This document shows, piece by piece, positions 1-64,000 of a DNA stretch of 64,000 bases. The notes under the pieces were generated by a model. It saw nothing but the letters and a program-made list of their open reading frames with translations, did not search any database and was not told where the DNA came from. Where the stretch lies: positions 196,610-260,609 of the forward strand of contig QHSP01000015.1 in assembly GCA_003220495.1 (NCBI GenBank). Direction: 5' to 3'. The first letter of the stretch is position 1. Every line of letters starts with the position of its first letter. The position numbers were made by a program, and so were the translations under genes. Origin of the DNA: Candidatus Rokuibacteriota bacterium (GTDB taxonomy: Bacteria; Methylomirabilota; Methylomirabilia; Rokubacteriales; CSP1-6).

Positions 1-561
1 GTGCTCCAGATCGACTGTCCCGACCTCGCGATGGGGCGACACCTCGCGTTTCCCGAGCTGAGCAACGCCGAGTTCCTGAAGATCGCCGCGGCCAACATCG
101 AGGCGCTGAATCACGCGCTGCGCGACGTTCCGGCCGACCGCATGCGGCTGCACCTCTGCTGGGGCAACTACGAAGGGCCGCACCACCGCGACATCCCGCT
201 GCGCGAGCTCCTGCCGGTCGCGCTGAGGGCGAAGCCGCAGGCGCTGTCCTTCGAGGGCGCGAACCCGCGCCACGAGCACGAATGGGTCGTGTTCCGCGAG
301 ATTCGTCTGCCCGACGACCGCGTGATCATCCCGGGCGTGCTCGACTCGACGACCAACTTCATCGAGCACCCCGAGCTGGTCGCGCAGCGCCTCGTCCGCT
401 ACGCCGAGATCGTCGGACGCGAGCGGGTGATCGCGGGCACGGATTGCGGCTTTGCGACCTTCGCGCGGTCCGTCAACCAGGTCGAGCCCGAGATCACCTG
501 GGCCAAGTTCAAGGCGATGGCCGAGGGCGCGCGGCTGGCGTCGAAGCAGCTCTGGAAATAG
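1..561 (+). CDS. Cobalamin-independent methionine synthase catalytic-domain-like protein (core-MetE family), 5'-truncated by the window edge
   Basis: C-terminal 186 aa align closely with the paralog at 36879-38048 (RLHLCWG His-x-Cys, NPRHEHEW Glu, GTDCGF Cys zinc-ligand motifs). The ORF runs off the window start. Confidence 0.7.
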   Translation: MLQIDCPDLAMGRHLAFPELSNAEFLKIAAANIEALNHALRDVPADRMRLHLCWGNYEGPHHRDIPLRELLPVALRAKPQALSFEGANPRHEHEWVVFREIRLPDDRVIIPGVLDSTTNFIEHPELVAQRLVRYAEIVGRERVIAGTDCGFATFARSVNQVEPEITWAKFKAMAEGARLASKQLWK

Positions 562-562
562 G

Positions 563-617
563 GCAGTGCGAGCCGCAGGCCGTCGCGGGGCTGGGGCTCC
601 GCCGGCCGAGGCGAGCG
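563..617. repeat. REP-like dispersed imperfect palindrome, copy A (GCAGGCCGTCGCGGGGCTGGGGCTCCGCCGGCCGAGGCG core)
   Basis: The same 45-50 bp element recurs intergenically at 5488, 9078, 11703 and 31541 in both orientations. This copy sits between convergent/tandem genes. Confidence 0.7.
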
Positions 618-653
618 ATATAACGAGGCGAGCGACATAACTGGAGACCCGGC

Positions 654-2399
654 ATGACCCTAGACGAGATCGACGTTCCCCACGCCCTCGTGCACGTCCT
701 CGAGGAGGCCGGCATCCAGTTCGTGTTCGGCATGCCTGGCGGCGACACCGGCCGTATCTTCGACGCGCTCCACGACTCGCGCGAGATCCAGACGATCCTC
801 GTGCGCCACGAGCAGGTCGGCTCGATCATGGCCGAGATGTACGGCCGGCTCACGGGCAAGCCCGGCGTCGTCATGGGCCAGGGGATCTTTCTTGCCTGCA
901 ACGCGCTCTTCGGCGCGCTCGAAGCGGTGAAGGGCGCCTCGCCGATGCTGCTGCTCGGCGACTTCACCGACATGGCGCCCTTCATGCACCACGCGCCCTA
1001 TCAGGCCGGGACCGGCGAGCACGGCAACCACGATCTGAGGAACCTTCTCGCGGGTGCGACCAAGTACACCGCGGCGGTCTCCGAGCCCAAGCAGGCCGTC
1101 CAGACGCTCCAGCTCGCGATCAAGCACGCCACGACGGGCAGCCCCGGACCGGTGGCGGTCATCTTCGGAAGCCGGGCGTTCGGCGCGACCGTGAAGACGC
1201 GCCGGCCACCGCGCCTGCACGCGACCGGGCGCCATCTCGCTCACGGGATCGTTCGGCCGGCGGCCGCGGACGTCGCGCGGGTCGCCGAGGCGCTGCTCGC
1301 CGCCTCGAGCCCGGTGATCATTGCCGGCAACGGCGTCCACGCCTCGCGCGCATGGGCCGAGCTCGCCGAGCTGGCCGATCTCCTCAAGATCCCGGTGGCG
1401 ACGACGGCGTCCGGGAAGAGCGCGATCGCCGACGTCCATCCGCTGGCGCTCGGCGTCTTCGGCAACTGGGGCCAGACCGTTGCCAACGAGGTCGTCTCGG
1501 CCGCCGACACGGTGCTCGTGGTCGGCTCGCGCCTGGCGCCGACCGACACCTGCTTCGAGAACCCGGAGCTGCTCGACGCCGACCGCCAGACATTCTTGCA
1601 GATCGACGTCGAGCCGCTCAACGTCGGCCGTCACTTCCCCGTGAAGGACGCGATCGTCGCCGACGCGCGGGAGGCGCTCGCGGCGCTCGCCGCCGAGCTC
1701 GGGCCGCGGCTCACGCCGGCGCGGAAGACCGCGGGGCAGAGGCGCGTGGAGCATCTGGCCGAGCTCAAGCCCCTCCATCGCTACTTCGCCGAGCCCGAGC
1801 AGCGCTCGGACGCGGTCCCGCTCCGTCCCGAGCGGGTGATCACCGAGCTCGCGCGCCGGCTCGACGCGCGCGCGATCGTCACGATGGACGCAGGAGCCAA
1901 TCGGCTCTACATGACCCACTACTTCCAGTGCAAGGGCGCGGGCACGGTATATCAGCCCTCGTCGATCGGCGGCATGGGATACGCGCTGCCGGCGGCGATG
2001 GGGGCCAAGCTCACGAGCCCGGAGCGCGACTGCGTCGCGGTCTGCGGCGACGGCGGCTTCGCGATGACGATGAACGCGCTCTTCACCGCCGCGCAGTACC
2101 GGATCCCGGTCGTCACCGTCGTGCTGAACAACAGCGTGCTCGGCTGGGTGAAGGACGGACAGCGCCGGCGCGGCAACCGATTCATCGCCTCCGAGCTCGG
2201 CCGCAACGACTATGCGCGGATCGCGCAGGCCATGGGCTGCGTCGGCGTCCGCGTCGAGTCGATCAAGGATCTCGTGGGCGAGCTCGACCGGGTCACGGGC
2301 GCCAAAGAGCCGATCGTCCTCGACGTGGTCACGACGGAGGACGCGCCCTTCTGGCAGGTGCAGTCGCCGCTCGCCAAGGAGGGCCCGGGCGGCGAGTAG
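654..2399 (+). CDS. Thiamine-pyrophosphate-dependent enzyme (acetolactate synthase large subunit-like)
   Basis: 581 aa with three-domain TPP enzyme architecture. GDG(X)n NN-type TPP-binding region (VAVCGDGGFAMTMNALFTA...VLNN). ATG at 654 matches the track. Confidence 0.85.
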   Translation: MTLDEIDVPHALVHVLEEAGIQFVFGMPGGDTGRIFDALHDSREIQTILVRHEQVGSIMAEMYGRLTGKPGVVMGQGIFLACNALFGALEAVKGASPMLLLGDFTDMAPFMHHAPYQAGTGEHGNHDLRNLLAGATKYTAAVSEPKQAVQTLQLAIKHATTGSPGPVAVIFGSRAFGATVKTRRPPRLHATGRHLAHGIVRPAAADVARVAEALLAASSPVIIAGNGVHASRAWAELAELADLLKIPVATTASGKSAIADVHPLALGVFGNWGQTVANEVVSAADTVLVVGSRLAPTDTCFENPELLDADRQTFLQIDVEPLNVGRHFPVKDAIVADAREALAALAAELGPRLTPARKTAGQRRVEHLAELKPLHRYFAEPEQRSDAVPLRPERVITELARRLDARAIVTMDAGANRLYMTHYFQCKGAGTVYQPSSIGGMGYALPAAMGAKLTSPERDCVAVCGDGGFAMTMNALFTAAQYRIPVVTVVLNNSVLGWVKDGQRRRGNRFIASELGRNDYARIAQAMGCVGVRVESIKDLVGELDRVTGAKEPIVLDVVTTEDAPFWQVQSPLAKEGPGGE

Positions 2400-2400
2400 G

Positions 2401-2883
2401 ATGCGGCACAAGAAGAAGGACGTCATGGCCCGTACCCGGCGCGAGTACGCCATCCTCGATCGCCTCGTGACCCGGCTGCGGGCCGCCGACTGGAAGCGGC
2501 CAGTGCCGCGCCCGCCGACGCGGGATCCGTGGACCGTGAAGGACGCGCTCGCCCACATCGTCTACTGGAAGGAGCACAGCGCCCGCGTCTTCCGGGGCGA
2601 GCGGCGGCTCCCGGAGATGCGCGGTCTCGACGTGAAGCAGATCAACCGTCTGATCTACCGGCGCTGGCGCCGCCGGCGGCCGGCCGAGGTCGTGGCGTGG
2701 CATCGTCGCGTCCAGCGCGACGTGCGGAAGACGCTCGCGGCGAATCCCCCGGAGTGGTTCTCGCGGCGTCAGCGCTCGCCCAAGTGGCCGGCCGATTTCG
2801 ACGCGCACTCGGCGGACCACCGGAGGGACGACATCGAGGGCGCGCTGGGGCCGGGGCGCATCAAGGGTCGTGGGCACCGGTGA
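2401..2883 (+). CDS. ClbS/DfsB-family (DinB-like) four-helix-bundle protein
   Basis: Carries WTVKDALAHIVYW and a C-terminal H..H motif pattern typical of ClbS/DfsB. The start is uncertain: ATG 2401 directly follows the upstream stop, and an alternative in-frame ATG lies at 2425 with an AAGGA ribosome-binding site. Confidence 0.55.
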   Translation: MRHKKKDVMARTRREYAILDRLVTRLRAADWKRPVPRPPTRDPWTVKDALAHIVYWKEHSARVFRGERRLPEMRGLDVKQINRLIYRRWRRRRPAEVVAWHRRVQRDVRKTLAANPPEWFSRRQRSPKWPADFDAHSADHRRDDIEGALGPGRIKGRGHR

Positions 2884-2913
2884 GGCTGGCTACGAAGCGG
2901 TCGCGCGAGCGCG

Positions 2914-4572
2914 TCATCCCAGGCCGCCGCGCAGCCCGAGCACGCGCGCGACGAGGGCGCCGGCCAGCGAGATGACCATGATGATGCACGCGACGACCAT
3001 CGCCTCCTCGAACTTCCGCTGGGCGATGAAATCGAGCTGCAGGATCGACAGCGGGCGATTGGCGCTGGTGGCGAGCAGCGCGATGTTGCCGATGTTCCGC
3101 GCCGCGCCGACGAACGTGATCATGCCCACCGCCACCAGGGTCGGCGCCATCAGCCGCAGCACGATGCGCCGGTAGGTCGCCCACCACGACGCGCCGGCGA
3201 CGCGCGAGGCTTCCTCGAGATCGCCGCCGAGCTGCAGCAGCCCGCCCTTCACGATCTGCACGCCGAGCGGCATGCCCGAAATCAAGCCGGCGATGATCAG
3301 CACCGCCATCGTGCCGTACAGCGGCCGCAGCACGGCCACGTCGAGGAACAGCCACAGGAGCGCCAGCCCGAGGATCACGCCCGGCACCGTGAAGGGAAGC
3401 CAGGAGACGACGTCGAGCGCCCGGCGGCCGCGGAAGCGCGTGCGCACGACGATGTAGGCGATCAGGGAGTGGACGAGGACCGCCGCGACCGCGGTGCCGG
3501 TCGCCAGCACGACCGTGTTCCAGAGTGAGCGCAGGAAGAGGTCGTCGGCGAGGACGGTCGTCCAGTTCTTGAGCGTCCACGGGTCGGGGATGTTGAAGAA
3601 GCCGAAGAGCTTCATGAACGTGCCGAGCACGGCGAAAGCCAGCGGCACCCCGAGCACGACGAGCGTCAGCGCGAGCGCCAGGGCGAACGCGGGCCAGCGC
3701 CAGCGTCCGAGCCGGTGGCGCCGGCTCTGGAACTGGCCGGTGATCGTCGTGTAGCGGCGGCCGCGCGTGAGCCACTGCTGGGTGAAGATCAGCGGGAGCA
3801 TCGCCGCCAGCACGAGCACCGCCAGCGCGGTCGCCGCGTCGTAGCGCGGCACGCGCGTCACGACGAGGTCGTAGATCATCGTGCTGAACACGAAGAACCG
3901 GAACGGCGCTCCCAGCACCTGCTCCACCTCGAAGGTCTGCAGCGACACCATCGTGCCGAGCAGGAGCACCGACAGTACGACCGGCGCCATGACCGGGATC
4001 GTGATCGAGAGCGCGGTCCGCGCGGTGCCGGCGCCCGCGACGCGCGAAGCCTCCTCGAAGGCCGCGTTCATGTTGCGCAAGGCCGGGGTCAGCAAGATCA
4101 CCTTGACCGTCAGCGATCCGGTGATGACGTGGATCCACACGATGCCCCAGAACGAGTAGATGTCGAACGGCCCCTTGCCGACCAGGCCGAGGCCGACGAG
4201 CCCGGTGTTGAGCAGGCCGTAGTCGGGATCGAGCAGCAGGATCCAGCTCAACGTGACGGTGAGGGTCGGCAGAAAGAACGCCGCCCAGAAGGCGAACTCG
4301 ATCCAGTTGCGGCCCGGCAGATCGGTCCGCGCGATCAGCCAGGCGACCAGCAGCGCCAGCGCGAGCGACAGAACCTGGCGGGCCACGGTGACCTTCAGCG
4401 TGTTGAGGAGCGCCGCGCGCAGGAGCGGCTCGGCGAACGCGGCGCGCCAGCCATCCAGCCCGTAGCGCGCGGGCTGCCCGGGCGGCGCCACCTGGAAGCT
4501 TTCCAGCACCACCAGGAGCAAGGGGTAGACGACGCAGAACGCCACGGCCAGCAGGACCACCGTGCAGGCCAC
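2914..4572 (-). CDS. ABC transporter permease, fused two-domain type (FbpB/iron(III)- or polyamine-type)
   Basis: 552 aa with about 12 predicted TM segments and two EAA-like loops (EEASRVAGAG... twice). Last gene of the minus-strand operon. Confidence 0.8.
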   Translation of the reverse strand: MACTVVLLAVAFCVVYPLLLVVLESFQVAPPGQPARYGLDGWRAAFAEPLLRAALLNTLKVTVARQVLSLALALLVAWLIARTDLPGRNWIEFAFWAAFFLPTLTVTLSWILLLDPDYGLLNTGLVGLGLVGKGPFDIYSFWGIVWIHVITGSLTVKVILLTPALRNMNAAFEEASRVAGAGTARTALSITIPVMAPVVLSVLLLGTMVSLQTFEVEQVLGAPFRFFVFSTMIYDLVVTRVPRYDAATALAVLVLAAMLPLIFTQQWLTRGRRYTTITGQFQSRRHRLGRWRWPAFALALALTLVVLGVPLAFAVLGTFMKLFGFFNIPDPWTLKNWTTVLADDLFLRSLWNTVVLATGTAVAAVLVHSLIAYIVVRTRFRGRRALDVVSWLPFTVPGVILGLALLWLFLDVAVLRPLYGTMAVLIIAGLISGMPLGVQIVKGGLLQLGGDLEEASRVAGASWWATYRRIVLRLMAPTLVAVGMITFVGAARNIGNIALLATSANRPLSILQLDFIAQRKFEEAMVVACIIMVISLAGALVARVLGLRGGLG

Positions 4573-4622
4573 CGACGACAGCTCGATGGCGAAGGGGCGG
4601 GGGCGCGGAACGCTCCGGGCGA

Positions 4623-5465
4623 TCAGTGCATCACGCCGCCGCCGGTCACGTTGATGGACTGACCGGTGATGTACTCGGCGGCATCACCCGCCAGGAACGC
4701 GGCGACTTCGGCCACGTCGCTCGGTCTGGCGATCCGGCCGAGCGGCGTCGACGCGGCGGTCTGCCCGATCCGCTCCTCGCGCTGCCGCTGGTCGAAGCTC
4801 CCGTCCGGCCGCAGCCCCATGTGATCTAGGCGCTCCGTCTCGGCCGCGCTCGGGCAGATCGCGTTGACCGTGATCCCCGCGGGCGCCAGCTCTTGCGCCA
4901 GGGACTGCGTGAAGCCGATGATCCCGAACTTCGACGCGCAGTACGCCGCGCGGAGCGCGCCGCCCTTCTTGCCCCACTGCGACGACATGCTGATGATGCG
5001 CCCGCGCACGCGACGTTCGAGCATCGAGCGCGCGACGGCCTGCGAGGTGATGAACGTCCCCTTGAGGTTGGTGTCGAGGACGGTATCCCACTGGTCTTCC
5101 GGCAGCTCGACGACCGGCGTCTTGTCGAGACTGCCCGGCGCGCCCGCGTTGTTCACGAGGATGTCGATGCGCCCGAACTCGCCCAGGGCCTCCGCGACCA
5201 CCTTCGTCATCTCGCTGGTCGATCGGACGTCGGCGAGCGCGGTCATCGCCCGGCGCCCGCGCTTCCTGATCTCGTCCGCGACCGCTTCGATGCCACCCCA
5301 GGCGCCCGGCGTCAACACGGGCGACACGCGTAGCCCGGTCGAAATCACATCCGTCAGGATGAGATCGGCGCCTTCGTCGGCGAACCGCCGGGCGATGGCT
5401 CGACCGAGCCCGTGCTCACCGCCCGCACCCGTCACCATCGCGATCTTGCCGTCGAGCCGTCCCAT
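4623..5465 (-). CDS. SDR-family oxidoreductase
   Basis: TGAGGEHGLG Rossmann motif, NNAG, and catalytic S...Y..AS K pattern (YCASKFG). Confidence 0.85.
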   Translation of the reverse strand: MGRLDGKIAMVTGAGGEHGLGRAIARRFADEGADLILTDVISTGLRVSPVLTPGAWGGIEAVADEIRKRGRRAMTALADVRSTSEMTKVVAEALGEFGRIDILVNNAGAPGSLDKTPVVELPEDQWDTVLDTNLKGTFITSQAVARSMLERRVRGRIISMSSQWGKKGGALRAAYCASKFGIIGFTQSLAQELAPAGITVNAICPSAAETERLDHMGLRPDGSFDQRQREERIGQTAASTPLGRIARPSDVAEVAAFLAGDAAEYITGQSINVTGGGVMH

Positions 5466-5487
5466 CAGCCGCCTCCTCCTTCCTACT

Positions 5488-5534
5488 CGCGCCTCGGCCG
5501 GCGGGGCCCCAGCCCCGCGACGGCCTGCAGCGCG
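5488..5534. repeat. REP-like element copy B (reverse orientation)
   Basis: CGCGCCTCGGCCGGCGGGGCCCCAGCCCCGCGACGGCCTGCAGCGCG. Intergenic, between the FAD oxidoreductase and SDR genes of the same operon. Confidence 0.7.
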
Positions 5535-5540
5535 AACTGA

Positions 5541-6653
5541 TCACCCGGCCGTGACGCCAGCGGCCAGGAAGCGATCCGGGCGGAACGGCGCCAGGGTGGG
5601 GCTGGGCTTGTCGCGAACGATCTCATCCGCCAGCAGGCGGCCGAGCAGCGGGCCCAGCGTGATCCCGCTGTGGGTCGCGATCAGCCAGCCGTTGGCGAGG
5701 CCAGGGATCCGACCGGCGATCGTGTGTCGGTCGCCCGGCATGGGGCGCACGCCGATGCGGCTGTCGACGATCCGGAGCGGGCGCGCCGCGGGAAACACGC
5801 GCCCCGCCCGCTCGAGCAGCAGCGCCGACAGCGACGCGGGCGAGCCCGAGTTCGCCGCGAGCGTGTCGACGTCCTCGGCCCCGAGCAAGAGTCCGCCGCC
5901 GGCGTCGGGCCGGAGGTGGAGCCCCGGCGCGTGCACGACCCGGCCGAGCGCCACTGCCGGGCGGGAGGTGACCGCCAGTAAGCCGGGTACGCGGCCGACC
6001 GGGATGACCACGCCGAGCGGCTCGAGGAACGCTTGCGTGGCCGGGCCGACACAGACGAGGAACGAGCGCGCGGTCACCTCGTCGTCGTCGACGACGAGGG
6101 CCTCGATTCGATCACCGCGCATGCGGAGCGATCGGACCGCCTTGCCGTCTCTCACTTCAGCGCCACGCGCCGAGGCGGCAGCAAGAAGGCGTCCGATCAG
6201 TCGCGGGGCGTCGAGCCACGCGTCGGCGGCAAAGAACGCGACGTCGCGGACCTGGTCGGGGATGGCGAGGCCGGGCTCGAGCTCGGTCGCGCGCTCGCGG
6301 CTGATCCAGTCAGCCGGGTAGCCCCGGCTCGCGAGCCGATGGACGCGCTCGCGGAGCTCTCGCTCCGCGTCGCTATCGTCCGCCCACTCGAGCGAGCCCC
6401 CCTCGTGATAGCCGGCGTCGCCGCCGAGCTCGCGCGACAGGTCCCGGTGAGCGGTCATCCCGGCCGCATTGAGCCGATGGTAGACATCGGGCTCCTTCCT
6501 GACCGAGTTCAGCCATGCGAACGAGCTGCCGCTCGTCCCCCCGCCGGGCGTGCCGGCATCGAGCGCCAGCACGCGGGCACCCGCCCACGCGACCGCGTAG
6601 ACGGCCGAAGCGCCCACGATCCCGAGTCCGACGACCGCAACGTCGCATTTCAT
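5541..6653 (-). CDS. FAD-dependent oxidoreductase (DadA / glycine or sarcosine oxidase-beta-like)
   Basis: N-terminal DVAVVGLGIVGASAVYAV dinucleotide-binding motif. 370 aa, the typical size for this class. Confidence 0.8.
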   Translation of the reverse strand: MKCDVAVVGLGIVGASAVYAVAWAGARVLALDAGTPGGGTSGSSFAWLNSVRKEPDVYHRLNAAGMTAHRDLSRELGGDAGYHEGGSLEWADDSDAERELRERVHRLASRGYPADWISRERATELEPGLAIPDQVRDVAFFAADAWLDAPRLIGRLLAAASARGAEVRDGKAVRSLRMRGDRIEALVVDDDEVTARSFLVCVGPATQAFLEPLGVVIPVGRVPGLLAVTSRPAVALGRVVHAPGLHLRPDAGGGLLLGAEDVDTLAANSGSPASLSALLLERAGRVFPAARPLRIVDSRIGVRPMPGDRHTIAGRIPGLANGWLIATHSGITLGPLLGRLLADEIVRDKPSPTLAPFRPDRFLAAGVTAG

Positions 6654-6741
6654 CGGCGACCTCCTGTGCAGGCCTGGTCCCCCACCGCGGGCGCATTATA
6701 GGGTTCCTCGGGCGCTCTTGGCATGCTCGCCCTCACACGGC

Positions 6742-7851
6742 TCACGCCGGCCACACGCTGACCACGTCGGGAGGGAAGTGGAGCTGAAGCTGCTGGCCCT
6801 CGCGCCAGTCGCCTCCGCGTGCCAGGAAGAGCAGGATGCGCTGCTCCTCGCTCAGCGCCACGCGGGCCTCGTACCTGTCGCCCACGAACAGGAGCGCCTC
6901 GATCACGCCGACGAGCGTGTGGCCACGCGCCGCCGGCCGATCGTTCGATCCGACCTCGATGTCTTCGGGCCGAACCGCGACGTGCGCCGGAGCTCCCTCG
7001 GAGAGGCTCGCGCCCGGCGCGATGCGTCCTGCCAATGTCTGGCCGGCGAGCGATCCATCCAGCGCGATCGCGACCGTCTGGCTCTCCGCGCGATCGACCC
7101 GCCCTTTCAAGATCACGGTCTGGCCGAGGAAGTCGCGGACGAAGGCCGACGCGGGCTGCTCGTAGAGGCTCCGCGGGGAGCCGATCTGCTCGGCGCGCCC
7201 ACGGGACATGACGGCGATCCGATTGGACAGGCTGAGCGCCTCGATCTGGTCGTGCGTGACGAAGAGCACGGTGATGCCGAGCCGCCGCTGCAGGAGCTTC
7301 AGCTCGACCCGCATCTGCTCCCGCAGCTTGGCGTCGAGGTTGCTGAACGGCTCGTCGAGCAGCAGCAGGTCGGGCTCGTACACGAGCGCGCGGCAGAGCG
7401 CCAGGCGCTGCATCTGGCCGCCGCTCAGGAGCGTAGCCGACCGGCGCTCGAGCCCGCCGAGCCCGACCAGCTCGAGCACCTTGGCCACGCGATCACGCAT
7501 GGCCTGTCCCCTTACGCCGCGGAGCTTCAACGGGTAGGCAACGTTCTCGAAGACGCTCATGTGCGGCCAGATCGCGTAGGACTGGAAGACCATGCCGAGG
7601 TTGCGCTTGTGCGGAGGCACGAAGAGCCGGCGCGCGACCGACGCGACGAGCCGGCCGCGCAGGGTGATCTCGCCGCCGTCGGGATCCTCCAGTCCGGCCA
7701 CCAGGCGCAAGGTGGTGGTCTTGCCGCAACCGCTCGGGCCCAGCAACGTGAACACTTCGCCCCGGTCGACCTCGAGGGACGCGCCGTCGACCGCCTGGAC
7801 CGTGCCGTACGATTTGCTGACGCCGTCGAGCCGAAGGACCGTGTCGCTCAT
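6742..7851 (-). CDS. ABC transporter ATP-binding protein (PotA/FbpC-like, with C-terminal TOBE-like domain)
   Basis: Walker A GPSGCGKTT, signature LSGGQMQR, Walker B LLLLDEP. The true start MSDTVLRLDG was recomputed to 7851. The track ORF is extended upstream by Arg-rich read-through. Confidence 0.85.
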   Translation of the reverse strand: MSDTVLRLDGVSKSYGTVQAVDGASLEVDRGEVFTLLGPSGCGKTTTLRLVAGLEDPDGGEITLRGRLVASVARRLFVPPHKRNLGMVFQSYAIWPHMSVFENVAYPLKLRGVRGQAMRDRVAKVLELVGLGGLERRSATLLSGGQMQRLALCRALVYEPDLLLLDEPFSNLDAKLREQMRVELKLLQRRLGITVLFVTHDQIEALSLSNRIAVMSRGRAEQIGSPRSLYEQPASAFVRDFLGQTVILKGRVDRAESQTVAIALDGSLAGQTLAGRIAPGASLSEGAPAHVAVRPEDIEVGSNDRPAARGHTLVGVIEALLFVGDRYEARVALSEEQRILLFLARGGDWREGQQLQLHFPPDVVSVWPA

Positions 7852-7871
7852 CGGGTCCGCGGCCGAGGGGC

Positions 7872-9017
7872 TCAGCGGCCCCAGAGCCGCCGCGTGGCCA
7901 GTCGCGCGCCTTCCACGAGCGCCTCGAACTTCGCCCACGCGATCCGGGGGTGGCCGACTCGCGGCCCGAGGCCGCAGTCCGTGCCCGCGATCACGTTCTC
8001 TCTCCCAACCAGCTCGGCGTACCTGACGAGACGCTCGGCGACGAGCTCTGGATGCTCGACGAAATCGCTGGCGTGGCCGACCACGCCGGGGATGAGGATC
8101 TTGCCGTCCGGCAGCTTCACGCTCTCCCACACGCGCCACTCGTGCTCGTGGCGCGGGTTGGACGCCTCGATCGAGTAGGCCTGCGCCCGGACCGCCAGGA
8201 CCAGGTCGACGAGATCACGCAGCGGCAGGTCGTGCTTGTGCGGTCCGTGGTAGCTCCCCCAGCAGACGTGAAAGCGCACACGCTCCGGCGGGATGTCGCG
8301 TAGCGCGTGGTTGAGGGCTTCGATGCGCAGCGCGGCGAACTTCCGGTACTGCGCAAGTGTCAGCGTCGGGTGGATCTGCCAGGCGTCGGCGAGATCGGGA
8401 TCGTCGATCTGAAGGAGGAAGCCGGCGCGAACGATCGCGTCGTATTCGACCTTCATCGCCTCGGCGATCGCGGCGAGGTACGCCTCGTCGCTCGGGTAGT
8501 GAGCGTTGCGCAGCCAGTGCTCGATGGTGCCGGGCGCCACCGCCGGCAGGAACGCCTCGGTCACCGAATGACCGGCCAGCGCCGCCTTGAAGTTGGCGCT
8601 GTCCGTCTCGACGGCCGCCTGTCCGATGTAGCTGAGGGGCGCCTTGCAGACGGCCTCGCGGCCGGCCATGTTGCCGCGCCCCGCGAAGTACTCCGGGAAT
8701 TCCAGGGCGTCCCGGCCGTAGATCATCGCAAGGACACGCTCGCCCTCGGCGAGCGCACGCTCTTCGACCCCGCCGAGGCGCTCGCGCGCGTAGGTCGTGA
8801 AGTTGCGCTTCGATTCCTCGCCGTCGTTGACGATATCCAGGCCGACGGCGACCTGCTGCCTGACGACCTCGGCGACGGCGCGTCGAACGCGACTGGCGAA
8901 GGCGGCGTGATCGTAGGGGCGGCCGGTGTCCCGGGCGATCAGCAGGTCGCGCAGATCGTCGGGCCGCGCCAGGCTTCCGGCGTGCGTCGTCAGGATGCGC
9001 TCGGTACTGCGTTTCAC
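7872..9017 (-). CDS. Core-MetE family protein (cobalamin-independent methionine synthase catalytic-domain-like, zinc type)
   Basis: 381 aa. THAGSLARP N-terminus, RFHVCWG, NPRHEHEWRVWE and GTDCGL zinc/homocysteine-site motifs. GTG start. First gene of the minus operon. Confidence 0.8.
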   Translation of the reverse strand: MKRSTERILTTHAGSLARPDDLRDLLIARDTGRPYDHAAFASRVRRAVAEVVRQQVAVGLDIVNDGEESKRNFTTYARERLGGVEERALAEGERVLAMIYGRDALEFPEYFAGRGNMAGREAVCKAPLSYIGQAAVETDSANFKAALAGHSVTEAFLPAVAPGTIEHWLRNAHYPSDEAYLAAIAEAMKVEYDAIVRAGFLLQIDDPDLADAWQIHPTLTLAQYRKFAALRIEALNHALRDIPPERVRFHVCWGSYHGPHKHDLPLRDLVDLVLAVRAQAYSIEASNPRHEHEWRVWESVKLPDGKILIPGVVGHASDFVEHPELVAERLVRYAELVGRENVIAGTDCGLGPRVGHPRIAWAKFEALVEGARLATRRLWGR

Positions 9018-9077
9018 CGTTCGCGTAAGATAGTCGCGCCCGGGGGCCTGGTCAATCGAGCGAGCGCCCTCGATGGT

Positions 9078-9130
9078 TGTGCGCGCTGCAGACTGTCGCG
9101 GGGCTGGGGCCCCGCCGGTCGAGGCGCGCC
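9078..9130. repeat. REP-like element copy C
   Basis: GCGCGCTGCAGACTGTCGCGGGGCTGGGGCCCCGCCGGTCGAGGCGCGCC in the divergent intergenic region. It is read through in-frame by the over-extended track ORF 9077. Confidence 0.7.
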
Positions 9131-9151
9131 TCCAGAACAGGAGGATTCATC

Positions 9152-10261
9152 GTGCGCCAGGATCTCTCACGTCGTGACCTGCTGCGCACCGCCGCGCGGG
9201 CCGGCGCCGCCGGGCTCGTGGCTCCGGCGAGTCGTCTCGCCCACGCCGCGACCATCTCGCCCGAATGGGAGCAGATGGCCGCCGCCGCCCGGAAGGAGGG
9301 CAAGGTCTCGGTCAACACCTTCACCGGCCAGGGCTACGCCCGCATCCTCAAGCTCTTCGCGCAGGCCTATCCGGAGATCAAGCTCGAGCACACGAATCTC
9401 GAACCCGTCGAGTTCTCGCCGCGGGTCATCCAGGAGCGCAAGGCCTCCGTGTACACCTGGGACGTGGCGACCATGCCGATGAGCACCGCGCTCCAGGTGC
9501 TCAAGCCGGCCGGCGTCTGGGATCCCGTGCGGCCGGTGATCGTGGCGCCGGAGGCCAAGAACGACGCGAACTGGCGCGGCGGCTTCGACGCCGGCTTCCT
9601 CGACCGCGACCGAAACCTCGCGTACGCCTTCACGCTGGTGCGCGCGCCCGGGGTCTTCGTCAACGTCGATCAGGTCAGGGAGGGCGAGCTCCGGAGCGTG
9701 AAGGGCCTGCTCGCGCCCAAGTGGAAGGGCCGCATCGCGATCTCCGACCCGCGCACGATCGGCTCGACCTTCTGGCCCTTGACGGCCGCCCGGCTGCGGC
9801 TCGGCGATGGAATCATGAAGCAGATCCTCGTCGATCAGGAGCCGGTGCTGAGCCGCGACCGGAACCAGCTTACCGAGTTCATGGTGCGCGGGCGCTATCC
9901 GATCGCGATCGGGCTCAACGCGCTCGCGCTCCAGGACTTCCAGGCCCACGGCGTGGGCAAGAACGTGAAGACTCAGCCCTTACCCGAGCTCGACTATCAG
10001 TCGTCGGGCAGCGGCGTGTGGCTCCTCAACCGGGCGCCGCATCCCGGCGCGGCGAAGCTCCTCATCAACTGGCTCCTGACGAAGGACGCTCAGGTCGCGT
10101 GGGCCCGGGAGCTTCAGACCAACAGCCGCTTCGTGGGTGTGGAGCCGGGCGATCCGCAGGCGGTCGTTCCGCCGGGGCTCACGCTCTTGCAGATCGACGC
10201 CGAGGAGCAGCTGCCCGAGCTCGTCAAGACCCAGGACATCGCCCGGCAGCTGATCAGGTAG
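9152..10261 (+). CDS. ABC transporter substrate-binding protein (family 1, iron(III)/polyamine-like), Tat signal
   Basis: GTG start 6 nt after GGAGGA. SRRDLLRTAARAGAAGL twin-arginine signal. About 370 aa periplasmic binding fold. Confidence 0.8.
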   Translation: MRQDLSRRDLLRTAARAGAAGLVAPASRLAHAATISPEWEQMAAAARKEGKVSVNTFTGQGYARILKLFAQAYPEIKLEHTNLEPVEFSPRVIQERKASVYTWDVATMPMSTALQVLKPAGVWDPVRPVIVAPEAKNDANWRGGFDAGFLDRDRNLAYAFTLVRAPGVFVNVDQVREGELRSVKGLLAPKWKGRIAISDPRTIGSTFWPLTAARLRLGDGIMKQILVDQEPVLSRDRNQLTEFMVRGRYPIAIGLNALALQDFQAHGVGKNVKTQPLPELDYQSSGSGVWLLNRAPHPGAAKLLINWLLTKDAQVAWARELQTNSRFVGVEPGDPQAVVPPGLTLLQIDAEEQLPELVKTQDIARQLIR

Positions 10262-11693
10262 GTAGCGACGCCGCCTCGATCTTGGTGCCGCCGCGCAGGA
10301 ACGACGAGAAGAGCGCGATGAGCAGGAGCGTCAAGCAGGCGAGGTACGCCACGTTCATCGACGCGACGAAGGCCCGCGGGTGCGCGGCGCTCGGCGTGGC
10401 GTCTGCGATGCCCGCGTAATAACGAAACGCGAGGGTCAGCAGGACGCCGCCCAGCGAGATGCCGAGCAGGGCGGAGATGCCGAAGACCGTCTGGACCATC
10501 CCGGTGGCGAAGCCCCGATACTCTCGCGGCACCGAGCCGATGATCGCCGCCTGATTCGGCGTGTTGAAGAATCCAGAGCCCACCCCGATGAGCGCCATCA
10601 TCAGCGTGGGCAGGATCCAGTGGGAGTCCACGCGAAGGAAGAGCCCGATGGCGAAGGCGCTCAGCGTCGCCAGGACGCCGATCGACGCGGGGATACGGGG
10701 GCCGATGCGATCCGTCAGCCGGCCGCTGACCGCGGCGAGCCCGATCGTGAAGACCGGCGCCGCCAGGAAGATCAGCCCCATGAACGACGCCGAGAAGCCC
10801 AGCACGTCCTGGATGTAGAACGGCATCAGGAAGCTCATCACGCTGATCGTGGTGGCGATGAGCAAGAGGCTCAAGACGCTGAACGTGAACATGCGAATCC
10901 GGAACAGCGCGAGGTTCACGACCGGGCTGATCGCGCGCCGCTCGTGCGCGAGGAAGCCGAGCAGCGTGGCGCCGAAGATCACGGTCATGACCGTCGTCCG
11001 CTCGGCCCCGAGCGTCTCGACGCTGCGTCGGTCGAGCAGGAGCGTCAGCATGACGGTGAGGGCGATCAGCAGCGCGGCGCCCAGATAGTCGATCGAGGGC
11101 ACGCGGCCCGCGGGCACGGTCGCGCGTGGTTTTCGAGCGCGTAGCACCGTGAGGACGACGCCCGTCAGCCCCATCGGCACCATCAGAAAGAAGATCCAGC
11201 GCCAGTCGAGCAGGTCGATCACGAGCCCGCCGAGCGGCGGCCCGACCAGGAGGCCGGAGTGAAATCCCATCGTCATGTAGCCGTTCGCCCGCCCCTCCGC
11301 CCCCTCCGGCACCGCTTCCATCGCGAGCACGCGCGTCGCCGAGGCGATCATCGCGGCGCCGAGCCCCTGGACGAGGCGAAAGACGATCAGCAGGAACGCG
11401 TTCGGCGCCACGCCGCAGAGCACGAAGCTCACGGTCATGATCGCGAAGCCGAGGCCGTAGATCGTGTAGCGCCCGTGGATGTCGCCGAGCCGGCCGAAGA
11501 CGACCGAGAGGCTGATCCCGGCGAGCTGATACACGATGAGCGCCCAGGAGATCGCGATGATGTCGGTGTCGAGGGCGCTGGCGAGCGTCGGCAGCGAGAC
11601 GATGAAGATCCGCGTGGCGACGCCGGTGAGGAACTGGCCCATGATCGCATTCGCGAGCAGGAGCCGGTCCGTGCGAGCGGTCACGCGGGACAT
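10254..11693 (-). CDS. MFS transporter (DHA2-like, 14 TMS)
   Basis: 479 aa, highly hydrophobic. Has the GRLGDIHGR-type MFS motif between TM2 and TM3. Confidence 0.85.
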   Translation of the reverse strand: MSRVTARTDRLLLANAIMGQFLTGVATRIFIVSLPTLASALDTDIIAISWALIVYQLAGISLSVVFGRLGDIHGRYTIYGLGFAIMTVSFVLCGVAPNAFLLIVFRLVQGLGAAMIASATRVLAMEAVPEGAEGRANGYMTMGFHSGLLVGPPLGGLVIDLLDWRWIFFLMVPMGLTGVVLTVLRARKPRATVPAGRVPSIDYLGAALLIALTVMLTLLLDRRSVETLGAERTTVMTVIFGATLLGFLAHERRAISPVVNLALFRIRMFTFSVLSLLLIATTISVMSFLMPFYIQDVLGFSASFMGLIFLAAPVFTIGLAAVSGRLTDRIGPRIPASIGVLATLSAFAIGLFLRVDSHWILPTLMMALIGVGSGFFNTPNQAAIIGSVPREYRGFATGMVQTVFGISALLGISLGGVLLTLAFRYYAGIADATPSAAHPRAFVASMNVAYLACLTLLLIALFSSFLRGGTKIEAASLPT

Positions 11694-11702
11694 GGTCTAT
11701 GG

Positions 11703-11750
11703 GCGCGCCGCGGCCGGCGGGCCCAGCCCCGCGACGGCCTGCCGCGCGCA
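11703..11750. repeat. REP-like element copy D (reverse orientation, 1-bp deletion variant)
   Basis: GCGCGCCGCGGCCGGCGGGCCCAGCCCCGCGACGGCCTGCCGCGCGCA, lying between the MFS start and the cyclase gene. Confidence 0.65.
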
Positions 11751-11799
11751 TCACATTATCAGCGCTGAGGCTCGCGCGCTTGGCGTAAGATTGCCGGCC

Positions 11800-12747
11800 A
11801 TGAGCGAAGAGGCTCTCCGCAAGCTCGCGATGCAGGTGCGCAACTGGGGTCGGTGGGGGCCGAACGACGAGATCGGCACGCTGAACTTCATCACACCCGA
11901 CGCGATCGCGGCGGCCTGTCGGCTGGCGACGGCCGGCAAGGTCTTCGCGCTCGGCATTCCGCTCCAGCGCGAGGGGCCGCAGAGCGGCACCCGCCAGCGC
12001 TTCAACCCGATCCACACGATGTTTCGCGACGGAGGCGACGCGCCGCGGACGCCGGCCGAGGTCACCGCGATGCAGGGCTACGGCGGCTCCGACGACTGGA
12101 TCGTGATGCCGCTCCAGTGCGTCACCCAGTGGGACAGCCTCGCCCACGTCTTCTACGAGGGCAAGATGTTCAACGGCTACGACGCCGCCCTCGTCACCAG
12201 CAGCGGCACCTCGAAGAACAGCATCGACAAGACCAAGGGCCGGATCGCCGGCCGCGGCGTCCTGCTCGACGTCGCGCGGTGGAAGGGCGTGCGCGCGCTC
12301 GAGCCGGGCTACGCGATCACGCCGGCCGACCTCGACGCGACCGCCGCGGCCGAGCGCGTGGAGATCCGCCGCGGCGATCTCCTGATCGTCCGAACCGGTC
12401 ACATGTCGCGCTATCTCGACCGCAACGACTGGCGCCACTTCGACCTCGACGACTCGCCGGGTGTCTCGGTGCACTCGGCGCCGTGGATGCACGCGAGGGA
12501 GATCGCCGCGATCGCGGCCGATAATTACGCCGTGGAGGTGCGGCCCTCGGAGCTCCCGCCGTTTCGCAGCCCGTTCCACATCTGCGCGATCCCGAACATG
12601 GGGCTGACCCTGGGTGAAATCTTCTACCTGGAAGAGCTGGCGGCGGACTGCGCGGCCGACGGGCGCTACGAGTTCCTGCTGGTGGCGCCACCGCTGCCGG
12701 TCACCCGCGGCGTTGGCACGCCGATCAACCCGTACGCGATCAAGTGA
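11800..12747 (+). CDS. Cyclase-family protein (kynurenine formamidase-like metal-dependent hydrolase)
   Basis: 315 aa, similar to 'putative cyclase' proteins (HxGTHxDxPxH-type region near QCVTQWDSLAHVFYEG). Start recomputed to 11800. The track ORF is extended through the REP element. Confidence 0.75.
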   Translation: MSEEALRKLAMQVRNWGRWGPNDEIGTLNFITPDAIAAACRLATAGKVFALGIPLQREGPQSGTRQRFNPIHTMFRDGGDAPRTPAEVTAMQGYGGSDDWIVMPLQCVTQWDSLAHVFYEGKMFNGYDAALVTSSGTSKNSIDKTKGRIAGRGVLLDVARWKGVRALEPGYAITPADLDATAAAERVEIRRGDLLIVRTGHMSRYLDRNDWRHFDLDDSPGVSVHSAPWMHAREIAAIAADNYAVEVRPSELPPFRSPFHICAIPNMGLTLGEIFYLEELAADCAADGRYEFLLVAPPLPVTRGVGTPINPYAIK

Positions 12748-12760
12748 GCCGGGCCGGGCG

Positions 12761-13849
12761 GTGCTGATCCGGGAAGTCGTCGCGAATCACTACGCGATCC
12801 CGCTGCCGGTCGCGCTCTCCGACAGCACGCACGGGACCATCAAGGGCTTCGAGCTGGTCACCGCGCGCGTGCGCGACGCCGAGGGCGCCGAGGGCACGGG
12901 CTACACGTACACCGTGGGCGCGGGCGGCGCCGCCGTCCACGCCCTGGTGGCGCGTGACCTGGCGCCGCTCTTGGTCGGGCGCGACGCCGATCTGATCGAG
13001 AGCCACTGGCAGGCGATGTGGTGGGCGCTCCACTACGGCGGGCGCGGCGGCGCCCAGGCGCTCGCGATGTCGGCGGTCGACATCGCGCTCTGGGATCTTC
13101 GCGCGCGCCGCCAGGATGCGCCGCTCTGGCGCGTGCTGGGCGGCTTCGATCCGCGCGTCCCCTGTTACGCCGGCGGTATCGACCTCGACTTCCCGCTCGA
13201 CGCGCTCCTGCGCCAGACCGACGAGAACCTGGCCCGCGGCTTTCGCGCGATCAAGATGAAGGTCGGGCGCCCGTCGCTCCACGACGACGTCGAGCGCGCG
13301 CGGGCCATGCGGCGCCATCTCGGTCCCGACTTTCCGCTGATGGTCGACGCCAACATGCGCTGGAGCGTCGACGAGGCGATCCGCGCCGCGCGCGCCCTCG
13401 CCGAGGTGGCCCCGGTGTGGCTGGAGGAGCCGACCATCCCCGACGACGTCCCCGGCCACGCGCGGATCGTGCGGGAGGGCGGGCTGCCCATCGCCGCGGG
13501 CGAGAACCTCCACACGCTGTACGAGTTTCGTCAGCTCATCGCGGCGGGCGGCGTCACGTTCCCCGAGCCCGACGTGACGAACTGCGGCGGCGTCACCGCG
13601 TTCATGAAGATCTGCCACCTCGCCGAGGCCTTCAACCTGCCGGTGACGTCGCACGGCGCGCACGATCTCACCGTGCATCTGCTGGCGGCCGCGCCCAACC
13701 GCTCGTATCTCGAGGCTCACGGCTTCGGGCTCGATCGCTTCATCGCCGAGCCGCTGCGGATCGAGGCCGGCCTGGCCATCGCGCCGACCCGCGCCGGGCA
13801 CGGGATCGAGTTCGACTGGAAGGCGCTCGACGCGGTCCGGGCGATCTGA
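12761..13849 (+). CDS. Mandelate racemase / muconate lactonizing enzyme family protein (enolase superfamily)
   Basis: KxK (IKMKVG), metal ligands DANMRW / EEP / AAGE, and a His-Asp dyad region. GTG start at 12761. Confidence 0.85.
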   Translation: MLIREVVANHYAIPLPVALSDSTHGTIKGFELVTARVRDAEGAEGTGYTYTVGAGGAAVHALVARDLAPLLVGRDADLIESHWQAMWWALHYGGRGGAQALAMSAVDIALWDLRARRQDAPLWRVLGGFDPRVPCYAGGIDLDFPLDALLRQTDENLARGFRAIKMKVGRPSLHDDVERARAMRRHLGPDFPLMVDANMRWSVDEAIRAARALAEVAPVWLEEPTIPDDVPGHARIVREGGLPIAAGENLHTLYEFRQLIAAGGVTFPEPDVTNCGGVTAFMKICHLAEAFNLPVTSHGAHDLTVHLLAAAPNRSYLEAHGFGLDRFIAEPLRIEAGLAIAPTRAGHGIEFDWKALDAVRAI

Positions 13850-13852
13850 GCC

Positions 13853-14923
13853 GTGAGCCCACGGGCCGCGCTCCCCGTGCTGCCGACGACCGTGGTCGGA
13901 AGCTTTCCGCAGCCGGAGTGGCTCGTCCACCGCGACGCGCTGCTCTCGGGCGGCGTGCCGCGCGTCCCACGCCCGAACCTGTGGCGCGTGCCGGAGGAGA
14001 TGCGCGATCAGGCCCACGACGACGCGACCCGCCTGGTCGTTCGCGACATGGAGCGGGCGGGCGTCGACATCGTCAGCGACGGCGAGGTGCGCCGTGAAAG
14101 CTACTTCAGCTGGCTCGCGCCGGCTCTGACCGGGCTCGACGTCGCCAAGCCCGGATCGGCGATCAGTCGAACGGGCCGGCCGACACCCGTGCCGCGGGCG
14201 ATCGGCCCGATCACACGCCCGAAGCCCGTGCTGGCACGCCACACGGCGTTCTTGCGAGCCGAGACGGACCATCCGATCAAGATCACCGTGCCCGGACCCT
14301 TCACCCTGACCGCGCTGACGCAGAACGAGTACTACCCGGACGCGCCGAGCCTCGCGCTGGCGTACGCGGCCGTCGTGAACGCCGAGCTGCGCGATCTCAA
14401 GGCGGCGGGCGCCGATTTCGTCCAGCTCGACGAGCCGTATCTCCAGGCCTGGCCGGATCCGGCGCGCGAGTACGGCGTGGCGGCCATCGACCGGGCGCTC
14501 GAGGGGATCGACGGTCCCACGGTCGTTCACCTGTGCTTCGGCTACGCGCACACCGTTCGCGACAAGCCGAGCGGCTACTCGTATCTGCCCGAGCTCGAGC
14601 GAAGCCGCGCCACGCACGTCTCGATCGAGGCTGCTCAGCCGAAGCTCGATTGCACGATCCTCCGCGCGCTGCCGTCGAAGATCATCGTCCTCGGTGTGCT
14701 CGACCTGGGCGACGCCAAGGTCGAGAGCCCGGAGGTTGTCGCAGGCCGGATCCGGGCGGCCCTCGCGCACGTGCCGCCCGAGCGGTTGGTGCCGGCGCCC
14801 GACTGCGGCATGAAATATCTTCCGCGCGAGCGAGCCGTCGGCAAGCTGGAGGCGCTGGCCGCGGGGGCGCGAATCGTACGCGCCGAGCTCGCCGCGGGGA
14901 GGCGCCCCCGACCGGCCCCCTGA
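13853..14923 (+). CDS. MetE C-terminal-domain-like methyltransferase (divergent core-MetE paralog)
   Basis: GSFPQP near the N-terminus as in the MetE catalytic domain. VHLCFGY His-x-Cys and PDCGMKY Cys motifs. GTG start overlapping the upstream stop region. Confidence 0.75.
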   Translation: MSPRAALPVLPTTVVGSFPQPEWLVHRDALLSGGVPRVPRPNLWRVPEEMRDQAHDDATRLVVRDMERAGVDIVSDGEVRRESYFSWLAPALTGLDVAKPGSAISRTGRPTPVPRAIGPITRPKPVLARHTAFLRAETDHPIKITVPGPFTLTALTQNEYYPDAPSLALAYAAVVNAELRDLKAAGADFVQLDEPYLQAWPDPAREYGVAAIDRALEGIDGPTVVHLCFGYAHTVRDKPSGYSYLPELERSRATHVSIEAAQPKLDCTILRALPSKIIVLGVLDLGDAKVESPEVVAGRIRAALAHVPPERLVPAPDCGMKYLPRERAVGKLEALAAGARIVRAELAAGRRPRPAP

Positions 14924-14949
14924 GCCGGCGCCGCCGACCGTCATCGTTC

Positions 14950-14986
14950 GGCCGCGACAGCGCGCCGCGTGATGGTCTTTTTTGCC
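14950..14986 (+). terminator. Possible intrinsic terminator (imperfect GC hairpin followed by T6 run)
   Basis: GGCCGCGACAGCGCGCCGCG followed 8 nt later by TTTTTT, a rare run in 70 % GC DNA. The spacing is non-canonical. Confidence 0.25.
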
Positions 14987-15058
14987 GACTTCTGCTATCG
15001 TCCGGGAGCCTCGAAATCCGCGAGGGAGACCGCAGTCAACGGCCCGAGGAGGCGAAGC

Positions 15059-16738
15059 ATGAGCGATCGCACGAATGACCAGGACCGTCCTTTCAGCGTC
15101 AACCGCCGAGCCTTCCTGAAACGCGCAGGCACGGTCGGCGCCGGCGCGGTCGCTGCTTCGAGAATTCACCGGCCGGGCGTCGCCGCCGCACAGGACGCGA
15201 CGGTGCGGCCGGATCCCGCCGCCAAGCGCGGGGGCACCCTGCGTTACGCGGTCCACAACGCCCCGGCCCACTTCGACGTCCATCAGTCCGGCACCGTCGC
15301 CAACATCGGCCCGCAGAGCCCGATGTACGACACGCTGCTGCGACGAAGCCCGAAAGACGGCCAGACGATCATCCCCGACCTCGCCTCGAAGTGGGAGATC
15401 TCGCCGGACGGCAAGAAGTACACCTTCCATCTGCGCAAGGGCGTGAAGTTCCACGACGGCGCCGACTTCACCGCCGAGGACGTCAAGGCCACCTACGACC
15501 GCATCGCGCACCCACCGAAGGGCGTGGTCATCCCGCGCACGCCGCTCTTCTCCACGGTTGGGGACATCGTGATCCTGGATCCGCACAAGATCGAGTTCCG
15601 GCTCACCGAGGCGCGGCCCAAGGCATTCATGCTGGGCGCGTTCGCGAGCGGCTGGAACATCATCGTGCGCAAGAAGACGCTCGAGGACAACCACGGCAAC
15701 CTGCGCCAGGTGATGAACTATCCGGGCACCGGGCCCTTCCGCCACGTCTCGCGCAAGGACAAGGAAATCTGGATCCAGGAGCGCAACCCCGACTACTGGA
15801 ACAAGGGGCTGCCGCTGGTCGACAAGCTCGAGATCTACCACATGATGCCGTTCTCGCCGGAGCTCGGCTCGTCGTTCCTCTCCGGCAAGGTGGACTACGC
15901 GCGCCTCCTGGACCCGGTCTCCTGGCGAAAAGCCAAGGAGATGCAGGGGGTGACCGCGACGGCGTTCAATCAATCGGTGATCCAGGCGTTCTGGACGAAC
16001 ATGGTCAAGAACAAGGCGCTGGCCGATGCCCGTGTGCGCCGGGCCATCCATCTCGCGATGGACCGCCACACCCTGGTCGAGGTGGTGAAGGACACCGCGC
16101 CGATGCAGGTGGGCGGCTTCGTCTATCCGTTCCACGAGATGTCGACGCCGCGGGCCGAGCTCGAGAAGAAGCTCGGCTATCAGAAGGACATCAAGCCCGC
16201 GGTGCAGGAAGCCCGCCGCCTGATGAAGGAAGCGGGCTACGCCAACGGCATCAGGAATCTCGACTTCGTCGTCCGCGACATCGCCACCTTCAAGCTGTGG
16301 GCGGTCGCGATTCAGGCCATGCTCAAGGAGCACCTGAACATCGACTCGAACCTGCGCGTCGTGCAGACCTCGGTGTGGTTCGACGAGGCTCAGGCCGGCA
16401 ACTTCGATCTCGCGATCAGCGCGATCGTCTCGACCTTGATGGATCCCTCGGACATCTTCAGTGCGTGGTACGGCAAGGACGGCCCCCAGAACTACTCCCG
16501 CTGGACGAACCCGGCATTCCACGACATCGCCAGCCAGGTCGAGCGCGAGCTCGACGACAACCGGCGCAAGGCGCTGGTCCACAAGGCGGAGGATATCCTG
16601 GAGCAGGACCCGCCGCTCATCCCGGTGTCGTACGAGCAGATCTACGACGCCTGGTACAACAAGGTGCACGGCCAGAACCCGTCCACGTACTTCGGGATCT
16701 ACGACGTCGTGCGGTGGGACCAGGTCTGGCTCGGCTGA
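15059..16738 (+). CDS. ABC transporter substrate-binding protein, family 5 (DppA/OppA-like), Tat signal
   Basis: NRRAFLKRAGTVGAGAVAAS twin-arginine signal. About 560 aa family-5 fold. RBS GAGGAGG. Confidence 0.85.
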   Translation: MSDRTNDQDRPFSVNRRAFLKRAGTVGAGAVAASRIHRPGVAAAQDATVRPDPAAKRGGTLRYAVHNAPAHFDVHQSGTVANIGPQSPMYDTLLRRSPKDGQTIIPDLASKWEISPDGKKYTFHLRKGVKFHDGADFTAEDVKATYDRIAHPPKGVVIPRTPLFSTVGDIVILDPHKIEFRLTEARPKAFMLGAFASGWNIIVRKKTLEDNHGNLRQVMNYPGTGPFRHVSRKDKEIWIQERNPDYWNKGLPLVDKLEIYHMMPFSPELGSSFLSGKVDYARLLDPVSWRKAKEMQGVTATAFNQSVIQAFWTNMVKNKALADARVRRAIHLAMDRHTLVEVVKDTAPMQVGGFVYPFHEMSTPRAELEKKLGYQKDIKPAVQEARRLMKEAGYANGIRNLDFVVRDIATFKLWAVAIQAMLKEHLNIDSNLRVVQTSVWFDEAQAGNFDLAISAIVSTLMDPSDIFSAWYGKDGPQNYSRWTNPAFHDIASQVERELDDNRRKALVHKAEDILEQDPPLIPVSYEQIYDAWYNKVHGQNPSTYFGIYDVVRWDQVWLG

Positions 16739-16756
16739 GAGCCGGCTCCTAGCCGC

Positions 16757-17713
16757 GTGCGGAAGTACCTGGCGCGCCGAGCGCTGTACGCCGCTATCAC
16801 GCTGTTCGGAGTCTCGCTCAGCGTCTTCGTGATCCTCCGGGTCCTGCCGGGGGATCCGCTCGTGGCCATCCTCGGTGCCGAGGGCCACGCGCAGATGAAG
16901 CCGGACGACCGCGCGCGCATCATGGCCGACCTCGGGCTCAGCGACCCGCTGCCCGTGCAATACGTCCGCTGGCTCGGCGACATCGCGGCCGGCCGCCTCG
17001 GCAAGTCGTTCTTCCGCGGCGACACCGTCTCCGAGCAGATCCTCCACCGCGGCCCGATCAGCGCCGAGATCGGGGTGCTCGCGCTGATCGTCTCCTGGCT
17101 CGTCGGGCTTCCGGTGGGGATCCTGAGCGCGTTCAAGCCGAACAGCATGCCGGACGGGCTCGCGCGCGCGCTGTCGGTCCTGTTCATCGCGATCCCCGGA
17201 TTCTGGCTCGGCATGCTGATCGTCCTCGCGTCGTTGTTCTGGTTCGGCTACAAGGCGCCCATCCTGATCGTCCACGTGTGGGAGGATCCCTGGCGGAATC
17301 TGCAGATCGTGATCGGGCCCGCGCTGGTCCTCGGACTCGCCCAGGGGGCCTACATCGCGCGCATGTCGCGCTCGTGCCTCCTCGAGGTCATCAGCGAGGA
17401 CTTCGTGCGAACGGCGCGCGCGAAGGGGCTCCGCGAAGGTCTGATCGTGATGCGGCACGCGCTCCCCAACGCGCTCCTGCCGGTCATCACGATCTCCGGC
17501 GTGCTCCTCGGCTTCGTGCTGGGCGGGTCGGTCGCGGTGGAGCAGGCGTTCGGCGTGCCCGGCCTCGGCCGCGCGCTCGTGACCGCCGTGATCGAGCGCG
17601 ACATCATCGTGGTGCAGAATCTGGTCCTGCTCTACGCCGTGATCTTCGTCGGCGTCAACGTCCTGGTCGATCTCAGCTACGCGTGGCTCGACCCGCGCAT
17701 CCGCTACGGCTGA
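16757..17713 (+). CDS. ABC transporter permease (DppB-like)
   Basis: 318 aa, 6 TM segments, EAA loop (ARAKGLREG). Confidence 0.85.
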   Translation: MRKYLARRALYAAITLFGVSLSVFVILRVLPGDPLVAILGAEGHAQMKPDDRARIMADLGLSDPLPVQYVRWLGDIAAGRLGKSFFRGDTVSEQILHRGPISAEIGVLALIVSWLVGLPVGILSAFKPNSMPDGLARALSVLFIAIPGFWLGMLIVLASLFWFGYKAPILIVHVWEDPWRNLQIVIGPALVLGLAQGAYIARMSRSCLLEVISEDFVRTARAKGLREGLIVMRHALPNALLPVITISGVLLGFVLGGSVAVEQAFGVPGLGRALVTAVIERDIIVVQNLVLLYAVIFVGVNVLVDLSYAWLDPRIRYG

Positions 17714-17720
17714 GCCCGGC

Positions 17721-18599
17721 ATGAAGGCCCTGACGGCGGAGCTGGTTCGGTTCGCGAGACGCAACACGTTGTCGGCGATCGGCGGGCTGGTCGGCTTCCT
17801 CATTCTGGTCGTCGCGGTGGCGGCGCCGCTCCTGGCGCCCCGGGATCCGCTCAAGGCGGACTTCCGGCGCATGAACAAGCCGCCCGACACGCAGAGCCTC
17901 CTGGGCACGGATCAGGTCGGGCGCGACACCCTGAGTCGCGTGATCTACGGCGCCCGCACGTCGCTGTTCGTGGCGTTTTCCGCGGTGATCCTCGGGACGA
18001 CCGTCGGCTCCCTGTGGGGAGTCGCCTGCGGCTATCTGCGCGGACGCTTCGACCTCGTCAGTCAGCGGATCATGGAAATCTTGCAGTCGTTCCCCGATCT
18101 GATTCTCGCCATGGCGATCTCCATGGCCATCGGGACCGGCCTGCAGGCGGTGATCTTCGCGATCGCGATCACGCGCATTCCGTTCGGCGGGCGGGTGATC
18201 CGATCCGTGGCGCTGTCGGTGCGCGAGATGCCCTACGTCGAAGCGGGGCGCGCCAGCGGCGCCTCGGCGCTGCGAGTCATGGCGTTTCACGTCTTGCCCC
18301 AGTGCGTCGCGCCCTATCTCGTGCTCGCCACGACGCATCTGGGCGTCGCGATCGTCATCGAGGCGGCGCTGGGCTTTCTCGGTGTCGGCGTACCGCCGCC
18401 GACGCCGACCTGGGGCAACATGCTGGCCGACTCGATCACGGCGCTCGTGCCGCCGTGGTGGCTGGCCTTCTTCCCGGGTCTGGCCATCACGGTGACAGTG
18501 CTCGCCTTCAACCTCCTGGGAGACGGCATCCGTGACACGCTCGACCCGCGTCTCTCGCCGGCCTTCCTCCGGATGATGACGGGCGGCCGCCGCGCCTAG
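17721..18599 (+). CDS. ABC transporter permease (DppC-like)
   Basis: 292 aa, 6 TM segments, EAA loop (EAGRASGAS). No ATPase gene follows in this locus. Confidence 0.85.
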   Translation: MKALTAELVRFARRNTLSAIGGLVGFLILVVAVAAPLLAPRDPLKADFRRMNKPPDTQSLLGTDQVGRDTLSRVIYGARTSLFVAFSAVILGTTVGSLWGVACGYLRGRFDLVSQRIMEILQSFPDLILAMAISMAIGTGLQAVIFAIAITRIPFGGRVIRSVALSVREMPYVEAGRASGASALRVMAFHVLPQCVAPYLVLATTHLGVAIVIEAALGFLGVGVPPPTPTWGNMLADSITALVPPWWLAFFPGLAITVTVLAFNLLGDGIRDTLDPRLSPAFLRMMTGGRRA

Positions 18600-18611
18600 C
18601 GCGGCGCCGCG
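18600..18611. terminator. Perfect 12-bp palindrome CGCGGCGCCGCG between convergent stop codons (possible bidirectional terminator)
   Basis: Lies exactly between the stop of the permease gene (18597-99) and the stop of the PPTase gene (18614-16). Confidence 0.3.
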
Positions 18612-18613
18612 CG

Positions 18614-19309
18614 TCAGCTCTCGACCGGCAGATCCGTCCCGACGCAGAGGGCGATGGCGTAGCCGCCGTGCACCGTGTGGCGGCCGGAGAGCTCCAGTCC
18701 ACCCGTCACGACACGGTGGCGGCCTGGCGCGATCTCCTGACAGGTCACTGCCCGGAGCGCCATCGCCAGGCCCCGTCCCACCACCTTCGAGCACGCCTCC
18801 TTCAGGGCCCACAGGATCGCCAGCCGCTCCTCCGCCGGGCGCGAGCCGAGCAGGGTGTCGCGATCGTGGGCGAACTGGTCGGCGAGTCGTCGCAGGCGAG
18901 GGGACACCTCTTCGATATCGACGCCGACCCTCGACCCGACGGCGCTCGAGGTGGCGGCGCAGACGAATCGGCTCTTGTGGGAGAGGGAGCAGTCCGGCAC
19001 GACGGCGGCGGCCGACTCCGCAGCGAAGACGAGTCGCGGCCGCCCGCGCGGGTCCTTGACGACGGCGCACTGGCGCGGGTCGCCGATCCGGCCCTGCTGC
19101 AGCGCCATGAGCTTGAGGCACACCCGCGCGCCGAGCCATTCCCGGCGGCGCAGCGGATGCCGGAGCTCGGCGTACTCGACTGCCTCGGCCGAGGTGAGAT
19201 AGCCCGCGGCCAACGACTCCACCTCTCCGAGCCCGGCGAGATCCAGCAGGCGCACCTCGACCTGGCTCTCGCCCAGCTCGACCCGGATCAGCTCGAGCGC
19301 GTTCGTCAC
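18614..19309 (-). CDS. 4'-phosphopantetheinyl transferase (Sfp/EntD-type)
   Basis: WALKEACSKVVGRGL matches the PPTase W-x-x-KE-A-x-x-K motif. 231 aa, GTG start. Divergent from the bfd-bfr operon. Confidence 0.7.
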   Translation of the reverse strand: MTNALELIRVELGESQVEVRLLDLAGLGEVESLAAGYLTSAEAVEYAELRHPLRRREWLGARVCLKLMALQQGRIGDPRQCAVVKDPRGRPRLVFAAESAAAVVPDCSLSHKSRFVCAATSSAVGSRVGVDIEEVSPRLRRLADQFAHDRDTLLGSRPAEERLAILWALKEACSKVVGRGLAMALRAVTCQEIAPGRHRVVTGGLELSGRHTVHGGYAIALCVGTDLPVES

Positions 19310-19344
19310 TCGGGACCCGGCGCCGTCGACCGGTGGTCTCGGTA

Positions 19345-19363
19345 GTTAGGTTGCCCTAATCCA
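19345..19363. promoter_or_regulatory. IdeR/DtxR-like iron box TTAGGTTGCCCTAATCCAG
   Basis: Matches the 19-bp consensus TTAGGTTAGCCTAACCTAA at 14 of 19 positions and has the TTAGG...CCTAA inverted arms. Located in the divergent intergenic region between the PPTase gene and bfd-bfr. Confidence 0.5.
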
Positions 19364-19463
19364 GAAAATTCTGTTATCCTCATGCTCGGGACGACGAGAG
19401 AGGAGCCCGAATGCGGCTGGCACGAGCGAACGGAGCGTGGCGCCCGAGCGGAGCATCGCCGAG

Positions 19464-19712
19464 ATGATCGTCTGTCTCTGCCGCGGACTCGGCGAGCGCG
19501 CGATCCGGGCGACGATCGCCCGGGGCGGCGATACCCGCGAGCGGCTGGCGGCGCTCTGCGGCGCCGGCGACGACTGCGGCGGCTGCTCGCCCACGCTCGA
19601 TGCGCTGCTTGATGAAGCCCACGACGCGTCCTACAGTGACCTCGCATCACAATCCACTCTCGAGGTCGGAGGAGCACTATGCGAGGCCATGAGCAGGTCG
19701 TCACCCTCCTGA
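19464..19712 (+). CDS. bfd: Bacterioferritin-associated ferredoxin (BFD-like [2Fe-2S] domain)
   Basis: [19 protein letters not shown]...[12 protein letters not shown] has the C-x-C ... C-x-x-C Bfd pattern. Overlaps the bfr start by 34 nt and carries an atypical C-terminal extension. Confidence 0.65.
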
Positions 19713-20155
19713 ACGACGTCCTCACGGCCGAGCTCACCGCGATCAATCAGTACTTCATCCACGGCCGGATGTGCGAGAACTGGGGCTACGAGCGGCTGTG
19801 GAAGAAGCTGCGTGAAGAATCGCTCGGCGAGATGCGCCACGCCGACGAGCTCATCGCCCGCATCCTCTATCTCGAGGGCGTGCCCAACGTGCAGCGGCTC
19901 GGCAGGGTGAACGTGGGCGAGACCGTGCCGGAGCAGCTTCGCCTGGATCTCGAGCTCGAGCGCGACGCGATCCGCATGCTCAACGCGGGGATCGAGACGG
20001 CCCGGAGCCTGGGCGACAACGGCACGCGGGAGCTGCTCGAGCACCTCCTGGAAGGCGAGGAGGACCACGCGAACTGGATCGAAGCCCAGATGACCCTGAT
20101 CGCCCAGACGGGCGAAGGCAACTACCTCGCGCAGCAGATCAAGAAGGACGAGTAG
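19679..20155 (+). CDS. bfr: Bacterioferritin
   Basis: 158 aa, collinear with E. coli Bfr ([22 protein letters not shown], di-iron ligands E/H, the heme Met is present). Confidence 0.9.
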
Positions 20156-21188
20156 CGCCCTCGGCCGTCGCGCCCGCGTAGTCCTTCCGGTGGAAGTAGT
20201 TCGCGTTGTAGAACTCCAGCACCAGATCGCGGTAGACCGCGCGCGGATACCGAGGCGGATCGTCGGGGCTCGCGCACGTCGGCACGCACTCGATGGCGGC
20301 GTCGACGTTCGGGCTGTAGAAGAACGCGATCGAGTACCGGTCCTTCCCCGAATCGTTCAGCACGCCGTGCGGTGTCGACAGGAAGCGGTCGTTCGACCAG
20401 CGCTTCATGATGTTGCCGAGATTCACCAGGAAAGTCCCGGGAATCACCGGCGGCGCCATCCACTCGCCGTTCGGGAGGCGGACCGCCAGGCCCGGCACGT
20501 CCTCCCGCGCGAGCATCGTGATGAACGAGTTGTCGGTATGGGGGCCCTGCCCGAACTGCTCCTCGTCGTCGGTCTCCTGCGGCGGGTAGTGGAGGAAGCG
20601 CAGGTTGATGTGCGCCTCGTTCCGGAAGAACTGGGCGAAGTAGTCGGCCGGCATCCCGAGGGCCCGCGCCAGCACCGGCAAGAGCTGCTCGCCGAGCTTC
20701 TCGAGCGTCTTGAAGTACGTGGCCATCGCCGCCCGCATGCGCGCGTGCCCGTCCGGCCACTGGTTTCGCCCGCGCAGGGGCGTGCCGGCGACGACGTCCG
20801 GGTGGTCGGCGGACCGATCGTGGCTGATGAAGAAGCTCTCGTTGAAGTTCGGCCGGGTCGCCTTGTGGACGGTCGAGTGCCGCTGCATGCTCTCGTTCAC
20901 CGCCAGGTACCCGATGTTGTTCTCGTTGATCTTCAGGGCGCGCTTCACCTCGCTCGGCGTCGCGTGAAACTCGCGCGAGGCCGCGAAGGCGTCGTCGATC
21001 ACCGCCTGCGGCACGTCGTGGCCGGCCAGATAGAAGAAGCCGACGGTCTCACAGGCCCGCCGCACCTCGAGCGCCACGGTATCCATCGCGCCCGGCTCGC
21101 CGCGGAACGCGGGCCCGACGTCGATGAGCGGAATCGCTTTCGTGGCCGAGTCGATATCCTTGACCGCCAGCGCCTTGAAGATGTTCAT
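20139..21188 (-). CDS. 2-oxoglutarate/Fe(II)-dependent oxygenase (isopenicillin-N-synthase-like)
   Basis: HTD...H facial triad ([12 protein letters not shown] ... STPHGV). About 350 aa. Start taken at MNIFKAL with a GGAGG ribosome-binding site. Confidence 0.8.
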
Positions 21189-21325
21189 CTCTGGGCCTCC
21201 GTGCCCAATCACAGAATCCTAACCCCGCGGCGGGGCCGAGACCAGCAGCTTTTGGCGGTTTGACAGAGGCCCGAGGCTGTCTCTAGGGTAGTTGTCGGAA
21301 ATCGGACCGGGGAGGCCCAAGAGGG

Positions 21326-21928
21326 ATGCGCCAGACTTCGCGCCGTGAGTTCCTGAGAGCCGCCGCCGGGCTGTCGGCGTTTGCGGCCGTCGTGCAGAGT
21401 GGAGACGCGGCCCAGACGCCACCGCTCCGGCCCACGCCGAGCTGTCCGGGCTCGGCGCCGCCGACCGAGCGCCAGACGGAGGGACCGTATTTCAAGCCCG
21501 ACTCACCCCTGCGCGCCTCGCTCCTCGAGCCGGCAATCGCCGGGACGAAGATCGTGGTGGCCGGGATGGTCCTGTCCACGACCTGCCAGCCGGTCGCGCG
21601 AGCCTTGATCGACGTCTGGCACGCGGACGATCGCGGAGGCTACGACAACACCGGCTTCCGGCTGCGCGGGCACCAGTTCACGGATGACCAGGGCCGCTAT
21701 CGGCTCGAGACGATCGTGCCGGGGATCTACGTCGGCCGGACGCGCCACTTCCACGTGAAGGTGCAGGCGCCGAGCCGGCCGGTGCTGACAACCCAGCTCT
21801 ATTTTCCCGGAGAGGCGGTCAACGCGAGGGATCCGATCTTCAGTCGTGATCTCGTGATGCAGGTGAGCGATGCCGGCAGCGGCAAGGCGGCGACGTTCGA
21901 CTTCGTGCTCGACCTCGGACGACCATGA
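21326..21928 (+). CDS. Intradiol ring-cleavage dioxygenase-family protein, Tat-secreted
   Basis: RREFLRAAAGLSAFAAV Tat signal. TEGPYF motif and the conserved YxxxxRxxH-like region (YRLETIVPGIYVGRTRHFH). Confidence 0.7.
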   Translation: MRQTSRREFLRAAAGLSAFAAVVQSGDAAQTPPLRPTPSCPGSAPPTERQTEGPYFKPDSPLRASLLEPAIAGTKIVVAGMVLSTTCQPVARALIDVWHADDRGGYDNTGFRLRGHQFTDDQGRYRLETIVPGIYVGRTRHFHVKVQAPSRPVLTTQLYFPGEAVNARDPIFSRDLVMQVSDAGSGKAATFDFVLDLGRP

Positions 21929-23676
21929 CCGATTTCGTGAGCGAAGTCCGTGACGGGATGCGCATCGACTGGGACGTCCCCATCCGCGTGGACGACGGCC
22001 TCGTCCTGCGCGCCGACGTGTTTCGTCCGCTCGCTGACGGCAAGCATCCGGTCATCCTGACCTACGGCCCGTACGGGAAGTGGCTCCACTTCGAGGATCT
22101 CTACACGGACCAGTGGCGCCGGATGGTCGAGCAGCATCCCGACGTGCCCGCCGGCTCCACGAACAAGTACCAGAACTGGGAAGTGGTCGACCCGGAGAAG
22201 TGGGTGCCGGACGGCTACGTCTGCATCCGAATCGACTCGCGGGGCGCCGGGCGCTCGCCCGGCTACCTCGACATCTGGTCAGCTCGCGAGGCCCAAGACC
22301 TCTACCATTGCATCGAGTGGGCGGCCGCGCAGCCCTGGAGCAACGGCAAGATCGGGCTGAACGGCATCTCCTACTACGCGATGAATCAGTGGCAGGTCGC
22401 CGCGCTCGAGCCGCCGCACCTGGCCGCGATCTGCATCTGGGAGGGTGCGGCCGACTACTATCGCGACCTCAGCCACCACGGCGGCATCCTCTGCACCTTC
22501 GGGCGGGCGTGGTTTCCGTCGCAGGTCATCCGGGTCCAGCACGGCCGCGGCACGAAGGGATACCGGAGCCGGATGAACGGCGACTGGGTCTCCGGGCCGC
22601 CGACGATGACCGAGGAGGAGCTCGGCGGGAACCGGCGCGACTTCTACGAGGATTGCTGGAAGAATCCGCTCGCCAGCGACGACTACTGGCGCTCGCGTAT
22701 GCCCGACTGGACCAAGCTGAACGTACCGCTCTTCTCGGCGGCCAACTGGGGCGGGCAGGGTCTTCATCCGCGGGGCAACTTCGAGGGCTTCGTGCGCTCG
22801 GCGTCGAAGCAGAAGTGGCTCGAGGTGCACGGCATCGAGCACTGGACCCACTTCTACACCGACTACGGCGTCAGTCTCCAGAAGCGGTTCTTCGGCCACT
22901 TCCTGAAGGGCGAGGACACGGGATGGAAGAAGCAGCCGAAGGTCGTGCTGCAGGTGCGCCATCCCGGTGAGAAGTTCGTCGAGCGTCACGAGAAGGAATG
23001 GCCGCTCGCGCGCACGAAGTGGACCAAGCTCTACCTGAGCCCGGCCGATCAGAGCCTGGTCCGCGCGCCCGTCAGACGCCGCGGCGCCGTCACCTACGAC
23101 GGGCTCGGCGAGGGCGTCACGTTCCTCACGCCGCCGCTGCCGCGCGAGACCGAGATCACCGGCCCCATCGCGGCGAAGCTCTTCGTCTCGTCCCAGACGG
23201 CGGACGCCGATCTCTTCCTGGTGGTCCGCGTGCTGACCCCGAATATGAAGGAAGTCGTTTTCCAGGGTGCGCTCGACCCGCACACGCCGATTGCCCAGGG
23301 ATGGCTTCGCGCCTCACACCGGAAGCTCGACCCGAAGCTCACGCTTCCGTATCGCCCCTACCACACGCACGACGAGAAGCAGCCGCTCACTCCCGGTAAG
23401 ATCTACGAGCTCGACGTCGAGGTCTGGCCCACGTCGATCGTGGTCCCGGCCGGCTACCGCATCGGCCTCACGGTGCGCGGACGCGACTACGAATATCCGG
23501 GTGGTCCGTCGACGGGGCTCGGTACGCTGGGCGCGGTCTTCACCGGCGTCGGGCCGTTCCAGCACAACGACCCGCGAGATCGGCCCGCCGAGATCTTCGG
23601 CCGGAAGGTCACGATCCACGGCGGACCCGGCCGCCAATCGTCCGTCTTGCTGCCGATCATTCCCCCCGCGCGCTGA
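21925..23676 (+). CDS. CocE/NonD-family hydrolase (X-Pro dipeptidyl-peptidase S15-like alpha/beta hydrolase)
   Basis: 583 aa. GISYYA around the nucleophile Ser, plus the C-terminal beta-sandwich domain typical of CocE/NonD. Confidence 0.85.
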   Translation: MTDFVSEVRDGMRIDWDVPIRVDDGLVLRADVFRPLADGKHPVILTYGPYGKWLHFEDLYTDQWRRMVEQHPDVPAGSTNKYQNWEVVDPEKWVPDGYVCIRIDSRGAGRSPGYLDIWSAREAQDLYHCIEWAAAQPWSNGKIGLNGISYYAMNQWQVAALEPPHLAAICIWEGAADYYRDLSHHGGILCTFGRAWFPSQVIRVQHGRGTKGYRSRMNGDWVSGPPTMTEEELGGNRRDFYEDCWKNPLASDDYWRSRMPDWTKLNVPLFSAANWGGQGLHPRGNFEGFVRSASKQKWLEVHGIEHWTHFYTDYGVSLQKRFFGHFLKGEDTGWKKQPKVVLQVRHPGEKFVERHEKEWPLARTKWTKLYLSPADQSLVRAPVRRRGAVTYDGLGEGVTFLTPPLPRETEITGPIAAKLFVSSQTADADLFLVVRVLTPNMKEVVFQGALDPHTPIAQGWLRASHRKLDPKLTLPYRPYHTHDEKQPLTPGKIYELDVEVWPTSIVVPAGYRIGLTVRGRDYEYPGGPSTGLGTLGAVFTGVGPFQHNDPRDRPAEIFGRKVTIHGGPGRQSSVLLPIIPPAR

Positions 23677-23694
23677 GCGACAGCGCCGGTCTCC

Positions 23695-25998
23695 CTACGC
23701 GCCGTGGATGGCGCGCCAGATCTTCTCGGAAGTGAGCGGGATGTCGACGTGATGGACGCCGAAGGGCGAAAGCGCATCCACGACCGCGTTCACGATCGCC
23801 GGCGGCGCGACGCAGGCGCTGCCTTCGCCGACGCCCTTGACGCCGAGCGGATTGAGCGGCGACGGAGTCACTGTGCGATCGACCACCAGCTCGGGCATGT
23901 CGTCCGCGCGCGGGATCGCGTACTCCATGAACGTTCCCGTGAGGAGCTGGCCGTCCTCGCCGTAGACGATCCGCTCCAGCAGGGTCTGGCCAAGTCCCTG
24001 AGCGAAGCCGCCGACGATCTGTCCGTCGATGAGCAACGGGTTGATGGCGTTGCCGCAGTCGTCGACGGCGACGAAGCGCTCGAGGCGAACCTGACCCGTG
24101 TCCTTGGCCACGCGGACGACGGCCAGGCCCGCGCCGAAGCTCCAGGACGGCTGATCCTGGCGAAAGAACACGGTCGCCTCGAGGCCGGGCGTCTCGTCGG
24201 CTGGCAAGCCCATTCCGCGATAGGCGAGCTCGCCGACTCTGTCCCAGCCGACGACCTTCTCCGGCAAGCCCTTCACCTGAAAGCCGCCGCGCACGAGCTG
24301 AAGGTCTTCCGGGCTCGCCTCCAGAAGGCGCGCGGCCAGCCGCCGTCCCTTGTCCCTGACTTCGCCCGCGGCCCGGGCCAGCGCGTTTCCGCCGAGGCCT
24401 GCGCTGCGGCTGCCGAACGTTCCGATCGCCTGCGGCGCGCCGAGCGTGTCGCCGTGGCGGACGATCACGTCCTCCCAGGCGACGCCGAGCTGGTCGGCGA
24501 TGATCTGGGCGAAGGTGGTCTCGTGCCCCTGTCCGTGCGGACTCGATCCAGTGACCGCCGTGACCTTGCCGCTGCGCTCGACCCGGACGACTCCGCTCTC
24601 CCAGCCGAGCACATTCGTGGATTCCACGTAGGCCGCGACGCCGATCCCCATGATCTCGCCGCGGCGGCGCGCCGCCGACTGCTCGCGGCGGAGCTCTCGA
24701 TAGCCGGCGAGGTCGACGACGCGATCGAGGGCGCGTGCGTAGTTGCCGGAGTCGTAGGCGGGACCGAACGGCGTGCGGTGGGGAAACGCGTCGGGCGTGA
24801 TGAAGTTGCGGCGGCGGATCTCCACGGGATCCAGATTCGTCGCCCGCGCGGCCTCGTCCATGAGGCGCTCGATCAGATAGACGCCGACCGGCCTCCCCGA
24901 TCCCCGGTACGGCCCGGTCGGCGCGGTGTTCGTGTAGACCCCGAGGCTCAGGAGCTCGGCGTTCTGGATGCGGTAGGGCCCGAAGATGTGCGTTGAAGCC
25001 GACATCGGCGGAACCAGCGACAGCGAGAGCAGATGGGCCCCGAGATCGAAGACCGCCCGAGCTCTCAGGCCGACGATCTCCCCATCGGCGGTCACCGCGC
25101 CCGTGGCTTCCGTGACCGCGGCGCGTGCCTGGATGGTCGTCAAGAGATCTTCGGTCCGCGTGGACATCCAGCGAATGGGCCGCCCGAGCTCTCGCGCGAG
25201 AACCGCGGCCACGATCTCCTCGCGGTAGAGCGGTCCCTTCACGCCGAAGCCCCCGCCGACGTCCGGTGCGATCACGCGGAGCTTGTGCTCCGGGAAACCG
25301 AGCACCGCCGCGAGGTCGGCGCGAGACAGGAAAGGGTTCTGTGTCGTCAGCCAGAGCGTCAGCTCGCCGCTCCCGGCGTCGTAGCGCGCGAGGACGCCTC
25401 GGGGTTCCATCGGCGCCCCGGCGAGCCGGTTGTGGTCCAGGCGGACCTTGACGACGTGCGCGGCTCTGCCGAACGCGCCGTCGACGTCGCCGCCCTTGAG
25501 GGGCCAGCTGAAGGCCTGATTGGTCCCGAGCTCGGTGTGGGCGAGTGCGGCGCCGGGCTCGAGACCGCGCTCCGGACCCGCGATCGGCGCAAGCGGCTCG
25601 TAGTCGATCTCGATCAAGTCGGCCGCGTCGCGGGCCAGCGCGGCGGACTCGGCGACGATCGCCGCGACGGGGACGCCGGTCGAATCGACGACCGCGCCGG
25701 CGAGATAGGGACACGGCGCTTGCTTCAGCCCGGGGATCGTCGCCATGAAGGGGAGCGGCCGCAGCGGACCCAGATCAGCGGCCGTCGCCACGCGAACGAC
25801 ACCCGGCGCCTTCCGCGCCGCGTCGGTCCGGAGCGCCTTCAGCCGAGCGTGCGCGTGCGGGCTCCGGAGAAACGCGAGGTGCGCGAGCCCCGGCACCGTG
25901 ATGTCCTCGACGTACTGCCCGCGGCCCGTGATGAGCTTCGGGTCCTCGGTGCGCTTGAGCGGGCGGCCGACGTACGGCTCGCGGTCCGTTGCGCTCAT
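23695..25998 (-). CDS. Xanthine dehydrogenase/CoxL-family molybdopterin-binding large subunit (paralog 1)
   Basis: 767 aa. N-terminal a/b-hammerhead (VGRPLKRTEDPKLITG) and a PYRGSGR active-site loop, i.e. not a form-I CO dehydrogenase (which has AYxCSFR). Confidence 0.85.
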   Translation of the reverse strand: MSATDREPYVGRPLKRTEDPKLITGRGQYVEDITVPGLAHLAFLRSPHAHARLKALRTDAARKAPGVVRVATAADLGPLRPLPFMATIPGLKQAPCPYLAGAVVDSTGVPVAAIVAESAALARDAADLIEIDYEPLAPIAGPERGLEPGAALAHTELGTNQAFSWPLKGGDVDGAFGRAAHVVKVRLDHNRLAGAPMEPRGVLARYDAGSGELTLWLTTQNPFLSRADLAAVLGFPEHKLRVIAPDVGGGFGVKGPLYREEIVAAVLARELGRPIRWMSTRTEDLLTTIQARAAVTEATGAVTADGEIVGLRARAVFDLGAHLLSLSLVPPMSASTHIFGPYRIQNAELLSLGVYTNTAPTGPYRGSGRPVGVYLIERLMDEAARATNLDPVEIRRRNFITPDAFPHRTPFGPAYDSGNYARALDRVVDLAGYRELRREQSAARRRGEIMGIGVAAYVESTNVLGWESGVVRVERSGKVTAVTGSSPHGQGHETTFAQIIADQLGVAWEDVIVRHGDTLGAPQAIGTFGSRSAGLGGNALARAAGEVRDKGRRLAARLLEASPEDLQLVRGGFQVKGLPEKVVGWDRVGELAYRGMGLPADETPGLEATVFFRQDQPSWSFGAGLAVVRVAKDTGQVRLERFVAVDDCGNAINPLLIDGQIVGGFAQGLGQTLLERIVYGEDGQLLTGTFMEYAIPRADDMPELVVDRTVTPSPLNPLGVKGVGEGSACVAPPAIVNAVVDALSPFGVHHVDIPLTSEKIWRAIHGA

Positions 25999-26002
25999 CG
26001 GC

Positions 26003-26938
26003 TCATCCGGTCATCGTGTGGCTCAGCTCACCGATGCCTTCGATCGCGAGCTTCACCGTGTCGCCGGCCTTGAGGAACATTCGCCGCGGCATCCCCACGC
26101 CGGCCGGCGTCCCGGTCAAGACGAGATCGCCGGGCTGGAGGGTCACGCGCGAGGACAGCATCGCGATCTGCTCGGCCGTGTCGAAGATCATCCGGCTCGT
26201 GTTGGAGTCCTGCATCAGCGTGTCGTTGACCCAGAGCTTGAGGCCGAGCTTCTGCGGATCGGGAAGCTCGTGGGCCGGCACGATCCAGGGGCCGAGCGGG
26301 CACGAGCCGTCGAAGCACTTCTGGCTGAGCCAGTCGTAGTGGAAGGGCGACGTCGCCGGATTCTTGTCGCGCCTCATGACGTCGCGCGCCGAGAGATCGT
26401 TGGCGATCGTGTAGCCGGCCACGTGCGCGAGCGCCCGCTCTACGGGGACGTCGCGTGCGACCTTGCCCATGACCGCCGCGAGCTCGACCTCCCAGTCGAC
26501 CATCTGAGAGTAGACCGGCAGCTTGACCCGAGCGCCTGGCCCGACGACCGAGCTCTTCGACGTCTTGACGAAGTGCCAGGGTTTTTCGCCCAGCTCCTTC
26601 ATGGTCGGCCCGGGTGGCTGGCCCTGGGCCCGCGCCATCTCGGCCATGTGATCGGTGTAGTTGGCGCCCGCGCAGTAGATGGTGCCCGGATAGAGGACGG
26701 GGGCCAGCAATCGCGCGCGGCCGAGCGGGACGCCCTTGCCTCGAGCCTTCCCGGACGCGAGCCGCTTCGAGGCCTGATCGATTAGGCGCCGGGCACGAGC
26801 CCAGTCCTCGAGTATACCCAGCACGCTCGCGTGGGCCGGGACGTTCGTGACCTTCGCCGCCTCGTACACCGTGTCGCCGATCAGCACGCCGGCCCGCGGG
26901 CCTTGACCGGTTCGAAAGCTCAGGAGCTTGTAGGGCAT
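26003..26938 (-). CDS. Fumarylacetoacetate hydrolase (FAH)-family protein
   Basis: 311 aa. Start recomputed to MPYKLL with a GGAGG ribosome-binding site. E..E..D metal-ligand pattern of the FAH fold. Directly upstream of, and co-oriented with, XDH paralog 1. Confidence 0.85.
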   Translation of the reverse strand: MPYKLLSFRTGQGPRAGVLIGDTVYEAAKVTNVPAHASVLGILEDWARARRLIDQASKRLASGKARGKGVPLGRARLLAPVLYPGTIYCAGANYTDHMAEMARAQGQPPGPTMKELGEKPWHFVKTSKSSVVGPGARVKLPVYSQMVDWEVELAAVMGKVARDVPVERALAHVAGYTIANDLSARDVMRRDKNPATSPFHYDWLSQKCFDGSCPLGPWIVPAHELPDPQKLGLKLWVNDTLMQDSNTSRMIFDTAEQIAMLSSRVTLQPGDLVLTGTPAGVGMPRRMFLKAGDTVKLAIEGIGELSHTMTG

Positions 26939-27031
26939 CGCGCGAATTCCTCCTTGAGCGGGAGCTTGCCGAGGGCCCGACGATACCATAGCCTCTTGCC
27001 TGCGACCGATCACCGAAGACCGGGGGATCTC

Positions 27032-27871
27032 ATGAAGCAGCTGACCAAGAACGTGTTCGTCGAGACCGAGCTCCGCGGCTCGAATCACGGCCTCGTCGCC
27101 ACCTCGGACGGCATCGTGCTGATCGACACCCCGCACAAGCCCAGCGACGCCATGCGGCTCAGGGCTGACGTCGAGCGACGCGGCCGGCTGCGCTACATCC
27201 TCAACACCGAGCCGCACGGCGACCACTGGACCGGGAACGCGTACTTCGACGCGCCGGTCGTCGCCCACGAGGGCGTGCGTCGACGCATCCTGACGACCGA
27301 CCTGGCCGCGCACGTCGCGCGCGTCGCCTCGTTCGGGCCGGAGGAGCCGAAGCTACTCGAGGGCTACAAGCCCAACGCGCCGGTGATCACGTTCGAGAGC
27401 GAGATGAAGCTCCACGTCGGCGACCACACCTTCCGGCTGGTCCACATGCCCGGCCATACGGCCTACCAGGCGGCGGTGATCGTCGAGGAAGAAGGCGTCG
27501 TCTTCACGAGCGACAACATCTTTTGCAAGGTCCACACGTGGCTGCAGGAAGCCGATCCGGACCTGTGGCTCACGGCGCTGGAATCGCTCCGGGGCCTCCG
27601 CGAAGACACGTTCGTCCCGGGCCATGGACCGATCTGCGACAAGCGCTACCTCGACGAGCAGGGCGCGTTCATCCGCGAGTGGGTCGACTCCGTGCGCAAG
27701 AGCGTGGGGCAGGGGAAGACGAAGGAGCAGTGTCTGGCCGACCTCACGGCGATGACGGATCGCTATCCGATGGACGTCGGCCAGGACGGCATGGCGCCGA
27801 TGGTCATGAAGATGAACGTGGCCAACCTGTACGACTTCGTCACGGGCGCCGGGATCCACCGGCGCAATTGA
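27032..27871 (+). CDS. MBL-fold metallo-hydrolase
   Basis: EPHGDHWTG (HxHxDH) and further His ligands (HMPGHT, PGHG). Start recomputed to MKQLTKN. Confidence 0.8.
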   Translation: MKQLTKNVFVETELRGSNHGLVATSDGIVLIDTPHKPSDAMRLRADVERRGRLRYILNTEPHGDHWTGNAYFDAPVVAHEGVRRRILTTDLAAHVARVASFGPEEPKLLEGYKPNAPVITFESEMKLHVGDHTFRLVHMPGHTAYQAAVIVEEEGVVFTSDNIFCKVHTWLQEADPDLWLTALESLRGLREDTFVPGHGPICDKRYLDEQGAFIREWVDSVRKSVGQGKTKEQCLADLTAMTDRYPMDVGQDGMAPMVMKMNVANLYDFVTGAGIHRRN

Positions 27872-28030
27872 CGACGCGCCTCGACCTCGCCCGCCGCGAC
27901 TAGCGCGTCGCCGGCCAGCTCTGCAGCGACTCCGGGTGGCGACGTCGCTCGGTCCGACCGTCGTTGAAGAGGCCGCTGCCCCTGATCACGTGGTAGATCT
28001 CGTCGGCGCCCGGGTGGCGATGGATCGGCT

Positions 28031-28375
28031 TCAGGTCGACGAATTCCAGGCGCCCTCCCTCTCAGAGGCGAACAGCTCGACGGTGCCCCGCCGGTTGTCG
28101 GTCAGCGCGAAGACCTCGTAGAACTCGATCTGCGGAGGCATCCCGTAGCGCTCGACGATGCCGTCGAGCCACGAGCCCCCGTAGAATCGCCTGGCGTCCT
28201 CGAGCGTCTCCCACTGATAGACGCCGCCGGCCCAGCCGCTCTCGCTCCAGATGAAGTGCTTGCTGATCAAGCCCTTCACCGGCTGGAACCCGGGCGCGAT
28301 CTTGTGGAAGTGCGCGCGGCACGCGTCGTAGTCGATGTGTGCTGGCAGCTTGTAGCGAACGGTGGCGGTGATCAT
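28031..28375 (-). CDS. YdhR-like small monooxygenase-fold protein
   Basis: 114 aa from MITATV with a GGAGG ribosome-binding site. Collinear with YdhR-family proteins (…GGVYQWETLEDARRF…). Confidence 0.55.
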   Translation of the reverse strand: MITATVRYKLPAHIDYDACRAHFHKIAPGFQPVKGLISKHFIWSESGWAGGVYQWETLEDARRFYGGSWLDGIVERYGMPPQIEFYEVFALTDNRRGTVELFASEREGAWNSST

Positions 28376-28507
28376 GGGGCCTCCCGTCTCCTTCAGCCGG
28401 CTCCCGAGCGTCCGGCGGCGAACCCGCCAGGCGTGGTGCATGGTAGCAAGGCCGGCCGGGAGTCGTCACGCGCGGTTTCCGGAAGGGGCGTTGACAGAGT
28501 GTTCGGA

Positions 28508-28526
28508 TTAGGTCATCCTAACTCTC
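28508..28526. promoter_or_regulatory. IdeR/DtxR-like iron box TTAGGTCATCCTAACTCTC overlapping a TTGACA-N17 promoter
   Basis: TTAGG-N5-CCTAA inverted repeat, 13 of 19 matches to the IdeR consensus. Sits 40 bp upstream of the cupredoxin-FTR1 iron-uptake genes, with TTGACA at 28491. Confidence 0.5.
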
Positions 28527-28565
28527 CCTGGATTGGGGCCTTAACCCGAGAGTCGGAGGGTCGCG

Positions 28566-28910
28566 ATGCGCAGAAGGCTCACGCTCCTGATCGCCGGTCT
28601 GGTCGCGGGTGTCGTCGTGGCTGCGGGAGCGGCCTTGGCCGCGGACGCGCCCCCGGAGATCGCGGTCACCATCGACAAGGATCAGTTCCAGCCGAGCGAG
28701 ATCAAGGTGAAGGCGAACACCCCGTTCGTGCTCGTCGTCACCAACAAGAACGCCAAGGCGGCGGAGTTCGAGAGCAAGGATCTCCGTGTCGAGAAGGTCG
28801 TGCCGGCCGGCAAGACCGTCAACGTGCGCATCCGCGCGCTGAAGCCCGGCACCTACCCCTTCTTCGACGACTTCAACAAGGCGGCGGCCGGCCGCATCGT
28901 CGCCGAGTAG
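28566..28910 (+). CDS. Secreted cupredoxin-like protein (FtrB/EfeO-cupredoxin-like partner of the FTR1 permease)
   Basis: Signal peptide MRRRLTLLIAGLVAGVVVAAGAALA. Roughly 90-aa beta-sandwich domain. GGAGGG ribosome-binding site. Confidence 0.6.
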   Translation: MRRRLTLLIAGLVAGVVVAAGAALAADAPPEIAVTIDKDQFQPSEIKVKANTPFVLVVTNKNAKAAEFESKDLRVEKVVPAGKTVNVRIRALKPGTYPFFDDFNKAAAGRIVAE

Positions 28911-28921
28911 CCCCCAGACCG

Positions 28922-29776
28922 ATGGGCGGTACCTTCGTCATCACGCTTCGCGAGGGCTTCGAAGCCGCTCTCGTCCTCGGTATCGTCTACACGTATCTCC
29001 AGAAGATCGGCGCCGAGCGGCAGTACCGCTACGCGACCCGCGGCGGGCTTCTCGGCGTGCTCGCCAGCATCGCGCTCGGCGTGGTCGTCACCGCGCTGTC
29101 CGGCCCGCTCCTGGATCTGGGTCCCGACGTGATCTGGCTCGGCGTGATCTTCGTCGCGGTGGTCGTCCTCACGTGGCACGGGTACTGGATGCGGCAGCAC
29201 GCCCGCGCGATGAGCGGCGACGTCCAGCGGCAGATCGACGCGGCGCAAGCCACCCACCGAATGTGGATCATCGGCGTGATCGCCTTCACCGGCGTGTTTC
29301 GCGAGGGGGCCGAGACGGTGCTGTTCCTGTGGGGTCTCCTGACCCAGGCGACCTCCACGTCGGGGTGGGCGAGCGCGCTCGGAGCCGTCCTCGGGCTCCT
29401 CACGGCGGCCTCGTTCGGCTGGGCGATCTTCCGCGGCGGCCGACACGTGAGCCTACAGCGGTTCTTCGGCGTGACGTCGGTCTTCCTGCTGCTGCTGGCG
29501 GCCGGCATGTTCAGCACCGGCATCGGCCGCCTCGAGGTCATGGGATTCCTTCCGGCGACACCGACCGCATGGGACACGACGTTCGTGCTCGACGATCACG
29601 GCGTCATCGGCGGATTCCTGAATGGGCTGATCGGCTACCGCTCGCGACCCTCGACGCTCGAGGCGGGGAGCTACCTCCTTTATCTGCTCGTTGCGGGCAC
29701 CCTCGTGTTTCGCTCGGACGTCTCAAGCCCTCGGTCGCGCGCGCCGAAGGGGCGCATCCCGACTCACGTCGCCTGA
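28922..29776 (+). CDS. FTR1/EfeU-family high-affinity iron permease
   Basis: Two REGxE motifs (REGFEAAL, REGAETVL) in TM1/TM4 and 7 TM segments. Follows the cupredoxin gene with a 12-bp gap. Confidence 0.85.
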   Translation: MGGTFVITLREGFEAALVLGIVYTYLQKIGAERQYRYATRGGLLGVLASIALGVVVTALSGPLLDLGPDVIWLGVIFVAVVVLTWHGYWMRQHARAMSGDVQRQIDAAQATHRMWIIGVIAFTGVFREGAETVLFLWGLLTQATSTSGWASALGAVLGLLTAASFGWAIFRGGRHVSLQRFFGVTSVFLLLLAAGMFSTGIGRLEVMGFLPATPTAWDTTFVLDDHGVIGGFLNGLIGYRSRPSTLEAGSYLLYLLVAGTLVFRSDVSSPRSRAPKGRIPTHVA

Positions 29777-29809
29777 CGAAGCCCGGGCGCACTCGCCGCG
29801 GCCGCGGCA

Positions 29810-29837
29810 TTGACTTCCCCCGACCACGCGCTACCAT
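29810..29837 (+). promoter_or_regulatory. Sigma-70-like promoter TTGACT-N16-TACCAT
   Basis: Lies 43 bp upstream of ATG 29880. Nearly identical promoter architecture (CCACGCG-N-TACCATCC) to that upstream of the paralogous SBP gene at 35238. Confidence 0.45.
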
Positions 29838-29879
29838 CCTGCGGGGAATCCTGACCTGAAGCCTCAGCGAGGAGGCACC

Positions 29880-31505
29880 ATGGTGGGCCGGTCGATCGAT
29901 CGTCGCGCATTTCTCACGGGCGCTTCAGCGGCGGCCGCAGCCGTCGCCGGCGCGCCCCTCATCAAGCCCGCGCGCGCCAGCGCCGCCGGCGAACGCCTCG
30001 TCGTCGCCGTCGGGCAATGGGGCATCGAGACGCCGTTCGCGTGGCGGTCGAGCCAGTCCGAGAAGACTCTGTGGGACTGCGCGTACGACCCCTTGATCAT
30101 GCGCGATCCCAAGACATTCGAGTATCGTCCGGGGCTCGCCACGGAGTGGAAGCCTTCGAACGAGCTCAGGACGTGGACCTTCAAGCTGCGCTCCGGCGTG
30201 CCATTCCACGAAGGCTACGGCGAGATGACCGCCGAGGACGTGAAGTTCACGGTCGAGCAGAACCTCAAGCCCGATTCCCAGGGCGGGTCCGCGCCGTTCT
30301 TCCGCATGCACCTCGACCGCATCGAGACGCCCGACAAGCACACGGTCGTCATGCACTTCAAGAACCGGGTCTGGGAAGTGCCGTCGAACTTCACCCAGTT
30401 CGTCGGCTACCAGAACATCACGTCGAAGAAGTACATCGAGACGGTCGGCGAGGACAAGGCGGCGCTCCACCCGATCGGCACCGGGCCCTTCCGACACGTC
30501 GAGGGCAAGCAAGGCGACTATCACCGCTTCGAGGCCGTCGCCAACCACTGGCGCAAGACGCCCGCCTTCAAGGAGCTCGTCATCCGGCGCATCCCGGATC
30601 CCGCGACGCGGCTCGCCGGGCTTCGCGCCGGGGAGATCGACATCGGCAACGTGTTCGGCGACTACCTCGACCAGGCCAAGAAGTCCGGGCTCCGAATTCA
30701 CGAGACGCCCAACGCCGCGTGCCACTGGATGGTCCTGCAGGGCCAGACGACGCCGGACCGCGAGGACTATTGCCCGACCTGCCCCTGGGCCGGCGAGCCC
30801 AAAGATATGAAGAGCCAGGAGAACGCGCGCAAGGTCCGGCTCGCGCTCAACCTCGCCGTCAACAAGAAGACGATCGTCAACGCGCTCTGGAAGGGCCTGG
30901 GCTCCGAGGCGCCCTTCGCGTACTGGTACTATCCGTTCCACAAGGGCTTCAGCCGCGACTGGAAGGTCCCACCGTACGATCCCGAGCGCGCGAAGAAGCT
31001 CCTGGCCGAAGCCGGCCACGCCGGCGGCTTCGAAGTCCGGGTGAATCCCCTGGTCATGACCTACGCGCTCGACGGCCCCGACATGGTCGAGGCGGTCGCG
31101 CTCGACTGGGAGAAGATCGGCATCAAGGTCCGGCGCGTTCCCGAGGCCTTCAGCAACTTTCTTCCCAAGAACCGCGCCCGGAAGACGAACAAGACCCACT
31201 GGGTGTACGGCTCTCCGCCCTTCGACGAGCCCGTCCTGGCCTGGCAGCGCTGCATCTACTCCAAGGGCCCCTTCAATCTGCTGGCCGACGGACCATACGA
31301 CGAGGACGTCGACACGATCTCACGCGAGCTCGACGGCGAGAAGCGCGCCCGCATGACCCAGGCGCTGGGTCAGAAGCTTTACTCCGAGTATCACGGCGTG
31401 ATGCTCGGCGTCAGGTCACTCACGTGGGCGGTGAGCAAGAAGGTCAACAGCTGGCAGACCCTGGTCTACGTGCCGCTCGAGAACAACTACGAATACGTGA
31501 GCTGA
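29880..31505 (+). CDS. ABC transporter substrate-binding protein, family 5, Tat signal
   Basis: DRRAFLTGASAAAAAVAGAPL signal. 541 aa. About 80 % identical to the paralog at 35238. Confidence 0.85.
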   Translation: MVGRSIDRRAFLTGASAAAAAVAGAPLIKPARASAAGERLVVAVGQWGIETPFAWRSSQSEKTLWDCAYDPLIMRDPKTFEYRPGLATEWKPSNELRTWTFKLRSGVPFHEGYGEMTAEDVKFTVEQNLKPDSQGGSAPFFRMHLDRIETPDKHTVVMHFKNRVWEVPSNFTQFVGYQNITSKKYIETVGEDKAALHPIGTGPFRHVEGKQGDYHRFEAVANHWRKTPAFKELVIRRIPDPATRLAGLRAGEIDIGNVFGDYLDQAKKSGLRIHETPNAACHWMVLQGQTTPDREDYCPTCPWAGEPKDMKSQENARKVRLALNLAVNKKTIVNALWKGLGSEAPFAYWYYPFHKGFSRDWKVPPYDPERAKKLLAEAGHAGGFEVRVNPLVMTYALDGPDMVEAVALDWEKIGIKVRRVPEAFSNFLPKNRARKTNKTHWVYGSPPFDEPVLAWQRCIYSKGPFNLLADGPYDEDVDTISRELDGEKRARMTQALGQKLYSEYHGVMLGVRSLTWAVSKKVNSWQTLVYVPLENNYEYVS

Positions 31506-31523
31506 TCGAATAGGGGAGGGCCT

Positions 31524-33113
31524 ATGAGCCTCCATGTCCACGCACGCCTCTGCCGGCGGGGCCCCAGCCCCGCGACGGCCTGCAGCGCACACGGCCACCG
31601 GATCGCCTCGCTCCTGACGGCCGCCCTGCTGGTGCTCGCCGCGAGCGCGGCGGGCGCCGGCCAGCCCGGTGAAGCGGTGATGGCGTGGCACGTCACGCTC
31701 GCGCCGACGTGGTTCGATCCGTCCACGGCGCCGCCGCAGATCACACCGTTCGGCATGCTCTACGCCATCCACGACGCGATGGTCCGCCCGCTTCCCGGGA
31801 GCAAGATGGGCGCGAGCCTGGCGGAGTCGTGGCGGGAGAGTGGTGACGGCCTCACGTACGAGTTCAAGCTGCGGCCCGGTCTCAAGTTCCACAACGGCGA
31901 CCCGGTCACCACCGAGGACGTGAAGTTCAGCTACGAGCGTTACCGGGGCGCGGGCGCGAAAGAGCTCCAGACGCGCATTCGCCAGGTCGACATCGTCGAT
32001 CCGCTCACGATCCGCTTTCAGCTCAAGGAGCCGTGGCCCGACTTCATGACTTTCTACGGTACGACCGCCACCGCGGCGGGGATCGTCGTGCCCAAGAAGT
32101 ACCTCACGCAGGTCGGCGAGGAGGCGTTCCGCAAGCAGCCGATCGGCGCCGGCCCATACAAGCTGGTGAGCCACACGCCCGGCGTCGAGGTCGTGCTCGA
32201 GGCCTTCCCGGGCTACTGGCGCCACGCCCCGTACGTCAAGCGCCTGATCATGAAGAGCGTCACCGACGGGACCACGCGCGCGGCGATGCTGAGGACGGGC
32301 GAAGCGGACATCGCGTATGCGCTCGACGGCCCGGATGCCGACAACGTGAAGCGCGACCCGCGCGTGCAGATCGTGGCCTCGCGCCACGCCTCGATCAACT
32401 GGCTCGAGTTCGCCGATCAGTGGGATCCGAAGTCGCCCTGGGCCGATCGGCGCCTGCGGCTGGCGGTCAACCACGCGATCAACCGCAAGGCGATCAACGA
32501 GGCCGCCTGTCTGGGCTTCTGCCCGCCCGCGGGCGTCATCGTGCCCCGCGTGATGGACTTCGCGCTCCAGGTCGAGCCGCCGGCCTACGACCCGCAGCGG
32601 GCGAAGCTGCTCCTCGCGGACGCCGGCTATCCGAACGGGATCGACGCCGGCGAGCTCGTCCCGATCCCGCCGTTCTTCACAATGGGCGAGGCGGTCGTGA
32701 ACTACCTCAACGCCGTCGGGATCCGCGTGACCATGCGCCAGATGGAGCGCGCGACCTTCTATACGGCGTGGCGCGAGAAGAAGCTCCGTCCGCTGTTCAT
32801 CACGGGTGTCGGCAACTCGGGCAACGCCGCGAGCCGCGTACAGGAATTCATCTTCTCCAAGGGAACCTACGCCTACGGGGGCTACCCGGACATCGACGAT
32901 CTCTTCGAGCAGCAGGCGCGCGAGCGCGACACGCGCAAGCGCGAAGCGCTCCTGCACCGGATCCAGCAGCTCACGATCGACCGGGTGATGTTCGCCCCGA
33001 TCATGGATTTCCGCGCGTTGATGGGGATCGGGCCGCGCGTGACCGAGCACACGATCACCTCGATCCACAACTCGCCGTTCCCGTCCTACGAGGACATGCG
33101 GATCAAGGACTAG
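31524..33113 (+). CDS. ABC transporter substrate-binding protein, family 5 (signal peptide; N-terminus overlaps a REP element)
   Basis: Strong GGGAGG ribosome-binding site before ATG 31524. A hydrophobic h-region (IASLLTAALLVLAASAAGAG) is required for export, so the start must lie before or within the REP copy. Confidence 0.8.
   Translation: MSLHVHARLCRRGPSPATACSAHGHRIASLLTAALLVLAASAAGAGQPGEAVMAWHVTLAPTWFDPSTAPPQITPFGMLYAIHDAMVRPLPGSKMGASLAESWRESGDGLTYEFKLRPGLKFHNGDPVTTEDVKFSYERYRGAGAKELQTRIRQVDIVDPLTIRFQLKEPWPDFMTFYGTTATAAGIVVPKKYLTQVGEEAFRKQPIGAGPYKLVSHTPGVEVVLEAFPGYWRHAPYVKRLIMKSVTDGTTRAAMLRTGEADIAYALDGPDADNVKRDPRVQIVASRHASINWLEFADQWDPKSPWADRRLRLAVNHAINRKAINEAACLGFCPPAGVIVPRVMDFALQVEPPAYDPQRAKLLLADAGYPNGIDAGELVPIPPFFTMGEAVVNYLNAVGIRVTMRQMERATFYTAWREKKLRPLFITGVGNSGNAASRVQEFIFSKGTYAYGGYPDIDDLFEQQARERDTRKREALLHRIQQLTIDRVMFAPIMDFRALMGIGPRVTEHTITSIHNSPFPSYEDMRIKD
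31541..31591. repeat. REP-like element copy E (reverse orientation), embedded in the 5' coding region/signal-peptide n-region of the SBP gene
   Basis: CGCACGCCTCTGCCGGCGGGGCCCCAGCCCCGCGACGGCCTGCAGCGCACA. It translates in-frame as CRRGPSPATACSAH. Confidence 0.65.
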
Positions 33114-35116
33114 CGGGCGATCAGGGGGGCCGGCCTCAGATCGTAGAGCCGCATCCCGCTCCGCCGGCCGCCAAGCGCGCTCGAGCGCCACAGCGCCGGG
33201 TCCACCAGCTGGCCACGTTCCTGGACCCAGTCGGTGATGGGCTTTGCCGCCACGTCGGCCCCGAGCCGCCGGCTGATGAACGGTCCGTCGCCGACCATCA
33301 CGAATCGGATCTGCCCCGCGTCGACCATCCCGGCGAGCTTCTCTGGCGTCAGGATCGGATCCAGCCCGTGGAAGCCGCCCATCGCCATCACGGAGCGCCC
33401 GGACCCGATGATGATCGGCGCCGCGAGCCGCGTCGTCGTGGTGGCGAGCAGATAGCGTTCGCCCGTGTGGTTGGCTTCGAGAAACGCGACGAGGCCTGAC
33501 GGATCGTACGGCTCGATCGTCCGGCTTCGGGCGGGCGCGTCGCCGGCGACGGGGACGAGTCGAGCGAGATCGGCGGAGGGGATCGCCCCGGGACCCGCCA
33601 CCAGCACGCTGCTCAGCGCCCAGGCGGCCGGAGCCAGGAGCAGCGCGACCAGCCCGATCGCGACGGCGCTCGCGGCGAGGGCCCGAGCCCGCGGACTCGG
33701 CGGCTCTGAAGCGCTCGGCCGCAAGACCAGCATCACGAGCAGAACGCCCGCGGACAGGAGCGTACCGCCGATGAGCACGAGGTGGATCGGGTGATGGCCG
33801 CCGAGCCTCCATCCCAGCGCGCTCGCGTCGATGTAGAGCTGCCACGCCGCAGTCAGCAGGAGCGACGCGGGCAGGAGCACGGCCCGCCCGGCGCCTTGGA
33901 GAAACGATTCGCACAGCGTCGCGACGCCGATGCCGGCAAGCGCGGCGAGTGGCGGCGCCATCGTCGCAAGGTAGTAGAAGTGAAAGAAGCCACCGGCGTA
34001 GCTGTAGACCCCGGCATAGGTGAGGAGCCAGCCGAGCCACAAGATCACGGCCAGACGCGTCGGAGAGAGCGGCCCGTGGATACGATCCCGCGACGCGCCG
34101 AGCACGAGCCCGGCGACAGCGAGCGGCAAGAGCCAGCCCACCTGACCGGCGAGCTGGCCGTCGGCCAGCCGCAGCGCACCGGCCGGCGCCTGGACGAAGA
34201 GCCGGGAGAAGCCGCGGCGAGGTCCCGACTCGGGCGCGCGGTCGGTGCCGCCGGCGGCCCGCGCCGCGGCACGCGAGGGATCGGCCGCCGGCGCGATCGA
34301 GGCGCTCCGGAACTCGGCGGACCGAATGAATCGCCCGACGCCGTAAGGCCCGACTGCGAGCTCCAGCATCGAGTTCTGGTTGGTCGTGCCGGCGTACGGC
34401 CGCCGGTCCGGCGGCGTGAGGTCGAAGACAAGCACCCAGCTCAGCGAGACGGCGGTCAGAACGACCCCGGCGACGGCGAGGTCGACGACGCGCCGGCGCC
34501 ACGCGAGCGGCGCGCCGACGAGGTAGACCAGCACGAAGGTCGGGAGCACGACGCACGCGGCCAGCATCTTCACGTTGAACCCGAGACCGACCAGAGCCAT
34601 GGCCAGCGCGAGAAGGGGCCAGCGGCCCTGCTCGACGGCGAGCGTCAGCGCCCAGGCCGCCAGCAGCAGAACGAGCACCAGGCAGCTATCGGTGTTGCTC
34701 GAGCGGTCGATCGCGACGCTGACGGGCGTGAGGGCCAGAAAGAGAGCCGCCAGCAAGCCGGCGGCGGCGCCGAATCGACGCTGGACCAGGTGATAGAGGA
34801 GCGTCACCGCGGCGACACCTTCCAGCGCCTGCGGGATCAGCACGCTCAAGGCGTGAAAGCCGAAGAGCTTGACGCTCGCGACCTGGATCCACAGCGCCAC
34901 CGGCGGCTTGTCCACCGAGATGAAGCCGGCCGGGTCGAACGAGCCGTAGAGGAAGTTGTGCCAGCTGAGGCTCATGCTGCGCACGCCCGCGGTGTAGTAC
35001 TCGTTGCCGAAGCCGTTCTGGTCCAGGCGCCAGAGCCTGAGCGCCGCGGCCAGGCAGAGCACCGCTCCGAGCCCGAACCTCAGGGGCAGTCGCCTGGTCG
35101 CGTTCGTCGTGTCCAT
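33110..35116 (-). CDS. Glycosyltransferase family 39/83-like membrane protein (PMT/ArnT-type)
   Basis: About 668 aa with multiple N-terminal TM helices, a DExx-like first loop, and a C-terminal soluble domain. Start recomputed to MDTTNATRR. 4-bp convergent overlap with the SBP gene. Confidence 0.7.
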   Translation of the reverse strand: MDTTNATRRLPLRFGLGAVLCLAAALRLWRLDQNGFGNEYYTAGVRSMSLSWHNFLYGSFDPAGFISVDKPPVALWIQVASVKLFGFHALSVLIPQALEGVAAVTLLYHLVQRRFGAAAGLLAALFLALTPVSVAIDRSSNTDSCLVLVLLLAAWALTLAVEQGRWPLLALAMALVGLGFNVKMLAACVVLPTFVLVYLVGAPLAWRRRVVDLAVAGVVLTAVSLSWVLVFDLTPPDRRPYAGTTNQNSMLELAVGPYGVGRFIRSAEFRSASIAPAADPSRAAARAAGGTDRAPESGPRRGFSRLFVQAPAGALRLADGQLAGQVGWLLPLAVAGLVLGASRDRIHGPLSPTRLAVILWLGWLLTYAGVYSYAGGFFHFYYLATMAPPLAALAGIGVATLCESFLQGAGRAVLLPASLLLTAAWQLYIDASALGWRLGGHHPIHLVLIGGTLLSAGVLLVMLVLRPSASEPPSPRARALAASAVAIGLVALLLAPAAWALSSVLVAGPGAIPSADLARLVPVAGDAPARSRTIEPYDPSGLVAFLEANHTGERYLLATTTTRLAAPIIIGSGRSVMAMGGFHGLDPILTPEKLAGMVDAGQIRFVMVGDGPFISRRLGADVAAKPITDWVQERGQLVDPALWRSSALGGRRSGMRLYDLRPAPLIAR

Positions 35117-35180
35117 CGGCGGCAGAATACTCTGACGTAATGCCCGGCGGGGTCGTTGACACGAGAAGAGCTCGCGCCCA

Positions 35181-35208
35181 TTGACACCCGGGAGCCACGC
35201 GATACCAT
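35181..35208 (+). promoter_or_regulatory. Sigma-70-like promoter TTGACA-N16-TACCAT
   Basis: 30 bp upstream of ATG 35238. Conserved with the promoter at 29810. Confidence 0.45.
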
Positions 35209-35237
35209 CCCGCCACACTCACTTTCCGGAGGTCACC

Positions 35238-36872
35238 ATGGCCGGATCTCTCAATCGTCGAGCCTTCTTGACGCGCGCCGGAACGGCAGCCGCCGCGGTC
35301 ATGAGCGGACCGTTCGTCCGTACATCGCGCGTCACCGCGGCATCCGGCGACCGCCTGGTGGTGGCGCTCGGTCAGTGGGGCACGGAGACACCGTTCGCCT
35401 GGCGATCGACCCAGGGTGAAAAACCGTTGTGGGACTGCGTCTACGATCCGCTCATCATGCGCGATCCGAAGACCTTCGAGTACCGTCCCGGGTTGGCCAC
35501 GGAGTGGAAGCCGTCGAACGAGATGCGAACGTGGACGTTCAAGCTGCGGTCGGGGATCAAGTTCCACGAGGGCTGGGGCGACCTGACCGCGCAGGACGTC
35601 AAGTTCACGGTCGAGCAGAACCTCAAGCCCGACTCGGGCGGTGGCTCGGCGCCGTTCTTCCGCTTGAACCTCGATCGGATCGAAACGCCGGACAAGCTCA
35701 CGGTGGTCATGCATTTCAAGAACCGGGTCTGGGAGGTCGCCTCCAACTTCACTCAGTTCGTCGGCTACCAGAACGTCGTCCCGAAGAAATATCTTGAGAC
35801 GGTCGGCGAGGAGAAGGCGGCCCTGCACCCGATCGGCACCGGCCCGTACCGGCACGTCGAGGGGCGCCAGGGCGACTACCATCGCTTCGAGGCCGTCAGC
35901 AATCACTGGCGAAAGCCGCCAGGCTTCAAGGAGCTGATCATTCGTCGGGTTGCCGACCCGGCGACACGCGTGTCGGGGCTCCGAGCCGGCGAAATCGACA
36001 TCGGCGTGGTCTTCGGCGACTATCTCGACCAGGCGGTGAAGTCGGGGCTCCGCCTGCACGACGCGACCAACTCCGCCTGCTACTGGGTCATCCTGAGCGG
36101 CCAGACGACACCGGACCGCGAGGACTACTGCCCGACGTGTCCGTGGGCGGGTGATCCCAACGACCCGAAGAGTCGAGAGAATGCGAAGAAGGTGCGGCTG
36201 GCGCTGAACCTCGCCGTCAACAAGAAGGCGATCATCAGCGGGCTCTGGAAAGGGAAGGGCTCCGAGACGCCGTTCTCGTACTATTACTACCCCTTCCACA
36301 AGGGCTATAGCTCCGACTGGAAAATTCCCCCCTACGATCCCGAGCGCGCGAAGAAGCTCCTCGCCGAAGCGGGGCACGCTGGCGGGTTCGAGGTGCGCGT
36401 GAACCCCACGGTCATGGTCTACGCGCTCGACGGCCCGGACGTGATGGAAGCCGTCGCGCTCGACTGGGAGAAGGTCGGAATCAGGCCCAAGCGCTTCCCG
36501 GAGATGATCAGCACCTTCGGCCCCAAGAGCCGCAACCGGAAGACGAACAAGACGCACTGGGTCTACGGCTCGCCGCCGTTCGACGAGCCGATCCTGGCCT
36601 GGAGCCGCGTCCTGCACTCGAAGGGCACCTTCAACCTGCTGTGCGACGGTCAATACGACGAGGACATCGAGACGGCGATGCGGGAGTTCGACGCCGACAA
36701 GCGCGCCCGACTGACGCAGGCGCTGGGGCAGAAGCTCTACGACGCGCATCACGGAGTCATGCTGGGCATGAAGTCGATCACGTGGGCGCTGAGCCGGCAG
36801 GTCGGAAGCTGGCAGTCGCTCGCCTACGTGCCCCTCGAGAACAACTACGAGTACATCGCCCCGGCGAGCTAG
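35238..36872 (+). CDS. ABC transporter substrate-binding protein, family 5, Tat signal (paralog of 29880)
   Basis: NRRAFLTRAGTAAAAVMSG signal. GGAGG ribosome-binding site. 544 aa. Confidence 0.85.
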   Translation: MAGSLNRRAFLTRAGTAAAAVMSGPFVRTSRVTAASGDRLVVALGQWGTETPFAWRSTQGEKPLWDCVYDPLIMRDPKTFEYRPGLATEWKPSNEMRTWTFKLRSGIKFHEGWGDLTAQDVKFTVEQNLKPDSGGGSAPFFRLNLDRIETPDKLTVVMHFKNRVWEVASNFTQFVGYQNVVPKKYLETVGEEKAALHPIGTGPYRHVEGRQGDYHRFEAVSNHWRKPPGFKELIIRRVADPATRVSGLRAGEIDIGVVFGDYLDQAVKSGLRLHDATNSACYWVILSGQTTPDREDYCPTCPWAGDPNDPKSRENAKKVRLALNLAVNKKAIISGLWKGKGSETPFSYYYYPFHKGYSSDWKIPPYDPERAKKLLAEAGHAGGFEVRVNPTVMVYALDGPDVMEAVALDWEKVGIRPKRFPEMISTFGPKSRNRKTNKTHWVYGSPPFDEPILAWSRVLHSKGTFNLLCDGQYDEDIETAMREFDADKRARLTQALGQKLYDAHHGVMLGMKSITWALSRQVGSWQSLAYVPLENNYEYIAPAS

Positions 36873-36878
36873 ACGGCC

Positions 36879-38048
36879 ATGCACCGGAGCACCGACCGCT
36901 TCCTGACGACCCACGCCGGAAGCCTGCCGCGCCCGGGTGACCTGCTCGAGCTGATCCAGGCCAAGGCGACCGGCCGCCCCTACGATCAAGAGGCCTTCGC
37001 CGCCCGGGTGAGACAGGCGGTCGGAGAGATCGTCGGCAAGCAGACCGAACTCGGCGTCGACGTCGTCGATGACGGCGAGATGGGCAAGCCCGGCTTCATT
37101 CCGTACGTCAACGAGCGCCTGTCCGGCTTCGAGCCCGACCCGGCAGGCCGGGTCAGCCCGTGGAGCGGCTCGCGCGAAGTGCGAGCGTTCCCCGAGTTCT
37201 ACGAGTGGTTCTCGCGTGCGATGCCGAGCCCAGCCGTACGGTCGTTGCACATGGTGTGCACGGGCCCGATCGTCTACACGGGCGCGAAGCACGTCCAGAC
37301 CGATATCGAGAACCTCAAGGCGTCCCTGGCCGGAAGCGGCGCCCGGGAAGCCTTCATCCCGGCGATCTCGCCCACGAGCATCGAGGACTGGCAGCGGAAC
37401 GCCTACTACAAGACCGAGGAGGAATACCTCGCCGCGATCGCCGAGGCGATGCACGAGGAGTACAAGGCCATCGTCGATGCGGGATTCCTCGTGCAGATCG
37501 ACGATCCCCACCTGGCGACCCACTACGTGTCCCGGCCCGAGCTCAGCGTCGATCAGGTCCGTCGCTGGGCCGAAGTGCGCGTGGAGGCGCTCAACCATGC
37601 GCTGCGCGGGCTGCCGCGCGATCGCATCCGCTGGCACACGTGCTACGGCATCAACATCGGCCCGCGCGTTCACGACCTGGAGCTCAAGCACTTCGTCGAC
37701 GTGATCCTAAAAATCCGGGCCGGCGCCTACTCGTTCGAAGCCGCGAACCCGCGGCACGAGCACGAGTGGCGCGTGTGGGAGCAGGTGAAGCTTCCGGAAG
37801 GCGCCATCTTGATCCCGGGCACGATCACGCAGTCGACCGTCCTCGTCGAGCATCCGGAGCTGGTGGCCGATCGCATCGGCCGGTTCGCGCGGGTGGTCGG
37901 ACGCGAGAACGTCATCGCGGGCGCCGACTGCGGCTTTGCGACGTTCGCCGGCTCGACCGAAATCCACCCGAGCGTCGTCTGGGCCAAGTTCGCGGCGCTC
38001 GTCGAAGGGGCCCGCCTCGCGACCAGGCAGCTGTGGGGCCGGAGCTGA
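36879..38048 (+). CDS. Core-MetE family protein (cobalamin-independent methionine synthase catalytic-domain-like, zinc type)
   Basis: 389 aa. THAGSLPRP, RWHTCYG, NPRHEHEWRVWE, GADCGF. Starts 7 bp after the SBP stop. Confidence 0.8.
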   Translation: MHRSTDRFLTTHAGSLPRPGDLLELIQAKATGRPYDQEAFAARVRQAVGEIVGKQTELGVDVVDDGEMGKPGFIPYVNERLSGFEPDPAGRVSPWSGSREVRAFPEFYEWFSRAMPSPAVRSLHMVCTGPIVYTGAKHVQTDIENLKASLAGSGAREAFIPAISPTSIEDWQRNAYYKTEEEYLAAIAEAMHEEYKAIVDAGFLVQIDDPHLATHYVSRPELSVDQVRRWAEVRVEALNHALRGLPRDRIRWHTCYGINIGPRVHDLELKHFVDVILKIRAGAYSFEAANPRHEHEWRVWEQVKLPEGAILIPGTITQSTVLVEHPELVADRIGRFARVVGRENVIAGADCGFATFAGSTEIHPSVVWAKFAALVEGARLATRQLWGRS

Positions 38049-38097
38049 CCCTGCCGACACCCGACGCGTTCGTCGAGTTCCTCGAGAGCTGAGGCGC

Positions 38098-39018
38098 ATG
38101 CAGCGCTTCATCATCGGACGGGTGATCCAGTCGATCGTGTCGATGTTCGTCGTATCGGTCGTGGTCTTCGCGCTCGTGCGGCTCTCCGGCGACCCGATCC
38201 AGATCATGATGCCCGCCGAGGCGTCGAAGGCGGACATCGAGCTCATGCGCGCGCACCTCGGCCTGGATCGCCCGTGGAGCGTCCAGTACTGGCGCTTCCT
38301 GACCCAGGCGCTCCAGGGAGACTTCGGACGGTCCGTCCGATTCCGCCGTCCCGCGCTCGATCTGGTCGCCGAGCGGTACGGAGCCACGCTCGAGCTCGGC
38401 GGCCTGGCCGTGCTCATCGTGATCGTCGTGGCGCTCCCGGTCGGCGTGTACTCCGCTGTCCGACGCGGCAGCGCGCTCGACTACACCGCGCGGGCCTTCG
38501 CGGCGCTCGGCCAGGCGGTGCCGCCGTTCTGGCTCGGCCTGGTGCTCGTCCTCATCTTCGGCGTCATGCTCCACCTGCTGCCGACGTCCGGGCGCGGCAC
38601 GCCGCTCCACGTGCTCTTGCCGGGTATCACGCTCGGCTGGTTCGCCGTCGCCGGGCTCATGCGGCTCACGCGCTCGTCGATGCTCGACGTCCTCGGCAGC
38701 GAGTACGTCAAGCTCGCGCGGATCAAGGGATTACCGGAGCGCCGGGTGATCTGGCGCCACGCGTTCAAGAACGCCGCGCTGCCGGTGGTGACGTTCGCGG
38801 CGCTCCTGTTCGTGGCGCTCTTGAACGGCTCGATCATCGTGGAGACGGTATTCGGCTGGCCGGGCCTCGGCCTGCTGGTGATCGAGGCGGTCGACTCGCG
38901 CGATTATCCGATCGTGCAGACCGTCGTCCTGTTTCTGTCCGCGATGTACATCGGCGTCAACCTGATCGTCGACGTGCTCTACGCGTACCTCAATCCAAAG
39001 ATCAGGTACTCGCGATGA
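38098..39018 (+). CDS. ABC transporter permease (DppB-like)
   Basis: 306 aa, 6 TM, EAA loop (ARIKGLPER). Confidence 0.85.
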   Translation: MQRFIIGRVIQSIVSMFVVSVVVFALVRLSGDPIQIMMPAEASKADIELMRAHLGLDRPWSVQYWRFLTQALQGDFGRSVRFRRPALDLVAERYGATLELGGLAVLIVIVVALPVGVYSAVRRGSALDYTARAFAALGQAVPPFWLGLVLVLIFGVMLHLLPTSGRGTPLHVLLPGITLGWFAVAGLMRLTRSSMLDVLGSEYVKLARIKGLPERRVIWRHAFKNAALPVVTFAALLFVALLNGSIIVETVFGWPGLGLLVIEAVDSRDYPIVQTVVLFLSAMYIGVNLIVDVLYAYLNPKIRYSR

Positions 39019-39893
39019 GCGGCGCCGCCACGACCGGCGCCGCGATCCTGCCGCGCGGCGGCCGCGAGCGCCGCTGGCCGCCGGCGGTGCCGCTCGCGGT
39101 CGTGGCCGCGCTGGTCCTGTGCGCGCTCCTGGCGCCCGTGCTGGCGCCGCACTCGCCGGTCGAGGGATCGCTCGGCGAGCGGCTCGCGCCGCCGATCGGC
39201 CTCGAGGGCTCCAGGCCCGGCCACCTCCTCGGCACCGACCGTCACGGCCGCGACACCCTGAGCCGGCTGCTCTACGGCGCCCGGATCTCGCTGGCGGTCT
39301 CGGTCGTCGGCATCACCCTGACGGGCGCGGCGGGAAGTCTCATCGGTCTGCTCGCGGGGTTCTTCGGGGGCTGGGTCGACACCTTGCTCATGCGGCTGGC
39401 CGACATCTCGCTGTCGCTGCCGGGCATCCTGATCGCCGTGCTGCTGTCGGTGGTCTTCGAGCCATCGTTCACGAACGTGATCATCGTCGTAGTGTTCCTG
39501 CTGTGGCCGAGCTACGCCCGGCTCACCCGCGGCGAGACGCTCGGCATCAAGCAGCAGGAGTTCGTCGCGCTGGCGCGGGTCGCCGGCTGCTCGAGCACGA
39601 GGATCATGTTCCGCCACGTCGCGCCGAACCTGGCGCCGTCGATCCTCGTGCTCGCCACCTTGCACGTCGGCTACGTCATCGTGCTCGAGGCCGCGCTCTC
39701 GTTCCTGGGCGTCGGCATCCCGCCGCCCACGCCGTCGTGGGGCGTGATGGTGGCCGACGGTCGGGGCCTGATCGAGCAAGCGTGGTGGGTGTCGATCCTG
39801 CCGGGCATCGCGATCCTGGTCACGGTGCTCTCCCTGAACATCCTCGGCGACTGGGTTCGCGACCGTCTCGATCCCAAGCTCCGACAGGTCTGA
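39015..39893 (+). CDS. ABC transporter permease (DppC-like)
   Basis: 292 aa. ATGA start/stop overlap with the upstream permease. Confidence 0.85.
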   Translation: MSGAATTGAAILPRGGRERRWPPAVPLAVVAALVLCALLAPVLAPHSPVEGSLGERLAPPIGLEGSRPGHLLGTDRHGRDTLSRLLYGARISLAVSVVGITLTGAAGSLIGLLAGFFGGWVDTLLMRLADISLSLPGILIAVLLSVVFEPSFTNVIIVVVFLLWPSYARLTRGETLGIKQQEFVALARVAGCSSTRIMFRHVAPNLAPSILVLATLHVGYVIVLEAALSFLGVGIPPPTPSWGVMVADGRGLIEQAWWVSILPGIAILVTVLSLNILGDWVRDRLDPKLRQV

Positions 39894-39900
39894 GCCGCCC

Positions 39901-41919
39901 ATGGCCGATCCGCTCCTGGAGGTGCGGGACCTCCGCACCTACATCTACACCCGTCGCGGCGTCGTGAAGGCGGTCGACGGCGCGACCTTCTCCGTGCGCC
40001 GCGGCGAGACGCTCGGAATCGTCGGCGAGTCGGGCTCGGGCAAGTCGATGACGTGTCTGTCGATCCTGCGCCTCGTGCCCGAGCCGGGCGGACGCATCGT
40101 CGGCGGCCAGATCCTCTTCGACGGGGAGAATCTGCTCGACAAGACCCCCGAGGAGATGCGCCGGCTGCGCGGCTCGCGCATCGCGATGATCCTGCAGGAT
40201 CCGATGGCCTCGCTCAACCCCGCGATGACCGTGGGCGAGCAGATCGCCGAGACGCTCTCGCTCCATCGCGGGCTGCGGGGCCGCGCCCTCGACGAGCGCG
40301 TGGTGGAGCTCCTGCGTCAGGTGCGGGTCAGCGACCCGGAGCGGCGCGTGCACGCCTATCCGCACCAGATGAGCGGCGGCATCCGCCAGCGCGTCGCCGG
40401 CGCCATCGCGATCTCCTGCCAGCCGAGCCTCCTGATCGCCGACGAGCCGACGACCTCGCTCGACGTCACGATCCAGTCGCAGTACCTGCGGCTCCTGAAG
40501 GAGATCCAGCGCGAGACGAATCTTGCCCTCGTCTTCGTCACGCACGACCTCGGCATCGTCGCCAAGCTCTGCGATCGCGTCGCGGTGATGTACGCCGGCC
40601 GCATCGTCGAGCTTGGAAAAACCCGCGACATCTTCAACCGCCCACGCCACCCGTATGCGGTCGGGCTCCTCGATTGCCTGCCGACCTTGCGCCGCGGGCG
40701 CGAGCCGCTGACCGCCATCGAGGGGCAGCCGCCGGATCTCGCGAACGTGCCGGCCGGCTGCAGCTTCGCGCCGCGCTGCCCGATGGCGCAGGCGCGGTGC
40801 ACCGAGACGCCGCCACCCCTGGAGCCGGTCGACGCCGAGCATCTGGTGGCCTGCCTTCGGGCCGGCGAGACGGCGACCCTGGGTCGCCGCGTGGTCGCGA
40901 TCTCCTCGGGCTCGCCAGCGGTGCTCGCCGGGGCGAACGGCGCCCGCGACATCGTTCTCGAGGCCCGCCAGCTCACCAAGCACTTTCCCCTGGCGCGTGG
41001 CACGATCCTGAGCCGGCGCTTCGGCACGGTGAAGGCGGTCGACGGTGTCGACTTCGTCCTGCGCCGCGGTGAGACGCTCGGCCTGGTCGGTGAGAGCGGG
41101 TGCGGGAAAACCACGACCGCCAGGCTCGTCCTGTCTCTCGAGCGGCCGACCGCGGGCGGCGTGTACTTCCACGGCCACGACATCCACGTGCTCGGCCGCC
41201 ACGCGCGGGGCAGCTATCGCCGAGCGGTGCAGGCCGTCTTCCAGGACCCGTTCAGCTCGCTGAACCCTCGGCTGACGATCCGCACCACGGTGAGCGAGCC
41301 CCTCACCCAGACCGAGCCCGATCTCACGCGCGCGGAGGTCGCGGAGCGTGTCGCCGCGTCGCTCACCCGCGTGGGGTTGAGGCCACGGATCGCCGACGAT
41401 TATCCCCACGAGCTCTCGGGAGGCCAGCGCCAGCGCGTCGCGATCGCGCGCGCGCTGAGCACGAATCCGGAGTGCATCCTGCTGGACGAGGCGGTCTCGG
41501 CGCTCGACGTCTCGATCCGCGCCCAGGTGATGAACCTCCTGCGCGAGATCCAGGATCGCTCGGGCGTGAGCTATCTCTTCATCGCTCACGATCTCGCCGT
41601 CGTGAAGTACGTCAGCACGCGGATTGGCGTGATGTACCTCGGCAAGCTCGTCGAGACCGCAGCCGCCGACGAGCTCTACGCGAACCCGCTCCATCCGTAC
41701 ACGCAAATCTTATTGAACAACGCGCTGCCCGCGCATCCCGACGACGCGCGCGACGAGGTCATCCTCAAGGGCGAGGTGCCGAGCGCCTTCAATCCTCCGT
41801 CGGGCTGTCGCTTCCATCCGCGCTGCCCGCAGGCGCTGCCGGTCTGCGGCGAGGTCGAGCCGACCTTACGCGACCAGGCGAGGGGCCACCAGGTCGCGTG
41901 TCATCTCTACGGAGCCTGA
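39901..41919 (+). CDS. ABC transporter ATP-binding protein, fused tandem ATPase (DppD-DppF-like)
   Basis: 672 aa with two complete nucleotide-binding domains (GESGSGKS / GESGCGKTT Walker A, two LSGGQRQR signatures). Confidence 0.9.
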
Positions 41920-41950
41920 GAAGCCGCCCACGCCTCAGGCAATTCACCCG

Positions 41951-42049
41951 GGTGGGATTCGCGAGAATCTCGGCGAGGCGGCGCGCAAACGTCGTTTTCC
42001 CGGAGCAGCTGGTTCCGACCACCACGACGCGGTTGAGGTCAGGCGGCAT
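41951..42049 (-). pseudogene. Remnant N-terminus of a P-loop nucleotide kinase/AAA-like protein (about 33 codons)
   Basis: MPPDLNRVVVVGTSCSGKTTFARRLAEILANPT is a clean Walker-A start. It degenerates into Arg-rich read-through that overlaps the 3' end of the ABC ATPase gene. Confidence 0.35.
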
Positions 42050-42061
42050 GGCAGGACCACT

Positions 42062-43273
42062 TCATCGCCCGCTAACGGAGGCGCGCGACGGTGCATCGAT
42101 GAGCCAGGCCACGGGAGCCTCGACGTACGAACGGTCGAGCTCGGCGACCGACGAACAGCCCAGCAGCCTGAGCGTGCGGACCAGGTCGGCGCGCAGGATC
42201 TGGATCGCTCGCGTCACGCCGGCTTCGCCGCCCGCGCCGAGCCCGTACGCGTAGGCACGACCGCAGAGCACCGCCCGCGCGCCGAGACACAGCGCCTTCA
42301 CGATGTCGCTGCCACGGCGAATGCCGCCATCCAGCAGGACCTCGATCCGACCGTTCACCGCGCCGACGACTTCCGGCAGCGCCCGCAAGGTGGCGGAGAC
42401 GCCGTCGAGCTGGCGGCCGCCGTGATTGGACACCACGATCGCTTCGGCGCCCTCGTCGACGGCCCGGCGCGCGTCGTCACCGGTCAGCACCCCTTTGATG
42501 ACGATCGGGCCTTTCCAGGCCTCGCGGATCCAGCGCAGATCCGCCCAGGAGACCGTCGACTGCTCGAGCGCGGCGGCGACGTCGGCGTACGGCATCGGCC
42601 CCCGGCCGGGCAGCATGACGTTGGGAAACGACATCAGACCGCCGTCGCGGAGGAATCCCGCCAGCCAGCGGGGCCGCATCAGGAACTGACGAAGGAATGG
42701 GAGCTTCGACGTGATGCTCGAGCCCAGGAGCTCCTTCGTGCCGTTTCGGACGTCACGCTCGCGCAATCCCGAGACGGCGGTATCGATGGTGACCGCAAGC
42801 GCTGAATAGCCGGCGGTTCGCGCCCGCGCGATGGTGGCGCTGGCGACGTCGCGGCCGCCGACCAGGTAGAGCTGGTACCAGACGGGTCCGCGCGACGCCG
42901 CCTTCACGTCCTCCAGCCTGCACCCCGACAGGGTCGACAGAATGTACGCCGTCCCGGCGGCTCCGGCGGCGCGAGCGGCCGCTTCTTCGCCGCGGGGGTA
43001 GAACATCCGGCTGCTCCCGACCGGGGCGAGCAGGAAGGGGAGGTCCAGGCGCTTTCCGAGGACCGTGACGTGCAGATCGCACTGCGGGATCGCGACCGCG
43101 TTGCGAGGACGCAGGATCACGTCCTCGAAGACGCGGCAGTTCTCTCGCAGGGTGAATTCCGCGTCGGCGCCCCCGTCGATGTAGTCGAACACCGCGCGCG
43201 GCAGGCGCCGCTCGGCCATGAGTCGGAGGTCGGCGATGTTCACGACGCGAGGAGAGTCGACCGCTCGCGACAC
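42062..43273 (-). CDS. FMN-dependent alpha-hydroxy acid dehydrogenase (L-lactate/glycolate/mandelate dehydrogenase family)
   Basis: 403 aa. TIM-barrel FMN motifs (SNHGGRQLDG, catalytic His in VVSNHG, Lys in IVIKGV). Confidence 0.85.
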   Translation of the reverse strand: MSRAVDSPRVVNIADLRLMAERRLPRAVFDYIDGGADAEFTLRENCRVFEDVILRPRNAVAIPQCDLHVTVLGKRLDLPFLLAPVGSSRMFYPRGEEAAARAAGAAGTAYILSTLSGCRLEDVKAASRGPVWYQLYLVGGRDVASATIARARTAGYSALAVTIDTAVSGLRERDVRNGTKELLGSSITSKLPFLRQFLMRPRWLAGFLRDGGLMSFPNVMLPGRGPMPYADVAAALEQSTVSWADLRWIREAWKGPIVIKGVLTGDDARRAVDEGAEAIVVSNHGGRQLDGVSATLRALPEVVGAVNGRIEVLLDGGIRRGSDIVKALCLGARAVLCGRAYAYGLGAGGEAGVTRAIQILRADLVRTLRLLGCSSVAELDRSYVEAPVAWLIDAPSRASVSGR

Positions 43274-43297
43274 GGACCGCGGGATCCTATCTCACGC

Positions 43298-43540
43298 TCA
43301 GAAGAGGTACCGCGACCACCGCACCAGCAGGTACACGAGCAGCGCGAACAAGATTGCGACCAGCCCGCCGCCGACAACCAGAAGTCGCCGGTAGATGTAC
43401 GCCATCTGCTCTTGTCGAGCGACGGCGCGTTGCTGAAGGTCGAGCGAGCGCTCGGTCACCCGCCGGTACTCGGCGAGATGCTCGCGCTGCGTGTCGCGGA
43501 TCTCTCGCAAGAGCACTCGGACTTCGCCCTCACTGGTCAT
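43298..43540 (-). CDS. Small single-pass membrane protein, hypothetical
   Basis: 80 aa, not Arg-rich. Has a C-terminal TM helix (LVVGGGLVAILFALLVYLLV). Its ATG overlaps the stop of the upstream XDH gene (translational coupling). Confidence 0.45.
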   Translation of the reverse strand: MTSEGEVRVLLREIRDTQREHLAEYRRVTERSLDLQQRAVARQEQMAYIYRRLLVVGGGLVAILFALLVYLLVRWSRYLF

Positions 43541-45846
43541 ATCCCCGCCGGTACCCGCGGGGGCGGCCCAGCGCCGGGGCGCGTCTGGGCCCGACCGACG
43601 CTCATGAACACGCGTGCCGGTGTCAGGGGAAGCGTCGTGATCGACGGGTCGTGTGGCGCCAGCGCGTCACACACGGCGTTGGCGGTCGCGGCGCCGAGTC
43701 CCGGATTGCCGCACTCGCCGAGGCCGCGCAGACCGAGTGGGTTGGTGGTGGCACGCACCTCCTGGTAGAAGCTGTCGACGGGTGGGATGTCGGCCGCCGC
43801 GGGGAGTGCGTAGTCCATCAGGGTCGACGAGAGCAGCTGGCCGTCGGCGTCGTAGACCAGGCTCTCGTGCATCGTGTTGCCGATGCCGAAGGCGACGCCG
43901 CCCACCAGCTGGCCGTCGACCAGCGCGGGATTCACGGCTCGGCCGACGTCGGCGCCGACCACGACCCGGCGTAAGGCGACTGCACCGGTCTCGGGATCGA
44001 CGTCGGCCACGACCGCCGCGGCGCAACCCGCGTAGGTCACCTTCGGTACCTCGAACGAGGCGCCCGCGGCCAACCGCCGCTCGCGCGCCAGCTCGGCCAG
44101 GGTGACGCGCCGGCCGCCGGCGGTCAACACACCGCTCGCGTACGTCACCTCCGTCTCCGGAACGCCCAGCCTCTCGGCCGCGCGCTGGCGCGCCTCGGCG
44201 ATCAACTTGACGGCCGCGAGGTGGGCGGCGTTGCCGGCGGTGACCGTCCCGCGCGAGCCGTAGGTTCCGACGCCGCTCTCGACCGCCGCCGTATCCGCGT
44301 GCCGCACGTCGAAACCTGAGGCGGGGAGCCCGAGAGCTTCCCCCAGGATCTGAGCCAGGACGGTCTCGAGCCCCGGGCCCATCGACGAGGCGCCCGTATC
44401 GACCGTGAGGCGGCCGTCGGGGCGTGCCTCCACCTGGGTCGTCTCGAAGGGGCCGAGGCCGGTCTTCTCGACGTAGACCGCGAGGCCGATCCCGCGCCGC
44501 GACCCCGACGGCAGCGAGTTCATCGCGACCTGCTCGGCTCGAGCCCGGGGGTAGTCCAGACGCCGCAGCAGCTCGTCGAAGAGCGCGGGGAAGTCGCCGG
44601 AGTCGTAGACCGTGCTCACGCCGAACGACTTGGTGCCGCACTCGTAGGGCATCTCGTCCGCGCGGATCAAATTGCGCCGGCGGATCTCGGCCGCGTCGAT
44701 GCCGAGCTTCGCAGCCGCCTGATCCAAAAGTCGCTCGCGGACGAAGTTGCACTCCGGGCGCCCGGGCGAGCGCAGGGTGCCGGCCGGCGTCTTGTTGGTC
44801 ACGACCGACCAGAGATCGCACGCGTAGCGCGGCACCCGATAGGGACCGGGAAGCAGCGCGGCGCCGAACTCGGCGGGCACCAGCGCGGCCGTGCGGACGT
44901 AGGCGCCGATGTCGGCGTGAATGACCGCGCGCATCGCCAGGATGCGGCCGTCGCGGTCGAAGCCGATCTCGATCTCGTACGCGACCTCGCGCGCGTGGTT
45001 GGCCGCCATGAGGTTCTCGCGCCGGCTCTCGATCCACTTCACGGGCCGCCCGAGCTTCAGGGCGGCGAGCGGCACCAGGATGTCCTCGGGGTAGAGCTCA
45101 CCGCGCACTCCGAAGCCACCGCCCACGTCGACCTCGGTGAGCCGCAGCGCGCCCAGCGGGATGCCGAAGATCGGCGCGAGGATCGTCCGGTTGATGTGAA
45201 TGCACTTGGTGGAGCCGATCAGATGGAGCTCGCCGCCGCGCGGATCGGGCGGCACGACGACGAGACCGCGCGTCTCCAGCGCCGCCGCGGTCTGCCGCGG
45301 GTAGGTGAAGCGCTCACGCAGTCTCAGGTGAGCCCCGGCGAGCGCCTGGTCGGCGTCGCCCACGCGCATGGTGATCGTCGCGACGTTGTTCGAGTCCGTG
45401 GACTGAAAGAGCCGCGCGGCCCCGGCGGCGAGCGCCTCGGTGGTCGAGGCACACGCGGCCAGCGGCTGATAGACGACGTCGATCCGGTCGAGTGCGTCGC
45501 GTGCGATGTACGGATCGTCGGCGACGACGAGCGCGACGGGCTCGCCCACGAAGCGGACGACGTCGCGCGCGATCGCCGGCTGAAGATAGCGGTCGGTGCC
45601 CTTGGGGGCGGGGACACGATTCGGGATGATCGCCGCCGCCGGCACGTCGGCCGCGGTCAGCACGGCGTGGACGCCGGGGAGGTCTCGCGCGCGCTTCGTG
45701 TCGATCGACACCAGCCGCGCGTGCGCGTGCGGCGAGCGAAGCACCGCGGCGTGCAGCATACCTGGCACGCGTACGTCGTCGACGAATCGACCCGTGCCCG
45801 CGACGAACCGCTCGCCGCCGAGCCGGGGATGAGCTTCACCGATCAT
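43537..45846 (-). CDS. Xanthine dehydrogenase/CoxL-family molybdopterin-binding large subunit (paralog 2, divergent active-site loop)
   Basis: 769 aa. The active-site loop TLRSPGR deviates from both AYRGAGR and AYxCSFR. Confidence 0.85.
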   Translation of the reverse strand: MIGEAHPRLGGERFVAGTGRFVDDVRVPGMLHAAVLRSPHAHARLVSIDTKRARDLPGVHAVLTAADVPAAAIIPNRVPAPKGTDRYLQPAIARDVVRFVGEPVALVVADDPYIARDALDRIDVVYQPLAACASTTEALAAGAARLFQSTDSNNVATITMRVGDADQALAGAHLRLRERFTYPRQTAAALETRGLVVVPPDPRGGELHLIGSTKCIHINRTILAPIFGIPLGALRLTEVDVGGGFGVRGELYPEDILVPLAALKLGRPVKWIESRRENLMAANHAREVAYEIEIGFDRDGRILAMRAVIHADIGAYVRTAALVPAEFGAALLPGPYRVPRYACDLWSVVTNKTPAGTLRSPGRPECNFVRERLLDQAAAKLGIDAAEIRRRNLIRADEMPYECGTKSFGVSTVYDSGDFPALFDELLRRLDYPRARAEQVAMNSLPSGSRRGIGLAVYVEKTGLGPFETTQVEARPDGRLTVDTGASSMGPGLETVLAQILGEALGLPASGFDVRHADTAAVESGVGTYGSRGTVTAGNAAHLAAVKLIAEARQRAAERLGVPETEVTYASGVLTAGGRRVTLAELARERRLAAGASFEVPKVTYAGCAAAVVADVDPETGAVALRRVVVGADVGRAVNPALVDGQLVGGVAFGIGNTMHESLVYDADGQLLSSTLMDYALPAAADIPPVDSFYQEVRATTNPLGLRGLGECGNPGLGAATANAVCDALAPHDPSITTLPLTPARVFMSVGRAQTRPGAGPPPRVPAGI

Positions 45847-45902
45847 CGCGACATCCTAGCACTGTGGCCCCGCCATGGCACCGTATGGCACAGTGAGAGA
45901 CG

Positions 45903-46952
45903 ATGAAGGCGATGATCCTTCCAGAGTTCGGAGCCCCGCTCCGACTCGCGACCGTCCCCGTGCCCAAGATCGGGCCCAACGACGTCCTGTTGCGCGTGCG
46001 CGCGACCGGTGTCGGGCTCACCGTCGTGATCATGACCAGGGTCCCCGGCCGCGTGACGTCGTTTCCGCGCATTCCCGGACACGAGGTCGCGGGCGAGGTC
46101 GTCGAGCTCGGCGCCGAGGTCGCTCAGGTCAAGGTCGGCGATCGGGTCACGTGTCATTTCTATCTGACGTGCGGCGTCTGCCACTTCTGCCGGAGCGGGC
46201 GCGAGACCCTGTGTCCGGCCTCGCCCGGCAACGTGGGCATGGCGTGCGACGGCGCCTACGCGGAGTACATGGCGCTCCCGGCCCGCAACGTCGTGGCCAT
46301 CCCACGAGGCGTGAGCGACCTCGACGCCGCGATCGCCGCGGACGCGATCGCGACGCCGTACCACGCATGTCGCGAAGAGGCGCGGATCGGCCCCGGAGAT
46401 CTCGTGCTGATCGTGGGCGCCGGCGGCGGGGTCGGCATCCACGCCGTGCAGATGGCCAAGCTCTCGGGCGGCTGGGTGCTGGCCGCCGACATCACCGACG
46501 ACAAGCTCGCCGCCGCGAAGGACAGCGGCGCCGACGAGCTGATCGACGTTCGCCGGGGCGATCTCGTCACGCAGGTGGCGAAGGTGACCGGCGGGAGAGG
46601 TGTTGACGCGGCCATCGACTTCGTGGGGTCGCGGGAGACGCTCGACGGCTCGCTCAGGTCACTGGCGCGCGCGGGCCGCCTCGTGATCATCGGCAGCCGG
46701 CCCACGGCCGCCTTCGGTGTGGATTCGAGCTTCACGGTCGACCCGCGCCACGTGCTCGGCTCGATGCTCGAGATCCACGGCTCGCGCTACGTCACCCTGA
46801 CCGAGATCGCGCAGACGCTCGAGCTCCTGCGCCAGCGGCGCATCCGCGCGATCGTCAGCCGGACGTTCCCGCTCGAGGGCGCAGAAGAGGCGCACGAGCT
46901 CCTCCGGCAGAACGCGCTGGTCGGCCGCGCCGCGCTCATCCTGGCGTCCTGA
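45903..46952 (+). CDS. Zinc-dependent alcohol dehydrogenase (MDR family)
   Basis: GHEVAGEV catalytic Zn motif, structural Zn Cys cluster (CGVCHFCRSGRETLC), GAGGGVG Rossmann. Confidence 0.85.
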   Translation: MKAMILPEFGAPLRLATVPVPKIGPNDVLLRVRATGVGLTVVIMTRVPGRVTSFPRIPGHEVAGEVVELGAEVAQVKVGDRVTCHFYLTCGVCHFCRSGRETLCPASPGNVGMACDGAYAEYMALPARNVVAIPRGVSDLDAAIAADAIATPYHACREEARIGPGDLVLIVGAGGGVGIHAVQMAKLSGGWVLAADITDDKLAAAKDSGADELIDVRRGDLVTQVAKVTGGRGVDAAIDFVGSRETLDGSLRSLARAGRLVIIGSRPTAAFGVDSSFTVDPRHVLGSMLEIHGSRYVTLTEIAQTLELLRQRRIRAIVSRTFPLEGAEEAHELLRQNALVGRAALILAS

Positions 46953-46958
46953 AGCGAT

Positions 46959-47000
46959 TCTCGCGCGCCGCGCGGCGCTGAGTCGCGCCGACGCGCGAGA
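46959..47000. terminator. GC-rich inverted repeat between convergent genes (possible bidirectional terminator)
   Basis: TCTCGCGCG ... CGCGCGAGA arms flank an inner GC-rich palindromic segment. Lies between the ADH stop and the TPR-protein stop. Confidence 0.3.
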
Positions 47001-47005
47001 CGACC

Positions 47006-48562
47006 TTACCGCGCGCCGAGGAACGTCTTGGCCTTCGCGATCTCCGGCCGCGAGGTGTCAGCCTTGCCGGCCAGCGCGACGAGCTTTTCGTAGTAGCCGA
47101 CGGCCTTCTGTCGATCGCCGGCCACCTCGGCAGCGCGCGCGGAACCGTAGAGGCCGCGATAGCGGTTCGGATTCTCCTTCAGCGCGGCTTCGAACTCGCG
47201 GAGTGCGGCCGAAGCCTGCCCCTGTTGCAGGAGAAGCTCGCCGAGCAGCTCGCGCATCGGGTAGAGCCGGTTCTCCATCGCGACGTGCTTGACGCTGCCG
47301 TCCTCGCCATCGGCGGCGGCGCGCATCAGCTTCAGGGCCTCATCGCGCTTCCCCTCGGCGTAGGCCACCCAGGCGGAGACGGCGAGCATCTGCTCCTCGG
47401 TCCGGTCGGCCCAGTAGCCCTGGCTCGATTTCTCGAGCGCCGTGCGGAGCTCCTGCATCGCCTGGATCTCTCGCGTTGCGCCCGCCAGGTCACCGCTCCG
47501 CGCCATGCCGAGCCCGCGGGTGAAGCGGACGAGGGAGTCGGCCTGCTGCCGCCCGGTGTCCACGACCGGGAGCGCGGCGGCGCCCGCCCAGTCGCCCCGC
47601 TCGAGCGCGTAGCGCGCCGGAACGACCGCCACCGCGGTGAAGCCGGCGATGTTCGGGTAGTCCTGCCGCGGCAGCGCGGTGATCGTGTCGACAAGCGTCT
47701 TGGCCCTGGCGTCCTGCGCGAGCTGCAGATGCGCGTACACCATGAAGTCGGTCGCGTGATAGTAGTCGGGCTGGATCTCGAGCGCCGAGCGGTTCGAGGC
47801 GATCGAGTCCTCCCACATCCCCACCATCGAGTAGATGTGCGAGGGCATGTGGCGGGCGTGGGGTGCGGCCGGGGCGATGCGCCCGTACGCGACGGCGATC
47901 TTGATGCCCTTGTCGGCGAGCGGCGGATAGTCGTAGGCGTGAACCAGGTAGTGCGCCACGCCGGGATGGTCGGGGTTCTGCTTGAACAGGCGCTCCAGGA
48001 TCTCCGCCGACTTGAGCTGATTCGCGTAGGTCTTGTCGTTCTTCGGCGCGGATGCCTGCAGAGTCAGCGCGTAGTACGTCCAGGCCTCGAAATCGTCGGG
48101 ATAGCGCTGCGTCATCTGCTCCATCGCCTTGGTGTAGGCCGCCATTCGAGCGTTCACCGGCGCCTTGTCGTAGTCGCGGTAGTAGGCGCCGATCGCCTCG
48201 ATCCAGTCCCGTTCGCGCTGGGTCTTCGGCCCGATCGCCCGCGCTCGGTCGAGCGCCTCGGCCGCCGCCGCGGCGTCCTTGGGCGACGGGACCGCCGCCA
48301 GCGAGTTTCCGAGGTAGTTGACGGCCAGCCCCCAGTAGGCCATGGCGCACTTCGGATCCTGCGCGATGACGGCATCGAACACCTTGCGCGCTTCCGTGAA
48401 CCAGTACGAGTGCAGCATCGCCACGCCGCGCTCGAACTGCGCCTGGGCTTTGGCGTCGCAGGACGTCGGGAACGTGACCTTTCCCAGCTTTTCCTGGGCG
48501 AGCCCCGGGACCGTGAGCGCGACGACGACGAGGAGAACGATCGAAGCCAGCGCGGTCTTCAT
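47006..48562 (-). CDS. Secreted tetratricopeptide-repeat protein
   Basis: Signal peptide MKTALASIVLLVVVALTVPGLAQE. Multiple TPR-like A/Y/W-rich helical repeats. Start recomputed with a GGAGGG ribosome-binding site. Confidence 0.75.
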   Translation of the reverse strand: MKTALASIVLLVVVALTVPGLAQEKLGKVTFPTSCDAKAQAQFERGVAMLHSYWFTEARKVFDAVIAQDPKCAMAYWGLAVNYLGNSLAAVPSPKDAAAAAEALDRARAIGPKTQRERDWIEAIGAYYRDYDKAPVNARMAAYTKAMEQMTQRYPDDFEAWTYYALTLQASAPKNDKTYANQLKSAEILERLFKQNPDHPGVAHYLVHAYDYPPLADKGIKIAVAYGRIAPAAPHARHMPSHIYSMVGMWEDSIASNRSALEIQPDYYHATDFMVYAHLQLAQDARAKTLVDTITALPRQDYPNIAGFTAVAVVPARYALERGDWAGAAALPVVDTGRQQADSLVRFTRGLGMARSGDLAGATREIQAMQELRTALEKSSQGYWADRTEEQMLAVSAWVAYAEGKRDEALKLMRAAADGEDGSVKHVAMENRLYPMRELLGELLLQQGQASAALREFEAALKENPNRYRGLYGSARAAEVAGDRQKAVGYYEKLVALAGKADTSRPEIAKAKTFLGAR

Positions 48563-48791
48563 AGACCCTCCTTGCCTCACTTGTGCGCCTGCCGCCCGAC
48601 CATACTGGATTCCTCGAGCGGTGCGAGCCGTGCCGATCCTCCTGCGCGGTGAATCGATCGGCGTGTGGGCGGGCATCGAGGAGCTGGTGGCGTAGTCTCT
48701 CTCATCCGGCGCGCGCCGCCGCTGCCGCGACTAAAGCTGCCGGCGGACTGAGCCACGACCAGTGAGGCGAGTCCCCGCGCGGAACGCCCGC

Positions 48792-50474
48792 TCAGTGCTC
48801 CCGGCCGGCGCGGAGCACGCGCCCGGGAAACGCGCCGGTGTGCTTGCCGTGCTCCAGCACCACCTGGCCGCCGACCACGACGTGGCGTACGCCTTCCGCG
48901 CCCTGCACCCGCCGCGGGGTGCCGGACGGTCCGTCGTGAGTGACCTCGTCCTCCTTGATGCCGATCGACGCGAGGTCGAACACCATCAAGTCGGCCGCCA
49001 GCCCCTCGCGGACCATGCCGCGATCACGCAAGCCCATGATGCGGGCGGGCTGGAACGTGTATCGACGGATCGCGTCCTCGAGCGTCAGCAGCTCGCGGTC
49101 GCGGACCCACTGGCCCAGCACGTAGCTCGACTCGCCGGCGGTGCAGAAGTTCGTGTTCAGGTGAGCGCCGGCATCCGACTGCGTGGGCAGGGCGTGGCCG
49201 CTCTTCACCATGTCGGCGATCTGCGCTTCTTCCTGGTCCGAGCGGGTCATCAGCTGGAACTCGGTGTCGAGCCCTTCCTCGAGCGCCAGGTCGAGCATCA
49301 TATCGGCGACGTGCTTACCGTGCTTCTCGGCGAGCGCCGTCAGGCTCTGGTCGACCAGCCCCTGGTTCTTCGCGAGCTTCACCCGGCGGACGAAGATCGA
49401 GCTCCAGGGGACGAGCCGGCCCGGCACACCCGGCCGCCGCCGCTGAGGCTTCAGGGCCTGGTCCCGCATTTTCGCGCGCCGCTCGGGATCGGCGAGCGCG
49501 GCGAGCCGATCGGGCAGGCGCAGGTGCATCACGATGTCCCACACGTCGAGGTTGTGGAAGAAGGTCGTCTTCTTCAGCGTGAACCTCGGATTGAAGGGGA
49601 TCGCGCGCAGCAGGTTGTAGAGCTGCGCGCCCTCGCGCGAGGCCTTCTCCACGTACGGCCAGGCGTTCGTGTCGAAGCTCAGGAAGAACACCGGGCGGCC
49701 GCTCGTCACGGCCACGTCACGCAAGTGGTCGAGGTCGGCGGGACTCGGCTTGCCGGCGCCCTTCGGCAGGATCTCGATGATCCCGCGGTTGAACTCGCCG
49801 AGCGTGCGGCCGAAGGCCACCCGCTCCTCGTCGGCGGCGAGCCGCGAGGGCACGGGCTGGCCTTGCGGTCCCGCGTGTGTCGGGGAATCGGTCGTGCTCC
49901 AGCCCCAGGCGCCGGCCTCGAGCGACTCGCGCAGCAGCCGCTGCATGTGGGCGATCTCGTCCGGCGTCGCGGCGCGGTCCCAGGCGGCCTGGTCCATCGC
50001 CGAGAGGCGCAGCGGGTTGTGGCCGACCAGCGGCATCAGGTTGAGTCCAAGCCCGATGTCGATCGCGGTCAGGTACTCGTCGAAGTTCTCCCAGTTCCAC
50101 GGCACGACGGACGCCAGCGAGCGCACCGGGATGTCCTCGACGCAGCAGAACGTCGCGAGCATCGCGTCGCGATGCTCGGGCCGCAACGGCGCCAGGGTCA
50201 GGCCGCAGTTGCCCATGAGCACCGTGGTCACGCCGTGCCAGATGGACGACGTGCAGAGCCTGTCCCAGAACGGCTGGGCGTCGTAGTGGGTGTGCGTGTC
50301 GATGATGCCGGGCGCGACGAAGAGCCCCTCGGCGTCGATCGTCGTGGTCGCGGCAGAGCGGATCTTGCCGATCTCGACGATCGTGCCATCCTTGACCGCG
50401 ACGTCGGCGCGATAGCGGGAGAAGCCGGAACCGTCGACGACCATGCCGTTCTTGATGACCAGGTCGTAAGGCAT
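48792..50474 (-). CDS. N-acyl-D-amino-acid deacylase (D-aminoacylase) family amidohydrolase
   Basis: DLVIKNGMVVDGSG...IDTHTHYD metal-binding start of the amidohydrolase fold. 560 aa. GGAGGG ribosome-binding site. Confidence 0.8.
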   Translation of the reverse strand: MPYDLVIKNGMVVDGSGFSRYRADVAVKDGTIVEIGKIRSAATTTIDAEGLFVAPGIIDTHTHYDAQPFWDRLCTSSIWHGVTTVLMGNCGLTLAPLRPEHRDAMLATFCCVEDIPVRSLASVVPWNWENFDEYLTAIDIGLGLNLMPLVGHNPLRLSAMDQAAWDRAATPDEIAHMQRLLRESLEAGAWGWSTTDSPTHAGPQGQPVPSRLAADEERVAFGRTLGEFNRGIIEILPKGAGKPSPADLDHLRDVAVTSGRPVFFLSFDTNAWPYVEKASREGAQLYNLLRAIPFNPRFTLKKTTFFHNLDVWDIVMHLRLPDRLAALADPERRAKMRDQALKPQRRRPGVPGRLVPWSSIFVRRVKLAKNQGLVDQSLTALAEKHGKHVADMMLDLALEEGLDTEFQLMTRSDQEEAQIADMVKSGHALPTQSDAGAHLNTNFCTAGESSYVLGQWVRDRELLTLEDAIRRYTFQPARIMGLRDRGMVREGLAADLMVFDLASIGIKEDEVTHDGPSGTPRRVQGAEGVRHVVVGGQVVLEHGKHTGAFPGRVLRAGREH

Positions 50475-50555
50475 CAGTTCCCTCCGGGGCCGGGCTGGCG
50501 ATGTTCGATTTGCGCGCAATTGTCCCACAGAATTTTCCGCTCCGTCAGGGGTCTC

Positions 50556-51173
50556 TCACCGGGATCGTCGGACCGGCAAGAGGGCCGGCTGGCCGGGATG
50601 GAGCTGCTGGTCGACCGTGTTCAGGATGACGGCCGTCATCGCGTAGGTGCCCATGAGGGCGGCCAGCTCGAGGACTCCGCGCCGGCCGAAGAGCTCGACC
50701 GCGCGCGCGAACGTGGCGGAGCCGAGCTTCTTCCTCCGAAAGAGCTCCCGCCCGAAGGCGATGATGACGGCTTCCTTCTGTCCCGATCGCTGGCCCAGCC
50801 GCGCCAGGGGCTTGCGGCGCTTCACGATCTCGATGATCTTCGCGTCGAGGCCTTCCGCGAGGGCCGCCGGCTCGTGCGCCGTCCATTCGAACTGGTTGTC
50901 GAGCTCGCGGGCGGTCACGAGGATCGCCAGCTCGGTCAGCCGCCGGTCCAGCGCGGTCTCGAATCGCAGGTACTGATTGGCGGCGCGCAGGAATCCGGCG
51001 AGCTTGGGCGAGTGGAGCCAGATACCGCTCGGGCCGCGCAGCCCAACCAGGGTCCGGCTCGCGGGGCTCACGACCGCGTCGTAGTGCTTCTGGCCCTCCT
51101 CGTCGAGCTCGCCGCGCTCGAGGAGCGGCAGGCGCGAGAGGGAAGCCGGGTGTACGTCCCGCGGCAGTCTCAA
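50556..51173 (-). CDS. Carboxymuconolactone decarboxylase (CMD/AhpD-like) family protein
   Basis: 205 aa. AhpD-like helical fold signature region around ELAILVTARELDNQFEW. ATGA overlap with the upstream gene. Confidence 0.7.
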   Translation of the reverse strand: MRLPRDVHPASLSRLPLLERGELDEEGQKHYDAVVSPASRTLVGLRGPSGIWLHSPKLAGFLRAANQYLRFETALDRRLTELAILVTARELDNQFEWTAHEPAALAEGLDAKIIEIVKRRKPLARLGQRSGQKEAVIIAFGRELFRRKKLGSATFARAVELFGRRGVLELAALMGTYAMTAVILNTVDQQLHPGQPALLPVRRSR

Positions 51174-52033
51174 CGCTTGTGAACGTACTTGGTGAGTCGC
51201 TTGCCACCGGCCTCGGCCAGATAGATGTCGCCGACCGAGTCGACCCAGAGACCGTGTCCCGAGGGCGAGTCGAAGCGCGCCAGGACCTTGCCGTGTCGAT
51301 CGAGGATGCTGATCGACGGCCTCAGCTCACTCACGTAGGCCACCTGCTGCGCGTTGAAGTAGATGTCGGTCGGCCGATGGATATCGCGCCACTGGGAGAC
51401 GAACTTCCCGCTCGCGTTGAACACCTGGATGCGGCTGTTCTCCCGGTCGCAGACGTAGACGAATCCCTCCGGGTCGACCCACAGGCTGTGGGGCAGGTGG
51501 AACTCGCCGGGCTCCTGCTTGCCCGGCGTGCCCCACGACGCGAGCAAGGCGCCCTGCGCCGAGAAGCGATGCACGCGGCTGTTGCGGTAGCCGTCCGAGA
51601 CGTAGAGATCGCCCGACGGCGCCGGGACCATCTCGGTGGGCTTGTTGAAGGGCCCGGCCGAGCGCGGCGGCAGCTCGATGTCCTTCGTCGCCCCCGTGTC
51701 CGAGGGCTGGCCGCGCGTGCCGAGCACCATCAGGGGCTTGCCGTCGAGCGTGAACTTCAGGGCGACGTGGTCGTCGCGGTCGGTGAGGTAGATCACGTCG
51801 TTGATGATCGCGATCCCGTGGGGATCCTTGATGGCGCTCGAGCCCCACGAGCCGAGGTAGCTGCCGTCGCGGTCGAACACGATGATCGGCGGATCCTTCC
51901 GCTGGAAGGCGTACACCCGATCGCGCGAGTCGGTCGCCACCGCGCTGACCGGACCGAACGTCCAGCCGACGGGCAGCTTCGCCCACGATTCGTTCAGCTC
52001 GTACTGGTAGCTGCCGCTGCCGACTGTCGTCAT
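51170..52033 (-). CDS. NHL-repeat / six-bladed beta-propeller protein (PAL- or SMP-30-like)
   Basis: Repeated xYVxDxxNxRIxxF-like blades (LYVSDGYRNSRVHRF, VYVCDRENSRIQVF). Start recomputed to MTTVGS with a GGAGGG ribosome-binding site. Confidence 0.7.
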   Translation of the reverse strand: MTTVGSGSYQYELNESWAKLPVGWTFGPVSAVATDSRDRVYAFQRKDPPIIVFDRDGSYLGSWGSSAIKDPHGIAIINDVIYLTDRDDHVALKFTLDGKPLMVLGTRGQPSDTGATKDIELPPRSAGPFNKPTEMVPAPSGDLYVSDGYRNSRVHRFSAQGALLASWGTPGKQEPGEFHLPHSLWVDPEGFVYVCDRENSRIQVFNASGKFVSQWRDIHRPTDIYFNAQQVAYVSELRPSISILDRHGKVLARFDSPSGHGLWVDSVGDIYLAEAGGKRLTKYVHKR

Positions 52034-52163
52034 GAGGCCCTCCTCTGGTCGGGAAAGGGGGTCGCGGTCGCGCCGATCGTGCGCCTTTCGGCCGTCGCGC
52101 GCAACAGGCCCGCCCGGAGGTATGATTCGGTCGCCGCGGATCGAACGAAGGAAGGGAGACCCT

Positions 52164-52805
52164 ATGCCAGGCCACACGGACCTGTTCGAGACCATGAAGA
52201 CCATGCGCGCCATGCGCCGGCTGAAGCCCGACCCGGTCCCTGACGAGCTGATCCGAAAGATTCTCGAGGCCGGCGCGTGCGCGCCCAACGGGGGCAACAC
52301 GCAGCGCTGGCGGTTCCTGGTGATCAAGGACCGGAAGATCAAGCAGGGCGTGCAGGTCTGGTACAAGCGCGCCTTCGACGAGGTCGTCGGGCCCCGCTAC
52401 CTCAAGAGTAATCCGCCGCCCGGCGTCACGCGCGAGCAATACAACCGTCAGCACGCCGCGGTGGAATACCTGACCGATCACTTCCACGAAGCTCCCGTGT
52501 GGATCGTCGCGTGCCTCGAGGAAGGCACGACGGCGCCGACGCGCAGCTCCGGCGCGTCGATCTATCCAGCGGTGCAGAACATGCTGCTGGCGGCTCGCGC
52601 GCTGGGACTCGGCGCCACCTTGACGACGCGGCACCTCCTTTACGAGAAGGAAGCTGAAGCCGCGCTCGGCCTCCCGCCGGGCGTTCACTCGTATGCGATC
52701 CTGCCGATCGGTTACCCCATGGGGAAGTTCGGCCCTGTCGGGCGCGGGCCTCTCAAGGAGATCGTCTTTCAAGACCACTGGGGCACTCCCTACCAGGGCG
52801 TCTGA
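52164..52805 (+). CDS. Nitroreductase-family protein
   Basis: RAMRRLKPDPVPDELIRKILEAGACAPNGGNTQRWRF matches the nitroreductase FMN-binding N-terminal motif. Confidence 0.8.
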   Translation: MPGHTDLFETMKTMRAMRRLKPDPVPDELIRKILEAGACAPNGGNTQRWRFLVIKDRKIKQGVQVWYKRAFDEVVGPRYLKSNPPPGVTREQYNRQHAAVEYLTDHFHEAPVWIVACLEEGTTAPTRSSGASIYPAVQNMLLAARALGLGATLTTRHLLYEKEAEAALGLPPGVHSYAILPIGYPMGKFGPVGRGPLKEIVFQDHWGTPYQGV

Positions 52806-52827
52806 ACGAGAGACGCGGAGGCTGTTT

Positions 52828-53346
52828 ATGGCCATCAAGATGATCCACCACGTGAACGTCCAGATCAGCGACCGCGAGCGGACGCGGGCGTGGTACGAGC
52901 GGGTGCTCGGCGCCGAGTTCCTCGACCGCGGTCCGGCGCTGAACAAGCGACAGCTCCAGCTGAGGCTCGGCAGCGGCGAAATTCACTTCACCGTGACGCC
53001 GCGCCCGGTCATCGTGGCGTCCAGCCACTTCGCGATCGAGATCGATGACTGGGAGGCCACCCTGGCTCATCTCGACCAGCTCGGGATCCAGCACGTCCGA
53101 ACGTCAGCCGCCAGCACCGGGACCGACATCGGCGGCACGGATCCCCGGCAGGGGCGCCGTGAGGACAGCAGCGAGCACTACACCTACATCAAGGATCCCG
53201 ACGGCAACCTGATCGAGCTCGTGAACCATCCGCTGGGCCTGCAGGACTCCCAGGGCCGCAAGGTCGAGATCGCGCACGATCCCAGCGGGCTGCGCTGGGT
53301 CCAGATCCCCGGATTCGTCGAGGCAGAGGCGGCGCGAGGACTATGA
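52828..53346 (+). CDS. VOC-family (glyoxalase/bleomycin-resistance/dioxygenase fold) protein
   Basis: HHVNVQISD ... HFAIEIDD ... DPDGNLIEL paired beta-alpha-beta-beta-beta modules with His/Glu metal ligands. Confidence 0.75.
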   Translation: MAIKMIHHVNVQISDRERTRAWYERVLGAEFLDRGPALNKRQLQLRLGSGEIHFTVTPRPVIVASSHFAIEIDDWEATLAHLDQLGIQHVRTSAASTGTDIGGTDPRQGRREDSSEHYTYIKDPDGNLIELVNHPLGLQDSQGRKVEIAHDPSGLRWVQIPGFVEAEAARGL

Positions 53347-53347
53347 A

Positions 53348-54283
53348 GTGAAGATCGCCACGCCCGACCTGGTGACGAACTCCTACTTCCCGGCGCTCGC
53401 CGCCGAGGAGCTCGGTCTGTATCGCGAGGAAGGGCTCGACGCCCACGTCGAGCTCATGCCCTCGCTCGATGCCGTGAACGGGCTGCGCGACGGCGCCGTG
53501 GACTTCGTGGCCGGCGGCGCGCACACGACGTTGCTCGCGTTCCCGGGCTGGAAGGGCGCGAAGCTCGTCGTCGCGCTCTCCCAGGGCACGCCGTGGCTCC
53601 TGGTCCTGCGCGCGGATCTCGCGGCGCGCCGGGGCGACGTCGCGGCCGTGAAGGGTCTTCGCATCGGCGCCGCGCCGGGGCCCGACCGTGCATTCCTTCG
53701 CCTCCTGCAGGAGGCCGGCGTCGATCCGATCCGCGACGGCGTCAAGATCGCTCCGGTCCCGGGCGGAACCGACCCGGGCGCCTCCTTCGGCGTCACGGCC
53801 GCCGCGGCCCTCGAGCGCGGCGCGGTCGATGGTTTCTGGGCGAATGCGCTCGGGAGCGAGACCGCCGTGCGCCGCGGCGTCGGAAAGATCATCGTGGACG
53901 TGCGGCGAGGCGACGGCCCGCCCGAGGCGGGTCAATATACGTTCGCGGCGCTCTCGACGACGGAAGCTCTGATCGCGCACGAACCCGAACGCGTAGCGGC
54001 GGCGGTGCGCGCGATCGTGCACGCTCAGACCATGCTCCGGGATGATCCGGCGAGGGCGACCGAGGTCGGGCGGCGGCGGTTTCCGCCGGCCGCGGCGGAG
54101 ATCATCGCGGCGGTCGTGGAGCGCGATCTTCCGTTCTACGATCCGACGATCGGCGAGCACGCGGTCTCGGTCATGAACCGCTTCGCCCGCTCGCTCGGCT
54201 TGCTCGCGGCACCCGTTGCCTACGACGACACCGTCGCCACCCGGTTCCGTGACCTCTGGGTCAGTAGAGGTGACAGGCGGTGA
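53348..54283 (+). CDS. NMT1/THI5-like (SsuA/NitT-TauT-type) substrate-binding-fold protein without signal peptide
   Basis: 311 aa with a periplasmic-binding-protein type II fold similar to the SBP at 60569, but starting [14 protein letters not shown] with no export signal. Confidence 0.6.
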
Positions 54284-54446
54284 ATCGGCCGGGCTTCACT
54301 TCCTTGAGGATGCACCGGACTCGGCACCTCGCCGCCCAGCACGATCCGTTGTCGGCGCGCCCCGGGATGTAGCGGCAGCGCCGCCGACAGGAGCGCCTCC
54401 GTATAAGGATGCAACGGCTCCGGGAAGCGGGAAAGGTGCCGATATC

Positions 54447-55859
54447 CTACTCCAAACCGTAGTCGGCCCAGTGGGCGTCGACCCGGTCGAGGTCCTCCTT
54501 TGGAGGTACCGAGCGGGCGGGGAACCGGTGCTTGCGGGTCGCGTCGACGCCGACCTTGGACGAGAGCACGGTCTTGCGCTCGAGCTGGTCCACGTCTTCC
54601 TCGGCGGTCGACGGATCGAGCGCGACGCCCGCGGTGGCCCGGTTCACGTAGAGGTCGTGCTCGGGCTGGACGTGCCAGGACATGGCCCAGAGCACCTGGA
54701 AATAGTCGCGGATGTCGATGTCCTCGTCCACGACGACCACCCACTTGGAGAACGACGGATCGTAGGCCCAGACCGCCCACATCGCCCGCTGGGGCAGGGC
54801 GGGATGCTCGCGGCGCAGCGAGATCGCGAGGAACGCGGCGCCGCCGCCAGCCTCCAGCAGGTGGACGTCGCGCACGGGCAGCCGGAGGTCGCGGCGCAGA
54901 TGCTGGAGCAGCGCCACGTCGCGGCCGGTGCCGCGGATGCAGCTCGACTCGCTCGGCGGCATCTGGCTGAAGAACGCCTGGTAGATCGGGTCGGCGCGAT
55001 GGGTGATCGCGGTCACCTCGAGCACGAAGCTCGGGCCCGACGATCCCATGTAGCCCGTGTACTCGCCGAACGGGCCCTCGTGCTCGCGCACGCCGGGCGG
55101 GACGAAGCCTTCGATGACGATCTCGGCGTGCGCCGGCACCTCCAGATCGTTCGTCTCGCACTTCACGACCTCGAGCGGCTCACCGCGCAAGGCGCCCGCA
55201 ACCCCCAGCTCGTCACCGCGGATCCGCGCGACTGAGGTGAGCGGCACGGGCGGGTCGCAGCCGATCACGACGGCGCAGGGCGTCGGATTGCCCTTCCGCT
55301 CGTTCTTCATGATGTGCGCGTACATGTCGCGCCACGTGGTGCTCAGGAAGAGCCCGAACTTCCGGGGCCCCTTCAGCATGAGGCGGTAGGTGCCCATGTT
55401 GCGCTCGCCGGTCTCGGGATCGTGCGAGATCACGCACGGCCCGGTGACGTACGGCGCCGGGTCCTGGTCGCGCGTCCACAGACAGAGCGGCAGCGCGGTC
55501 GCGTCGATCCGGTCGCCGGTCTGGATCACGTCCTTCACCGGGCCGGTCCTGACGCGCACCGGCGGAATCGGGTGGCTCTGCGCCCGGGCCCATTTGTCGG
55601 CGATCTGATCGACCGTGGTCTCGAGCGCCAGCGCGTAGACCTCCGGCGAGGCGCCCAGGATTCCCGCGACCAGCGGCATCCGATGACCTTTGATGTGCTC
55701 GAACATCACCGCGGGCCGGCGCGCGGGCGGAATTCGCTGAAATACCCGGCGGATGACGGCCGCGACCTCCCAGTTCGGATCAACTTCCTTCTTGACGTGG
55801 TGGAGCTTGCCACGCACTTCGAGCGCGGCCAGGTATTCGCGGAGATCCTTGTAGGCCAT
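54447..55859 (-). CDS. UbiD-family (prFMN-dependent) reversible decarboxylase
   Basis: 470 aa, collinear with UbiD/Fdc/AroY-like enzymes. Start recomputed to [10 protein letters not shown] with an AGGAGG ribosome-binding site. Confidence 0.85.
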
Positions 55860-55875
55860 GTGCGGGCCTCCTTGT

Positions 55876-56811
55876 CTATGGTCGGGGCCGGTACGGGTGC
55901 TGTTCGATCCAGTGCCGCGCGATGTCGATCCGGCGGCAGATCCACACGTGGTCGTGGCGCTCGACATAGTCGAAGAAGCGTGCGAGCGCCGCGGCCCGCC
56001 CCGGCCGACCCATGAGCCGCATGTGCAGGCCGAGCGACATCATCTTCGGCTGATCGGCGCCCTCCGCGTAGAGCACGTCGAACGCGTCTCGCGCGTGGGC
56101 GAGCCAATCATCGCCGGTCGCGAAGCCACCGGGAAGTCCGAACTTCATGTCGTTGACGTCCAGGGTGTAGGGGACGACCAGGTGCGGCTTGCCCGACACG
56201 ACGGTCCAGTACGGCAGATCGTCGTTGTAGGCGTCCGCGTCGTAGAGAAAGCCGCCCTCCTCGACCACGAGACGCCGCGTGTTGGGACTGAGCCGGCCGG
56301 TGTACCAGCCGAGCGGCCGGGTGCCGGTCATGCGCGTCAGGCTCTCGACCGCGCGCCGGATGTGGTCACGCTCGACCTTCTCGCCCACGAACTGGTAGTC
56401 GATCCACTTCCAGCCGTGGCTCACGACCTCGTGGCCGGCCTCGACGATCGCCGCCGCGGCCTCGTGGTGGCGCTCGAGCGCCATCGCCACCGCGAACACG
56501 CTGATCTTGATGCCGTACGAGGCGAACGTGCGCATGAGGCGCCAGAAGCCGACGCGGCTTCCGTATTCGTACATCGACTCGACTTGGAGGTTGCGCACGC
56601 CCTGGAGCGCCGGCAAGCCCACGACTTCTTGCAGGTAGGCCTCGGCTTCCCTGTCCCCGTGCAGGATCGACCGCTCGCCGCCTTCCTCGTAGTTCATGAC
56701 GATCTGGAGGGCCAGGCGCGCGCCGCCGGGCCACTTCGGATCCGGCGGCTTCTTCCCGTATCCGACCAGGTCACGCGGATAGCCCACTCGGAGGGGGGCG
56801 TTGCCCCCCAT
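55876..56811 (-). CDS. Polysaccharide-deacetylase-fold protein, PuuE (allantoinase)-like
   Basis: YPRDLVGYGKKPPDPKWPGGARLALQIVMNYEEGGERSILHGD closely resembles the N-terminus of PuuE-type allantoinases. The first 36 residues of the track ORF are low-complexity, so the start is taken at MGGNAPL. Confidence 0.6.
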   Translation of the reverse strand: MGGNAPLRVGYPRDLVGYGKKPPDPKWPGGARLALQIVMNYEEGGERSILHGDREAEAYLQEVVGLPALQGVRNLQVESMYEYGSRVGFWRLMRTFASYGIKISVFAVAMALERHHEAAAAIVEAGHEVVSHGWKWIDYQFVGEKVERDHIRRAVESLTRMTGTRPLGWYTGRLSPNTRRLVVEEGGFLYDADAYNDDLPYWTVVSGKPHLVVPYTLDVNDMKFGLPGGFATGDDWLAHARDAFDVLYAEGADQPKMMSLGLHMRLMGRPGRAAALARFFDYVERHDHVWICRRIDIARHWIEQHPYRPRP

Positions 56812-56844
56812 CCCCAGTCGGAGGGGGCCTCGACGGCCCCCTCC
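56793..56844 (-). promoter_or_regulatory. Two adjacent GC hairpins in the 5' leader of the PuuE-like gene (GGGGGGC-gtt-GCCCCCC and CGGAGGGGGCC-tcgac-GGCCCCCTCCG)
   Basis: Perfect 7-bp and 11-bp stems. On the mRNA the second stem sequesters a GGAGGGGG Shine-Dalgarno-like run, and the first abuts the AUG. Confidence 0.35.
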
Positions 56845-56915
56845 GAGGCCTCCCCCAGATCGAGTTGCGCCGGCGGAGCCGGCGCTCGAACGCGATCGTC
56901 TTCTCGGGTGGCGGC

Positions 56916-58154
56916 TCATACGCTACCGATGCCGGTGGCGCCCAGGTTGTCGCCGACGTCACGGGCGCCGAACCCCGCGGAGGCGTAGTGGGCCAGGGCC
57001 GCGTCGACACTGGCACCCGCGGTCGCGCGGTAACCTTCACGACGAAGAACGTTCTCGAGGGCCGCCAGACAGAGGAGCACGAACTGACGCTGCGCCGAGT
57101 AGCCCATGGTGCCGATGCGCCAGATCTTGCCCTGCAGCTGGCCGAACGCGGCCCCGATCTCGACACCGAAATCTTCGACGAGCCGGCGCCTGACGCGCAG
57201 CTCGTCGACGCCGTCGGGCACGACGACGGGCGTCAGGAAGGAAAGCCGACGCTCGCGCGGCTCCTTACCGAAGAGCGCGAGCCCCAGGGCGTCGAGGCCG
57301 GCACGGAGCGCATCACCGTGCAATTGGTGTCGCGCGAAGCGGGCCTCGAGGCCTTCCTCGCGGACCGCCCGGAGCGCCTCGCGGAGACCGTAGACCATCG
57401 CGGTCGGCGCCGTGTGGTGGTTGAAGCGCCTGGGGCTCCAGTAGTCGGCGAGCTGGCCGAGGTCCAGATAGTTGCTCCGCACTTTGGTCCGGCGCCCGCG
57501 GATGACGGCGTCGGCCCGCGCGTTGTAGGTGACCGGCGCCAGCCCCGACGGACAGCTCAGACACTTCTGGGTCCCTGCGGTCGCGACGTCGACGTCCCAG
57601 CGGTCGACGGCGACCTCGCACCCGCCCAGGGTCACCACGCAGTCCGCGACCAGGAGCGCGCCGTGGTCGTGGGCCGCCCGTGCGAGGTCGGCGAGCGGCT
57701 GGAGTATCCCGGTCGAGGTCTCGCCGTGAACGACCGCGACCAGCTTCGTCTTTCCAGCTTTCAGCGCAGCCTCGATGGCGGCTGGATCGATCAGTCGCCC
57801 CCACTCGCCGCGCACCACGGTGACCTCGGCGCCACACCGCTCGGCGATCTCGATCAGCAGCAGGCCGAAGCGCCCGCACTCGGCGACGACCACCCGGTCG
57901 CCCGGCTCGATCAGCGAGGTGAGCGCCGCTTCGAGACCTGCGCGCCCCGTGCCGGGCACGGGGAAGGTGCGCGTGTTGGTGGTCTGGAATGCAAAGCGCG
58001 AGAGGTCCATGACGTCGTTCATGATCGCGGTGAACTCCGGGTCGAACTGGCCCAGGAGCGGCGTCGACATCGCGCGCAGGACGCGAGGGTCGGCCATGGA
58101 CGGACCAGGGCCCAGGAGGACCCGCGGACCGGGGAGGAGATCGCCGGGGGACAT
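56916..58154 (-). CDS. Class-V PLP-dependent aminotransferase (alanine/serine/ureidoglycine-glyoxylate aminotransferase family)
   Basis: 412 aa. PGP..M...V..A motif N-terminus, PLP-lysine region (TAGTQKCLSCPSG), similar to AGT/SPT/PucG-type enzymes. Confidence 0.85.
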   Translation of the reverse strand: MSPGDLLPGPRVLLGPGPSMADPRVLRAMSTPLLGQFDPEFTAIMNDVMDLSRFAFQTTNTRTFPVPGTGRAGLEAALTSLIEPGDRVVVAECGRFGLLLIEIAERCGAEVTVVRGEWGRLIDPAAIEAALKAGKTKLVAVVHGETSTGILQPLADLARAAHDHGALLVADCVVTLGGCEVAVDRWDVDVATAGTQKCLSCPSGLAPVTYNARADAVIRGRRTKVRSNYLDLGQLADYWSPRRFNHHTAPTAMVYGLREALRAVREEGLEARFARHQLHGDALRAGLDALGLALFGKEPRERRLSFLTPVVVPDGVDELRVRRRLVEDFGVEIGAAFGQLQGKIWRIGTMGYSAQRQFVLLCLAALENVLRREGYRATAGASVDAALAHYASAGFGARDVGDNLGATGIGSV

Positions 58155-58161
58155 GCCCGGG

Positions 58162-58171
58162 AATTATAATT
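58162..58171. promoter_or_regulatory. AT-rich perfect palindrome AATTATAATT in the 15-bp divergent gap
   Basis: The only AT-only 10-mer in the neighbourhood. It lies between the start of the aminotransferase (minus) and the start of XDH paralog 3 (plus). Confidence 0.35.
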
Positions 58172-60512
58172 GAGCCCCACGGCGGACCACGTGCCCGACA
58201 AATTCACCGGCCGGCCCATCAGGCGCCTCGAGGATCCTCGGCTGCTGCGCGGCCAGGCCCTCTACGTCGACGACCTGCGCGTGCCGGGAGCTCTCCACGT
58301 GGCGTTCGCCCGCAGCATTTATCCCCACGCCACCTTCCAGGTCGCCCCCACCGCGGCGCGGGCCGTTCCGGCGGTCGTCGGCGTGTTCACTGCCGCCGAT
58401 CTCCAGGCCGAGCGCGGCTTCCGCGAGATCCCCGCGGTCATCGATCACCCGGCGCTTCGACCGTGCCGGCAGCTTCCGCTGGCCCGCGACAAGGTTCGTT
58501 ACGTCGGCGAGCCGATCGCCGCCGTCGTCGCCGAGAGCCGGTACGCGGCCCAGGACGGCGTGGCGGCGCTCGGGATCTCGTACGATCCGCTCGCCGCCGT
58601 GCCCGACGCGCACGCGGCCGTCGCTGCCGGCGCGCCGCTCCTGCACGACCGGATCGAGGGCAACGTCGCCGCCGACTTCACCGTGCGGTCGGGCGATGCC
58701 GACGGCGCGTTTCGGCGCGCCGAGGTCGTGACGCGCGGGCGCTACTACGTCCACCGCTACACCGGGATGCCGCTGGAGACGCGCGGCGTCCTGGCCGCGT
58801 ACGACACCGGCACGCAGAGCCTCACGGTCTGGTCATCGACCCAGTGGCCTCACACTCTGCGCGACGCGCTTCGCGACGTCTTCGGGCTCAGCGAGCATCG
58901 GATTCGCGTGATCGCGCCGGACGTGGGCGGTGGCTTCGGCGTGAAGCAGGAGATCTATCCGGAAGAGATCGTGCTCGCGCTGCTGGCGATGCGCCTGGGC
59001 GCGCCGGTGAAATGGATCGAGACGCGTCACGAGCACGTGACGAACACCGCGCACGCGCGCGAGCAGTGGCACGACGTCGAGCTCGCGGCGCGCCGCGACG
59101 GGACGATCGTCGCGATGCGCGCCGAGCTGCTCGCCGACCTCGGCGCCTACACGCGGAGCCTCGGGGTGCTCTGTCCCTCGATCACCGCGGCGAGCTTGCC
59201 GGGGCCCTACCGGATCCGTGACTATACGTGCCGCGTGCGCGCGGCGCTCACGTGCAAGGCGCCGGCGGCCGCGTATCGAGGCGCCGGGCAGCCGGAGGCG
59301 GTGTTCGCGGTCGAGCGCGCCGTGGATCAGCTCGCGCAGGAGCTCGGGATGGATCCCGCCGAAGTCCGCCGGAAGAACTTCATCCGTCGCGACGAGTTCC
59401 CGTGGGAGCTCGGGCTCTCGTCGGCGCAGGTCCCGGTGGTCTACGACAGCGGCGACTACGAAGCGTCGCTCGACGCCGCGCTGACCCTGGCGCGCTACCG
59501 GGAGCGACGTGCCGAGCAAGCCGTTGAGCGCGCCAGGGGTGACCGCGGTCGCCTCGTCGGCGTTGGCATCGCCTCGTACGTGCTGCTCACCGGGCTCGGA
59601 CCCCACGAGGGCGCGGTGCTGCGCGTGGACCCGACCGGCCAGGCGCTGCTCGTCACCGGCGCCTCGCCGCACGGTCAAGGAACCGCCACAGTGCTGGCCC
59701 AGGTGGTCGCCGACGAGCTCGGCCTCGAGCCTCACGACGTCGTCGTCCGGCACGGCGACACCGCGATGATCCCGTTCGGCGTCGGAACCTACGCGAGTCG
59801 CAATGCGGTCGTGGCCGGCAGCGCCGCGCTCGTCGCCGCCCGCGCCGTCGCCGACAAGGCGCGTCGACTAGCCGCGCACCGGCTGGAGGTGGCCGAGGGG
59901 GACCTCGAGCTCGCCGGCGGCGCCGTGCGCGTCGTGGGAGCGCCGCACCGACGGCTATCGCTCGGGGAGATCGCGGCCGCGTGCGCGCCCGGCTCACCGT
60001 TGCCGGAGGGCATGAGCCCAGGCCTCGAAGCCACGCGGTATTTCCTGGCGCCGCGACCAACCTTCGCGAGCGGCGTGCACGTCGCGGTCGTCGCGGTGGA
60101 CCGTGACACCGGCGGTGTCGAGATCGTCGACTACGTCGCCGCGAGCGACGCCGGACGGCTGATCAACCCGCTCATCGTCGAGGGCCAGATCCACGGGGGC
60201 GTCGCCCAGGGTGTCGGCGGCGCCCTGTACGAAGAGCTCGCCTACGACGAGCACGCCCAGCCGCGCGCTCAATCGCTGATGGAATACGTCATGCCCACCG
60301 CTGGCCAGATTCCCGCGATCAAGATCGCCAACCTCGTCACGCCGAGCCCGCTCAACCCGCTCGGCGTGAAGGGCGTCGGTGAGGGCGGTGCCCTGGCGCC
60401 TCCGGCCGCGATCACGGCCGCGGTCGAGGACGCGCTCCGTCCCTTCGGTGCCCACATCGTGGGCACTCCGATCCGGGCCGAGGACGTGCTGCGCCTCATG
60501 CGCCGGTCTTGA
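58170..60512 (+). CDS. Xanthine dehydrogenase/CoxL-family molybdopterin-binding large subunit (paralog 3, AYRGAG-type)
   Basis: 780 aa. GRPIRRLEDPRLLRG hammerhead start and an AAYRGAGQPE active-site loop (form-II, non-CO-oxidising type). TTG at 58170, or an alternative GTG about 58189. Confidence 0.85.
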   Translation: MSPTADHVPDKFTGRPIRRLEDPRLLRGQALYVDDLRVPGALHVAFARSIYPHATFQVAPTAARAVPAVVGVFTAADLQAERGFREIPAVIDHPALRPCRQLPLARDKVRYVGEPIAAVVAESRYAAQDGVAALGISYDPLAAVPDAHAAVAAGAPLLHDRIEGNVAADFTVRSGDADGAFRRAEVVTRGRYYVHRYTGMPLETRGVLAAYDTGTQSLTVWSSTQWPHTLRDALRDVFGLSEHRIRVIAPDVGGGFGVKQEIYPEEIVLALLAMRLGAPVKWIETRHEHVTNTAHAREQWHDVELAARRDGTIVAMRAELLADLGAYTRSLGVLCPSITAASLPGPYRIRDYTCRVRAALTCKAPAAAYRGAGQPEAVFAVERAVDQLAQELGMDPAEVRRKNFIRRDEFPWELGLSSAQVPVVYDSGDYEASLDAALTLARYRERRAEQAVERARGDRGRLVGVGIASYVLLTGLGPHEGAVLRVDPTGQALLVTGASPHGQGTATVLAQVVADELGLEPHDVVVRHGDTAMIPFGVGTYASRNAVVAGSAALVAARAVADKARRLAAHRLEVAEGDLELAGGAVRVVGAPHRRLSLGEIAAACAPGSPLPEGMSPGLEATRYFLAPRPTFASGVHVAVVAVDRDTGGVEIVDYVAASDAGRLINPLIVEGQIHGGVAQGVGGALYEELAYDEHAQPRAQSLMEYVMPTAGQIPAIKIANLVTPSPLNPLGVKGVGEGGALAPPAAITAAVEDALRPFGAHIVGTPIRAEDVLRLMRRS

Positions 60513-60568
60513 CGTCGGCCGTGGCTCGGTCTTAGCTTCCTGGGACAGTCGGCTCAAAGGAGGCGTGC

Positions 60569-61591
60569 ATGTTGACCAGAACCGTGGCGCTCGTCGCCCT
60601 GCTGCTGCTCGCGCTACCGGCGTGGCGCTCGAGCGCCGAGGCGCAGACCAAAGTGAGGTTCGCGCTCGACTGGCAGATCCAGGGCCCGCAGGCCCCGTTC
60701 ATCACCGCCAAGGCGCTCGGCGCATTCGCGGCGCAGGGTCTCGACGTCACGATCGATCGCGGAACCGGCTCGCAGAAGACGATCGAGCAGGTGGCGACCG
60801 GAACCTACGACCTCGGCTACGGCGACATCAACTCGATGATCGAGTACAACGTCAAGAATCCGCAGACGCCGCTGATCGCAGTCGGGATGGTCCTGAACTC
60901 GCCGCCCTTTGCGCTGCTCTCGCTCAAGCGCTACGGGATCCGCGATCCGAAAGACCTCAAGGGCGCCAGCATCGGCGCGCCGGCCGGCGACGCGCCGCGG
61001 CGGCTCTGGCCGATCTTCGCGAAGAACATCGGGCTACCCGCCGACAGCGTGACCTGGACCAACATGGCGCCGCCGCTCCGTGAGCCCGCCCTCGTCAAGG
61101 GCGATGTCAAGGCGATCTCCGGCTTCTACTTCACCGGCTATCTCAACCTGACCGAAAATCTCAAGATCCCCGAGGCGGACGTCGTCGCGTTCAAGTACAG
61201 CGATCACGGCATCGACCTCTACGGCAACGCCGTGGTCGCGCGCGTCGACTGGCTCAAGGCGAACGCGGACACCGTACGTCGCTTCCTCGCCGCGCTCAAC
61301 ACCGGATTCAAGGCGACCCTGAAGGATCCAACCGCGGCCATCGCGCACATCCGAGCGGCCGAGCCGTTGACGAACGAGAGCACCGAGCTCAAGCGTCTGC
61401 AGCTGGCGATCAGCGCGAACATGATCAACGACGAGGTGCGGAGGAACGGCCTCTTGGCCATCGACCCGGCGCGGATGCAGCGCGCGATCGAGCAGGTCGT
61501 CGCCTCGTTCGAGCTCGGGGCGAAGCCCACCGTCGCGCAGGTCTTCACAGGCGCCTATCTGCCGCCCGCCGCCGACCGGAAGCTGGACTGA
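60569..61591 (+). CDS. ABC transporter substrate-binding protein (NitT/TauT, NMT1/SsuA-like), signal peptide
   Basis: MLTRTVALVALLLLALPAWRSSAEAQ signal. 340 aa. AAAGGAGG ribosome-binding site. Confidence 0.8.
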   Translation: MLTRTVALVALLLLALPAWRSSAEAQTKVRFALDWQIQGPQAPFITAKALGAFAAQGLDVTIDRGTGSQKTIEQVATGTYDLGYGDINSMIEYNVKNPQTPLIAVGMVLNSPPFALLSLKRYGIRDPKDLKGASIGAPAGDAPRRLWPIFAKNIGLPADSVTWTNMAPPLREPALVKGDVKAISGFYFTGYLNLTENLKIPEADVVAFKYSDHGIDLYGNAVVARVDWLKANADTVRRFLAALNTGFKATLKDPTAAIAHIRAAEPLTNESTELKRLQLAISANMINDEVRRNGLLAIDPARMQRAIEQVVASFELGAKPTVAQVFTGAYLPPAADRKLD

Positions 61592-61947
61592 ACGACGGCG
61601 TGAAGACAATCTTCGCGGGGGCGCCTCGAAGCCCTGGGCCAGCCGCCCAACCCGGTACGCCAGCCGTTCGAAGCAGTGGGGGGGCTTGGGGGAGGAGCGG
61701 CGCTGCGCTCCCCCCCATGTACGTCGCCTCGTTCGAGCTCGGGGCGAAGCCCACCGTCGCACCGGTCTTCACAGGTGCCTATCTGCCGCCCGCCGCCGAC
61801 CGGAAGCTGGACTTGAACGACGGCGTGAAGACAATCTTCGCGGGGGCGCCTCGAAGCCCTGGGCCAGCCGCCCAACCCGGTACGCCGGCCGTTCGAAGCG
61901 GTGGGGGGGCTTGGGGGAGGAGCGGCGCTGCGCTCCCCCCCATGTAC
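61499..61947. repeat. Tandem direct duplication, 2 x about 224 bp (about 97 % identical)
   Basis: Unit 1 (61499-61722) holds the last 30 codons of the SBP gene, its TGA stop, and two GC-rich hairpins. Unit 2 (61723-61947) repeats it with 6 substitutions and a 1-bp insertion (CTGAAC to CTTGAAC) that removes the stop. Confidence 0.8.
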
Positions 61948-61949
61948 AT

Positions 61950-62759
61950 CTGAACCCTCCGGGCGCCCAAACGGCCGTCGCGATTCGCGACGTCTCCTAC
62001 GACTACGTCACCAACGGCCGCGTGACCCGCGCGCTCGCCCGCGTCTCCCTCGAGATCGAGCGCGGGACGACCGTGGCGTTCGTGGGGCCGAGCGGCTGCG
62101 GCAAGTCCACGTTGCTCAAGCTGATCGCGGGGCTCGTGCGACCGACCGAGGGCGCGATTGCCGTCGACGGGCTCACGGTCGCCGGCCCCCTGAAGAACGT
62201 CGGGATGGCGTTTCAGAACCCCGTGCTGCTGCCCTGGCGCACCGTCCTCGACAACCTCTTGCTGCCGCTCGAGATCCTCCGCGAGAACCAGGATCCACGC
62301 GCGCCGGCCCGCGCGCTCTGGGGCGAGCGCGCGAGCGCGCTGCTCGGCACCGTCGGGCTCGCGGGCGCCGAGCACCGTCAGCCCCGCGAGCTCTCCGGCG
62401 GGATGCGCCAGCGCGTGAGCCTCTGCCGGGCGCTCATCCACGAGCCGGCGCTGCTGCTCCTCGACGAGCCGTTCGCCTCGCTGGACGCGTTCACGCGAGA
62501 AGAAATGTGGGAGCTTCACCAGCAGCTTCGGCTGCAGCGCGAGTTCACGGGGGTGCTGGTGACTCACGACCTCCGCGAGGCAGTGTTCCTCGCCCAGACC
62601 ATCTACGTGATGTCGGCGAGCCCCGGGCGCATCGCCCACGTCCACCGGGTGAGCCTCCGGGCGCCGCGAACCCTGGAGCAGCTCTACAGTGCCGAGGCGA
62701 CCGCGCTCATCCGGGACATGCGCGAGCAGATCCGCCCGAGCCGGCGGGCCGTGGCGTGA
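61950..62759 (+). CDS. ABC transporter ATP-binding protein (NitT/TauT family)
   Basis: Walker A GPSGCGKST, Q-loop, signature LSGGMRQR, Walker B LLLLDEP. There is no ATG/GTG start at the expected distance. Candidate starts are CTG 61950 or ATT 61983, immediately after the duplication. Confidence 0.75.
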   Translation: MNPPGAQTAVAIRDVSYDYVTNGRVTRALARVSLEIERGTTVAFVGPSGCGKSTLLKLIAGLVRPTEGAIAVDGLTVAGPLKNVGMAFQNPVLLPWRTVLDNLLLPLEILRENQDPRAPARALWGERASALLGTVGLAGAEHRQPRELSGGMRQRVSLCRALIHEPALLLLDEPFASLDAFTREEMWELHQQLRLQREFTGVLVTHDLREAVFLAQTIYVMSASPGRIAHVHRVSLRAPRTLEQLYSAEATALIRDMREQIRPSRRAVA

Positions 62760-63511
62760 GCCCGCACCTGCGCCGGCTCGTCCTGCCGCTCGTGGTCTTT
62801 GGGGGCCTGGTGCTCGTCTGGGAGATGGCCGTGCCGGCGCTCAGGATCCAGCAGATCGTGCTCCCAGCGCCGAGTGGGGTGGTGCGAACCATGGTGCAGA
62901 CGGCCGGGCCGATCGCGTTTCACGCCCGGCACACGCTCGTGACGACGTTGATCGGCTTCGCGGCGGCGGTCGGCCTCGGGCTCTTGCTGGGCTTCCTCAT
63001 CGGCGCCTCGGCGACGGCGAACGACGCGCTCTATCCGCTGCTGGTCGGCTTCAACAGCATCCCGAAGGCGGCGGTGGTGCCGATGCTCGTGATGTGGTTC
63101 GGCATCGGCGCCGTGCCGGCGGTGCTCACCGCGTTCCTGCTGGCGTTCTTTCCCGTCGCGGTCAACGTCGCCCTCGGGCTCGCGACGCTCGAGGCCGAGC
63201 TGCGCGACGTGCTGCGGGTCCTCGGGGCGTCGCGGTGGCAGGTCTTCCGAAAGGTCGGCGTCCCGAGAACGATGCCGCTCTTTTTTGCTTCGCTCAAGGT
63301 CGCGGTCTCTTCGGCGTTCGTGGGCTCGGTGATCTCCGAGACGGTCGCGTCGAACGCCGGAATCGGCTATTTGATGGCGGTGGCGGCGTCGGACTTCAAC
63401 ACGCGGCTCGCCTTCGGCGGCCTGTTCGTGCTGGCCGCGATGGGCGTAGCGCTCTACGGGGTCTTCGCGGCCATCGAACGACGCATAACGGCCTGGGCTT
63501 ACGCGGAGTAG
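62756..63511 (+). CDS. ABC transporter permease (NitT/TauT/SsuC-like)
   Basis: 251 aa. GTG start overlaps the ATPase stop (GTGA). 6 TM segments and an EAA-like loop region. Confidence 0.85.
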   Translation: MSPHLRRLVLPLVVFGGLVLVWEMAVPALRIQQIVLPAPSGVVRTMVQTAGPIAFHARHTLVTTLIGFAAAVGLGLLLGFLIGASATANDALYPLLVGFNSIPKAAVVPMLVMWFGIGAVPAVLTAFLLAFFPVAVNVALGLATLEAELRDVLRVLGASRWQVFRKVGVPRTMPLFFASLKVAVSSAFVGSVISETVASNAGIGYLMAVAASDFNTRLAFGGLFVLAAMGVALYGVFAAIERRITAWAYAE

Positions 63512-63515
63512 GGTA

Positions 63516-64000
63516 GTGGACACCTTGATCCTCGACTGGCTGAACATCGGCCTTCGCTGGGTGCACCTGATCGCGGGGATCGGGTGGATCGGCACCTCGC
63601 TCTACTTCATGTGGCTCGACGCCGCGTTGATCCGCGACGACCCGCCGCGAGGCGACGTCGAGGGTCACACGTGGCTGCTCCACAGCGGCGGGTTCTACCT
63701 GGTCGAGCGGCGCAGGCTGCCGCCGGGGCAGCTGCCGTCGCCGATCCACTGGTTCAAGTGGGAAGCCGCGATGACGTGGCTGACCGGCTTCCCGCTCCTG
63801 GTGCTCGTCTACTACCTGACGCGGGGCGTGTACCTCGTCGATCCCTCGGTGTCCTCGATCACGCCGGGCCAGGCGGTCGCGCTCGGGATCGGGCTCCTGA
63901 TCGTCGGCTGGGCCGGCTACGACCTCCTGTGGAGCTCACCGCTCGCGCGCGGCTCCGGCCTCGCCGCCGCGCTCGTTTCCTGGGTGCTCCTGCTCGCGGT
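63516..64000 (+). CDS. PuuD/urate-hydroxylase-like membrane protein (Urate_ox_N-like domain), 3'-truncated by the window edge
   Basis: WLNIGLRWVHLIAGIGWIGTSLYFMWLD resembles the conserved N-terminal membrane-domain motif of PuuD-type proteins. GTG start with a GGAG ribosome-binding site 4 bp after the permease stop. Runs off the window end. Confidence 0.5.
   Translation, partial: MDTLILDWLNIGLRWVHLIAGIGWIGTSLYFMWLDAALIRDDPPRGDVEGHTWLLHSGGFYLVERRRLPPGQLPSPIHWFKWEAAMTWLTGFPLLVLVYYLTRGVYLVDPSVSSITPGQAVALGIGLLIVGWAGYDLLWSSPLARGSGLAAALVSWVLLLA

Follow-up and report, generated by a model that had tools for sequence, protein, structure and literature searches.

What do several short MetE-like enzymes do in the import loci of one bacterium? 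The question is raised by a 64,000-nucleotide stretch of DNA from a soil Rokubacterium (the window), in which genes for proteins resembling the catalytic domain of MetE lie next to genes of ABC transporters. Our preferred, if tentative, answer is that these proteins (M1–M4) might be single-barrel zinc thiol alkyltransferases of the MetE catalytic-domain superfamily, recruited to uptake and catabolic operons.

Four short MetE-like genes and their operons

Four genes of the window match PF01717 (Meth_synt_2), with 23.8 bits for M1, 41.1 for M2, 101.2 for M3, and 52.7 for M4 at a Pfam cut-off of 21 bits. Both tblastn with each paralog and two profile HMM searches over all six-frame ORFs returned only these four, the next match having E>1. 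Hence, the first-pass annotation was right that core-MetE paralogs exist here, but its count of five has to be lowered to four. M2 (PYN38380.1), M3 (PYN38385.1), and M4 (PYN38402.1) measure 381, 356, and 389 aa; M1 is represented by the last 186 aa of a 379-aa gene, found in full on a longer public contig (L099). As had been proposed, the Meth_synt_1 N-terminal barrel is absent from all four. The AF2 model of M4 (pLDDT 81.7, pTM 0.88) matches the C-terminal barrel of Thermotoga maritima MetE with a Foldseek TM of 0.74, MesD with 0.68, and 1ypx with 0.66, so that HMM and structure comparison agree on the PF01717 family and a MetE C-barrel fold.

The four do not form the single family that had been supposed. 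M1, M2, and M4 group together (M1 is 51–57% identical to M4 and M2, and M2 56% to M4), whereas M3 resembles MesD and shares just 25% identity with them. The M1/M2/M4 clade—hereafter the M4 clade, after its reference member—is large, with 1,127 clusters when grouped at 50% identity, and its sole annotation is 'methionine synthase II family'. No characterised member was found in the literature searched, and the short 'methionine synthase' NCBIfam models all score far under cut-off for the window proteins. The genes of interest are listed here, with their evidence in parentheses; SBP denotes a solute-binding protein.

1..561, +, M1, M4-clade short MetE-like protein, C-terminal 186 of 379 aa (Pfam PF01717)
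654..2399, +, TPP-dependent enzyme, acetolactate-synthase-like, downstream of M1 (Pfam TPP_enzyme_N/M/C)
2401..2883, +, DinB/MDMPI_N-like small protein, end of the M1 operon (gene call and Pfam on L099)
2914..4572, −, ABC permease of two fused domains, M2 operon (Pfam BPD_transp_1)
4623..5465, −, SDR oxidoreductase, M2 operon (Pfam adh_short)
5541..6653, −, DAO-family FAD oxidoreductase, ThiO/glycine-oxidase-like, M2 operon (Pfam PF01266)
6742..7851, −, PotA/PhnT2-like ABC ATPase with TOBE domain, M2 operon, start codon chosen in this analysis (Pfam ABC_tran and TOBE_2; NCBIfam)
7872..9017, −, M2, M4-clade short MetE-like protein, 381 aa, first gene of its operon (Pfam)
9077..10261, +, divergent SBP, SBP_bac_1/8/11 (Pfam)
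11536..12747, +, putative cyclase PF04199, metal hydrolase, start of the M3 operon (Pfam)
12614..13849, +, MR/MLE enolase-superfamily enzyme, acid-sugar dehydratase/cycloisomerase group, true start probably near 12760 (Pfam)
13853..14923, +, M3, MesD-like short MetE-like protein, 356 aa (PF01717, 101 bits)
14969..16738, +, SBP_bac_5, 45 bp downstream of M3 (Pfam; arrangement conserved in related loci L089/L090)
16757..17713, +, DppB-type permease, M3 operon (Pfam)
17721..18599, +, DppC-type permease, M3 operon (Pfam)
35238..36872, +, SBP_bac_5, ending 6 bp before M4 (Pfam; public gene call on L001)
36879..38048, +, M4, clade reference member, 389 aa (Pfam; AF2 model; MetE fold matches)
38098..39018, +, DppB-type permease, M4 operon (Pfam)
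39015..39893, +, DppC-type permease, M4 operon (translation; gene call with BPD_transp_1)
39901..41919, +, fused double ABC ATPase, DppD-DppF type, M4 operon (Pfam 2x ABC_tran and 2x oligo_HPY)

An SBP gene adjoins each of M1–M4, with intergenic gaps of 3–59 bp. The surroundings described earlier for M2, M3, and M4 were all recovered by Pfam. Within a single operon, M4 separates the SBP gene from the permease genes, and it does so too in the related loci L005–L007. No context had been given for M1; contig L099 shows an SBP_bac_5 gene that precedes it by 11 bp.

Against the preferred reading, the partner enzymes have no common theme—an acid-sugar-type MR/MLE protein, a ThiO-like flavoprotein, an SDR, and a TPP enzyme. 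The TPP enzyme stays under every equivalog cut-off (best NCBIfam match 321 bits against 538), the flavoprotein reaches 96 bits against 251 for TIGR02352, and the MR/MLE protein 259 bits against 500 for talarate/galactarate dehydratase, with PDB matches of 474 bits to 2ovl and 335 bits to 3,6-anhydro-L-galactonate cycloisomerase. The fused permease is closest to the PhnU2 type, likewise sub-threshold (TIGR03262, 151.8 bits against 593), and the SBP beside M2 is distant from iron-binding SBPs (best PDB E = 8e-8).

Zinc, homocysteine, and folate sites

The motifs RWHTCYG, HEHEW, and DCGF, quoted in the first-pass annotation, are all found in window proteins and align with the zinc ligands His618, Cys620, Glu642, and Cys704 of T. 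maritima MetE. In the M4 clade, the ligands H253/C255/E287/C351 and the homocysteine contacts E67/D208 are invariant among 80 members, and S15 among 32. All seven positions recur in seven plasmid homologues of 38–47% identity from bacteria and haloarchaea. The claimed retention of the zinc/homocysteine site hence stands, with ligands and contacts conserved in all proteins and no loss on alignment. The same seven positions were used by Price et al. to predict the methionine-synthase function of MesA–D (PMC7857596). Of the folate contacts described for T. maritima MetE (PMC539065), the pterin-binding Glu583 is replaced by Thr, Asp, Met, or Ala, and the tail-binding Arg493/Arg496 are not conserved—in agreement with the earlier view that these proteins make no orthodox use of folate. 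M1, M2, and M4 share an invariant set of their own, R-x-H-x-C / N-x-R-H-x-H-E / E-H, and bacterial and archaeal members of as little as 38% identity retain it; M2 carries every clade signature residue.

From the conserved residues alone, we infer homocysteine as the thiol and methyl transfer as the reaction. Zinc, held by His-x-Cys, Glu, and Cys, would activate the thiol of L-homocysteine, whose amino and carboxyl groups would be held by the conserved Ser, Glu, and Asp; as this triad for the amino-acid end is strictly conserved, the thiol is probably homocysteine-like. The thiolate might then attack the methyl (or other alkyl) group of a non-folate, non-corrinoid donor in a second pocket, which in the M4 clade would be lined by the invariant Arg80, Arg251, His293, His295, Glu296, and His325. 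In this Rokubacterium, uptake and catabolic operons would have acquired such enzymes, and the donor, or a compound yielding it, is probably a solute imported by the adjacent ABC system. The second pocket does not vary between widely differing contexts, which argues for a shared co-substrate feature; one common co-substrate fits better than many imported donors. This speaks against the donor-specific paralogs of the first-pass annotation. Taken together, the best reading is that of putative zinc homocysteine S-methyl/alkyl-transferases that do not depend on folate and have often been drawn into uptake operons. The M4 clade might represent a fifth 'core' MetE-like family beside MesA–D, and M3 belongs to a sister group of MesD.

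Linkage to solute-binding-protein genes

In a sample of 78 related genomic loci, an SBP gene occupies position −1 in 20/76 cases (26%) against a background of 6% at offsets 3–7 of the same loci (Fisher OR 5.5, p = 4.8e-7). Sixteen of these 20 SBP genes lie on the same strand and 12 within a gap of <=100 bp, often of 6–8 bp. Five SBP families are found at −1 (TctC, NMT1, SBP_bac_5, Peripla_BP_6, and SBP_bac_1), and the type of SBP goes with the subclade of the enzyme (permutation p = 0.007). The link is facultative: about 64% of related loci lack a neighbouring SBP gene, and orthologues of 70–73% identity lack an SBP/transporter link—including the syntenic site of another Rokubacterium—some of them being placed in a ribosomal-protein/dnaB neighbourhood without any transporter. 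Of the proposed importer coupling, the enrichment of SBP genes thus stands, but the specific Dpp-type linkage is confined to the closest orthologues of 80–85% identity. Imported methylated osmolytes, proposed earlier as donors, find no support: no betaine/choline (OpuAC/ProX) type is among the adjacent binding proteins, and the SBP families present do not point consistently to such solutes. A knockout of a Phaeobacter 'Mes-like' protein, which may or may not belong to the M4 clade, gave no DMSP-related phenotype (PMC12366255).

Transporter proximity could be a by-product of gene density in SBP-packed Rokubacterial and alphaproteobacterial genomes, with no functional tie, which we consider very improbable. 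At least 7 of the about 55 genes in this 64 kb encode SBPs, Bug/TctC genes are highly expanded in Alpha- and Betaproteobacteria, and the loss of linkage in the 70–73% orthologues would fit as well. However, the excess at −1 holds over the background of the very same loci, the gaps are 6–11 bp for M4, M1, L005-7, L010, L012, and L049, and the position of M4 within an SBP–permease operon is conserved. Unlikely, though carrying some weight, is a role of the M4 clade as a fifth family of genuine methionine synthases (alternative or back-up enzymes) with one common, non-imported intracellular donor or partner, the neighbouring SBP genes being incidental or regulatory. The presence of all seven Price-type residues, the invariance of the second pocket to 38% identity, the transporter-free syntenic Rokubacterial orthologue, and Burkholderiales orthologues in a conserved housekeeping neighbourhood without transporter would all suit such a role. 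So would the order in Rhodococcus PD04—cobalamin riboswitch, metE, and the clade homologue 29 bp downstream—yet there metE already adjoins the homologue. A single housekeeping role sits badly with the paralog expansion of the clade, which has three members in 38 kb here and as many in 4.5 kb in L038; moreover, neither the window nor 20 other loci contain a SAM or B12 riboswitch, SBP genes are enriched directly upstream, and in cultured organisms the contexts are catabolic or secondary-metabolic.

Distinctly unlikely, in our view, is a zinc-thiolate alkyl transfer that yields no methionine, in which an imported electrophile (such as an epoxide, lactone, or activated ester) would be joined to homocysteine or to the thiol of another amino acid, or an imported thiol/thioether amino acid would be processed. 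Epoxyalkane:coenzyme M transferase (EaCoMT), a MetE homologue, performs a thiol-to-electrophile reaction of this kind. The superfamily and zinc site of the window proteins, their catabolic operons with MR/MLE, cyclase, SDR, DAO, and TPP enzymes, and hydrolases (Amidohydro_2, isochorismatase, and polysaccharide deacetylase) downstream in relatives, point the same way; the strictly conserved Ser/Glu/Asp triad and the lack of a recurrent partner enzyme at related loci that would suggest a particular electrophile point away from it.

Comparison with known systems

The preferred reading, homocysteine alkyltransferases recruited to uptake operons, can be set against several known enzymes. With the C-terminal barrel of MetE, the window proteins share the fold, all four ligands of zinc, and the Ser/Glu/Asp contacts to homocysteine. 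They differ in the missing N-terminal barrel, an identity of 23–27%, and the lost folate contacts, and the M4 clade further in a ~25-residue insertion after strand 2 and the invariant N-x-R-H-x-H-E motif after the Glu ligand. MesA, MesB, and MesC are corrinoid-dependent core methionine synthases of anaerobes. They likewise combine a single catalytic barrel with a zinc and homocysteine site and no folate use; however, no corrinoid-protein or Wood-Ljungdahl genes lie near the clade genes, whose hosts are soil and marine bacteria and haloarchaea. The 64 kb encode neither a corrinoid protein nor MesX, MetH, or a full-length MetE.

MesD (ACIAD3523; PDB 3RPD) is a MesX- and O2-dependent core methionine synthase (Price et al. 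2021, PMC7857596). M3 is 36% identical to 3RPD over its full length (E = 4e-59) and carries Ser22, Glu73, Asp188, and the MesD-specific Tyr226. It differs in its placement in an MR/MLE–SBP5–permease operon and in reaching 239.5 bits against a cut-off of 392 for its best NCBIfam model, PRK09121; a DUF1852/MesX gene is found neither in the window nor beside five relatives. M1, M2, and M4 share only 24% identity with MesD and do not carry Tyr226.

The mmuP-mmuM operon of E. coli pairs a transporter with a homocysteine S-methyltransferase of PF02574. MmuM and BHMT also activate homocysteine as a zinc thiolate in a TIM barrel, and their direct use of imported S- or N-methyl donors provides a precedent for an importer-linked homocysteine methyltransferase. 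The kinship with BHMT put forward earlier reduces to a remote structural analogy (TM 0.38–0.42, E = 1e-4 to 1e-5) with a different Pfam family, as no window protein matches PF02574; the likeness is thus one of possible function, not of membership. EaCoMT, finally, is a short MetE-like zinc alkyltransferase of a catabolic pathway rather than of methionine synthesis. As it is generally described, its thiol is CoM, a compound without an amino-acid part; in the window proteins, by contrast, the triad that binds the amino-acid end is retained.

Four short MetE-like genes and their family membership

The window, at a G+C content of ~69%, contains four short MetE-like genes, all of which pass the gathering threshold of Pfam Meth_synt_2 (PF01717; 21 bits):

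M1: 1-561, plus strand, partial in the window; PF01717 (Meth_synt_2), 23.8 bits
M2: 7872-9017, minus strand; PF01717, 41.1 bits; PYN38380.1
M3: 13853-14923, plus strand; PF01717, 101.2 bits; PYN38385.1
M4: 36879-38048, plus strand; PF01717, 52.7 bits; PYN38402.1

The first-pass annotation had announced five paralogs; this number is wrong, since tblastn and two profile HMMs applied to all six-frame ORFs of the window found no fifth PF01717 copy. Its description of N-domain-less proteins holds—these are single barrels, and the Meth_synt_1 domain is absent apart from a weak cross-hit in M3. The complete proteins M2–M4 comprise 356–389 aa, and M1, whose full gene is present on a longer public contig, 379 aa; the NCBI entries of M2, M3, and M4 bear the labels 'methionine synthase' or 'MetE'. 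M1, M2, and M4 are mutually 51–57% identical and share only ~25% identity with M3. Judged by sequence, M1–M4 are two clades and not one family.

Every NCBIfam equivalog cut-off lies far above the scores of M1–M4. None of them shows the architecture of full-length MetE (two barrels, ~750 aa, N-terminal Meth_synt_1; models TIGR01371/PRK05222), and TIGR01371 gives 20–79 bits versus a cut-off of 930. PRK00957, which tests for MesA, MesB, and MesC, gives 18–88 bits versus 258, and no gene for a corrinoid protein—MtrA or CoFeSP, the methyl-donor partner in these families—is present in the window. Split MetE is defined by Price et al. through at least 200 bits to P. furiosus MetE (PMC7857596); here, PRK04326, taken as the nearest archaeal short-MetE model, gives 33–211 bits versus 406, arguing against this assignment, and no second PF01717/PF08267-like ORF that could serve as Meth_synt_1 partner was found in the window. 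The YxjG/YxjH-type model PRK06233 yields 22–47 bits versus 576, with a match to 1ypx at E = 1e-3. Pfam scans detected no MetH, MetE, MesX, or corrinoid protein among the genes of the window.

M3 aligns over its full length with MesD (PDB 3RPD; 36% identity, 204 bits, E = 4e-59) and keeps the MesD residues Ser22, Glu73, and Asp188 as well as the MesD-specific Tyr226, a position that bears Asn, Ser, and Ile in M1, M2, and M4, respectively. PRK09121, the NCBIfam model that M3 matches best, gives 239.5 bits for M3 and 33–56 bits for M1, M2, and M4 versus a cut-off of 392. For MesD, Price et al. require at least 390 bits to ACIAD3523 and describe MesX (DUF1852, PF08908) as the obligatory partner (PMC7857596). 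DUF1852/MesX is absent among the scanned window genes and beside five relatives of M3. A MesD/MesX system was hence rejected for M3, which, because of the sub-cut-off score and the missing partner, is best placed as a MesD-like sister rather than a MesD.

Active site, fold, and spread of the M1/M2/M4 clade

The zinc ligands of M4, the clade reference (H253, C255, E287, and C351; HxC...E...C), are invariant in 80 clade members, which were aligned together with M3, MesD, and T. maritima MetE; M1 and M3 carry them too. The same 80 members show no variation at the homocysteine-contacting residues E67 and D208, and S15 is invariant in an alignment of 32 sequences. These seven positions are kept in seven plasmid homologues as well. 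On these positions, Price et al. based their argument that MesA–D bind homocysteine like MetE (PMC7857596); all seven occur in M2, M3, and M4, and in M1 all those within its visible part. The retention of the zinc/homocysteine site, as asserted in the first-pass annotation, is thus borne out by alignment.

The folate-binding side differs. In T. maritima MetE, the C-terminal barrel contacts folate through Glu583, Trp539, Arg493, and Arg496 (PMC539065). Aligned to this protein, M4/M2/M1/M3 have T/D/M/A at the Glu583 position, where most clade members carry T or S; Pro replaces Arg496, and Arg493 is variable. M2 and M4 retain Trp539, as do just 41 of the 80 clade members. Since the clade proteins have neither the pterin-anchoring residue nor an N-terminal barrel, they are unlikely to use methyl-folate in the manner of MetE.

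The clade has an invariant set of its own—Y76, R80, F159, N174, Y177, E194, Y195, R251, N290, H293, H295, E296, H325, and K370—which is retained down to 38% identity and of which R80, F159, Y195, R251, H293, H295, and H325 are absent in M3, MesD, and MetE. In the AlphaFold2 model of M4 (pLDDT 81.7, pTM 0.88), R251 is predicted to share one strand of the barrel with H253 and C255; N290–E296, placed by barrel topology only, would follow the E287 strand at the catalytic mouth. A Foldseek search of the PDB with the M4 model alone returned the MetE C-barrels (T. maritima, TM 0.74), followed by MesD (0.68), 1ypx (0.66), and then UROD, whereas BHMT and MmuM were remote structural matches. Of the kinship proposed earlier, the part concerning MetE is therefore upheld and that concerning BHMT is not, M1–M4 also giving no Pfam hit to the BHMT/MmuM domain S-methyl_trans (PF02574).

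A search of 1.84 billion representatives with M4 yielded 1,127 clusters (50% identity, E ≤ 1e-30), and a genome scan confirmed at least 577 clade loci, the best 80 of which span Rokubacteria/Methylomirabilota, Alpha-, Beta-, and Deltaproteobacteria, Binatia, Planctomycetes, Verrucomicrobia, Chloroflexi, and Actinobacteria. Plasmids of Pantoea, Rhodococcus, Dietzia, Ruegeria, sphingomonads, and many haloarchaea encode homologues of 35–47% identity. Local tandem expansion of the family is evident from some alphaproteobacterial MAGs, in which two or three M4-clade paralogs lie within 2–4.5 kb (L038 8001-12463; L025, L066). The 90%-identity cluster of M4 (589 members) also holds the upstream SBP_bac_5 proteins, and in the database protein P0058 (505 aa), M4 is fused to the downstream permease domains; this cluster is probably an artefact of bridging by fused gene calls, either of the P0058 type or across the 6-bp gap between SBP5 and M4. 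Near an M2-like gene, a deltaproteobacterial locus bears a group II intron (domains D1–D4; L082 6199-6345, minus strand; Rfam).

Gene neighbourhoods in the window and in relatives

The neighbourhoods of M2, M3, and M4 had been described correctly, as confirmed by Pfam, start codons, and gaps. M2 is the first gene of a minus-strand operon that continues with a PotA/PhnT2-like ATPase, a ThiO-like DAO flavoprotein, an SDR, and a fused PhnU2-like permease, with a divergent solute-binding protein (SBP) gene 59 bp away. The M3 operon comprises a PF04199 cyclase, an MR/MLE enzyme, a 3-bp gap, M3, and, after 45 bp, SBP_bac_5 and two permeases; in the M4 operon, SBP_bac_5 precedes M4 by 6 bp and DppB-DppC-DppDF follow after 49 bp. 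For M1, contig L099 shows another SBP_bac_5 gene 11 bp upstream, and a TPP enzyme and a DinB-like gene downstream. A further contig (L100 7675-8736) has a luciferase-like monooxygenase gene upstream of M1 where others (L099 6964-8757) have SBP_bac_5, reflecting either strain-level variation or misassembly. None of the operon partner genes reaches an NCBIfam cut-off, and the PDB and NCBIfam matches of the adjacent SBPs are too distant for substrate hints. A betaine/proline-betaine pathway, with the MR/MLE enzyme of the M3 operon as betaine epimerase, was dropped because this enzyme is of the acid-sugar dehydratase/cycloisomerase type.

After the M3 operon, the window encodes a 4'-phosphopantetheinyl transferase (18614-19309, minus strand), and in the relatives L089/L090 (10760-13053), a PP-binding carrier protein and an AMP-binding enzyme stand between the two, which hints at a small carrier-protein-dependent pathway beside the M3 transporter. 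Three xanthine-dehydrogenase/CoxL-type molybdenum hydroxylase large subunits and a Urate_ox_N gene (23695-25998 and 43537-45855, minus strand; 58170-60512 and 63489-63998, plus strand) are accompanied in the window by UbiD, polysaccharide deacetylase, class-V aminotransferase, amidohydrolase, and NMT1-type SBP genes. This region looks like an N-heterocycle/aromatic catabolic island.

Linkage to transporters was scored in 78 loci with genes called anew, 76 of which were scorable at position -1, i.e., directly upstream of the clade gene. An SBP gene occupies this position in 20/76 loci versus 32/528 at offsets 3–7 (Fisher OR 5.5, p = 4.8e-7); 16 of these 20 are on the same strand and 12 lie within 100 bp, several at 6–8 bp. 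By Pfam they are TctC (8), NMT1 (6), SBP_bac_5 (3), Peripla_BP_6 (2), and SBP_bac_1 (1), and no family other than SBPs recurs at -1 in the 78 loci. At +1, TctC (6) is found along with three small hydrolase families—Amidohydro_2 (4), isochorismatase (4), and polysaccharide deacetylase (3). SBP type and enzyme phylogeny go together (permutation p = 0.007): SBP linkage occurs in several distinct subclades, and part of the pattern is inherited synteny.

An adjacent SBP is missing in 64% of loci. An orthologue of 70–73% identity sits in a rpsF-ssb-rpsR-rplI-dnaB/RNase R neighbourhood (contigs related to Burkholderiales MAG proteins), and in another Rokubacteria MAG (GCA_003220435.1, contig L104), the M4 orthologue occupies the syntenic site directly after lactamase_B, cupredoxin, and FTR1 with no SBP5 or Dpp genes beside it. 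Synteny with this contig covers 21287-29800 of the window (peptidase S15, Mo-hydroxylase, FAA hydrolase, lactamase_B, cupredoxin, then FTR1); the stretch at 29.8–36.9 kb (SBP5, SBP5, PMT_2 glycosyltransferase, SBP5) together with DppBCDF marks an insertion or deletion difference. The transporter link is facultative. The expectation that it would be conserved is met at the family level by the enrichment at -1 and fails for the particular operons: the Dpp-type operon of M4 is kept only in its nearest orthologues (L005-L007, 84–85% identity), as is the M3 arrangement (L089/L090, 80% identity).

Cultured organisms show a variety of contexts. On a Rhodococcus PD04 plasmid, a cobalamin riboswitch (78.5 bits) precedes metE and, 29 bp downstream of it, a clade homologue; this is the only clear link of the clade to methionine metabolism. 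Two such riboswitches lie on this plasmid (L086 1410-1543, minus strand, and 4323-4507, plus strand), the other one preceding an ABC binding-protein/'iron' permease operon that probably serves cobalamin uptake. As to housekeeping regulation, Rfam searches detected no riboswitch of any kind in the window; of SAM/B12 riboswitches, none was detected in 20 genomic loci, the Rhodococcus plasmid alone being positive. The Ruegeria homologue clusters with ester cyclases, a SAM methyltransferase, a cupin, a hydrolase, and RraA, and that of Pantoea lies beside flavin reductase, ABM monooxygenase, and NTF2 genes. In Sphingobium, the homologue is flanked by a hydroxycinnamoyl-CoA hydratase/lyase gene and an NTF2 gene; despite this neighbour, the literature yielded no link of the clade to aromatic O-demethylation. 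On the Dietzia and Rhodococcus NJ-530 plasmids (L095/L096), the homologue is the first gene of an operon whose other members encode a 2OG-Fe(II) oxygenase, a YaaH-type transporter, a PhyH-family dioxygenase, and an HD-domain protein. The latter pairing is reminiscent of oxidative aminophosphonate pathways of the PhnY/PhnZ or TmpA/TmpB type, and the M2 transporter is closest to PhnT2/PhnU2, yet sub-threshold. This phosphonate lead was abandoned, as neither the PhyH/HD-domain nor the PhnT2/U2-like features recur in the 78 loci.

Possible roles and relation to known core methionine synthases

The conserved residues support a reaction in which homocysteine, or a closely similar amino-acid thiol, would be activated by zinc and attack a non-folate donor. 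The M4 clade may be a fifth true family of methionine synthases with one common donor: a second pocket is invariant in the clade, orthologues reside in housekeeping-type loci, and the Rhodococcus homologue belongs to a metE operon. However, paralog expansion, catabolic contexts, and the enrichment of SBPs upstream point away from a single housekeeping synthase and argue for accessory, often substrate-linked enzymes.

For such accessory enzymes, the first-pass proposal of importer-linked, donor-specific thiol methyltransferases for imported methylated osmolytes is a reasonable hypothesis, but too specific, because the adjacent SBP families are not of the betaine/choline type. Its underlying observation is real—as four genes in two clades—and its interpretation is partly supported. 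That the clade consists of widespread cofactor-free demethylases or alkyl scavengers, each subclade moving a methyl or alkyl group directly to homocysteine from the solute delivered by its own SBP, we regard as rather unlikely; candidate donors would be O-, N-, or S-methylated carboxylates, methoxy-aromatics, methylated aminophosphonates, and sulfonium compounds. If true, the catabolism of methylated compounds would feed methionine without folate, cobalamin, oxygenases, or SAM.

Currently, ~1,000 clusters from soil, marine, and haloarchaeal sources are labelled 'methionine synthase' or '5-methyltetrahydropteroyltriglutamate--homocysteine methyltransferase', and this labelling inflates predictions of B12-independent methionine synthesis from metagenomes. 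The conserved SBP–enzyme pairs offer an experimental handle, as the ligand of the SBP would probably reveal the substrate of the enzyme. Our literature search retrieved no paper characterising a clade member, and Price et al., who define MesA–D and split MetE, call the function of the remaining homologues unclear (PMC7857596). The M1/M2/M4 clade is a good target for biochemistry. Should its members prove to be homocysteine methyltransferases with new donors, they would channel methylated compounds from the environment directly into the methionine/SAM cycle and constitute a fifth 'core' family beside MesA–D.

Follow-up and report, generated by a model that had tools for sequence, protein, structure and literature searches.

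The imperfect palindromes scattered through the 64,000-nucleotide stretch of DNA analysed here (the window) constitute a REP-like interspersed family of Rokubacteriales (phylum Methylomirabilota), each copy being most likely a co-transcribed intercistronic or 5'-UTR hairpin. Comparison between copies and genomes firmly supports their nature as a dispersed family, as the initial annotation had proposed in suggesting a REP/MITE-like palindromic element: copies occur outside the window, the stem covaries, and sites are polymorphic both for presence and for copy number. Each feature of a broadly defined REP is found: the palindrome is short and imperfect, nearly all copies lie outside genes, they are numerous and dispersed, and stem substitutions are compensatory. 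Nothing appears to be published on the repeats of Rokubacteria, uncultured bacteria that abound in soil and have large genomes; our literature search returned no paper connecting this group with REP, RAYT or palindromic repeats, and no paper containing the core sequence.

A search of the whole window with covariance model R1, run with filters off, returned exactly five matches (Table 1), all within the first 32 kb, the next-best match scoring 15 bits; the initial annotation had listed at least five copies, and each was recovered in its place. Four are also found by an ungapped search with a 30-nt consensus, allowing at most 3 mismatches, for which the chance expectation is zero matches; the copy at 11703 was missed because its core is 2 nt shorter, and was recovered by both a repeat search and the covariance model. 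Copies 1 and 2 each have co-directional genes on either side, copies 3 and 4 occupy divergent regions and copy 5 falls in the 5' end of the SBP_bac_5 gene. Copy 1 has a C>T change in its core, creating a sense-strand G.U pair, and its orthologous site in AR30 (L033) is also filled; the 75-nt spacer holding copy 2 is the same in 7/7 contigs that encode an identical dehydrogenase; and the tail of copy 3 ends 5 nt upstream of AGGAGGA, with a GTG start following at 9152.

Table 1. Copies of the element and associated features in the window.
Feature	Position	Strand	Type or sequence	Setting	Score or energy	30-nt consensus match
Copy 1	562..623	+	A-type subfamily (GCGAGC...GGCGAGC)	Between Meth_synt_2-like gene stop (TAG 559-561) and TPP-enzyme gene ATG (654); sense to both genes	75.8 bits	578-607(+)
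Tail duplication of copy 1	607..641	+	17 nt, CGAGGCGAGCGAYATAA, 2.1 copies			
Copy 2	5480..5541	-	C-type, 22-nt core perfect	Fills spacer from DAO oxidoreductase stop (5541-5543) to short-chain dehydrogenase SD/ATG (5465); sense to both	74.5 bits; -39.8 kcal/mol	5496-5525(-)
Copy 3	9075..9136	+	C-type, lower stem compensated (GACTG/CGGTC)	Divergent region between Meth_synt_2-like gene (-, start 9017) and solute-binding protein gene (+)	80.7 bits	9091-9120(+)
Copy 4	11696..11755	-	Core 2 nt shorter (GCGGGGCTGGGCCCGC)	Divergent region between MFS transporter (-, ATG 11693) and cyclase (+, ATG 11800); tail abuts MFS ATG	60.6 bits	
Copy 5	31535..31596	-		Antisense, in frame within 5' end of SBP_bac_5 gene 31524-33113	67.9 bits	31551-31580(-)
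Empty site	63509..63521	+	TAGGGTAGTGGAC	4 nt from upstream stop TAG to downstream GTG start		

The conserved unit is about 62 nt long, rather than the 45-50 bp first estimated, with the consensus GG[Y]AGTGCG[C/A]GC[Y]GCAGG[C/A]CGTCGCGGGGCTGGGGCCCCGCCG[G/T]CCGAGGCG[C/A]GCCTAT[R]AA, and folds into a long imperfect hairpin of 19-23 bp. Its upper part, GCGGGGC-uggg-GCCCCGC stacked on GGCCG/CGGCC with a UC bulge, agrees with the arms and central loop described initially; a further outer stem, GCGCGC/GCGCGC, had been overlooked. Minimum free energies of the copies range from -33 to -40 kcal/mol. Two subfamilies, A-type and C-type, co-exist. Compensatory change occurs at lower-stem positions: alignment columns 31/58, for example, hold CG in 84 copies, AU in 29, UA in 6 and GC in 4. 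Of the 19 stem pairs, 9 show changes on both sides; the cells altered on both sides number 71 (16 in shuffles), and pairing holds in 93% of cells, as against 39-51% when partners are slid. Taken across the copies, these patterns show the predicted hairpin to be maintained through compensatory changes.

The mismatches belong to types that only the sense strand tolerates (G.U 75 vs A.C 16; G.A 101 vs C.U 8), and the predicted hairpin is more stable as sense RNA (-38.5 kcal/mol) than as antisense (-35.7 kcal/mol), the sense strand being the more stable in 113/138 copies. Two subfamily-defining positions (U.G at 24/63 and G.A at 19-21/66-67) contribute most of this asymmetry; descent from two master copies, instead of selection, could explain it, and folding of one DNA strand during transposition could also produce it.

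All but a few copies are intergenic and the genes flanking them are unrelated, so that a conserved coding motif, the alternative source of similarity named in the initial annotation, does not account for the family. Between co-directional genes, 82 copies are sense and 22 antisense (79% sense); divergent regions hold 21 copies and convergent regions 4. A start codon preceded by a Shine-Dalgarno sequence (SD) lies 7-25 nt past the 3' end (tail) in 78/253 cases, compared with 13/253 on the head side, and a stop codon is positioned between -5 and +5 nt relative to the head in 30/51, the element typically filling the whole spacer from the upstream stop codon to the downstream SD. Three sense copies occupy spacers of a tRNA operon. 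Judged against the predicted genes, element orientation thus follows the local direction of transcription. Sense orientation is nevertheless a tendency with exceptions: antisense copies make up about one fifth of the total, and copy 5 is translated. This copy lies downstream of the SD (31513) and ATG (31524) of its host gene and encodes some 21 extra residues (VHARLCRRGPSPATACSAHGH) after the ATG and ahead of the signal peptide's hydrophobic core, an arrangement repeated in AR30 (L044). The tight spacing on both sides would also arise from survivorship alone, if only compact stop-SD-start junctions tolerate insertion. A bias towards one replication strand is contradicted by opposite orientations that track the local gene over 1-12 kb, both at four other loci (L028, L052, L098 and L078) and within the window, where copies 1-4 alternate + - + - within 12 kb yet are each sense to the adjacent gene, which argues against such an explanation.

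The element may accordingly be read as a segment co-transcribed with its neighbouring genes, in which constraint would act on the sense-strand RNA hairpin. The base of the hairpin would bring the stop codon and the SD back together, so that insertion could be tolerated, and the hairpin itself would probably form a barrier to RNA processing or exonuclease decay, stabilising the 3' end of the upstream cistron and the 5' end of the downstream one. The preferred interpretation is still a hairpin that is co-transcribed and has a structural or stabilising role, and the bias in orientation and position lends it more support than the initial annotation could have foreseen, although co-transcription and any effect on RNA stability are inferred. 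Of the two roles that the initial annotation offered for the hairpin, transcript stabilisation is therefore the one favoured, whilst attenuation or termination is unlikely because a U-tract is absent and copies are depleted from convergent regions. Indeed, an intrinsic terminator or attenuator of the U-less, 'I-shaped' kind, ending or modulating transcription between genes, is hardly credible even though a very stable GC-rich hairpin directly past stop codons is what such a device would present: the tail reads CTATRAA followed by the purine-rich SD, a scan for terminators marks none of the copies, only 4 lie at convergent gene ends while 21 lie in divergent 5' regions, and copies occur within a tRNA operon and in arrays. 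A promoter in the TATRAA tail was also rejected; a -35-like partner is lacking, the base at position 6 is an A instead of a T, and a promoter scan marks no copy.

Sense orientation at a fixed distance from the SD, a covarying lower stem, and a loop and upper stem that are nearly invariant even in copies retrieved with the model and not with the exact pattern are also what might be expected of a dedicated cis-regulatory RNA, i.e. a leader or operator for one conserved protein or ligand whose large regulon mimics a repeat. We regard this as very unlikely, given that the flanking functions are unrelated (TPP enzyme, SDR, solute-binding proteins, MFS transporter, tRNA operon), that about 20% of copies are antisense, one of them inside a coding region, and that a nested copy, variable copy number and head-to-tail arrays reaching 3 units are traits of a repeat and not of an operator. 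No Rfam family matched the window at gathering thresholds, and in E-value mode only hairpin noise was returned (at most 17.8 bits, E at least 0.4).

Related genomes, which the initial annotation had suggested comparing for presence/absence, contain filled, empty and remnant sites. The empty site near the end of the window (Table 1) has an orthologue in AR27 (L037) that holds a full element with GTAGTG on either side, and a further comparison (L020/L027) reveals a clean insertion between TGA and AGGAGA. Elsewhere one copy is nested within the hairpin loop of another (L011), head-to-tail arrays of 2-3 units occur with periods of 59, 60, 62, 63, 64, 65 and 66 nt, and arrays at orthologous sites differ in having 2 units or 1. 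Copies no more than 400 nt apart are direct in 34 cases, mostly with a 59-66 nt period, and inverted in a single pair 392 nt apart. These comparisons show gain, loss and partial deletion of copies, insertion of one copy into another, and expansion into head-to-tail arrays. Of 8 orthologous pairs with coding flanks that are 85-93% identical, 7 have copies sharing 90-97% identity and the eighth 80.6%; gene conversion among copies could account for this conservation. Individual copies have flanking repeats of 6-7 nt at differing positions; among 108 single copies, whichever offset was taken, the share with a flanking direct repeat never exceeded about 10%, i.e. no uniform target-site duplication was found. 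Three further candidates were discarded. A CRISPR array, considered for tandem copies spaced 62-66 nt apart, does not fit, as unique spacers are lacking, the array period equals the unit length and the inter-core head and tail are identical between units (e.g. L019). A micro-ORF (GTG...CTA-TGA, 18 codons) encoding a MIRU-like coupling peptide is contradicted by periods that are not multiples of 3 and by indel variants; the would-be stop position, +17, is T in only 48% and the frame from GTG to stop is not conserved. The combination of terminal inverted repeats with a fixed-length target-site duplication that marks a MITE derived from a DDE transposon was not found.

Although first described as genome-specific, the family is common to about 30 species-level Rokubacteria/Methylomirabilota metagenome-assembled genomes (MAGs). 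The exact 22-nt core was found in more than 235 further contigs outside the window. A scan of genomes gave at least 115 blocks and one of metagenomes at least 120 contigs, both counts being lower bounds; among the matches listed, the labelled contigs are nearly all Candidatus Rokubacteria/Methylomirabilota MAGs (about 30) and the unlabelled remainder are metagenome contigs. A fuzzy-match census was left out, the near-palindromic core matching both strands. Copy density is approximately 20-80 per Mb in the 30 or so species-level MAGs, with some 17 extra sites within 810 kb of loci. Contigs labelled Binatia, Acidoferrum, Gemmatimonadales and Gaiellaceae also carry the element. A search for phage origin gave zero matches in IMG/VR.

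One reading of how the element spreads, which we hold to be distinctly unlikely, is that it is a self-propagating RNA-hairpin module and not a RAYT-type REP, its spread being tied to transcription either through transcription-coupled or RNA-templated insertion or through homogenisation by a dedicated hairpin-recognising protein. If true, this would explain an orientation that follows genes (the tRNA operon included), the precision with which the element lands between stop codon and SD, and the persistence of one identical 22-nt core in about 30 species, and would make the element a clade-wide mobile 'intercistronic insulator' shaping operon expression in Rokubacteria.

The initial annotation had suggested a target of a RAYT, and in a classical REP/RAYT system the hairpins would be recognised at the DNA level by a domesticated Y1 (HUH) transposase, the gene for which would be present in one or a few copies in each genome; hairpin and strand asymmetry would then reflect recognition of one DNA strand, and the orientation bias merely the insertions that were tolerated. 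The imperfect palindrome with its G-N-N-G head, the lack of a uniform target-site duplication, as expected of HUH enzymes, the insertion nested in a hairpin loop, the co-existing subfamilies and the high sequence conservation across species all accord with this scheme. However, searches with phmmer using E. coli TnpA_REP, IS200 TnpA and IS608 TnpA gave no match at E<=10 among all open reading frames of at least 70 aa in 886 kb + 768 kb (about 1.65 Mb) around some 280 copies. The queries were sound, TnpA_REP being identical to PDB 4ER8_A and the other two matching Pfam Y1_Tnp. No Y1, RAYT or IS200-type transposase was thus detected in these flanks, although sensitivity is limited by the divergence of RAYTs, which may also be encoded in other parts of the genomes; tblastn likewise found no RAYT/IS200/IS605 transposase nearby, and window proteins matched metabolic and transport Pfam families only, among the 25 of 52 families listed. 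Moreover, the genes between inverted pairs are ordinary enzymes or permeases, and with adjacent copies direct rather than inverted, doublets of the REPIN/BIME type are absent. REP/RAYT palindromes reportedly adjoin a conserved 5' GTAG or GT(A/G)G head. This head is not conserved here: positions -19 and -16 are G in 88% and 81% of copies and the two bases between them vary, the 138 copies including 20 with GTAG and 22 with GCAG (as pentamers, GCAGT 20, GTAGT 15, GTTGT 10, GAAGT 10 and GTCGT 9). On balance a RAYT-driven origin appears rather unlikely.

Returning to the co-transcribed hairpin, an RNA-level function, if true, would provide a natural case of a mobile hairpin tuning operon expression. 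In practical terms the element marks intercistronic junctions and 5' UTRs and can itself be mis-called as coding; long spurious open reading frames cross it, and in one real gene a copy has become part of the signal peptide. Some assembly breaks are probably due in part to the element, which, as a clade-specific DNA signature, can flag contigs placed in the wrong bin.

Amongst known repeats, the REP/BIME/REPIN elements of Enterobacteria and Pseudomonas, which are mobilised by RAYT (TnpA_REP), share with the present family short GC-rich extragenic imperfect palindromes in many copies per genome, co-existing subfamilies, compensatory stem changes, the lack of a target-site duplication, a frequent location just past stop codons within operons, and proposed effects on mRNA stability. 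Textbook REPs are biased to 3' ends and arranged in inverted clusters; the sense bias of the element and its place just upstream of the SD set it apart from these. It further differs in its longer unit (62 nt, 19-23 bp), a G-N-N-G head in place of conserved GTAG, direct head-to-tail arrays instead of inverted doublets, enrichment upstream of starts and in divergent regions with depletion at convergent 3' ends, no RAYT in the sampled sequence, and one 22-nt core common to about 30 species-level genomes. ERIC/IRU and Correia (NEMIS) elements are transcribed palindromic repeats of 100-160 bp with terminal inverted repeats, exert an orientation-dependent effect on neighbouring mRNAs (RNase E or RNase III processing) and have filled and empty sites between strains; the element resembles them as a palindromic repeat with filled and empty sites, but neither the TA duplication nor the promoter elements carried by Correia elements were seen. 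The SMAG repeats of Stenotrophomonas maltophilia are GTAG-headed REP-like hairpins, single or clustered and often in head-to-head or tail-to-tail dimers, that frequently lie within 10-20 nt of start or stop codons and are thought to fold in mRNA; the element is similarly palindromic, single and clustered and close to start and stop codons, whilst its head is degenerate and its dimers are direct. Mycobacterial interspersed repetitive units (MIRUs) are not long hairpins; they are direct tandem units of 46-101 bp in the intercistronic spacers of operons, oriented with transcription and variable in copy number between strains, with ends that overlap flanking stop codons and small open reading frames in phase with their neighbours. 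The element departs from them in its long hairpin and in having no conserved small frame, its 59-66 nt periods not being multiples of 3, but has in common with them direct tandem units in operon spacers, orientation with transcription, ends overlapping the flanking stop codons and variable copy number (2 vs 1). The family is thus apparently an undescribed member of the bacterial REP-like repeat class, with unusual rules of orientation and position.

All five palindromic copies proposed in the initial annotation prove to be real. Within a window of 67-71% G+C, a 30-nt consensus allowing up to three mismatches gives four matches where shuffles expect none; three copies match the 22-nt core GTCGCGGGGCTGGGGCCCCGCC exactly, and copy 4, whose core is 2 nt shorter, was recovered by repeat search (repeat D5). 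A covariance model of the element (R1), built from 138 copies and searched without filters over the whole window, returned five matches at 60.6-80.7 bits, the next scoring 15 bits. The arms and loop first described were confirmed, but the length of 45-50 bp was too short: the conserved unit is ~62 nt, from 20 nt before the core to 20 nt after it, with the consensus GG[Y]AGTGCG[C/A]GC[Y]GCAGG[C/A]CGTCGCGGGGCTGGGGCCCCGCCG[G/T]CCGAGGCG[C/A]GCCTAT[R]AA. With genes called by codon-position G+C plus Pfam, those flanking the copies have functions unrelated to one another. Copies 1-4 alternate in strand (+ - + -) over 12 kb, yet each is sense to its neighbouring gene, i.e. its oriented strand matches the direction of that gene.

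Element copies and other features of the window
Feature	Position (strand)	30-nt consensus match (strand)	Context
Copy 1	563	578 (+)	spacer between Meth_synt_2-like and TPP-enzyme genes, both +
Copy 2	5488	5496 (-)	spacer between DAO oxidoreductase and short-chain dehydrogenase genes, both -
Copy 3	9078	9091 (+)	divergent region; tail 5 nt upstream of AGGAGGA and GTG of solute-binding protein (SBP) gene
Copy 4	11703 (-)		divergent region; adjoins ATG of MFS transporter gene
Copy 5	31541	31551 (-)	antisense, in frame, within first 25 codons of SBP_bac_5 gene; gene's Shine-Dalgarno motif (31513) and ATG (31524) upstream of element
Meth_synt_2-like genes	1-558, 7875-9017, 36879-38045		inverted repeats I1-I4, 70-76% identical
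SBP_bac_5 genes	29880-31502, 31524-33110, 35181-36869		repeat D1, 79%
AR30-like tract	31160-31760		one SBP gene's end, spacer, copy 5, next SBP gene's signal peptide
702-aa gene	33113-35218 (-)		missing from otherwise collinear AR30 contig
Indel	33113 to 35227		2.1 kb skipped by L044, between two paralogous SBP_bac_5 genes
Other palindrome	46944-47017		convergent spacer; genes end at 46952 (+) and 47006 (-)
Tandem duplication	61498-61947		near-perfect; period 225 nt, 2.0 copies, 97% identical
Empty site	63509-63521		TAGGGTAGTGGAC; element present in L037

The other palindrome, with weak R1 matches on both strands (~15 and ~10 bits), is probably no family member but an ordinary hairpin of the bidirectional terminator type. 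The paralogous gene sets occur in both orientations and point to several rounds of duplication of cassettes with transporter and enzyme genes. Alignment of the relative's contig L037 across the tandem duplication shows overlap, suggesting a single copy in that relative.

Folding of each window copy gives a stable hairpin (predicted -33 to -40 kcal/mol), as had been envisaged, comprising an outer GCGCGC/GCGCGC stem, an internal loop, GGCCG/CGGCC, a UC bulge and GCGGGGC-uggg-GCCCCGC, the upper stem with its loop, GCGGGGCUGGGGCCCCGC, being conserved. In the 138-copy alignment the 22-nt core is invariant by construction, these copies having been picked by exact pattern; copies found by the model carry the loop variants CCGGG, CUGAGG and CGGGGG, and a second core type among them, GCCCGGGGGCTGGGGCCCCCGGGC, keeps the pairing. 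Columns 31/58 of the lower stem covary (CG 84, AU 29, UA 6, GC 4), double changes occur also at four neighbouring pairs, and cells with both sides changed number 71 (16 ± 3 after shuffling); pairing holds in 93% of cells, compared with 39-51% when partners are slid. Two subfamilies, GCGCGC...GCGCGC and GCGAGC...GCGAGC, are found within the same genomes, the latter with tandem G.A/A.G in place of two Watson-Crick pairs. The great majority of non-canonical cells belong to types that the strand shown tolerates, G.U outnumbering A.C (75 vs 16) and G.A outnumbering C.U (101 vs 8), and the sense RNA is computed to fold more stably than the antisense in 113 of the 138 copies (means -38.5 vs -35.7 kcal/mol). 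Mostly in the metagenome-assembled genome (MAG) SMAG_U4595 (L005, L028, L053, L054, L070, L072, L089, L105), the element lies inside a longer composite repeat (…CGAGGCGTATGCCGCGCATGCG…CCTCCGG…CCGGGG…ACCCGA…TTGAGGCG), which has extra base pairs (TCC/GGG) where the internal loop was and so represents a distinct, longer subfamily. The element matched no Rfam family, and a CRISPR array, micro-ORF, promoter and intrinsic terminator were each ruled out.

Element orientation follows local transcription. When counts were pooled over two samples (1, genome loci and the window; 2, metagenome contigs), copies in co-directional regions were sense in 82 cases and antisense in 22 (p 3e-9), and divergent regions outnumbered convergent ones by 21 to 4 (p 9e-4). 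A start preceded by a Shine-Dalgarno (SD) motif lies within 25 nt of the tail (3' side) in 78/253 cases (distances of 8-23 nt in the first sample and 7-25 nt in the second, with a mode of 12-15 nt), whilst an SD-preceded opposite-strand start lies within 25 nt of the head (5' side) in 13/253 (0-21 and 8-23 nt, respectively; 78 vs 13, p 2e-12). The upstream stop codon, often the head's own TGA or TAG, falls -5 to +5 nt from the head in 30/51 cases; with the start close to the tail, the typical copy therefore fills the whole stop-to-SD spacer. In divergent regions the sense gene is the nearer one in 11/14, and the spacers of a Thr-Tyr-Gly-Thr tRNA operon (L003) hold three sense copies, the Tyr-Gly spacer of a related MAG (L014) being 12 nt. 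The main alternative is an ordinary REP driven by a REP-associated tyrosine transposase (RAYT), with these biases arising from selection against harmful insertions only. The initial annotation had likewise raised a RAYT target, but no Y1/RAYT/IS200-type ORF was found in ~1.65 Mb around ~280 copies using queries confirmed as authentic; a divergent RAYT may lie in other parts of the genomes.

Neighbouring copies form 34 direct pairs, mostly with a 59-66 nt period, vs one inverted pair (392 nt apart), with up to three identical direct units at L019, and orthologous junctions differ between genomes, with two units in one and a single unit in the other (L187/L157, L178/L130, L047/L174). Presence/absence polymorphism among related genomes is also evident: at L020 the element sits exactly between TGA and AGGAGA, its L027 counterpart reading TGA-CAAA-AGGAGA, and an element in L037 (MAG AR27) faces an empty site in the window. 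Head-like or tail-like remnants at several 'empty' sites (L067, L007, L036, L027) indicate that the hairpin was deleted there, rather than the site never having been occupied. No uniform target-site duplication was found across copies, and some individual sites have flanking repeats of 6-7 nt at varying positions (GTAGTG, CGATGA, GTAGAAG). At L011 (4275-4417) one standard copy has another nested in its loop, 68 nt long and with the second core type. At L209 (ortholog of L210 at ~6917) the loop is replaced by ~17 unrelated nt (GCGGGGC-TGAGCTAATCCGAAAAA-CCCCGCC); together these two cases suggest that the loop itself may be an insertion or rearrangement hotspot. In orthologous filled pairs with coding flanks 85-93% identical, units are 90-97% identical in 7/8 (80.6% in the eighth), so conservation of the element equals or exceeds that of coding sequence. 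In L037 (at 6590-6625), the gene that follows the inserted element is without a canonical in-frame start codon, ATC aligning to the window's GTG start with a new GGGGAG SD upstream; a shift of the start, a non-canonical codon or an error in the assembly could each account for this.

The family is neither restricted to the window nor, as initially supposed, genome-specific. A GTCGCGGGGCTGGGGCYCCGCC scan of species-representative genomes gave at least 115 blocks, 102 of the 115 listed being from ~25 MAGs labelled Candidatus Rokubacteria, Rokuibacteriota, Methylomirabilota or Methylomirabilia, and at least 120 metagenome contigs hold the core; viral contigs gave no matches. Eleven more of those listed carry the full element under the labels Binatia, Acidoferrum, Gemmatimonadales, Gaiellaceae or 'uncultured bacterium' (full-length on L024, L090 and L102, Acidoferrum; L065, L071, L111 and L114, Binatia; L038, Gemmatimonadales; L094, Gaiellaceae). 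Such other-phylum contigs are probably mis-binned or mislabelled, as suggested by the flanks of L071, 84-89% identical to Rokubacteria contig L036, and the element could serve as a bin-checking marker. Two matches to the core alone, in Sanguibacter and Elioraea, look like chance. An identical dehydrogenase is encoded by seven ENA/JGI assembly contigs, all seven with the 75-nt spacer holding copy 2. Overall identity to contigs of MAG AR30 is 86-88% in parts of the window, and one local tract of ~600 nt shares 96-100% with AR30 contig L044, its flanking 100-nt bins being at 74-93%; the pattern resembles a recent tract of recombination or gene conversion with the element-bearing junction at its centre.

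The element is a clade-wide, dynamic and structurally constrained palindromic repeat. We infer that it is co-transcribed and that the hairpin in the sense RNA would be the target of constraint. Among inserts of 62 nt, only a long hairpin would keep stop codon and SD spatially adjacent, which would explain its tolerance in tightly coupled junctions. By analogy, for which REP, ERIC and Correia elements provide the established basis, it probably acts as an exonuclease barrier or RNase processing site, a role that would make the stabilities of adjacent cistrons independent of each other. No paper found by our literature search connects REP, RAYT or palindromic repeats with Rokubacteria, and the core sequence appears in none. 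REP-like bacterial interspersed repeats are well known as a kind; what is new is this particular family, along with its conservation throughout the clade, the direct arrays that it forms and its position upstream of the SD.

Follow-up and report, generated by a model that had tools for sequence, protein, structure and literature searches.

A largely standard urate-utilisation island in an uncultured Rokubacteria bacterium, with an abutting UbiD decarboxylase that is probably not part of the pathway

The window analysed here is a 64,000-nucleotide stretch from an uncultured soil Rokubacteria bacterium (Candidatus Rokuibacteriota), in which many unrelated genes of catabolism and transport are intermixed. 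All families named in the original prediction (UbiD, PuuE, a class-V aminotransferase, a molybdenum enzyme, a transporter and PuuD) are present: each gives profile matches, and the open reading frames, at about the coordinates first proposed, are backed by GC content at third codon positions (GC3). On the minus strand, puuE (55876-56811; the longest reading frame reaches 56919 and overlaps the stop codon of the aminotransferase gene) encodes a protein that scores 467.6 bits against TIGR03212 (cut-off 424.6) and 452.7 bits (E = 7e-135) against P. fluorescens PuuE (3cl6). Judged by sequence, it is a bona fide metal-independent allantoinase, expected to convert allantoin to allantoate. Also on this strand is the class-V aminotransferase gene (56916-58154; Pfam Aminotran_5), which adjoins puuE in six Rokubacteria loci. 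Its best solved relative is B. subtilis PucG (3isl; 415.6 bits, about 57% identity); the K. pneumoniae ureidoglycine-glyoxylate aminotransferase (3nnk) follows with 377 bits, and the PLP lysine is kept within GTQKCLS. The enzyme probably converts (S)-ureidoglycine and glyoxylate to oxalurate and glycine.

Downstream of puuE on the same strand lies a gene for a UbiD-family (prFMN) decarboxylase (54447-55859; TIGR00148, 287.5 bits, cut-off 244.85; three UbiD Pfam domains). The gap from the puuE stop codon is 16 nt and contains an AAGGAGG ribosome-binding site, and no terminator was found between the two genes; in this lineage UbiD is therefore probably co-expressed with the purine genes, by read-through from the aminotransferase-puuE transcript. 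Beyond it, on the plus strand, is a gene for a cytoplasmic NMT1-like protein without a signal peptide (53348-54283; weak NMT1/NMT1_2 matches, 32 bits), the start of which overlaps the stop codon of a glyoxalase gene. It closes a convergent nitroreductase-glyoxalase-NMT1 backbone operon that is kept in three loci (L105, L118 and L124) where the purine genes are wholly or partly missing. The cluster boundary originally set at 53348 was thus too generous: the NMT1-like gene, once counted as a cluster member, and the UbiD gene are a conserved flank.

Between the divergently oriented aminotransferase and CoxL-like genes lies a control region (58155-58190); inspection of the sequence shows that it contains the palindrome AATTATAATT (58162-58171), which gives TATAAT on either strand. 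A consensus promoter scan, which requires a -35 box, did not pick up the palindrome, and we infer that the region acts as a promoter. The first gene of the plus-strand operon encodes an orphan XDH/CoxL-family molybdenum subunit of form-II CoxL type (58170-60512, with the start placed at 58191 by gene callers; three MoCoBD/hammerhead Pfam domains). Importer genes follow on the same strand: an NMT1/ThiY-fold periplasmic substrate-binding protein with a signal-like hydrophobic segment at its N-terminus (60569-61591; Pfam NMT1, 109.7 bits), an ABC transporter ATPase (61911-62759; Pfam ABC_tran, 119.7 bits) which may start either at 61911, where the gene call on metagenome contig L001 places it, or at 61974, and a NitT/TauT-type permease (62756-63511; Pfam BPD_transp_1, 88.6 bits). 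The solved relatives of the binding protein, THI5 and ThiY, are distant only, and the closest NCBIfam models for the ATPase (TauB, NtrCD, SaoA) and permease (SaoP, TauC, SsuC) each fall under their cut-offs. Orthologues of the binding protein (42-48% identity) lie within alphaproteobacterial PuuE/XDH clusters, and those of the permease (54-62%) within alphaproteobacterial purine clusters (L037, L040, L042, L093, L096); this gene context points to a purine or a ureide as the probable substrate of the importer.

The 5' part of puuD (63516-64000, plus strand) matches Pfam Urate_ox_N with 180.9 bits, as had been anticipated, and is cut by the end of the window. Two metagenome contigs, L001 and L002, match window positions 50569-64000 at 99.7-99.9% identity and run on past base 64000. 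Full-length PuuD on L002 (403 aa) has both a CXXCH motif (as CASCH) and a distal Met, features that are invariant in PuuD (PMC4562309); its predicted role is that of a membrane cytochrome-c urate oxidase, converting urate to 5-hydroxyisourate. After PuuD, these contigs encode an OHCU decarboxylase (TIGR03164, 212.4; cut-off 96.25) and an HIU hydrolase (TIGR02962, 127.4; cut-off 87.45). The reported absence of these two enzymes is thus an artefact of the window edge, and the label 'non-canonical', which was drawn largely from that absence, no longer applies to the cluster as a whole. Since PuuD, OHCU decarboxylase and HIU hydrolase are all carried by these contigs, we read 55876-64000, together with ~2 kb past the window's end, as a PuuD-type urate-utilisation island that UbiD abuts from outside the pathway, and we hold this reading with considerable confidence. 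The proposal of a purine/ureide catabolic cluster stands, and PuuE, the PucG-like aminotransferase and PuuD had been recognised correctly. Counting the genes just past the end, the annotated enzyme set from urate to allantoate is complete, and the island would lead from urate through allantoin and allantoate, presumably as far as oxalurate. Two other Rokubacteria loci (L019 and L029) and L179 share this operon order, at 76-88% protein identity.

One non-canonical feature is left: the CoxL-like molybdenum enzyme sits where xanthine dehydrogenase (XDH) is normally found. The earlier assignment to the XDH family holds for its domains, but not in the sense of a canonical XDH: XDH NCBIfam models score 228-384, far under their cut-offs, R. 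capsulatus XDH gives only 137 bits, and in place of XDH residues E802, R880, F914 and F1009 the protein has Q, I, A and L or a gap. The subunit retains the catalytic Glu but lacks the purine-binding residues of XDH. Among NCBIfam models it scores highest against CODH group 5 (710; cut-off 950) and glyceraldehyde DH alpha (683; cut-off 790), in both cases short of the cut-off, and its closest solved relatives are M. smegmatis CoxL (8uem), the 6-hydroxypseudooxynicotine dehydrogenase KdhL (7dqx) and quinoline 2-oxidoreductase, Qor (1t3q), at 451-558 bits, all of which have the catalytic Glu and the AYRGAG active-site loop in common with it. Genes for FeS and FAD subunits accompany those of the solved relatives, but no gene for either partner was found near the one described here; the window also has two more orphan CoxL paralogues, in unrelated contexts. 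Such features would suit a genuine urate/allantoin module whose CoxL-like subunit acts on a non-purine substrate (for example as an aldehyde or other N-heterocycle hydroxylase), with a canonical XDH encoded elsewhere, an arrangement that we consider possible but on balance unlikely. Against it, orthologues with 66-88% identity and a conserved signature of their own (GGGFGVKQ, LCPS[I/L]TA, AAAYRGAGQPE) come first in, or lie next to, urate-gene clusters in Rokubacteria, one Chloroflexota MAG and two unassigned contigs. In several lineages they adjoin PuuD, OHCU decarboxylase, HIU hydrolase, aminotransferase and deaminase genes, and the clusters include amidohydrolase and adenine-deaminase genes; the CoxL/Qor/Kdh enzymes differ in not having this consistent linkage to purine catabolism. 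Furthermore, the CoxL-PuuD adjacency persists after loss of the transporter and of the aminotransferase-PuuE pair (L119, L148, L162), and no canonical XDH occurs in any Rokubacteria locus examined. This gene context suggests that the CoxL-like subunit is a purine hydroxylase upstream of PuuD.

The original prediction also gave UbiD a step of its own, within a variant purine, pyrimidine or pyridine pathway in which UbiD would decarboxylate a heteroaromatic carboxylate and the CoxL-like hydroxylase and PuuD would process the product. Apart from the apparent co-transcription, several observations speak for such a step. The nearest characterised and solved relative of UbiD, HmfF (6h6x; 264 bits, about 42% identity), has a heteroaromatic dicarboxylate as its substrate, and a 59% UbiD homologue (L009) lies amid XDH-family, Amidohydro_2 and other UbiD genes. 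UbiD is found beside CoxL-PuuD or the aminotransferase in several rearranged lineages: in one of these, a UbiD of 83% identity and CoxL-PuuD are immediate, divergent neighbours (L159, L162-L165, L168, L169), so that the linkage to the island outlasts several rearrangements and could reflect function rather than descent. However, these arrangements can be explained as nested deletions from one ancestral layout, and with HIU hydrolase and OHCU decarboxylase present the pathway has no gap for UbiD to fill. From what is generally known of the UbiD mechanism, OHCU, in which the carboxyl-bearing carbon is sp3, is unsuited to prFMN chemistry. Of 80 GTDB PuuE loci, just one has UbiD within 10 kb, namely that of the window's closest GTDB relative (~86% nucleotide identity); UbiD is missing from the otherwise syntenic clusters L029 (Rokubacteria) and L179, and in other Rokubacteria PuuE is followed by unrelated genes.

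The converse also occurs, in that UbiD is kept where the island has been deleted. In L103 and L105 everything from HIU hydrolase to CoxL is gone, together with PuuE and the greater part of the aminotransferase. What is left is a 170-nt scar, made up of the control region and ~134 nt from the start of the aminotransferase gene; it lies upstream of a UbiD that is intact (99% amino acid identity), with its downstream flank unchanged. In L143 the backbone and UbiD are present and the island is wholly absent. An upstream island gene is lacking at 24 of 69 informative metagenome UbiD loci, orthologues at 73-94% are often in unrelated contexts, and purine genes occur in none of six contexts sampled for homologues at 55-87% identity, of which four fall at 73-87%. 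Between the window and L019, UbiD differs at 117 synonymous and 7 nonsynonymous codons, the lowest nonsynonymous-to-synonymous ratio in the region; it is under the strongest purifying selection there. As predicted, the window holds no ubiX, which does lie near UbiD orthologues in L149, L171 and L172. A UbiD-dependent variant pathway therefore seems to us quite improbable, and UbiD is probably a neighbouring, housekeeping-type gene of the conserved chromosomal backbone, outside the purine island. Chance juxtaposition of unrelated genes that only resemble those of purine metabolism would fit the mosaic character of the surrounding 64 kb, but conserved synteny and the scores against curated models refute it: four enzymes exceed curated equivalog cut-offs and form consecutive steps of one pathway, leaving this explanation a negligible probability.

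For the urate island as we read it, we propose that the NMT1-type importer takes up a purine or ureide and that the orphan CoxL-type hydroxylase, as its conserved linkage suggests, probably yields urate or a urate-like oxopurine. PuuD would then oxidise urate to 5-hydroxyisourate, handing electrons to its own cytochrome c domain, and HIU hydrolase and OHCU decarboxylase, just past the window, would produce (S)-allantoin. From the divergent minus-strand operon, PuuE would open the ring of allantoin to give allantoate and, after an allantoate amidohydrolase step that we assign to a gene encoded elsewhere, the PucG-type aminotransferase would form oxalurate and glycine. UbiD, probably read through from the island promoter, would contribute no purine-breakdown step, and the cytoplasmic NMT1-like protein would belong to its separate backbone operon. 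The lower pathway is assumed, because allantoate amidohydrolase, allantoicase and ureidoglycolate enzymes are all missing from the window, in line with the original prediction; a scan of GC3-supported reading frames of 80 codons or more, covering the 64 kb apart from a few gaps of ~1 kb, found neither Peptidase_M20 nor allantoicase.

The closest known systems are the proteobacterial PuuD-type clusters of Agrobacterium fabrum and Pseudomonas (puu), which likewise group PuuD (DUF989 plus cytochrome c), HIU hydrolase, OHCU decarboxylase and PuuE (Doniselli et al. 2015, PMC4562309); several alphaproteobacterial versions (L037, L040, L042) also contain a homologous NMT1-type importer. The present island differs in its uncultured Rokubacteria host, in having the orphan form-II CoxL-type subunit in the position of XdhAB, in pairing a PucG-type aminotransferase with PuuE, and in lacking allantoicase and ureidoglycolate lyase within the cluster. 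The likeness of the aminotransferase to PucG and, at about 50%, to HpxJ implies the oxalurate branch of the B. subtilis puc and Klebsiella hpx systems. Unlike in those systems, the allantoate amidohydrolase that supplies ureidoglycine (PucF/HpxK) is not in the window, and urate oxidase is PuuD instead of PucL or HpxO; the allantoinase, PuuE, is of the same type as Klebsiella HpxB, whereas B. subtilis uses PucH. UbiD, for its part, shares the catalytic E-x4-E (in EGPFGEY) and Arg motifs with HmfF, a 2,5-furandicarboxylate decarboxylase (6h6v/6h6x). In HmfF, furan specificity is conferred by His H296/297 (PMC7976604); Ser replaces this residue in the window's UbiD, and no hmf genes are nearby.

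We also noted a 225-nt tandem duplication at 61498-61947, in which the 3' end of the substrate-binding-protein gene and the spacer behind it are present in two copies (Tandem Repeats Finder: period 225, 2.0 copies, 97% matches). The copy number differs between populations: L001 and L002 have one copy, and L003 and L005 have longer spacers.

The genes at the end of the window form a urate-degradation island of recognisable PuuD type. The pathway is ordinary and its host unusual; a CoxL-type molybdenum subunit is the single non-canonical component, and a UbiD-family decarboxylase gene next door is misleading. The window is ~70% G+C and spurious frames crowd its ORF lists; genes were chosen by third-codon-position GC (GC3) and then checked against Pfam and NCBIfam. 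The minus strand carries UbiD (54447–55859), a PuuE allantoinase (55876–56811) and a class-V aminotransferase (56916–58154). On the plus strand are an NMT1-like protein without a signal peptide (53348–54283), an XDH/CoxL-family Mo large subunit (58170–60512), an NMT1 substrate-binding protein (SBP) with a signal-like N-terminus (60569–61591), an ABC ATPase (~61911–62759), a permease (62756–63511) and the start (161 codons) of a gene for PuuD, recognised by its Urate_ox_N domain (63516–64000). The family calls of the original prediction are thus correct. The closest GTDB genome, the metagenome-assembled genome (MAG) AR27 (locus L019), is syntenic with window positions 48152–64000 at ~86% nucleotide identity, and the contigs identical to the window are of soil metagenome origin. 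GC3 calling is rough on foreign loci (spurious long ORFs appeared in L029, from another Rokubacteria MAG), so their contexts were taken from tblastn with the window's proteins and from the collection's gene calls.

Judged by curated family assignments, the enzyme set leading from urate through allantoin to allantoate is canonical and complete. HIU hydrolase and OHCU decarboxylase had been thought absent, which proves to be an artefact of the window's edge. Exact look-up of the SBP retrieved metagenome contigs (L001 and L002) that align to positions 50569–64000 with 99.7–99.9% nucleotide identity and continue beyond base 64000; there, a full-length puuD is directly followed on L002 by genes for OHCU decarboxylase (TIGR03164, 212.4 against a cut-off of 96.25) and HIU hydrolase (TIGR02962, 127.4 against 87.45), beyond which a MOSC-domain gene lies on the opposite strand. 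The PuuD fragment inside the window matches Urate_ox_N profile positions 2–156 (180.9 bits), and the 403-aa PuuD of these contigs (99.7% nucleotide identity) holds the whole eight-helix DUF989/Urate_ox_N domain. PuuD is reported to carry an invariant CXXCH motif and distal Met in its C-terminal cytochrome c domain (PMC4562309); the L002 protein has CASCH and, downstream, NMPLANKTGM with the distal Met, in a C-terminal part that falls outside the window. These features bear out the PuuD-like call. PuuE is an allantoinase rather than a chitin deacetylase: it matches TIGR03212 over its full length (1–297 of 297) at 467.6, above the curated equivalog cut-off of 424.6, and aligns with the characterised Pseudomonas fluorescens PuuE (3cl6) over residues 8–308 at 452.7 bits (E = 7e-135), whereas chitin and peptidoglycan deacetylases reach at most 73 bits. 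On these assignments PuuD would oxidise urate, HIU hydrolase and OHCU decarboxylase would yield (S)-allantoin, and PuuE would convert this to allantoate. We also noted that within L001 14591–16891, on a contig of the window's own population, HIU hydrolase is called at only 79 aa, compared with 123 aa in L002, and that an rve-family integrase gene sits just past the MOSC gene; both suggest that IS elements have been active where the island ends.

The aminotransferase is closest to Bacillus subtilis PucG (3isl; 415.6 bits, ~57% identity) and to the ureidoglycine–glyoxylate aminotransferase HpxJ of Klebsiella pneumoniae (3nnk; 377.4 bits), as against at most 310 bits for AGT/SPT, and it keeps the PLP lysine (GTQKCLS), in support of the PucG-like assignment. 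Its best NCBIfam models, BhcA and pyridoxamine–pyruvate transaminase, score far under their cut-offs, and no PucG/HpxJ model matched. A scan of the 64-kb window, complete but for a few ~1-kb gaps and covering GC3-supported ORFs of 80 codons or more, turned up neither Peptidase_M20 nor allantoicase nor ureidoglycolate lyase, and the gene calls of L001 and L002 include none of them; to that extent the reported absence of allantoicase, allantoate amidohydrolase and ureidoglycolate lyase holds. An amidohydrolase encoded elsewhere may supply ureidoglycine, which the PucG-type enzyme would then transaminate with glyoxylate.

All three components of the adjacent importer are recognised by Pfam (NMT1, ABC_tran and BPD_transp_1), in keeping with its earlier description as a NitT/TauT transporter: by homology it is a member of that family, with an NMT1-fold SBP, a TauB/SsuB-like ATPase and a TauC/SsuC-like permease. 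The best NCBIfam hits (TauB/NtrCD/SaoA for the ATPase; SaoP/TauC/SsuC for the permease) are every one below the equivalog cut-off, so by those models the substrate is not sulfonate or nitrate. The only solved relatives of the SBP are distant pyrimidine-binding proteins (THI5 and ThiY). In Alphaproteobacteria, Caenispirillum among them, orthologues of SBP, ATPase and permease (42–62% identity) adjoin genes for PuuE or XDH, which makes the importer a recurrent component of purine clusters; it may import a purine or ureide. A 225-nt tandem duplication at 61498–61947 (2.0 copies, 97% identical) covers the last ~95 nt of the SBP gene together with the spacer behind it. Its copy number is polymorphic: among near-identical contigs, L001 and L002 have a single copy and L005 has two, and the spacer of L003 is longer still.

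The molybdenum subunit at the head of the plus-strand operon is the one component that departs from the canonical pathway. It belongs, as predicted, to the XDH family; the further step to a canonical XDH fails. The XDH models, with cut-offs of 780–916, score far too low (XdhA, 383.6 against 780; pucD, 320.6 against 783.65; xdhB, 228.1 against 849.5), and the best solved relatives are Mycobacterium smegmatis CoxL, KdhL and quinoline oxidoreductase (451–558 bits), with Rhodobacter capsulatus XDH at 137 bits. Residues were compared in an alignment with XdhB proteins from proteobacterial PuuE loci, which served as an independent check, and with a bovine XOR reference fragment. The positions of E802, R880, F914 and F1009 are occupied by Q, I, A and L or a gap, and the catalytic Glu (equivalent to E1261) alone is conserved; all five residues are present in the XdhB proteins of PuuE loci L037 and L038. 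Together, the scores and the four replaced substrate-binding residues rule out an enzyme of the XdhB/bovine XOR type. Nor is the protein a form-I aerobic CO dehydrogenase: its active-site loop reads AAAYRGAGQPE, as opposed to AYRCSFR with the Cu-binding Cys in form-I CoxL, and TIGR02416 gives 590 against a cut-off of 991. No gene for a partner 2Fe-2S (Fer2_2) or FAD (FAD_binding_5) subunit was found in the 64-kb window, which holds two more orphan CoxL paralogues, both on the minus strand (23695–26010 and 43537–45855), making three in all.

Linkage of this CoxL-like subunit with purine genes is tight and broad. It adjoins PuuD without the transporter in L119 and L148, and without the aminotransferase–PuuE pair in L162 and others. 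More distant homologues keep similar company: the order in L179 (74% identity) is deaminase, CoxL, ATPase, permease, PuuD, OHCU decarboxylase, HIU hydrolase; in L180, a Chloroflexota MAG (67%), CoxL lies near genes for adenine deaminase, a class-V aminotransferase, an amidohydrolase and a transthyretin-like protein; and L181 (66%) reads CoxL, aminotransferase, amidohydrolase, transthyretin, amidohydrolase. Three motifs, GGGFGVKQ, LCPS[I/L]TA and AAAYRGAGQPE, are essentially invariant across 14 purine-linked homologues, and the window's two paralogues differ in them. This conserved linkage suggests a function other than CO dehydrogenase, and genomic context makes a purine hydroxylase that feeds PuuD the most economical inference; the enzyme would then form urate. 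We extend this only tentatively, at less than even odds, to the whole orphan form-II CoxL-type group defined by the three motifs, whose members stand first among, or next to, genes for urate oxidation (in Rokubacteria, in a Chloroflexota MAG and on two unassigned contigs): there it may act as a purine hydroxylase (forming urate from xanthine, hypoxanthine or another such purine) that replaces canonical XDH, with a different substrate pocket and no dedicated FeS/FAD subunit genes. The literature searched yielded no paper tying form-II CoxL to purine catabolism, and likewise nothing relevant on Rokubacteria and purines. Such Mo subunits are routinely annotated in metagenomes as ‘carbon-monoxide dehydrogenase large subunit’; if the purine-hydroxylase reading is true, it would bear on surveys of CO oxidisers as well as on purine-pathway reconstruction, and this subunit is the one lead worth following.

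The UbiD homologue is predicted, as before, to be a prFMN-type decarboxylase: PF20695, PF01977 and PF20696 are all present, TIGR00148 scores 287.5 bits against a cut-off of 244.85, and alignment to HmfF, the nearest solved relative (~42% identity), shows the Glu–Arg–Glu network retained (EGPFGEY, the catalytic E-x4-E, plus the Arg of the RNxxxxRL motif). HmfF owes its preference for furans to an active-site His, H296/297 (PMC7976604). This position is Ser in the window's protein, and a 2,5-furandicarboxylate decarboxylase of the HmfF type is rejected. A role in quinone biosynthesis was considered because a YceI gene stands behind one 81% orthologue; scores far under cut-off in the models for E. 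coli-type UbiD and for SCO4490 (menaquinone) speak against it, and no UbiA neighbour was seen beside the close orthologues. No ubiX was found in the 64-kb window, in agreement with the original prediction. A homologue of this prFMN synthase gene does lie 1–6 kb upstream of UbiD orthologues of 84–88% identity (L149, 46–699; L171, 4483–5070; L172, 4544–5203), in L171 behind an XDH-family Mo subunit, a 2Fe-2S protein and a flavoprotein.

Does UbiD, then, contribute a decarboxylation step to the purine pathway, as had been proposed? Its start lies 16 nt from the puuE stop with a ribosome-binding site (AAGGAGG) between them, and no terminator separates the two genes (a scan for consensus promoters and terminators gave nothing above chance); recruitment of UbiD into the pathway in the window's lineage, alongside the purine-hydroxylase role considered for the CoxL-like subunit, would fit this arrangement. 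We nevertheless regard such recruitment as very improbable. UbiD occurs within 10 kb of PuuE in only one of 80 PuuE loci from GTDB species, that of AR27, and the L029 cluster has the window's gene order at 68–88% identity without it (HIU hydrolase, OHCU decarboxylase, PuuD, permease, ATPase, SBP, CoxL, then a divergent aminotransferase–PuuE pair). The genes behind puuE in other Rokubacteria are mutually unrelated (Calx-beta, citrate synthase, Amidohydro_2, cupin and SBP_bac_5), which also disposes of some other conserved enzyme in that slot; replacement of OHCU decarboxylase by UbiD is dismissed by the presence of the canonical enzyme. UbiD homologues of 55–87% identity on long contigs have unrelated neighbours, with purine genes in none of six sampled contexts; orthologues lie near ubiX in L149, L171 and L172, and UbiD is retained where the island is missing. 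No conserved co-occurrence of UbiD with purine genes emerges from gene order, and no paper in the literature searched joins UbiD to allantoinase, urate or purine catabolism. In our view UbiD belongs to the conserved backbone and the island simply abuts it; its probable co-transcription with puuE follows from where it lies, and annotation as an enzyme of the purine pathway should be avoided.

Evidence of how the island and this backbone part company comes from a metagenome contig scan that gave 80 UbiD loci, classified by hand. Among the 69 with a visible upstream neighbour, this is PuuE in 26 (25 directly adjacent; L111 across a ~2.5-kb gap), the aminotransferase without PuuE in 5, the MOSC gene directly in 4 and a divergently adjacent CoxL–PuuD pair in 10; the remaining 24 show no island gene. 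Nucleotide alignments reveal these arrangements to be nested deletions of one layout. In L103 and L105 (5712–5880), MOSC is followed by a 170-nt scar, in which the divergent spacer is joined to the initial ~134 nt of the aminotransferase gene; nothing is left of the HIU-to-CoxL operon and little of aminotransferase–PuuE, and behind the scar UbiD is intact (99% amino acid identity) with the same downstream flank as in the window (NMT1-like, glyoxalase, nitroreductase, NHL and CMD). L162 (5986–6001) has the spacer fused straight to UbiD, and L143 has the backbone alone (cyclase, binding protein, TPP enzyme, UbiD) with neither island nor scar. The cytoplasmic NMT1-like gene, previously counted in the purine cluster, likewise belongs to the backbone, where it closes a convergent operon, and is retained without the island. 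Between the window and AR27, UbiD shows 117 synonymous and 7 nonsynonymous codon differences; constraint on it is by far the strongest in the neighbourhood. In AR27 (L019, 12338–14015) and many metagenome contigs an extra SBP_bac_5-family gene lies between UbiD and the NMT1-like gene; this gene is ~54% identical to window 31506–33113, and the window has no counterpart of it at 54284–54446.

The spacer kept in L103, L105 and L162 appears to serve as UbiD's promoter. In the window, the very short aminotransferase/CoxL-like spacer contains a perfect palindrome, AATTATAATT (58162–58171), that presents TATAAT on both strands of a 70% G+C genome. This would provide a −10 box per strand, with a leaderless or near-leaderless aminotransferase mRNA, and both operons may be driven divergently from this spacer. 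Related lineages appear to have gained and lost the capacity for urate use as an island of ~13 kb, a point of relevance to nitrogen turnover in soil; judged from gene content, members of the uncultured soil phylum Rokubacteria could use urate or allantoin.

Elsewhere, the window holds three Meth_synt_2 (MetE-like) paralogues (7872–9146, 13850–14923 and 36873–38048) and four SBP_bac_5 binding proteins (within 14924–16738, 29814–33113 and 35160–36872), in line with the many catabolic and transport paralogues that Rokubacteria possess. A G+C-rich repeat of ~45 nt, built around the core CGCCTCGGCCGGCGGGGCCCCAGCCCCGCGACGGCC, is found at the ends of genes in either orientation (575–613, 5488–5533, 9082–9128, 11704–11748 and 31545–31588); it has two further copies in the AR27 locus and resembles an element of the REP or MITE type.
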